Shown here piece by piece: positions 1-16,018 of a DNA stretch of 16,018 nucleotides; the first letter of the stretch is position 1; each line of letters opens with the position of its first letter. The notes beneath the pieces were generated by a model, which was not told where the DNA came from, searched no databases, and saw only the letters and a list, made by a program, of their open reading frames with translations. The DNA lies in assembly GCA_037381445.1 (NCBI GenBank), contig JARRQT010000042.1:1-16018 (forward strand), read 5' to 3'. The translations under genes and the position numbers were made by a program. Source of the stretch: Calditrichia bacterium. GTDB taxonomy: Bacteria > Calditrichota > Calditrichia > RBG-13-44-9.

Positions 1-627
1 ATCCAGTGTAACCGTTGAAGGAGAGAGTGGTTTAAAACTGGTGAATTTCATGAAATCCGGATCATAATTCAAATGGGCGTCAAAAGGCCGGGGAGATTTT
101 AAAGCCAGTTTAAAGACAATTATCTTTCTATATTGCTTAACATCAATATATCCGTGAATATCTGATACGTCAATCGGAGTTGACTTGAGGGTACTGAAAT
201 TCTCTAATTCTTTGAGCCCAATGGTACCATACAATTCAGAGATGTCTATTTTATTTCCCTGAATAAAATCCCCCAGGAAAATTGAGGTCAGCAAAAAGCC
301 GATAACAATGCCAACCACAAACGCATAGGCCAGTTTCGGATTGGGACTTGTAAAAAAACGCCGCAGCCTGGAAAATGAAATTGAAAATTGCTTTTGGGAT
401 GGAATTTTTTTGAAATCAACTGAATTCATGATATGTTTTTTCAGGTTCGGAGAAGGTTCGAATTCGGGAATTTCGGAAAGTAAAATGGAGGCCCTTCTCA
501 GATCCTGGTAAAAGGATTGAGCGTCCGGATTGCTCTGCAAATATTTCCGAAGTCTTTGGCAGTCCTTTTCGGATAACTCGCCATCGATTTCCTGATGCAT
601 TAATTCTATATATCGATCTTCAATCAT
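1..627 (-). CDS. Membrane-anchored anti-sigma factor (RsiW/zf-HC2-like N-terminus); 3' end runs off the window
   Basis: Translated by hand: ATG at 627-625 overlaps the sigma stop by 8 nt and the frame is open for 209 codons to position 1. It starts MIEDRYIELMHQEIDGELSEKDCQRLRKYLQSNPDAQSFYQDL (DGEL anti-sigma motif), then EPSPNLKKHIM, then one hydrophobic segment LAYAFVVGIVIGFLLTSIFLG, then a predicted extracytoplasmic part. Confidence 0.85.
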   Translation of the reverse strand, partial: MIEDRYIELMHQEIDGELSEKDCQRLRKYLQSNPDAQSFYQDLRRASILLSEIPEFEPSPNLKKHIMNSVDFKKIPSQKQFSISFSRLRRFFTSPNPKLAYAFVVGIVIGFLLTSIFLGDFIQGNKIDISELYGTIGLKELENFSTLKSTPIDVSDIHGYIDVKQYRKIIVFKLALKSPRPFDAHLNYDPDFMKFTSFKPLSPSTVTLD

Positions 628-1168
628 GGGTTATTACACCTCGTTGGATTAATATCTCTCTCAGAATTTGTCTTGCAGAATAAAGCCGCGATTTCACCTT
701 TCTCACTGGTATATCAAGTATTTCCGAAATTTCATTATAGGAACAATGGGCAAAATGCCTGAGAATAATAATAATTCTGTAATTGGGTTGAAGCTGCATC
801 AGTGACCGCTGGATATTTTCGCTTAACTCAACCTGCAGATAAGTCTGCTCCGGATTCTGCTCTGAACACTGAATAATGGTATCAATATTTTTCCCATCTT
901 TCTTCTTTTTTAAAAAGTTTAATGATTCGTTCACCGCTATCCGGTAAAGCCAACTAAAAAATTTGTATTTTGCATTGAATGTTTTCAGCTTTTCATAGGC
1001 TTTAATAAATACTGTCTGCGTAATATCTTCAGCTTCGTCGAAATCTTTGCAAAATCGATACACCATATTGTAAATAATCTTCTGATATTTATCGACCAAT
1101 CCTTCAAAGGCCGTTTGGTTTCCCTCCAGACATTGCCTTACTAAAAAATGATCATCATTCTTCATCAT
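620..1168 (-). CDS. ECF-family RNA polymerase sigma-70 factor (SigW/RpoE-like)
   Basis: 182 aa. Region 2: EAEDITQTVFIKAY and FFSWLYRIAVNESLN. Region 4: SYNEISEILDIPVRKVKSRLYSAR. The start may be either of two tandem ATGs (1168 or 1165). Confidence 0.95.
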   Translation of the reverse strand: MMKNDDHFLVRQCLEGNQTAFEGLVDKYQKIIYNMVYRFCKDFDEAEDITQTVFIKAYEKLKTFNAKYKFFSWLYRIAVNESLNFLKKKKDGKNIDTIIQCSEQNPEQTYLQVELSENIQRSLMQLQPNYRIIIILRHFAHCSYNEISEILDIPVRKVKSRLYSARQILREILIQRGVITHD

Positions 1169-1213
1169 AATTACAACTTGTGAGCTAAAATGTTGGTTGT
1201 CTTTTTAATCCAA

Positions 1214-1498
1214 TTATAGAATTTGAAATATCATATCGAAACCGGCATATCTGAACACTTCCCGGATATGCTTATTCAAATTTTTTAAAATTAACTGATT
1301 TCCATTTTCGCTCAACCTTTTTTGCGTTACCAGCAGCACGCTTAATCCGGCACTGGAAATATAATCCAGATCCCGAAAATTGACGGTGCGTGTGGTGTTG
1401 ATTCCATCGAATGCCTCCCTGGCTTTGTCAACTTGAGATGCATCAAACCGCCCTTCCAGCGCGATTTCATTGTCCTCCCCATAACTAATTTCGAACAT
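1214..1498 (-). CDS. STAS-domain anti-sigma factor antagonist (RsbV/SpoIIAA-like)
   Basis: 94 aa. LDYISSAGLSVLL carries the phosphorylatable Ser motif, and the C-terminus has IREVFRYAGF. An AAGGA ribosome-binding site lies upstream and the gene overlaps the upstream gene by 14 nt. Confidence 0.93.
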   Translation of the reverse strand: MFEISYGEDNEIALEGRFDASQVDKAREAFDGINTTRTVNFRDLDYISSAGLSVLLVTQKRLSENGNQLILKNLNKHIREVFRYAGFDMIFQIL

Positions 1499-1904
1499 GA
1501 GTCTTCCTTAAAATTTTAGTCAATGTCAGTTTATTCATATTATTTTTATATTCGCAATTAATATCATCCATATATTTTTTGATCAAATGTATTCCCAGTT
1601 TCCCGGTCGGACGCTTGCTAAGCGGCACAGTTGCGTCATAATCAGCAGCCTGGGTCGGATCGAAGGGCTGCGAATTAAAATCCTTCACGGTCAGCACAAT
1701 CTCGTTTTTCCTTTTGCTCAATCCTATTTCGATATCGCCCATACAACCCGGGCAATATTTTAACATATTTGTAAAAAGTTCTTCCACCACCAGCTCAATT
1801 GCAAATCTGATTTCTTCGTTTAGTCCGTTCCGATGGACGAATGATTGAATGAAGGAGCACATCTGTTCAAGCGAACTGAAATCCCGTTGAAATTTCTTTT
1901 TCAT
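1485..1904 (-). CDS. RsbW/SpoIIAB-like anti-sigma Ser kinase (HATPase_c_2)
   Basis: 139 aa. N-box LVVEELFTNMLKY, a PFDP motif and G2-like RPTGKLGIHLIKKYMD. It lies between the PP2C and STAS genes. Confidence 0.9.
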   Translation of the reverse strand: MKKKFQRDFSSLEQMCSFIQSFVHRNGLNEEIRFAIELVVEELFTNMLKYCPGCMGDIEIGLSKRKNEIVLTVKDFNSQPFDPTQAADYDATVPLSKRPTGKLGIHLIKKYMDDINCEYKNNMNKLTLTKILRKTHVRN

Positions 1905-1941
1905 GATTTTAGAAAAAGCAAATAAATTATTAACAACATTT

Positions 1942-3237
1942 TTATTTGACCTTAACAGCGATCAATGCGATATCGTCCCGGGGAGACTCATCGTGAAGAT
2001 GCAATTTTAATTTTGTCATTAAATGCTGAATAATTCCCCCGGCTGAATCAGCAGCGCAAGTTCTGAATTCCCTTAAGAGCCGTTCCTGTCCGAACATCTC
2101 ATGATTTGAGTTTTCTGCTTCCGTGAAACCATCCGTATAAAGCACCACAGAATCATCTTGCCCGAGTTCAATTCTCCTGATTTCATATGCCGGATTTTTC
2201 AGCCCGTTTAAAGCACACCCGGTTATTTCCAAAGTGCCTGCCGATTTTGAGCTGGAATCAAAGAATAATGCAGGATTATGGCCGGCATTGGACAGTGTTA
2301 ATGTCTTTTTTAAAGGATTAATCACCATGATCAGCATCGTTATGAATATTTCCGGGGGGAGAATCTTATTCAAAATTTGATTTAATTCCTGAAGGACCTG
2401 GTCCACTGAAACAAATTTATAAACGAGTGAATGTAAAATACCCTTAATCATGGTCATGATCATCGCGGCCGATGCGCCATGACCGGCAACATCAGCGAGG
2501 ACAATGCCAATTTCACCATCTCTTAAAGAAAAATAGTCGTAATAATCACCTCCCACTTCTTCAGCAGGACCAAAATAACTTGAAATTTCCAGAAAAGCAG
2601 ACCCGGGATCAATCTTAGGAATCAAATCCTGTTGCATCTTTCTGGCCAGTGCCAATTCATGAGCCAGCCGCTGTTTCTCAATCAATTGCTTCTGCAACTG
2701 CAAATTTTGAATTAATTGCCCCGATTGCGCTGCAATAATGGATAGCAATCTTAAATCTCCCTTTGTAAAAGGCTCTAATGTTTTTTTATTGGTAACTGTC
2801 AATATCCCGATCATTTGTCCCTTAAATTGAATAGGAACGCTTAGAATCGAACGGATCTCTTTTGTCTCCTGATCGTTGGGACTGAAACGCTCATCTGTTG
2901 CCAGATTTTCAACTATAAGCGGTGCTCTATATTTCAGCACCCATCCGGTAAGATGAATGCCAACCTTATAGGTCAATAAACGACTTCGCTGATCTGCCTG
3001 ACGGATCAGGGTTTGGAGCGGATTTTTTTCCTGCAGAGTAATTAATTGTATGGCACCCTGTTCTGCTCTTACGGCTTTGATAGATTTCTCCACGATAATG
3101 TCTAACATTCTTTCTACTTCAAGGGATGAACTTGCTGCCATGGCAAGCTCATTCAGCACCGTGAGCTCTTCCACCGCGGAGCGAAGCCTCGCCACCTCAT
3201 GTTCCAGTTGTTTTAAATCGTTATTTTGAGTTATCAT
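1942..3237 (-). CDS. GAF-domain PP2C-type Ser phosphatase (RsbU/SpoIIE family)
   Basis: N-terminal coiled coil, GAF domain (RSILSVPIQFKGQMIGILTVTNK...FTKGDLRLL), linker ELALARKMQQDLIP, and PP2C motifs VGGDYYD, ADVAGHG, NAGHNP, LYTDGFTEA, RDDIAL. The start is uncertain: ATG at 3237 is preferred over the ORF-track TTG at 3279. Confidence 0.93.
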   Translation of the reverse strand: MITQNNDLKQLEHEVARLRSAVEELTVLNELAMAASSSLEVERMLDIIVEKSIKAVRAEQGAIQLITLQEKNPLQTLIRQADQRSRLLTYKVGIHLTGWVLKYRAPLIVENLATDERFSPNDQETKEIRSILSVPIQFKGQMIGILTVTNKKTLEPFTKGDLRLLSIIAAQSGQLIQNLQLQKQLIEKQRLAHELALARKMQQDLIPKIDPGSAFLEISSYFGPAEEVGGDYYDYFSLRDGEIGIVLADVAGHGASAAMIMTMIKGILHSLVYKFVSVDQVLQELNQILNKILPPEIFITMLIMVINPLKKTLTLSNAGHNPALFFDSSSKSAGTLEITGCALNGLKNPAYEIRRIELGQDDSVVLYTDGFTEAENSNHEMFGQERLLREFRTCAADSAGGIIQHLMTKLKLHLHDESPRDDIALIAVKVK

Positions 3238-3852
3238 AATAGAATATTTGAAAAACGATTCAAATAACAGATAAACCAAAACTGTATAATCTTTTGATTT
3301 AAAAAATATAATGAACTTAAAAAGCGTCTATCACATGCTATATGAGGCTCTCGGAGAACAAATAGAAAAATGACAAAAAAATTCGAAATTGGGCGGAAAG
3401 GGAATTTGGGATAATGGATTGACCATCACAGAGTATCATTTCAGCAGATCGTAAGGAGAATTACGCCAGCAATTTTTTAACTCCTATTTTTTTATAGAAT
3501 AGCCGACTTCCTCAGTGATAATTCTTTTAAATAAATTCCATTAATAAATTAAGCATAATATCTTTTAAATTCAAACAAGATATGGGATATATATCATTTT
3601 CATATTTTGGAGAATATCAGTGATTGAATATGACTTCATTTCCCTGTAAGATAGTTCAACCGACATCCTGGTATATAATAGATATCCGGATTCGGATTTT
3701 CCGATAACATAAAAAATTTAAAAGAGCAGAGCAGAAAGTGAAAAATTGTAATGAAGATGATTCAATTAAGGCAAAAGTGGATTTGAAGGATATAAATTCC
3801 AAAAGTTCTTATCAATATCGCTGCAATATCTGATGCTTGCCCCACAATCACA

Positions 3853-3881
3853 TTGATTTTTAAATCAAAATTTTGTATTAT
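3853..3881 (+). promoter_or_regulatory. Candidate sigma70-type promoter with an overlapping inverted repeat
   Basis: TTGATT (3853-3858), 17-nt spacer, TATTAT (3876-3881). The inverted repeat TTGATTT-tt-AAATCAA spans 3853-3868. The AT-rich context makes a chance match possible. Confidence 0.4.
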
Positions 3882-4070
3882 CTATAGTAAATATTTAATA
3901 ATTCTATTAAATATTTACATGCTCAAAAACATTTTCAATAATCCAGCTCGAATCAAATCAGTATGTGATCTTTCTTCGCCGACAACCGCACTGATGTTGC
4001 AGCATTACGGGTCAATCTAATATAAGATTTATGTTGGCTCCCGATCAGTTTTGAGACAGGTGGTGCTAAT

Positions 4071-4211
4071 ATGAATTCTTTGCCCTGCGTCAACAGAAAG
4101 GTCGCCGATTATCGCCCGCCTTCAATTGGATATTCTTGTTCATTTATCTCACAAATTCTATTACAGCGCTTTATAGTATTTAGTGCAATATTGAGTCTGT
4201 GTTCTATTTAA
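4071..4211 (+). CDS. Candidate small ORF (46 aa) with a hydrophobic C-terminal half
   Basis: AGGTGG at 4058-4063 lies 7 nt before ATG 4071. Translation: MNSLPCVNRKVADYRPPSIGYSCSFISQILLQRFIVFSAILSLCSI*. No homology recognised. Confidence 0.25.
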   Translation: MNSLPCVNRKVADYRPPSIGYSCSFISQILLQRFIVFSAILSLCSI

Positions 4212-4249
4212 ATAAATGATCTTTATATCATCAAGTAGGGGGACTTAAT

Positions 4250-4765
4250 ATGGATAAGACAACTTATCTTTTACGGAGCCTTTTTCTCTGTATTATCCTT
4301 AGTTTATTGTACTCAATATGTATTTTCGCGCAAAACCAGCCCAGTGCCCTGGAAAAACTGGCGCTGGAAGCCGAAATGATTGTAACAGGGAAGGTGACAC
4401 AATTAGAATCCAATTGGAATGAAAAGCAAACGCGAATCTATACTACGATTACAATTAATGCAGATCAATTTCTGAAAGGAGAACAGTCTGATCATACGAT
4501 TACCATCAAGGAACCGGGAGGTGAAGTTGGAGAAACAGGAGAACTATATACACATGTGCCAAAATTCAGCATGAACGAAGAAGTACTGCTATTTGTGAAA
4601 AAAGACAAAAGCAATAATCTGCGTGTTGCGGGGGGAGCAAAAGGAAAATTGTCAATCATAACGGATAAAAACACCGGTTCGAAAACAATCAATGGGCGGC
4701 AGAGCTACAACATCCTATTAAAGAAAATCAGCAAAATACTGGATAAGGAAGAACTGAAAAAATAA
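4250..4765 (+). CDS. Secreted protein with a TIMP/NTR-like OB-fold domain of the type associated with bacterial matrixin-family proteases
   Basis: AGGGGGA ribosome-binding site and an N-terminal signal peptide (probable cleavage after ...SICIFA). Pattern AEMIVTGKVTQLESNW...IYTTITINADQFLKG...ITIKEPGGEVG...PKFSMNEEVLLFV. The fold call comes from motif recognition only. Confidence 0.7.
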   Translation: MDKTTYLLRSLFLCIILSLLYSICIFAQNQPSALEKLALEAEMIVTGKVTQLESNWNEKQTRIYTTITINADQFLKGEQSDHTITIKEPGGEVGETGELYTHVPKFSMNEEVLLFVKKDKSNNLRVAGGAKGKLSIITDKNTGSKTINGRQSYNILLKKISKILDKEELKK

Positions 4766-4825
4766 TGATTTATAAGATACCTGAAATTTATTTGTCCGGA
4801 ATATAATCCAAAAAAGAGGGAGATC

Positions 4826-7800
4826 ATGAAAAATATAAGAAACAAACCCATCCTTTTTTTGAGAATTATTATTCTCCTTTTATTTAGTTTAGTTCTGTTT
4901 ACAGATTTCCTGCCTGCACAGGAACGACCCGAAATCACATTACTTCCCGGTTATTCTGCAGAATATTTTTACCGTAATGTGCCCAGACCTGATGGCATCG
5001 CGGTCCGGACAGATGATACTCTATTGATTGTGAATGAAATTGACCCCACGGGAGTTTTTGTGGCGTCCAGAGGTGATCAATTCAACATTAACGGTCGCTA
5101 TTGCGAGACCGGCCCCCCATTTAACAGTCCGGATGATATATTGCAGTATCATGGAGACAGCGTTTTCGTAGTTGATGGCCAGGCCCAAACTTTATTTCTC
5201 GTTTTCCCGGGCGGTAGTCCCATACCTTTCGTTACATCGGAAGATATTACAATTGAAAATCAGTTTAATCCGTTCGGTATTGCACTGGCTCCATCGTCAT
5301 TTGATGGTGACAGTGTGGATCCTGGTGATCTAATTATCGCGGATATTGCATTCGGCTGGCCAGATGAAAAAGCAATATGGGCCATCAATCCTGTAACAGG
5401 TGATGAAAAAGTTTTGGCGAGAGGAAATATTTTTGAACATGGGCCATATCAGGTAGCCTTTAGTCCGGACGGCATCCTTTATATGATTGAAAGCGATGCA
5501 AGTGGAACTGAAGATACGAGGATTGTCACCATAGATGCAGATGGGACTGTTACCCCATTTCTGACCGGAATTCCGAGTACTGGTAATTTAGCAGTACATC
5601 CGGTTACCGGAGAGGTATTCTTCGGAGTCTATGAATTGGGGGAAATCCGGCGTATTTCACCCAGTCATGGCAATTTATTATATCCGAGCACCTCAGAAGT
5701 ATTTGCTTCAGGATTTGAAGAATTTCAGGATTTCCAATTCAGCCCCGATGGAGAAGTATTATATGTGAGTGCTTTTTTCCCAAGCTCCAATGATATTATT
5801 GCGATAAGGAAAACACACACATTTATGGTCACTACATACAATGATGATGGAGCAGGTTCATTAAGAGCCGTCATTGATAGTGCAAATGCAAAGCCCGGCC
5901 TTGACAGCATACACTTCAACATTCCCGGAACGGGCCCGCATACAATTCAACTATCTTCGCAACTACCGCAGATTACCGATCCCGTCACCATCGATGGCTA
6001 CACACAATCCGGAGCATCCCCGGCCACTTCTACAACGAATGCCGTTCTAATGGTTGAAATAGATGGTCAATACACAGATGTTTGTCTTGATATCACTTCC
6101 GGGGAGAGCACCATCAGGGGATTGACAATTAATCGATGTTCGGCTGCCGGAATATCGCTGTATATAGGAGGCGGCAATATTATCGAGGGCAATTTCCTGG
6201 GCACGAATATCAGCGGAACCGCAGGGCTGGGTAACTATCGGGGTATTCTTATAATTGCGTCATCCGGCAATACAATCGGAGGCACAACGCCCGAATCCCG
6301 CAATATTATTTCCGGAAATAGTTACCGCGGGATAAGCCTTGGGGAGGGGACGGGAAATGTAATAACGGGCAATTATATTGGAACGAATGCCGCCGGCACA
6401 GAGCCTGTACCAAATGGCAACATCGGTTTGCTTATCCTCTCCGCGGATAGCACGGTTGTTGGCGAGGCAGATAGTGGTGCCAGAAATGTCATCTCCGGTA
6501 ATGATGGAAATGGCATAATAATTTCAAATTCCACCAATAGTAGAATTATCGGAAACTTCATTGGCACCGATCCCTCAGGAACAATCCAAATTGCCAATCA
6601 AATCGGTATCACTATCAGCGCTGCTTCTGATAATATAATTGGCGGATCTTCACCAGAGACTCGCAATGTTATCTCAGGAAACAGTGATGATGGAATAAAT
6701 ATTCTTGGGAGCACCAGTGAAAATAATGGGATTACAGGCAACTTCATCGGTGTCGCCGCAGACGGATCCACCGCATTGGGAAATGGGGATAATGGCATTT
6801 ATATTGAATCGCCCAATAACATAATTGGCGGACCAGCGGATTTTATGAATGTCATCTCCGGGAATGCAAGTTACGGTATTGTCATTGCAGGTACGGATGC
6901 AGCAGGCAACCGGATCGCAGGAAATTATATTGGGACAGATGCCTCCGGGACTACCGATTTAGGCAACAGCCAGGGTGGAATCTACATCGGAAATGGCGCA
7001 TCAGACAACATCATTGGCGGAACAACTCCTGAGGCACGTAACATAATTTCCGCAAATGGAGAAAATCCTCCGCCTGTCCAACCGGGACCGGTTCATGGAA
7101 TTGTAATGGATGGAGTCGGTTCTAATGGCAATATCATAAGCGGAAACTACATCGGAACAGATGTAACAGGGGAAGTGGCGCTTGGCAACGGCGGCGATGG
7201 CATTCATGTTAGAAACGGTGCTTCGGACAATACAGTAGAAGGCAATGTCATCTCAGGGAATGAAACGACGGCGATATCAATTTTCGGGGACGGAACCGAG
7301 AATAATTTTGTGTGCAGAAATCTAATTGGATTAGATGCTGCCGGAACAGCGAATATAGGACAGCCTGCAGGCACGGGTGTTTATATTGGAATGTCAGCCA
7401 GCAACAATCATATTGGCGGTGCCAGTCCCGATTCGGGCAATTTTATCACGGGCTCAGGTTGGGCTGGTTTTTATACGGATAGTTCAGGTGCAACAAATAA
7501 TAAAATAATCAGCAATTGCTTTGGAACTGATATAAATAAACAAATTGACCCTACTTATGCGAATAGAATAGGAATTCTCCTCTGCAATGCTTCAGGATAT
7601 GCAATCGGCGGTGCTTCGGAGGGCGAAGGTAACCTTATTGCAAACTGCCTGAATGAGGGAATACTTTTGCAGGATACCAGTTCCTATAATCTGATTGCAG
7701 GCAATGAGATCATTAATAACGGCACCTCCGGTATCAATGTAACAAACGGCACCGGGAATAATATAGCGGCGAACCGCATATCTGCAAACGGGGGACTGGG

Positions 7801-10723
7801 TATAGACCTGGGCGGAGATGGTGTTACGCTCAACGATGAGGTGGACCTCGACAGCGGGCCAAACAACCTGCAAAACTATCCTGTGCTGACTTCTGCTGCC
7901 AGCGATGTGGATCTTATCAGCGTTGAACTGCACAGCACTCCGGGCATCGAATATCGCATCGAATTTTTTGAAAGCGATACCTGCGATACCTCGGGATATG
8001 GTGAAGGACAGACATTTATCGGCAATATTACGGTGGCGACAGATATTTATGGCGACGTAACGTTTAATGCGTACCTGCCGGATGAAATTAAACCCGGTAA
8101 ATTTTATACCGCAACGGCAACCGCCCCGGATAACAATACTTCCGAATTTTCTGCTGCGATAGCATCTGAAATCAAGACAAAATCCTACGGGCCCCATTAT
8201 GTGATCAACCGGACCCACTCCGGTATCCCGTTGCATTGGCCGGATGGGAAGGCGACGTTTGATATAGGTCCCGATGCACAAGCATTTGCAACATCAGTCG
8301 AGGCGGGTTATGCCACATGGAGCGCTTTGCCGGAACTGGAATATATTGCTTCAGGCAATGCGGCATCATCCAACCAGTGGGCCGGTGATCCGGATGGGCT
8401 CAATAATAATGTCTGGATAGCAGATTGGGATACCACCGGATTGGCACCGGACGTGGTAGCAGCCACCCGGGTGCGTTATAACGCCATTACCGGAGAAATG
8501 ACCGATGTGGATATCGGCTACAATGCCCAAGACTTTAATTGGTCCACTTCAGGAGAGGCTGATAAATTAGATGTCCAAAACGTAGCTACCCACGAAATTG
8601 GACATTTTGGGGGCTTAGGAGATATTTATAACGAGGCCGATACTGACTATTGGGTGGAAGGTATGGGAGATGGGAATGCAGAACAAACCATGTATGGTTT
8701 GATAAAAGCGGAAGAAACCAAAAAACGAGATCTGTATCAGTATTCCGGTTCGTCCCCGGAGGGCGATGTTGGCGGAATTGAATATATCTATGCCAATATT
8801 CCCGATGAACGAGTAGATCTAATGCTGGTATTCGACGGATCGATGAATTATGCGGACAATTATCACGCCTTTGAGGCTGCTAAAAAAAGCGCCATTCAGT
8901 TGATTGACAAGATGCGGGAAGGAGACAGGATTGGTATAGTAAAATTGCCGGATACCCTGTTGGCGCCGCTCACGCAAATTGTGGATGAAAACAGTAGAAC
9001 AGATATCAAAGATAAGATATCCGCCATGAATGTGGGCGGACGGGCTGCTATCGGTTCGGGTTTACAAACCGCTCAGAACCAGCTTGTCACGGAAGGCAGT
9101 GCTCAGAATAAGTGGGCCATGATTTTGTTCAGTTCAGGTGAGGAAACCGCAGAACCTTATGCGGAGTCCGTTCTTCCGGACATTATCGGCACCAAGACTG
9201 CAATTTATACCATGGGCTTTGCAAATGGACCAGCTTCGGGACAAAATTTGAACAGTCATATCGCTGATGTTACCCGGGGTGACTATTTCCTTCTGGCGGA
9301 CTCCAGTGAGATTGGGGATGTCGTTAATTTTATCTGGTATCGCCTGCTGGGTATGCAAATTATTTATTTATCCGAAGCCCACTCCACCAGTGACTTGGCT
9401 GGTGTTTCGTCCCCGGGACTATATTGGCAGGGCGGGATGTACTGGCAAGGAGGATTTTACTGGCAGGGCGGCATGTATTGGCAGGGTGGTTTCCTGGAAA
9501 TAGGGCTATACTGGCAGGGCAGCGATTTGGATCTCTCCATTTTACCACCGCCAGCGGATGGTGAAACAGATCGGCTTATTGATTCAACTAATGTGGATGA
9601 TTATCCCAATATCAAGTTTTTTACCGGACCAAATTATGAATACTACCAGATTAAAAATGCCGATCCCGGAACCTGGTCCGGTTGGGTATTCGGTGAAAGT
9701 CTTCCGCAAATCCCCGAGACATACCGAACGTACATCGCTGCCAGGACTGATGTGACCATGGAAGTGAAGATACCTTCTGACCGGTTACCATCGGGCGCCC
9801 ACACCGAAATCGATGTTAAACTATATGAAGGCGGAGAACGCCAGTCCGATTTGCACCTGACCGGTGGCCAGCCTATTTTAGGAGCAATTGTTTCTGCCGA
9901 CATCGTAAATCCTGATGGAGATACTACTTTCACCGAACCATTTTATGAATCGGGTGACGGTTTATATACATTTGCCACCCGGCCATTTCCGGAGTCCGGA
10001 AGTTACAAGATAATAATTAATGCCAGTAAGCCCGAACCTTCCTCTGGCCAGCGAAAACTTATCAGCCGCAGCGTGCATTCATTGTACATTTATGATCTCC
10101 CCTCCTCAGATGCGGTAAATGAGATAAGAAATGTCATTTTCGGTCTCGATAATTCGTATTTCAAGCAACCAGCAAGCAACCGAAAAATTGCTTTTTCAAA
10201 CAAATTAGATGAAGTGTTATTCCTGATTGAGGACGGAAATTATGATGAGGCGATTGACAAATTAGAGAACGATGTCCTTGCAAAAATGGATGCTTTCTAT
10301 GGCGGAAGTCCAGGTAATGACTGGATCATTACCGAACCGGGGCAGCATGCGATATACCCACTTGTTCGTAATTTAATTGTTTCGCTGCAAACTCTGCCAC
10401 CCAAAAAATCTGAAACTCCGGCATTAAGGGGTGAATTGTCACCAAAGCAATTTAAGGTATTGCCCAATTTCCCGAATCCTTTTAATCTGCAAACCACAAT
10501 CCAATACGAATTGCCCCGGGAAAGCCAGGTTACTTTAAAGATTTATAATGTGCTTGGGCAATTGGTCAAAACACTGGTGGATGATTATCAGAAATCCGGT
10601 TATTATACGCTGCGCTGGAATGGTGATGATGAAAGTGGCACCGTAGTTTCAAATGGTGTCTATATCTATCGGTTTAAAGCCGGTAACTACATTAAAACAG
10701 GCAAGATGCTGTTGATGAAATAA
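4826..10723 (+). CDS. Large secreted multidomain zinc metalloprotease (propeller, beta-helix, matrixin-like, vWA, repeats, Ig-like, FlgD-Ig/T9SS-type CTD)
   Basis: 1965 aa with a GAGGGAG ribosome-binding site and signal peptide. Beta-propeller-like repeats at about 4930-5810. CSLREA-like cap NDDGAGSLRAVI from about 5820. Beta-helix at about 6100-7850. HEIGHFGGLGD at 8591-8623 and Met-turn QTMYG near 8690. vWA at about 8810-9350. C-terminus NFPNPFNLQTTIQYEL...GVYIYRF...KMLLMK. Confidence 0.9.
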   Translation: MKNIRNKPILFLRIIILLLFSLVLFTDFLPAQERPEITLLPGYSAEYFYRNVPRPDGIAVRTDDTLLIVNEIDPTGVFVASRGDQFNINGRYCETGPPFNSPDDILQYHGDSVFVVDGQAQTLFLVFPGGSPIPFVTSEDITIENQFNPFGIALAPSSFDGDSVDPGDLIIADIAFGWPDEKAIWAINPVTGDEKVLARGNIFEHGPYQVAFSPDGILYMIESDASGTEDTRIVTIDADGTVTPFLTGIPSTGNLAVHPVTGEVFFGVYELGEIRRISPSHGNLLYPSTSEVFASGFEEFQDFQFSPDGEVLYVSAFFPSSNDIIAIRKTHTFMVTTYNDDGAGSLRAVIDSANAKPGLDSIHFNIPGTGPHTIQLSSQLPQITDPVTIDGYTQSGASPATSTTNAVLMVEIDGQYTDVCLDITSGESTIRGLTINRCSAAGISLYIGGGNIIEGNFLGTNISGTAGLGNYRGILIIASSGNTIGGTTPESRNIISGNSYRGISLGEGTGNVITGNYIGTNAAGTEPVPNGNIGLLILSADSTVVGEADSGARNVISGNDGNGIIISNSTNSRIIGNFIGTDPSGTIQIANQIGITISAASDNIIGGSSPETRNVISGNSDDGINILGSTSENNGITGNFIGVAADGSTALGNGDNGIYIESPNNIIGGPADFMNVISGNASYGIVIAGTDAAGNRIAGNYIGTDASGTTDLGNSQGGIYIGNGASDNIIGGTTPEARNIISANGENPPPVQPGPVHGIVMDGVGSNGNIISGNYIGTDVTGEVALGNGGDGIHVRNGASDNTVEGNVISGNETTAISIFGDGTENNFVCRNLIGLDAAGTANIGQPAGTGVYIGMSASNNHIGGASPDSGNFITGSGWAGFYTDSSGATNNKIISNCFGTDINKQIDPTYANRIGILLCNASGYAIGGASEGEGNLIANCLNEGILLQDTSSYNLIAGNEIINNGTSGINVTNGTGNNIAANRISANGGLGIDLGGDGVTLNDEVDLDSGPNNLQNYPVLTSAASDVDLISVELHSTPGIEYRIEFFESDTCDTSGYGEGQTFIGNITVATDIYGDVTFNAYLPDEIKPGKFYTATATAPDNNTSEFSAAIASEIKTKSYGPHYVINRTHSGIPLHWPDGKATFDIGPDAQAFATSVEAGYATWSALPELEYIASGNAASSNQWAGDPDGLNNNVWIADWDTTGLAPDVVAATRVRYNAITGEMTDVDIGYNAQDFNWSTSGEADKLDVQNVATHEIGHFGGLGDIYNEADTDYWVEGMGDGNAEQTMYGLIKAEETKKRDLYQYSGSSPEGDVGGIEYIYANIPDERVDLMLVFDGSMNYADNYHAFEAAKKSAIQLIDKMREGDRIGIVKLPDTLLAPLTQIVDENSRTDIKDKISAMNVGGRAAIGSGLQTAQNQLVTEGSAQNKWAMILFSSGEETAEPYAESVLPDIIGTKTAIYTMGFANGPASGQNLNSHIADVTRGDYFLLADSSEIGDVVNFIWYRLLGMQIIYLSEAHSTSDLAGVSSPGLYWQGGMYWQGGFYWQGGMYWQGGFLEIGLYWQGSDLDLSILPPPADGETDRLIDSTNVDDYPNIKFFTGPNYEYYQIKNADPGTWSGWVFGESLPQIPETYRTYIAARTDVTMEVKIPSDRLPSGAHTEIDVKLYEGGERQSDLHLTGGQPILGAIVSADIVNPDGDTTFTEPFYESGDGLYTFATRPFPESGSYKIIINASKPEPSSGQRKLISRSVHSLYIYDLPSSDAVNEIRNVIFGLDNSYFKQPASNRKIAFSNKLDEVLFLIEDGNYDEAIDKLENDVLAKMDAFYGGSPGNDWIITEPGQHAIYPLVRNLIVSLQTLPPKKSETPALRGELSPKQFKVLPNFPNPFNLQTTIQYELPRESQVTLKIYNVLGQLVKTLVDDYQKSGYYTLRWNGDDESGTVVSNGVYIYRFKAGNYIKTGKMLLMK
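6170..7540 (+). repeat. Parallel beta-helix protein repeats, about 8 degenerate copies
   Basis: Recurring N-x-IGG...RNVISGN...GI-x-I...GN[FY]IGTD motif: GNFLGTN, GNYIGTN, GNFIGTD, GNFIGVA, GNYIGTD twice, RNLIGLD, SNCFGTD. Confidence 0.85.
9416..9520 (+). repeat. In-frame 18-bp tandem repeat encoding G-[LMF]-Y-W-Q-G (four tandem copies plus one)
   Basis: ggactatattggcagggc / gggatgtactggcaagga / ggattttactggcagggc / ggcatgtattggcagggt / ggtttcctggaaata / gggctatactggcagggc, which reads GLYWQG GMYWQG GFYWQG GMYWQG GFLEI GLYWQG. Confidence 0.95.
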
Positions 10724-10751
10724 TGAAATAAGAAGTTGCAGGTGAAATCCC

Positions 10752-10795
10752 GGGCAGGCCGTCAACTCTGTAGAGTGAAGGCCTGCCTTTACTTA
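10752..10795 (+). terminator. GC-rich stem-loop after the protease gene; possible weak intrinsic terminator or RNA stabiliser
   Basis: GGGCAGGCC (10752-10760) pairs with GGCCTGCCT (10780-10788), with an inner ACTCT-gt-AGAGT. Only a short, interrupted T tract follows. Confidence 0.55.
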
Positions 10796-10820
10796 TCATG
10801 AATGGAAATTTGGTTGCGAT

Positions 10821-13800
10821 ATGATAAATCATCCCGAAAAAATTGCGCATTATCAGATTCTGGAATTATTAGGTGAAGGAGGAATGGGGTCGGTCTTTAA
10901 AGCCATCGATACCCAGCGCAACGAAACTGTCGCAATTAAAATTTTATCACGTCACTCCCTGCAAAGTGAAGAAATCCGTCGCCGTTTCCGGCGGGAAGCC
11001 AGCGCCGGCATGCGTCTGGATCATCCTAATATTGTAAAAATCCTGGAAGTCGGGGAATCGGAAAACGAGCTCTTTATCTGCATGGAATATGTGGCTGGGA
11101 AGACCCTCCGAGAAATCGTACAGGAAAAAACGCCTGATCTGATGAAAACCATCGATATTGGGATTGCTGCTGCAAATGCATTAAAACATGCCCATGATCA
11201 GGGAATTATTCATCGGGATATCAAGAGCGCGAATATTATGCTTGCTCATGATGCATCGGTGAAAATAATGGATTTTGGTTTGGCCCGTATGCAGGATGCT
11301 AGTATGCTGACCAGGGAAGGGGAAATTATCGGAACAATTGCCTATATGTCTCCTCAGCAAGCTGTAGGGGAAGCCATCGATCATCGCAGTGATATATTTT
11401 CGCTGGGCGTAGTGCTTTATGAATTACTTACCGGACAGTTGCCGTTTTCCGGCGATTACGAAATGGCATTAATCTATTCCATTTTGAATGAAGAGCCCAT
11501 TAGCATTCGTGAAGTTAACAAAAGCGTGCCCCAGGCATTAGAGCAAATAATATTTAAAGCACTAAAGAAAGATCCTCAAAAACGATATCAAAGTGCAAAT
11601 GATCTGGCTGCCGATCTTGTAAAAATAAAAGACCATTTGGAAATCAATGAACTAATTGATGAATCCGACCTTGATTTGTTGGCCAAAACAGAGGTTTTGC
11701 GTCCTGAAGAGAGGGCTTTTGATTCAAGATTAATTGGCAGAGGGGAACAGCTTGAAGCATTGAAGTCTATACTCCGCCAGGTGATGCTTGGTGAGGGACA
11801 CTCTGTTTTCATTACGGGAGAGGCCGGCATCGGAAAAACCCGATTAGCCTGGGAACTGGAAAAACATGCCCGGACCTTAAAAGTACGAACAATAAAATGC
11901 AGATGCATGTTTCGTCAAGGCGTCTATCCGTATCAGCCTTTTGTAGAAGCCATTCGAGACTATTTTGACATTAAAGGGGTCAAAAGTAACGAAAAGTTAC
12001 ATGACTTTATATCGAATCAAGCCGAAGGATTATTAACCGCACTCCCTGTTATTCGAAAATTCTTAAATCTCGACCAGGAACAGAAAATCATTGTCGAGAG
12101 CAAAGAACAATACTGGGATGCAATTTATAAATTGATTTTGAATATTGCGCAGGAAAGGCCACTTATTCTGATTATCGATGATCTGCACTGGGCCGATGAA
12201 GATACTTTAAAGTTATTCTTTTATATTGCCCGCAACAGTCGTTCCGCCAGGATCATGATGATAGGCACTTACCGTCCGGAGGATGTGCTGGAAATATTTG
12301 ATGACAAAACACCTACCCTCATTGAAATGCAGCATGAAATGAGTCGGGAAGGATTTCTGTCTCTTATCGAGCTAAAAAGGATCAGTGATTCTGAAGTTCG
12401 TGAGCTGGCGGATTCACTTTTTGAAAATGCGGATTTTGATTACTCATTTTACCTGATATTGAATCGGGAAACGGAGGGAAATCCATTTTTTGTTATCGAA
12501 TTATTAAAAATGTTAAATTCAGAAGGCATTATTCTTAAAAAGGGACAAGAACATGTTTTAAAAGAAAATTTTCAACAATTTCAGATTCCCGGCAAGGTCC
12601 AGGATATTGTGATGAGGCGTGTTGAACGGTTGAATAAGGAGGAACGAGAAATTCTTGAGATTGCAGCGGTGGAGGGAGAAGTTTTTCATTCCGACACCAT
12701 CGCTGCCTGTCTGACACTTAATCGCGTTAAAGTTATGAAATTTCTGCAGGCCCTGGAAAGAGAGCATCATATCATACATCCACATGAAAAAATGTATAGA
12801 TTTGATCATGGCAAAATCAGGGATATCTTATATGATTCGATCACACCCGAACTATGCTCGGAATATCATCTGCTTATTGGGAATTTTCTGGAATCAGAGT
12901 ATGGTGCCGATATTCGAATGATTCCCAACATCGCGCATCATTTTGTAGAAGCGGGAGAAAATAAGAGGGCATTACCGCATTTAATTCGTGCTGGTGAACA
13001 GGCAAGAAGTGTTTTTGCCAATGAACATGCAATTCGGTTTTTTGAAAAGGCAGAGGCCATTTTAAATGATTTAGTGAATGAACTCGAAAATGAGGAAATC
13101 CGCCAAAAAAGAGAGGCAATTTATGAAGGCCTGGGCGATGTGCTTGCCCTTACCGGTAAACATGATCTAGCCAATGCTTATTATCATCAGGTAAATTCCT
13201 TGCTGCAGGCTAATTCTCCCAAACAAGCTGTTCTGCTTTGGAAAATGGGATCAGTCCATATTCATCAAGGCGAGAACGAAAAGACACTCCAATTTCTGAA
13301 TCAAGCCGAAACAATCTGTCAGAAAAGTCTTGAGCGACTCAAGCTGGGAATTCCTCTGGAAGCATTTTCTGATGCGAATATCACCGAACAGGATCTATTC
13401 ACTTTGCTGGGCAAGATAATGACCTCCCGGGCACGAATCTTAAAAATTTCCGGTAAGTATAGGGAAGCGATAGAAGAAATAGAAAAGGGGCTTCAGTTTC
13501 TCTCCGATAAAGGGAATCTTACCGAGAAAAGCCAGGCCTACAATGACTTTGGTAATATTTTATTCGATCAGGGAAATTATGAAAACGCAGCCGAAATGTA
13601 CTCCAAAAGTATGGAAATGCGTGAAAAGATAGCCGATAAAAAGGGGCTCGCCGAGACCCGGAATAATCTGGCATTAATTTTTATTGAAAAGGGGCAATAT
13701 GAAAAAGCCGCAGAACTCCTGGAAGAATCCATCGAGCAAATGAATCAAATCGGATTTCGGGTTGGTATTGCAGGCACTTATAATAATTTGGGAGCAGTTT

Positions 13801-14429
13801 ATCAGGATTTAGGTCGTCTGGAGAACGCCTATAAAGTTCATCAAAAAAGTCTGAAAATTTGTGAAGCAACTCATGACATTCCGGGAGAAATCTTATCCTA
13901 TGCAAATATTGGATCAGTAAATGTCGAATTAGGAAACGGTCAAACGGCGGTAAAAAGTCTGGAAAAAAGCATCGCTTTAATGGATGCGAGAAAAATCATG
14001 GTCCTCAAACCCCAGGCTCTTTATTGGTTAAGCAGGGCTTTTTTATCCTTAGGTAATATTCAGTCCGCTCAGGATACTGCTGAAAAAGCGCATCAGGAAG
14101 CATTGAGATTAAATCAAAGGGTCAGTCAAGGCTTTACCAACAGAATATTGGGTATGATTGGATTGGAAAGGTTGACCCAAATGCTACACAAGACCGATCT
14201 TTCAAATTTCAAAGAGGAAATTCATAAATATTTTTCGGAGAGTTTGGAGATTTTTGAATCCCTAAAGATGGAGCATGAATTCGCCCGGACTTGCCTTGAA
14301 ATCGCTAAATTCTTTAAATGGACCAAAGAAAGTAATCAATATGATAGATATTTTCACATTGCCAAAGAAATATTTGAAAGGCTTGGAGCCACCCATGATC
14401 TCAAAAAAATTGAGGAAATTAATTCATAA
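10821..14429 (+). CDS. Hanks-type Ser/Thr kinase fused to a STAND (AAA_16-like) NTPase and TPR repeats
   Basis: Kinase motifs LGEGGMGSVFKA, VAIKIL, HRDIKSAN, DFGLAR, DIFSLG. STAND motifs LIGR, Walker A GEAGIGKT (11817-11840), Walker B LILIIDDLHWAD, and TEGNPFF (GxP). C-terminal TPRs such as YNNLGAVYQDLG. No transmembrane segment or signal peptide is evident. Confidence 0.95.
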   Translation: MINHPEKIAHYQILELLGEGGMGSVFKAIDTQRNETVAIKILSRHSLQSEEIRRRFRREASAGMRLDHPNIVKILEVGESENELFICMEYVAGKTLREIVQEKTPDLMKTIDIGIAAANALKHAHDQGIIHRDIKSANIMLAHDASVKIMDFGLARMQDASMLTREGEIIGTIAYMSPQQAVGEAIDHRSDIFSLGVVLYELLTGQLPFSGDYEMALIYSILNEEPISIREVNKSVPQALEQIIFKALKKDPQKRYQSANDLAADLVKIKDHLEINELIDESDLDLLAKTEVLRPEERAFDSRLIGRGEQLEALKSILRQVMLGEGHSVFITGEAGIGKTRLAWELEKHARTLKVRTIKCRCMFRQGVYPYQPFVEAIRDYFDIKGVKSNEKLHDFISNQAEGLLTALPVIRKFLNLDQEQKIIVESKEQYWDAIYKLILNIAQERPLILIIDDLHWADEDTLKLFFYIARNSRSARIMMIGTYRPEDVLEIFDDKTPTLIEMQHEMSREGFLSLIELKRISDSEVRELADSLFENADFDYSFYLILNRETEGNPFFVIELLKMLNSEGIILKKGQEHVLKENFQQFQIPGKVQDIVMRRVERLNKEEREILEIAAVEGEVFHSDTIAACLTLNRVKVMKFLQALEREHHIIHPHEKMYRFDHGKIRDILYDSITPELCSEYHLLIGNFLESEYGADIRMIPNIAHHFVEAGENKRALPHLIRAGEQARSVFANEHAIRFFEKAEAILNDLVNELENEEIRQKREAIYEGLGDVLALTGKHDLANAYYHQVNSLLQANSPKQAVLLWKMGSVHIHQGENEKTLQFLNQAETICQKSLERLKLGIPLEAFSDANITEQDLFTLLGKIMTSRARILKISGKYREAIEEIEKGLQFLSDKGNLTEKSQAYNDFGNILFDQGNYENAAEMYSKSMEMREKIADKKGLAETRNNLALIFIEKGQYEKAAELLEESIEQMNQIGFRVGIAGTYNNLGAVYQDLGRLENAYKVHQKSLKICEATHDIPGEILSYANIGSVNVELGNGQTAVKSLEKSIALMDARKIMVLKPQALYWLSRAFLSLGNIQSAQDTAEKAHQEALRLNQRVSQGFTNRILGMIGLERLTQMLHKTDLSNFKEEIHKYFSESLEIFESLKMEHEFARTCLEIAKFFKWTKESNQYDRYFHIAKEIFERLGATHDLKKIEEINS

Positions 14430-14446
14430 AACATATTGGAAATACA

Positions 14447-16018
14447 ATGGAAAAAATTGAACAGTATCGGGCAGTTATGCCGGAGGAAAAGTTTTGGCTC
14501 GATAACGTTTATCAGGGTGACACACTCTCCGAACTAACGTATAAGGTCTTCGCAGTCGGTACCGTTCTCAGTCTGCTGCTCATTTCGTCAAATATCTATA
14601 TGGGACTAAAAACAGGTATTACAATGGGGGGATCGCTTATCGGCGCTTTGCTCGCTTTCGTTATGGTTAAGGCATTCAGGGGCAGTTTTTCTATTCTGGA
14701 GAATAATAATGCGCAGACCATGGCGTCGGCATCAGCCAGTCTTGGAATTATGGTCAGCACGATTCCCGCGCTTATCATGTTGGGTTATGAATTCTCGCGG
14801 TTCGAATTATTTATCTGGATTCTTTTCATCCATATCATGGGCGTATTGTTTACCATTCCTCTTAGGATGCAATTTGTAGTGATCGAAAAATTAACATTTC
14901 CCAGTGGAACAGCTTGTGCAGAAACCATTAGAGCAATGCACGCACACGTGGAAGATGCCGTGAAAAAAGCCAGGGTTCTTGGAATAACCGGTTTAATATC
15001 AGGGATCATTACCTGGTTTAGAGATGGTATTCCGGCAATTATTCCAATGATTTCAGGATTTCCCGGCAAAATATGGGGATATTCATTAGCAAGGTTAACA
15101 CTGGGAGTAAATTGGAGTCCAATGTTATTTGGGGTTGGATTTTTAGTAGGACCAAGAATTGGCACCAGTCTGCTTTTGGGAGCTATAATTGGATGGGGAA
15201 TTTTAGCTCCGTTTCTTGCCAATGCCCACATTATTGAGGGGATTGCCTATCCGCAGGTCCGAAATTGGACCATGTGGTCTGCCATTGCATTGATGGTTAC
15301 ATCTGCTATTCTGTCATTAATACTTAAGGCAGGTACGATTTTTAGAGCTTTCAGATCAATGAAGAGGAGCAAACTCGGTGATCTTAGGAAGATTGATATC
15401 AGTTTTAATATGTGGCTGGTCCTATTCTTGCTCACAGCTTCGATCATCGCTATCGTAATGCAGCTGCAATTCCACATTCCTGTTTGGTTAACAGTTTTGG
15501 CAATAATTTTTGCCTACATGTTTTCAATCGTTGCCGTGAGGACTTATGGTGAAACCGATATCAATCCGGTTGGAGCAATGGGATATGGAACTCAAATTAT
15601 TTATGGAGGACTTGCGCCTGGGAATATGATGACCAATGTAATGGCGGCAGGCATTACCGCATCCGGCGCAAATCAATCTGCAGATATGATGCAGGATTAT
15701 AAAACCGGTTATCTGCTCGGTGCCACACCAAAAAAACAAACCATCGCCCAACTGGCAGGTGTTTTCATCGGTTCTATCGCCGCGGTCCCCATTTTTTATG
15801 CAGTAATTGGTGCCTATGGATTAGCCAGCGACGTGTTGCCAGCACCAAGTGCCGTGACATGGGTAGGTATGGCAGAGTTCCTTTCTTCCGGATTTTCCGC
15901 GCTGCCGTCATACGCAGAATTAGGAATCTTATGCGGTATTCTACTGGGCATCATTTTGACAACGATGGAGAATTCAAAATATGCAAAAATTACACCTTCC
16001 CCTTTTGGGATTGGCATT
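14447..16018 (+). CDS. OPT/YSL-family oligopeptide transporter; 3' end runs off the window
   Basis: Translated by hand: ATG 14447, 17 nt after the kinase stop, open for 524 codons to the window end. Motifs ELTYK...SNIYMGLKTG, ILENNNAQTMASA, IPLRMQFVVIEKLTFPSGTACAE, GETDINP, ADMMQDYKTGYLLGATPKKQ, LPAPSA, plus many hydrophobic helices. Confidence 0.93.
   Translation, partial: MEKIEQYRAVMPEEKFWLDNVYQGDTLSELTYKVFAVGTVLSLLLISSNIYMGLKTGITMGGSLIGALLAFVMVKAFRGSFSILENNNAQTMASASASLGIMVSTIPALIMLGYEFSRFELFIWILFIHIMGVLFTIPLRMQFVVIEKLTFPSGTACAETIRAMHAHVEDAVKKARVLGITGLISGIITWFRDGIPAIIPMISGFPGKIWGYSLARLTLGVNWSPMLFGVGFLVGPRIGTSLLLGAIIGWGILAPFLANAHIIEGIAYPQVRNWTMWSAIALMVTSAILSLILKAGTIFRAFRSMKRSKLGDLRKIDISFNMWLVLFLLTASIIAIVMQLQFHIPVWLTVLAIIFAYMFSIVAVRTYGETDINPVGAMGYGTQIIYGGLAPGNMMTNVMAAGITASGANQSADMMQDYKTGYLLGATPKKQTIAQLAGVFIGSIAAVPIFYAVIGAYGLASDVLPAPSAVTWVGMAEFLSSGFSALPSYAELGILCGILLGIILTTMENSKYAKITPSPFGIGI

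Follow-up and report, generated by a model that had tools for sequence, protein, structure and literature searches.

The locus described here encodes a predicted secreted protease that carries a repeated peptide, and the protease gene lies, here and in its relatives, beside one of two unrelated receptor sets; the protease is therefore likely to give rise to a self-cut cell-to-cell signal. On balance, the locus is best read as a peptide-signal system in which the precursor would process itself and the receptors can be exchanged, and genomics, as far as sequence can tell, supports the core of this signalling interpretation.

ORF and profile annotation of the window, that is, the whole stretch of 16,018 nt that was analysed (Calditrichia bacterium, contig JARRQT010000042.1), confirmed that all genes of the original prediction are present and arranged as it had described (Table 1), including an OPT gene that starts 17 nt after the kinase-STAND-TPR gene (14429 to 14447). 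A gap of 970 nt divides the minus-strand cassette from the plus-strand genes, 97 nt separate the protease and kinase genes, and on the contig, which runs to 17137, the OPT gene has 591 codons for amino acids.

Table 1. Features of the locus, in window coordinates.
Feature	Positions	Strand	Basis or remark
Anti-sigma	1-627	minus	truncated at contig start; zf-HC2 weak, one TM
ECF sigma	620-1168	minus	profile annotation
STAS protein, 94 aa	1214-1498	minus	Pfam
RsbW-like anti-sigma kinase	1485-1904	minus	Pfam
GAF-SpoIIE (PP2C) phosphatase	1942-3279	minus	Pfam; possible output
Predicted secreted TIMP/NTR-like ORF, 171 aa	4250-4765	plus	N-terminal hydrophobic segment
Predicted secreted protease, 1965 aa	4826-10723	plus	candidate signal precursor
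Matrixin-like zinc protease domain	8171-8800	plus	HEIGHFGGLGD 8591-8623; Met-turn TMYG near 8681-8701
vWA domain, degenerate MIDAS	8801-9370	plus	Foldseek and VIA-align matches
Four tandem hexapeptides, GLYWQG-GMYWQG-GFYWQG-GMYWQG	9416-9487	plus	candidate signal cassette
Copy 1, GLYWQG	9416-9433	plus	
Copy 2, GMYWQG	9434-9451	plus	
Copy 3, GFYWQG	9452-9469	plus	
Copy 4, GMYWQG	9470-9487	plus	
Copy 5, GLYWQG	9503-9520	plus	β-strand of post-vWA Ig-like domain
Hanks kinase-STAND(AAA_16)-TPR	10821-14429	plus	Pfam Pkinase, AAA_16, TPR_12; candidate cytoplasmic receptor
OPT-family transporter	14447-16018 (to 16222 on contig)	plus	candidate importer

The five G-[LMF]-YWQG copies that had been claimed for the protease were all found. 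The copies exceed chance: not even a single one appeared in any of 2000 shuffled versions of the protease, and a W-x-G triplet array was detected in 1 of the 12311 ORFs of the genome, the protease itself and no other. The four tandem copies are all unlike each other at the DNA level. By prediction, the free tandem copies are largely disordered in both structure models (pLDDT < 50 across aa 1530-1551), only copies 1-3 and the beginning of copy 4 being predicted as free. Copy 5 corresponds to strand E235-242 of the model and occupies the place of a W.GSDLDL strand that is common in unrelated vWA-Ig proteins.

The original prediction depended on repeat-bearing secreted proteins at homologous loci, and such predicted secreted proteases were found, with an exception (G056) that is treated below: among relatives from Ignavibacteria/Bacteroidota and Calditrichota, the number of G-Φ-x-WQG copies ranges from 2 to 12. 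Codon differences among the copies of 67 arrays amounted to 3648 synonymous vs 420 non-synonymous changes, and to 21 vs 0 in two-copy forms. On this codon evidence, the copies are conserved as protein and not as DNA, and the peptide is under selection. In 46/70 cases, which comprise 17 different versions, the last tandem copy and the terminal copy are identical, compared with a shuffle mean of 5.8; under a tree-aware null the count never exceeded 29, and 47/64 were observed. The [GA]-Φ junction is retained in every unit, linker variation notwithstanding. Residues at the x position are mixed within single arrays, so that peptide specificity could be no more than loose. β-strand positions are occupied by the terminal copy and, in two-copy forms, probably by both, and release from there would therefore need local unfolding.

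The domain order of the protease is putative signal peptide, propeller-like region (a label given by sequence reading, with no family match behind it), β-helix, metzincin, vWA, peptide array, Ig-like domains and T9SS/FlgD tail. The N-terminal hydrophobic segment was identified by hydropathy only. The tail scored 35.5 bits against TIGR04183 (cut-off 23), and SprA and PorU were found above cut-off in a profile search of the same genome; the protein thus has the marks of T9SS cargo, a type A C-terminal domain together with T9SS genes in the genome. HExxHxxGxxD is invariant in 67/67 protease cores and the Met of the Met-turn is invariant or nearly so, in agreement with the metzincin signature (HExxHxxGxx[HD] plus Met-turn), the third zinc ligand being Asp here vs His in MMPs. 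Pfam Peptidase_M10 matched 44/67 relatives at E<=0.01 (best 9e-8) and gave no match to the full-length window protease, and profile matches to MMP-8/MMP-1 structures were weak (E 0.004-0.009). The best structural match of the vWA domain had a Z of 19.5 and an rmsd of 2.4 over 176 aligned residues, and the MIDAS DxSxS is mostly replaced by DG[ST]xN.

A small predicted secreted gene before the protease had been overlooked in the original prediction. Of the 66 loci with at least 900 nt upstream, 64 have such a gene ahead of the protease. The 171-aa ORF had no Pfam match; its nearest named Atlas clusters were TIMP/NtA/NTR, with feature scores of 0.81-0.89 that lie below the 0.9 bar and serve as a lead only, and Atlas also matched it to proteins of Acidobacteriota and Thermodesulfobacteriota that contain a matrixin, with TM values of 0.84-0.89 across about 130-139 aa. 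TIMP inhibitors chelate the protease zinc via an N-terminal Cys-x-Cys. Classical chelation of this kind was rejected, since CxC was found in 0/64 homologues of the small protein and any Cys within the last 120 aa in 2/64. The 171-aa protein is likely to serve the protease as a split pro-domain, as an inhibitor or as a chaperone.

The kinase-STAND-TPR protein (1202 aa; TPR_12 E 3e-36) has intact kinase (VAIK, HRDIKSAN, DFG) and STAND (GEAGIGKT, IIDDLHWAD) motifs and invariant TPR residues Asn908, Asn949 and Asn1029, and no TM was predicted in it. Its orthologues form a tight family (35 clusters, 42-100% identity), beyond which there is a gap. The transporter belongs to the OPT family by its Pfam OPT match (E 2e-81), a TIGR00728 score above cut-off and its multiple TM segments; a ligand passing through an OPT has to be small, oligopeptides and metal chelates being the candidate substrates. 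OPT orthologues are present in 5/401 genomes, the same five that have the kinase and always adjacent to it, and an OPT adjoins 8/8 kinase orthologues found. The small gene and the protease lie near the kinase in 6/6 orthologues with a sufficiently long contig; protease and kinase are directly adjacent in five of these six informative loci, the sixth being convergent with the OPT between. The association of protease, kinase and OPT on which the original prediction was built is conserved in two phyla. Among 78 distant STAND-TPR loci, neither protease cores nor OPT were found (39/79 loci being at least 10 kb), and in a 2.9-Mb genome with kinase and OPT (G098), the contig of which ends inside the kinase, the protease was not found.

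Protease loci were taken as the best 80 of 193 matches, and these loci are kin; 20/80 are cut by contig ends, leaving 60 for neighbour counts. Directly downstream of the protease, the sensor was found in 55, kinase plus OPT in four, neither in one and both in none. The sensor, the commoner receptor, is a single-pass membrane β-propeller-PP2C protein (Reg_prop/Y_Y_Y-TM-SpoIIE) accompanied by RsbW/STAS. Proteases with kinase plus OPT are scattered on the protease tree (4 changes; one-clade topology AU p 3e-70), the sister proteases L027 and L028 (GLRWQG, GIRWQG) have different receptors, and both locus versions occur within one genome with differing peptides (GIKWQG and GVAWKG). The receptor swap recurs on the protease tree, and the two sets are mutually exclusive. 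Replacement of kinase plus OPT by a membrane sensor-phosphatase is expected if a diffusible protease product is sensed. All 49 linked sensors group in a single clade (SH-aLRT 100). Only one of 15 other sensors fell inside it, and that one was found adjoining a second protease; the genome of the window has no member of this clade. Outer-membrane or TonB-dependent transporters, peptidases and RiPP-modifying enzymes were not among the conserved neighbours of the protease loci.

The RsbW/STAS/ECF/anti-sigma cassette is an optional, non-fixed part of the system. It is present in 30/401 genomes, mostly without linkage to the protease. Linkage was seen in the window and 3/80 loci (L056, L057, L060), the fetched flanks of 29 further cassettes contained the protease in 0/29 cases, and in the closest orthologue cassette and protease locus are on separate contigs; the divergent partner-switch/ECF module that had been proposed as the output is therefore not supported as a fixed part. 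A GAF-PP2C upstream of the protease was also found in L060 and L028, with 34% identity to the window copy and no nearer to it than a paralogue within the window's own genome.

If the locus works as a signalling system, the protease would probably excise hexapeptide copies from itself to yield a diffusible signal, and its TIMP-like partner would keep it off or aid its folding. MMP-type enzymes favour a hydrophobic P1'; because of this preference and of the [GA]-Φ junction in every unit, cleavage would be expected at Gly|hydrophobe bonds, giving LYWQGG (722.34 Da), MYWQGG (740.30 Da) and FYWQGG (756.32 Da). The peptide would pass the outer membrane; the sensor-phosphatase would then sense it in the periplasm, or it would be sensed in the cytoplasm once the OPT had taken it up. 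Its release might follow cell density or a trigger that acts on the variable N-terminal domains. In the kinase version, the neighbouring OPT would import the peptide and the TPR end would bind it, likely activating the kinase, and the output would be Ser/Thr phosphorylation of a partner-switch/sigma module, here possibly the divergent cassette.

A rather unlikely alternative is a foraging circuit, in which the protease digests outside protein, the receptors sense the products and the array is an activation or release linker, with Bacteroidetes β-propeller glycan sensors and the Myxococcus A-signal as models. The Reg_prop/Y_Y_Y type of the sensor fits this, as do the widely varying N-terminal domains of relatives (β-helix, CBM_4_9, HYR, kelch, LamG, FnIII), which resemble substrate-targeting modules. 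It is also favoured, and the signalling reading weakened, by the G056 locus, which retains small gene, protease, kinase and OPT, yet has a protease without the array (VNWDWE...GLWFGS; a cluster of 5 sequences), so that the expectation of repeats held for most homologous loci and failed at this kinase/OPT locus. Co-variation of repeat and receptor, which had been suggested as a check, was likewise not found in columns of the membrane sensor alignment (n=49; p 0.94, 0.12, 0.89), and protease columns (n=66; p 0.12-0.88) showed no co-variation with the peptide. However, foraging leaves unexplained the up to 12 protein-identical, codon-diverged, variably spaced copies of an array that expanded more than once; dedicated sensor and OPT clades follow one protease family, and the conserved neighbours lack the peptidases and TonB-dependent transporters of such a circuit.

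It is improbable that the array is a bait for the proteases of predators or competitors, the freed peptide being read as danger and the own protease acting as amplifier or effector. The array is modelled as a disordered, exposed, Gly/aromatic-rich linker, STAND receptors are a class often used for threat sensing, and the outputs are stress-type partner switches, but sequences that serve as bait would be expected to diverge so that many different proteases cut them. Here, the copies are homogenised within each protein, and the zinc site is invariant. Also quite improbable is a structural repeat, whose free copies would link surface proteases, either by strand exchange into the Ig groove that belongs to the terminal copy or by stacking into a cross-β polymer, with the receptors sensing another small molecule. 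The terminal copy is indeed a structural strand that co-varies with the free copies, and exactly 9 tandem copies are kept in a large clade (31/76); however, P0036 has an array unlike its terminal strand (GFVSGQP about ten times in the array slot), spacers vary (P0010, P0019, P0024, P0039 and P0043 have units of some 6-10 aa), an ordered solenoid is absent from both models and the receptor swap stays unexplained. That widespread signalling genes lie together here by chance, the genome being rich in them (134 proteins with a T9SS tail, 20 Hanks kinases, 28 PP2C matches), is very improbable and for protease, kinase and OPT already contradicted by conserved linkage (a receptor set in 59/60 informative loci) and by reciprocal searches that recover the protease, chance or loose linkage being plausible for the divergent ECF cassette alone.

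The signalling system is best read as RRNPP- or agr-like in its working, yet outside RRNPP membership. As in RRNPP(A) systems (Rap-Phr, PlcR-PapR, NprR, AimR-AimP), a secreted-precursor gene lies beside the gene of a cytoplasmic TPR receptor, and the proposed outside maturation, re-import and TPR binding would be analogous. RRNPP propeptides have 10-100 aa and the receptors 250-500 aa (PMC10075063), and Phr propeptides with pheromone copies in tandem are a precedent for the array (PMC11343458). Here, the precursor is a 1965-aa T9SS protease and the receptor a 1202-aa kinase-STAND-TPR protein (ORFs beside the receptor were considered from 70-80 aa upward), the importer is an OPT, the host is a diderm and there is an alternative membrane receptor. 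The RRNPP-like logic first proposed thus stood for the TPR receptor and its adjacency to the precursor gene, and RRNPP membership was rejected on the sizes of both proteins.

In agr/Com-type signalling, the peptide is read by a membrane histidine kinase with a response regulator. The commoner locus version would similarly sense the peptide outside the cytoplasm by a single-pass membrane sensor, which differs in being a Reg_prop/Y_Y_Y-TM-SpoIIE phosphatase with RsbW/STAS. With Bacteroidetes hybrid two-component sensors it shares the periplasmic domain set and a PPWW-TM segment, whereas its output is PP2C and its gene is linked to that of a protease, not to genes for glycan degradation; that the sensor ligand is a peptide, we infer. 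TOMM kinase/cyclase (TIGR03903) and FxSxx-COOH TPR proteins are likewise kinase/AAA/TPR proteins with peptide-precursor genes. TIGR03903 was the best NCBIfam match of the kinase (E 4e-103) but far under its curated cut-off (346 vs 705.75 bits; 58 vs 300 for FxSxx-COOH), so this assignment was rejected, and the locus differs further in its lack of conserved RiPP-modifying neighbours. We know of no peptide array in CLCAs. The order zincin, vWA and β-rich domains is CLCA-like (best Atlas feature match 0.85, a lead only), whereas the CLCA N-terminal domain PF08434 was found in 0/67 cores and not in the window protein at E<=0.01, the domain scoring as matrixin M10 in 44/67 relatives. CLCAs are zincin-vWA proteases that cleave themselves, a precedent for the proposed self-processing, and their bacterial members are described as lacking a conserved neighbourhood (PMC3650047). 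The Myxococcus A-signal is a diderm cell-density signal produced by extracellular proteases (PMC4320627).

More tentatively, and as possible rather than probable, the locus may represent an undescribed, widespread peptide-pheromone system of Ignavibacteria, Calditrichota and relatives, in which a TIMP-like-gated protease would be both maturase and multi-copy pro-pheromone, with two alternative receptors and a pheromone recruited from a β-strand of the protease's own Ig domain. If true, this type of peptide signalling would be one not yet described for Gram-negative bacteria, would assign a defined peptide as ligand to a bacterial STAND receptor, to a Reg_prop/Y_Y_Y sensor and to a bacterial OPT, and would parallel the Gram-positive split between agr and RRNPP, built from entirely different parts.

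The window occupies bases 1-16018 of a 17137-base contig, and the genome (5.1 Mb) is 92% complete. All the genes named in the original prediction are present and real. Just past the window, a contig-cut ORF on the minus strand (G000:C42:16569-17135) is convergent with the OPT gene and resembles what we take to be a DUF1214-type protein.

Features of the locus and of the protease it encodes
Feature	Position	Strand	Remarks
GAF-SpoIIE, RsbW-like, STAS, ECF sigma, anti-sigma	window 1-3279	minus	
Anti-sigma		minus	one TM; cut by contig start
171-aa secreted ORF		plus	970 nt from minus-strand block; followed by the 1965-aa protease
Kinase-AAA_16-TPR, 1202 aa		plus	no TM; catalytic and Walker motifs intact
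OPT		plus	17 nt downstream of kinase gene
Five hexapeptides	aa 1531-1565 of protease		
Inverted repeat GGCAGGCC...GGCCTGCC then TTTACTT	window 10753-10787		between protease and kinase; read from sequence

The hairpin between protease and kinase may be a terminator or a processing site, so that a single transcript is not assured. Over its first 68 nt, the protease-kinase gap is 75% identical to that of G008, which belongs to the family of the window's genome and is the same DNA as the closest orthologous locus, L026. Upstream of the small 171-aa gene, 400 nt (window 3853-4249) share 66% identity with the orthologous stretch in G008, with differing flanking genes, and are probably regulatory. 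An Rfam search of 3200-4900 gave no match, and a promoter scan stayed at chance level (46 vs 42).

The protease consists, in order, of a signal peptide, a propeller-like region (a label from reading the sequence, without a family match), a β-helix, a zinc domain, a vWA domain whose MIDAS is degenerate, the hexapeptide array, Ig-like domains and finally a T9SS type A tail. In the window, the zinc domain carries HEIGHFGGLGD and a Met-turn; HExxHxxGxxD was found in 67/67 protease cores, 44 of them with a Pfam Peptidase_M10 match. Profile matches to MMP-1 and MMP-8 were weak, and querying the PDB by sequence with only the protease domain gave no match; fold searches were filled by vWA matches and barely covered the protease and Ig folds. 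As the genome encodes SprA and PorU, the protease likely crosses the outer membrane. The small gene lies upstream of it in 64 of the 66 loci with room. Its product looks TIMP/NTR-like, without the TIMP cysteines, and resembles a portion of matrixin-containing proteins found elsewhere. It likely serves the protease as an inhibitor or a split pro-domain.

No hexapeptide copy arose in 2000 shuffles of the protease, and an array like the window's was found in no other ORF of the genome (12311 ORFs). A GTDB scan returned 193 protease relatives, and loci were taken from the best 80 of the 193, which are labelled as Ignavibacteria, Bacteroidota, Chlorobi and Calditrichota. As predicted for homologous loci, a repeat-bearing protease was recovered, with at least two [GA]-Φ-x-[WY]-Q-G units in 76 of 81 loci (these 80 plus the window); of the remaining five, contig ends truncate four and the ORF of one is split. 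The simplest arrays consist of two copies at a distance of 17-18 aa, nine plus one is the commonest form, and the spacer length after WQG varies in several. A kelch-repeat protein of Gemmatimonadota (P0010; 3438 aa, 12 copies, spacing mostly 8 aa) also belongs to the protease family, which therefore extends past the groups sampled by the loci. In another relative, P0036, the zinc site is intact and the array slot holds about ten GFVSGQP-type heptapeptides without Trp, from which its terminal strand differs; this array is possibly a different signal class. Because unrelated vWA-Ig proteins have an ordinary W.GSDLDL strand at the terminal position and no array, the array motif probably originated as a structural strand that was co-opted.

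Codon differences among the copies of 67 arrays were synonymous in 3648 cases and non-synonymous in 420, and for seven two-copy forms the corresponding counts were 21 and 0. Among 459 copies, 405 differ in DNA and only 112 in protein. Given this synonymous divergence, neither DNA slippage nor gene conversion explains why copies are identical. Φ-x-W-Q agreed between the last tandem copy and the terminal one in 46/70 loci, in 17 versions, against a mean of 5.8 and a maximum of 14 in the shuffle control; the x residue alone was common to both in 47/64, against a maximum of 29 in a tree-aware null (1000 simulations).

Of the 80 loci, 20 stop less than 1.5 kb from the protease, and the other 60 were informative for the receptor: a sensor directly follows the protease in 55, the kinase-STAND-TPR gene with OPT is present in 4, neither set in 1 and both in 0. 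The sensor is a roughly 1050-aa Reg_prop/Y_Y_Y-TM-SpoIIE protein, and the 44 sensor loci with room include their own RsbW and STAS in 36 cases and a second PP2C in 37. As the loci are related to one another, such counts are not independent events, and tree-based counts are safer. On the protease-core tree (a quick LG+G4 tree, repeat region left out, long-branch warning for L031 and L190), the kinase and OPT loci need four changes, and a single clade was rejected (AU p 3e-70). Loci L027 and L028 have sister proteases and nearly the same peptide with different receptors. The 49 linked sensors that were long enough form one clade, whose sole outside member, from genome G043, adjoins a second protease, whose copies read GVAWKG. 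G043 holds both versions, a kinase locus with GIKWQG (L040, kinase and OPT convergent with the protease) and this sensor locus (L201). None of the seven sensor paralogues of the window's genome in the sensor tree falls inside the clade.

Kinase orthologues form a tight family of 35 clusters followed by a score gap. In the class of G041 they occurred in 5/401 genomes, not counting two more distant matches; they were also found in 2/86 genomes of the window's own phylum and in G042. The class search around G042 covered largely the same genomes as that around G041 and is no independent sample. The OPT orthologue occurs in the same 5/401. The association of protease, kinase and OPT recurs elsewhere, with OPT adjoining 8/8 kinase orthologues and the small gene plus protease present in 6/6 with a long enough contig. 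For genome G045 the link is indirect: protease and kinase lie on separate short contigs, and near-identical database proteins on contigs of equal size, 14095. The kinase family has YMSPQQ (window 11343-11360), with Gln as its consensus, in place of the SPE usual in Hanks kinases. At L193 and L194 (genomes G385 and G324), kinase clusters that also hold GAF-PP2C and STAS include more distant kinase-STAND-TPR genes (34% in their AAA part), from which the kinase version may have come; an ORF of L194 looks, by eye, like the ABM-domain gene that adjoins the system in L028 (L028:7102-7860).

The divergent partner-switch/ECF cassette, originally predicted to be the output, was ruled out as an obligatory part: it is mostly unlinked from the protease, lies on another contig in G008 and is linked only in the window, L056, L057 and L060, which makes it a plausible but optional output. 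This cassette (PP2C-RsbW-94-aa STAS-ECF-membrane anti-sigma; also L235-L264) is a conserved module of its own, uniting partner switching with an ECF sigma factor. Its STAS was found in 30/401 genomes; 29 further cases had ECF in 29, RsbW in 25 and a Ser/Thr kinase in the fetched flank in 6, and no protease in flanks of up to 20 kb, several shorter. The L060 cassette is without RsbW, and at L056:20395-21648 the anti-sigma homologue is extended by MgtE_N domains.

Linkage, receptor swap, selection on the peptide and predicted disorder are results, and their best reading, held with moderate confidence, is a self-processing protease that makes a peptide signal. A conserved core, with spacers and copy number that vary, would together with the disorder suit a multi-copy peptide precursor. 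We infer cleavage, register, import, binding and output as follows. The protease would be exported and held by its TIMP-like partner; once activated, it would cut its own linker at Gly-hydrophobe bonds, releasing LYWQGG, MYWQGG and FYWQGG (722.34, 740.30 and 756.32 Da). In mass, LYWQGG does not differ from the other register, GLYWQG. Most species would read the peptide with a periplasmic propeller, which would bind it and set the PP2C/RsbW/STAS switch. At the window locus the peptide would enter through OPT and bind to TPR, and the STAND domain would free the kinase.

Against this reading, genome G056 has all four genes, yet its minimal 875-aa protease (L190:3562-6189, P0034 cluster) has neither β-helix nor array and still adjoins the small gene, kinase and OPT, so that the expectation of a repeat-bearing protease did not hold at this kinase/OPT locus. 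No protease was found in G098, a small genome with a cut contig. The predicted co-variation of peptide and receptor did not appear either, in a low-power, tree-aware comparison that covered the sensor as the only receptor (no column in 49 sensors, none in 66 protease cores). Foraging, in which the receptors would sense digestion products of an outside substrate, is unlikely. That the array is bait for foreign proteases is improbable, and a structural role for the repeat is about as improbable. AlphaFold2 predicted the terminal copy as a strand and the free copies as disordered in the window protease (pLDDT < 50 at aa 1530-1551), with the same outcome for a nine-copy relative whose protease domain was included in the model. 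A β-solenoid for the nine-copy array was ruled out by the predicted disorder. A chance gene neighbourhood is very improbable. A metagenome scan with the kinase alignment and generic patterns gave, among the matches listed, one close locus (L106, not independent of L026 because it has the same identities) and 78 distant STAND-TPR loci, which served as a control, with the protease core in 0/78 and OPT in 0/78.

Genetically encoded peptide signalling has been described mostly in Gram-positive bacteria. In the proposed scheme, the kinase version would work like RRNPP systems and the sensor version like agr/Com. On two of the five RRNPP criteria, propeptide size and receptor size, the system falls clearly outside (PMC10075063), so it does not belong to RRNPP. 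Phr propeptides can contain pheromone copies in tandem (PMC11343458), and the Myxococcus A-signal is a diderm signal made by proteases, but a mixture (PMC4320627). The protease has the same zincin-vWA-β-rich order as CLCA (Atlas lead 0.85) and, unlike CLCA, no match to PF08434; CLCA proteases self-cleave (PMC3650047).

The multi-gene system is real, conserved and broader than originally predicted, and peptide signalling from a self-processing protease is its most likely function. Should the ligand be something other than the peptide, the four-part set of TIMP-like protein, protease, swappable receptor and partner switch would still be conserved and apparently undescribed: among the titles and abstracts listed from a full-text literature that is largely free of subscription papers, none describes it. 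The locus family predicts a diderm peptide signal with two unrelated receptors, with named sequences and masses. It bears on three questions: the cargo of bacterial OPT transporters, the switch of kinase-STAND-TPR proteins outside anti-phage defence, and whether Reg_prop/Y_Y_Y β-propeller sensors may read peptides besides glycans.

Follow-up and report, generated by a model that had tools for sequence, protein, structure and literature searches.

A tandem peptide repeat, probably derived from a strand, in a secreted metzincin-like protein is a candidate multi-copy signal for bacterial partner switching

Signalling by processed peptides is textbook in Gram-positive bacteria and rare in Gram-negative bacteria. 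In yeast α-factor and neuropeptide precursors, tandem copies of the same peptide with divergent codons are freed by proteolysis, and in protease-activated and adhesion GPCRs a strand or new N-terminus bared by cleavage is the ligand. In the RRNPP systems (Rap-Phr, PlcR-PapR, and Rgg-SHP), a peptide of 5–6 residues, such as Phr, is exported, processed, re-imported, and anchored by Asn in a TPR domain, according to PMC3601992. The Bacteroides hybrid two-component sensors BT4663 and BT4673 carry Reg_prop propellers with a Y_Y_Y ectodomain, and the characterised Reg_prop sensors described in PMC5121618 bind sugars. CLCA1 (metallohydrolase-VWA-BSR-inhibitory domain) is reported to cleave itself in a loop of ~48 residues between the last strands of its inhibitory domain (10.1101/2025.10.18.683246).

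We analysed a window of 16,018 nucleotides, the whole stretch of DNA under study, from a Calditrichia bacterium (contig JARRQT010000042.1), together with homologous loci. The features of the window are as follows.

1..627, minus strand: zf-HC2 anti-sigma factor, divergent operon 1..3279
620..1168, minus strand: ECF sigma factor, same operon
1214..1498, minus strand: STAS protein, same operon
1485..1904, minus strand: anti-sigma kinase, same operon
1942..3279, minus strand: GAF-SpoIIE phosphatase, same operon
4250..4765, plus strand: 171-aa secreted TIMP/NTR-like protein (the partner), with a homologue upstream in 88 of 89 loci
4826..10723, plus strand: 1965-aa secreted protein (Pfam NosD, Beta_helix, FlgD_ig; TIGR04183)
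8591..8623, plus strand: zinc motif HEIGHFGGLGD (HEXXHXXGXXD), aa 1256–1266, followed by a Met-turn-like QTMYG, from alignment
8804..9355, plus strand: VWA domain, ~aa 1327–1510 (VIA-align to 4FX5: Z 24.2, rmsd 2.1, 192 aligned)
9383..9415, plus strand: linker STSDLAGVSSP, aa 1520–1530, which differs among homologues
9416..9487, plus strand: four tandem copies of G-[LMF]-YWQG, aa 1531–1554, a predicted unstructured loop and proposed multi-copy peptide signal
9488..9535, plus strand: GFLEI spacer with the fifth copy, GLYWQG, which continues as SDLDL; predicted strands of the beta-domain that follows the VWA domain
10821..14429, plus strand: soluble Ser/Thr kinase-STAND ATPase-TPR protein (TPR at aa 860–1202), the proposed cytoplasmic peptide reader
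14447..16018, plus strand: OPT-family transporter (PF03169, E 2e-81), the proposed peptide importer, 591 aa by the contig and continuing past the window end

The importer and the TPR domain lined by Asn (N908, N949, N989, and N1029, recognised from sequence only) liken this arm of the window to the RRNPP systems. Unlike the small dedicated pro-peptide genes of RRNPP, the candidate peptide lies in many copies inside the ORF of a 1965-aa protease; the candidate importer is an OPT where RRNPP use an Opp ABC system, the candidate reader, a kinase-STAND protein with kinase + AAA_16 output, replaces a Rap or HTH output domain, the hosts are Gram-negative, and most loci have a surface receptor. The ectodomain of that receptor resembles BT4663 and BT4673 in combining Reg_prop and Y_Y_Y (profile matches to 4A2L, E 4e-166, and 3V9F), whereas its C-terminus is of the SpoIIE type, accompanied by STAS and anti-sigma kinase, with no histidine kinase or receiver/AraC output, and its proposed ligand is a peptide and not a disaccharide. 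CLCA1 is similar in apparent domain order and self-cleavage logic; this order fits the strands predicted in an AlphaFold model, with homology supported for the VWA domain only. Unlike CLCA1, the window protease is matrixin-like with Asp as the third ligand, its counterparts of the self-cleaved loop span 6 and 12 residues in two models (for strands inferred to be equivalent), and the repeat lies in the first beta-domain, with no long loop between the last two strands of the protein's fourth domain. Copies alike as peptide and divergent in codons recall the yeast α-factor and neuropeptide precursors, which differ in being eukaryotic, cut at dibasic sites, read by GPCRs, and devoid of a protease in the same chain. 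Unlike the tethered or cryptic GPCR agonists, the strand has here been copied into a loop, and a separate gene encodes the reader. The neighbour clusters present in more than 8 of 112 loci comprised only the partner, the receptor/phosphatase, STAS, the anti-sigma kinase, and antisense frames, with no conserved RiPP-type modifying enzyme among them. As proposed, the module resembles peptide signalling in operation, yet by its features it belongs to none of the RRNPP, hybrid two-component, CLCA, and RiPP classes, and we found no description of such a system in a literature search that was thin on subscription journals.

The 1965-aa protein comprises a signal peptide (read from the sequence), a beta-helix region, the metzincin domain, the VWA domain, the repeat, two beta-domains, and a T9SS-type C-terminal domain that matched TIGR04183 with 35.5 bits (cut-off 23). 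The predicted model of aa 1130–1760 had a pTM of 0.87. The H, E, H, G, and D of the zinc motif were invariant in 121 of 121 aligned rows, and the Met of QTMYG, whose turn is assigned by motif, was at least 90% conserved in the same alignment. By these motifs, HEXXHXXGXX(H/D) and the Met-turn, the protease domain is assigned to the metzincin clan. The window protein gave no Pfam M10 match; PF00413 was matched in 2 of 21 homologues, and the matches to MMP-1 and MMP-8 were weak (E ~1e-3). Fold searches were dominated by the VWA domain, that of CLCA1 (6PYO, Z 19.5) being the only CLCA match, and carry no information about the repeat domain. The 171-aa partner gave Atlas TM values of 0.84–0.89 to N-terminal domains of matrixin proteins, and its feature score was 0.89 for a cluster with 19% TIMP, a lead only; the partner is likely a split-off pro-domain or an inhibitor of the protease.

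The array units read, in order, GLYWQG, GMYWQG, GFYWQG, and GMYWQG. A preceding sequence-only reading had described five tandem copies; its coordinates and residue numbers for the G-x-YWQG copies are correct, as is E1257, the Glu of HEIGH. Four of the copies are tandem and joined by Gly-Gly, but the fifth (aa 1560–1565, nt 9503–9520) sits behind the GFLEI spacer. A pattern search for (G-x-aromatic-W-x-G)n through all six reading frames of the genome (5.1 Mb) found the window array alone, which indicates that the array is not due to chance. The absence of the pattern elsewhere in this genome also led us to discard amyloid signalling as a link to the neighbouring STAND protein. Over 41 codon pairs, the five copies agreed in their synonymous codons at a rate of 0.39, where the codon use of the gene itself predicts 0.41. 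Against the orthologue of genome G084 (80% identical), the repeat residues were identical at 30 of 30 positions while 11 of 23 degenerate codons differed; the rest of the region was identical at 479 of 598 positions. Codons near random and residues fully kept agree with the proposed selection on the peptide, and the repeat is, on this comparison of sequences, held by selection as protein.

The array was predicted to be disordered when its order was checked, as had been proposed: the AlphaFold pLDDT was <50 over aa 1531–1550 and 22–35 in a homologous array of nine units. Strands were predicted at aa 1555–1563 and 1567–1573. An Atlas comparison of aa 1500–1660 gave leads only, all under 0.9.

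Among the homologues, 120 of 121 regions parsed as copies of G-hydrophobic-x-WQG, and the remaining one reads WKG. The copy number takes every value from 2 to 11, with ten copies retained in 54 of 120 regions. The W, Q, and G are nearly fixed over four phyla. The linkers behind WQG (0–5 residues) vary freely in several lineages, as is expected for released units, and a wholly different Pro-containing 7-mer occupies the site in some homologues. The duplicated motif is confined to proteins with this protease family; relatives lacking that domain carry the FxxxWxGSDLDL strand once, without the repeat. Together with the rendering of the last copy as a strand by AlphaFold, these outgroups support the earlier suggestion that the array was amplified from a structural strand, and the fifth copy with its SDLDL strand is likely the source. 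Since the last copy forms a core strand, as both copies may do in proteins with just two, its release would require unfolding.

We compared the genes downstream of the protease gene in the 77 loci with at least 3.5 kb of downstream sequence. A beta-propeller/SpoIIE receptor was present in 72, OPT with kinase-STAND-TPR, the arrangement of the window, in 4, both in none, and neither in 1. The two gene sets are mutually exclusive. The association with OPT and TPR-kinase genes assumed in the sequence-only reading hence does not hold across the family, in which the repeat occurs mostly without them and the propeller receptor substitutes. Genome G087 has two paralogues of the protease, each with its own reader type, and the reader type switched at least 4 times in a tree of 46 rows. 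A single clade of OPT-type loci was rejected (p-AU 6e-6) for a group that was defined once a first tree had been seen and that includes L109, to which no reader type is assigned. Of 63 homologous loci covered on both flanks, 61 contain a SpoIIE domain; GAF-SpoIIE lies upstream in L030 and L033, though not in L028, L046, or L216. The divergent operon 1..3279 is likely the output arm of the system. L216 has OPT and kinase and lacks the repeat; L064 carries an array but neither partner nor receptor; and the closed genome G082 has an array, with no receptor found. A motif common to the promoters of the partner gene was sought in 67 upstream regions, dereplicated from 80, and only clade-limited words emerged.

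We found a receptor of this family in 17 genomes (6 of 86 and 11 of 301), all of which carry the protease as well (17 of 17). To relate receptor to peptide, we compared, among the higher-scoring loci (those ranked above 76 and 81 others), the three lineages with an altered W or Q (FVSGQP; WKG; W[L/E]G) with normal lineages. At conserved positions that we take, from the blade pattern, to form a putative ligand face, the deviating fractions were 0.21, 0.21, and 0.12, versus 0.04–0.06 in normal lineages, and no triple of normal lineages attained the sum of the three. The Y_Y_Y, membrane, and phosphatase parts deviated to an average degree, and the propeller positions outside the ligand face were also raised (0.7–0.8% of triples). 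The ranks of single loci were 1, 1, 8, 7, and 17 against 72. The receptor of the Lys-peptide lineage has W227E and R419E/G. A scan of receptor, protease, and partner columns for co-change with the hydrophobic or x residue gave no clear column (75 loci, best z 2.5). No receptor position tracks the variable residue, and the idea that x encodes a strain-specific signal was dropped as unsupported.

In regard to the window arm, Asn908, 949, 989, and 1029 were invariant in 6 of 6 aligned kinase-STAND-TPR orthologues, and no membrane helix was found in these six. The orthologous STAND-TPR occurred only in G000 and G084 among 86 genomes. Bacterial OPTs are often predicted from context to be peptide transporters; they cluster with iron-siderophore carriers and are described as uncharacterised as of 2011 (PMC3061005).

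The neighbourhood and the receptor co-variation make a signal cassette the best supported of the three earlier readings (signal cassette, bait or autolysis loop, and solenoid or amyloid-like element). We consider it somewhat better than an even bet that the repeat is a multi-copy peptide signal, derived from a strand, released by the metzincin of the same protein, and passed on to a partner-switching cascade. Once the protein has left by the type IX route, its TIMP-like partner would hold the metzincin off until a cue is met by the variable N-terminal region or the VWA domain. Cleavage before the hydrophobic residue would yield peptides starting hydrophobic-x-W-Q-G, and up to about ten peptides per molecule would act as an amplifier. 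In most genomes the peptides would bind the periplasmic Reg_prop propeller fused to the SpoIIE phosphatase; in the window genome OPT would import them and the Asn-lined TPR of the kinase-STAND protein would bind them. Either route would set the STAS/anti-sigma partner switch.

The same peptide and readers could also serve an alarm for proteolytic attack or failed export, in which foreign or housekeeping proteases cut the array as a reporter substrate and the metzincin is otherwise employed. The neighbourhood and receptor evidence is silent on which protease cuts, unfolded loops rich in Gly are generic substrates, and the peptide change in L098/L102 is not mirrored in the protease (1 of 59 conserved positions). 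We nevertheless regard this as unlikely: the duplicated motif occurs only alongside this protease family, its zinc motif is invariant, and the lineage with a wholly new peptide also shows changed conserved positions of the protease (7–8 of 58, rank 2 against 72). It is rather improbable that the array regulates the protease in cis, as a bait or product-inhibitor loop, while the receptor senses something else, for example a sugar or another fragment. An apparently identical domain order occurs in CLCA1, in which the new N-terminus of the cleaved loop is reported to stay in the active site (10.1101/2025.10.18.683246), disaccharides are the ligands of known propeller sensors (PMC5121618), and relatives bear carbohydrate-binding and beta-helix domains. 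This explanation leaves unaccounted for the peptide-family importer and TPR that replace the receptor, the ligand-face residues that move with the peptide, and the retention of ten copies.

Folding or assembly of the units into a beta-solenoid or an amyloid-like stack, with ladders of Trp and Gln whose in-register packing selects for identical residues, would fit the very common nine-unit arrays, the deviant units at positions 3, 9, and 6 (19, 9, and 5 in 53 arrays), the period-two alternation in some arrays, and the agreement of 723 of 787 units with their array majority. We hold it to be quite doubtful, as two AlphaFold runs gave no confident fold, although AlphaFold is weak on such repeats, and as the gapless range of copy numbers, the linker lengths, and the unrelated 7-mer are at odds with a regular stack. 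Neutral slippage in a tolerant loop, homogenised by gene conversion, is very improbable. A small excess of synonymous identity between units (0.48 versus 0.39; array versus last copy, 0.43 versus 0.39) indicates that slippage or conversion did supply copies, but the largely randomised codons with identical residues, the complete identity to the G084 orthologue, and the near fixation of W, Q, and G stand against it.

In broader terms, we give an even chance to the proposal that Calditrichota, Ignavibacteria, and related Bacteroidota signal with peptides for which a metalloprotease exported by type IX secretion is itself the pheromone precursor: a structural beta-strand would have been recruited as a cryptic agonist, multiplied within a loop to as many as ten copies, self-cleaved on cue, and read by a propeller phosphatase or by OPT and an NLR-like TPR kinase. 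The module names a ligand sequence, a candidate releasing enzyme, and two candidate readers, and is testable though its hosts are mostly uncultured. If the proposal is true, Reg_prop propellers would gain a peptide ligand, and a bacterial OPT a defined substrate in signalling. Two questions thereby become testable: what bacterial OPTs carry, and whether Reg_prop sensors read ligands other than sugars.

The ORF at 4826-10723 encodes a secreted metzincin-VWA protease of 1965 aa with the following features.

N-terminus: signal peptide, read from the sequence
After the signal peptide: beta-helix region, metzincin, VWA, two beta-domains and T9SS-type tail
aa 1531-1554: four tandem units, GLYWQG-GMYWQG-GFYWQG-GMYWQG
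After the four tandem units: GFLEI, then GLYWQG-SDLDL

The sequence-only reading had described five tandem copies; five are present, but only four are in tandem, the fifth being set apart by GFLEI. The array is the sole occurrence in its genome. The proposal that the repeat is kept as protein and not as DNA held, with a synonymous identity between copies of 0.39 versus 0.41 at chance. In the orthologue from genome G084, the repeat residues were 30/30 identical, yet 11 of the 23 degenerate codons had changed; outside the repeat, 479/598 residues were identical. Selection acts on the peptide sequence of the repeat.

We collected homologous loci from 86 genomes of the same phylum, the best 80 of 156 genome-contig matches and the best 80 of 161 metagenome matches. 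After 36 partial frames were dropped from the 182 matched, merging of identical frames left 128 and clustering at 95% left 121 protein rows. G-hydrophobic-x-WQG units were found in 2–11 copies in 120 of the 121 rows, the odd row having WKG throughout, and 54 of the 120 parsed rows carried exactly ten. The named records belong to Calditrichota, Ignavibacteriota, Bacteroidota, and Chlorobiota. The linkers behind WQG vary in some lineages. Family-wide synonymous identity between units was slightly above chance (0.48 versus 0.39 expected) and was at chance in two-copy proteins (0.35 versus 0.35; 40 codons).

The majority pair of variable residues in the array equalled that of the last copy in 77/120 rows (shuffle mean 10.7, kinship uncontrolled). 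With four rows of unparsed last copy left out, the match was 8/8 for two copies, 32/42 for 3–7, and 33/66 for 8–11. Proteins outside this protease family with the same VWA and beta-domain have a single FxxxWxGSDLDL strand and no duplicate, and the motif was therefore most likely copied from this structural strand. The amplification from the next domain's strand suggested earlier is in line with this outgroup and with the predicted strand at aa 1555-1563; the repeat originated next to the strand. For a buried strand to match copies in the loop, gene conversion is required, or else an unfolding that follows the initial cuts.

Several arrays depart from this pattern. In loci L062 (5652-11453) and L065 and in row P0028, the site of the repeat is taken over entirely by nine PGFVSGQ/PGIITGQ 7-mers, which the structural strand has ceased to match; L062 and L065, which bear PGFVSGQ, were among the dropped partial frames. 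About ten 8-mers each occur in P0005 (GGxSLRWE, aa 640-725) and P0026 (ETGLRWQG, aa 2935-3025). The normally fixed WQG became WFG in P0063, compared with P0043, and WQA in P0025, both copies together; the P0063 sequence may be faulty. In nine-unit arrays (e.g., L094, L142, and L005), the unit off the majority was at position 3 in 19/53, 9 in 9/53, and 6 in 5/53. Among L087, L158, L172, and L161, near kin have unequal numbers of copies (3 versus 9; 6 versus 10), through either recent contraction or repeat collapse in assembly. At L219:9093-12680 (G363:C23), the protease gene breaks within the last copy and continues into a phosphatase fragment, reflecting either a deletion through the receptor or mis-assembly. 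Distant relatives (26–27%, approximately 950–1000 aa, matching the VWA region) in G003, G051, G052, and G053 (L012-L015) showed no WQG cluster.

The metzincin motif HEXXHXXGXXD was invariant (121/121 rows). AlphaFold modeled aa 1130-1760 with a pTM of 0.87, confidently apart from aa 1531-1550 (pLDDT under 50), and gave pLDDT 22–35 for the array of a ten-copy homologue; the repeat is thus modeled as a loop without predicted fold. The VWA metal site (8804-8850) may be degenerate because its motif is DGSMN instead of DxSxS. The region ahead of the protease ranges from approximately 40 to over 2500 residues with differing domains, which suits a swappable sensor.

A homologue of the ORF at 4250-4765 lies upstream of the protease in 88 of the 89 loci with enough flank. 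In fold, the encoded protein is similar to bacterial matrixin N-terminal domains (TM 0.84–0.89) and, weakly, to TIMP/NTR. This stand-alone TIMP/NTR-like gene has a fold like the domain fused N-terminally to matrixins in Acidobacteria; it likely represents a split pro-domain family, for which no Pfam or NCBIfam model was found. The 970-bp AT-rich divergent region at 3280-4249 (GC about 0.29) separates it from the phosphatase operon, and no shared motif was found there across loci.

Downstream, a Reg_prop/Y_Y_Y membrane protein was present in 72 of the 77 loci with ≥3.5 kb of downstream sequence; the complete proteins are fused to SpoIIE, and their genes usually precede those for an anti-sigma kinase, STAS, and another phosphatase. 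SpoIIE was present in 61/63 loci with both flanks. The kinase-STAND-TPR and OPT transporter genes, as in the window, occurred in 4/77 loci, both reader sets in 0/77, and neither in 1/77; the two sets are mutually exclusive. The window, G084, and L216 are further OPT-type cases. The OPT-type orthologues are 42–53% (kinase) and 48–70% (OPT) identical to those of the window. Reader type switches at least 4 times on a 46-row tree, and a constraint grouping the OPT-type loci was rejected. G087 has two paralogues, one per reader type; paired paralogous modules also occur on contig Ga0315284_10000884 (L115/L124), at L052/L056, and in G041. When 9 and 2 candidates, respectively, were scored in each genome, the receptor was found in 6/86 and 11/301 genomes, and each was protease-bearing; the receptor is dedicated to genomes with the protease. 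Split copies in G041 and G045 scored below threshold. No receptor was found in G088, in G089, or in G000, whose completeness is 92% and whose top score was 1126 versus 1262–1915 for members. Four Asn at 40-residue spacing are invariant in the OPT-arm TPR (6/6 orthologues) and resemble the peptide-anchoring Asn of Rap-type TPRs (PMC3601992).

In regards to the peptide, the receptor does not appear to track the variable residues: among roughly 1400 variable columns, the best co-change z was 2.5, and arrays that mix these residues, the window's included, imply tolerance. Receptor and peptide co-vary at the normally fixed W/Q, which the receptor modestly tracks. The ligand face was set as 29 conserved receptor positions from the blade pattern with an assumed geometry, and close kin were excluded from each consensus. 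Deviation was 0.207 in the FVSGQP lineage, 0.207 in the WKG lineage, and 0.121 in the W[L/E]G lineage, versus a mean of 0.04–0.06 and a maximum of 0.20 in normal lineages. No triple of 30 or 49 normal lineages reached the summed deviation. Other propeller positions were mildly raised (0.7–0.8% of triples); the portion comprising Y_Y_Y, membrane segment, and phosphatase was average (40–62%). Before L198 joined the set, individual loci ranked 1, 1, 8, 7, and 17 against 72. The changes concentrate, by a clustering noticed post hoc, at Y182/S183, W227, and D417-Y421 (L148 numbering), as three sets: S183Y and R419E; S183Q, W227E, and R419E/G (Lys peptide); and Y182F, W227N, and Y421F. The protease is also altered in the FVSGQP lineage (rank 2) and unaltered in the W[L/E]G lineage. 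Known Reg_prop-type sensors bind ligand at entry faces (PMC5121618).

We slightly favor a reading in which the array units are a multi-copy peptide signal that would be cut out by the protein's own metzincin before the hydrophobic residue, under control of the TIMP-like partner; released peptides would bind whichever reader is present, with output via partner switching. Metzincins prefer to cut before a hydrophobic residue, as in MMPs, and Gly or Ala precedes that residue in every parsed unit, by construction of the pattern. Against this signal reading, or unexplained by it, stand the OPT-bearing L216, which has a single NWDWEEEY stretch in place of repeats, the arrays of L064 and G082, for which no reader was found, and the preference of deviant units for positions 3, 6, and 9. 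Known propeller ligands, moreover, are sugars (PMC5121618), and bacterial OPT substrates are predictions only (PMC3061005). L216:3562-11634 (G101:C91) encodes a short 875-aa version without beta-helix region or repeat; it is possibly a single-copy aromatic peptide or an early form.

Cutting of the array by foreign proteases is an unlikely alternative to release by the protein's own metzincin, and next in order comes a cis bait with an unrelated receptor ligand, against which the W/Q co-variation counts. A solenoid seems improbable for a loop without predicted fold, and neutral expansion, set against the conserved peptide, very improbable.

The peptide signal would make the module work overall like a multi-copy pheromone precursor, and its OPT arm like RRNPP signalling, but the module departs from RRNPP, hybrid two-component sensors, RiPP precursors, and CLCA (10.1101/2025.10.18.683246) in features that define them. 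No description of it was found in the literature searched. The repeat is real, and it belongs to a conserved module that appears undescribed and is open to direct testing.
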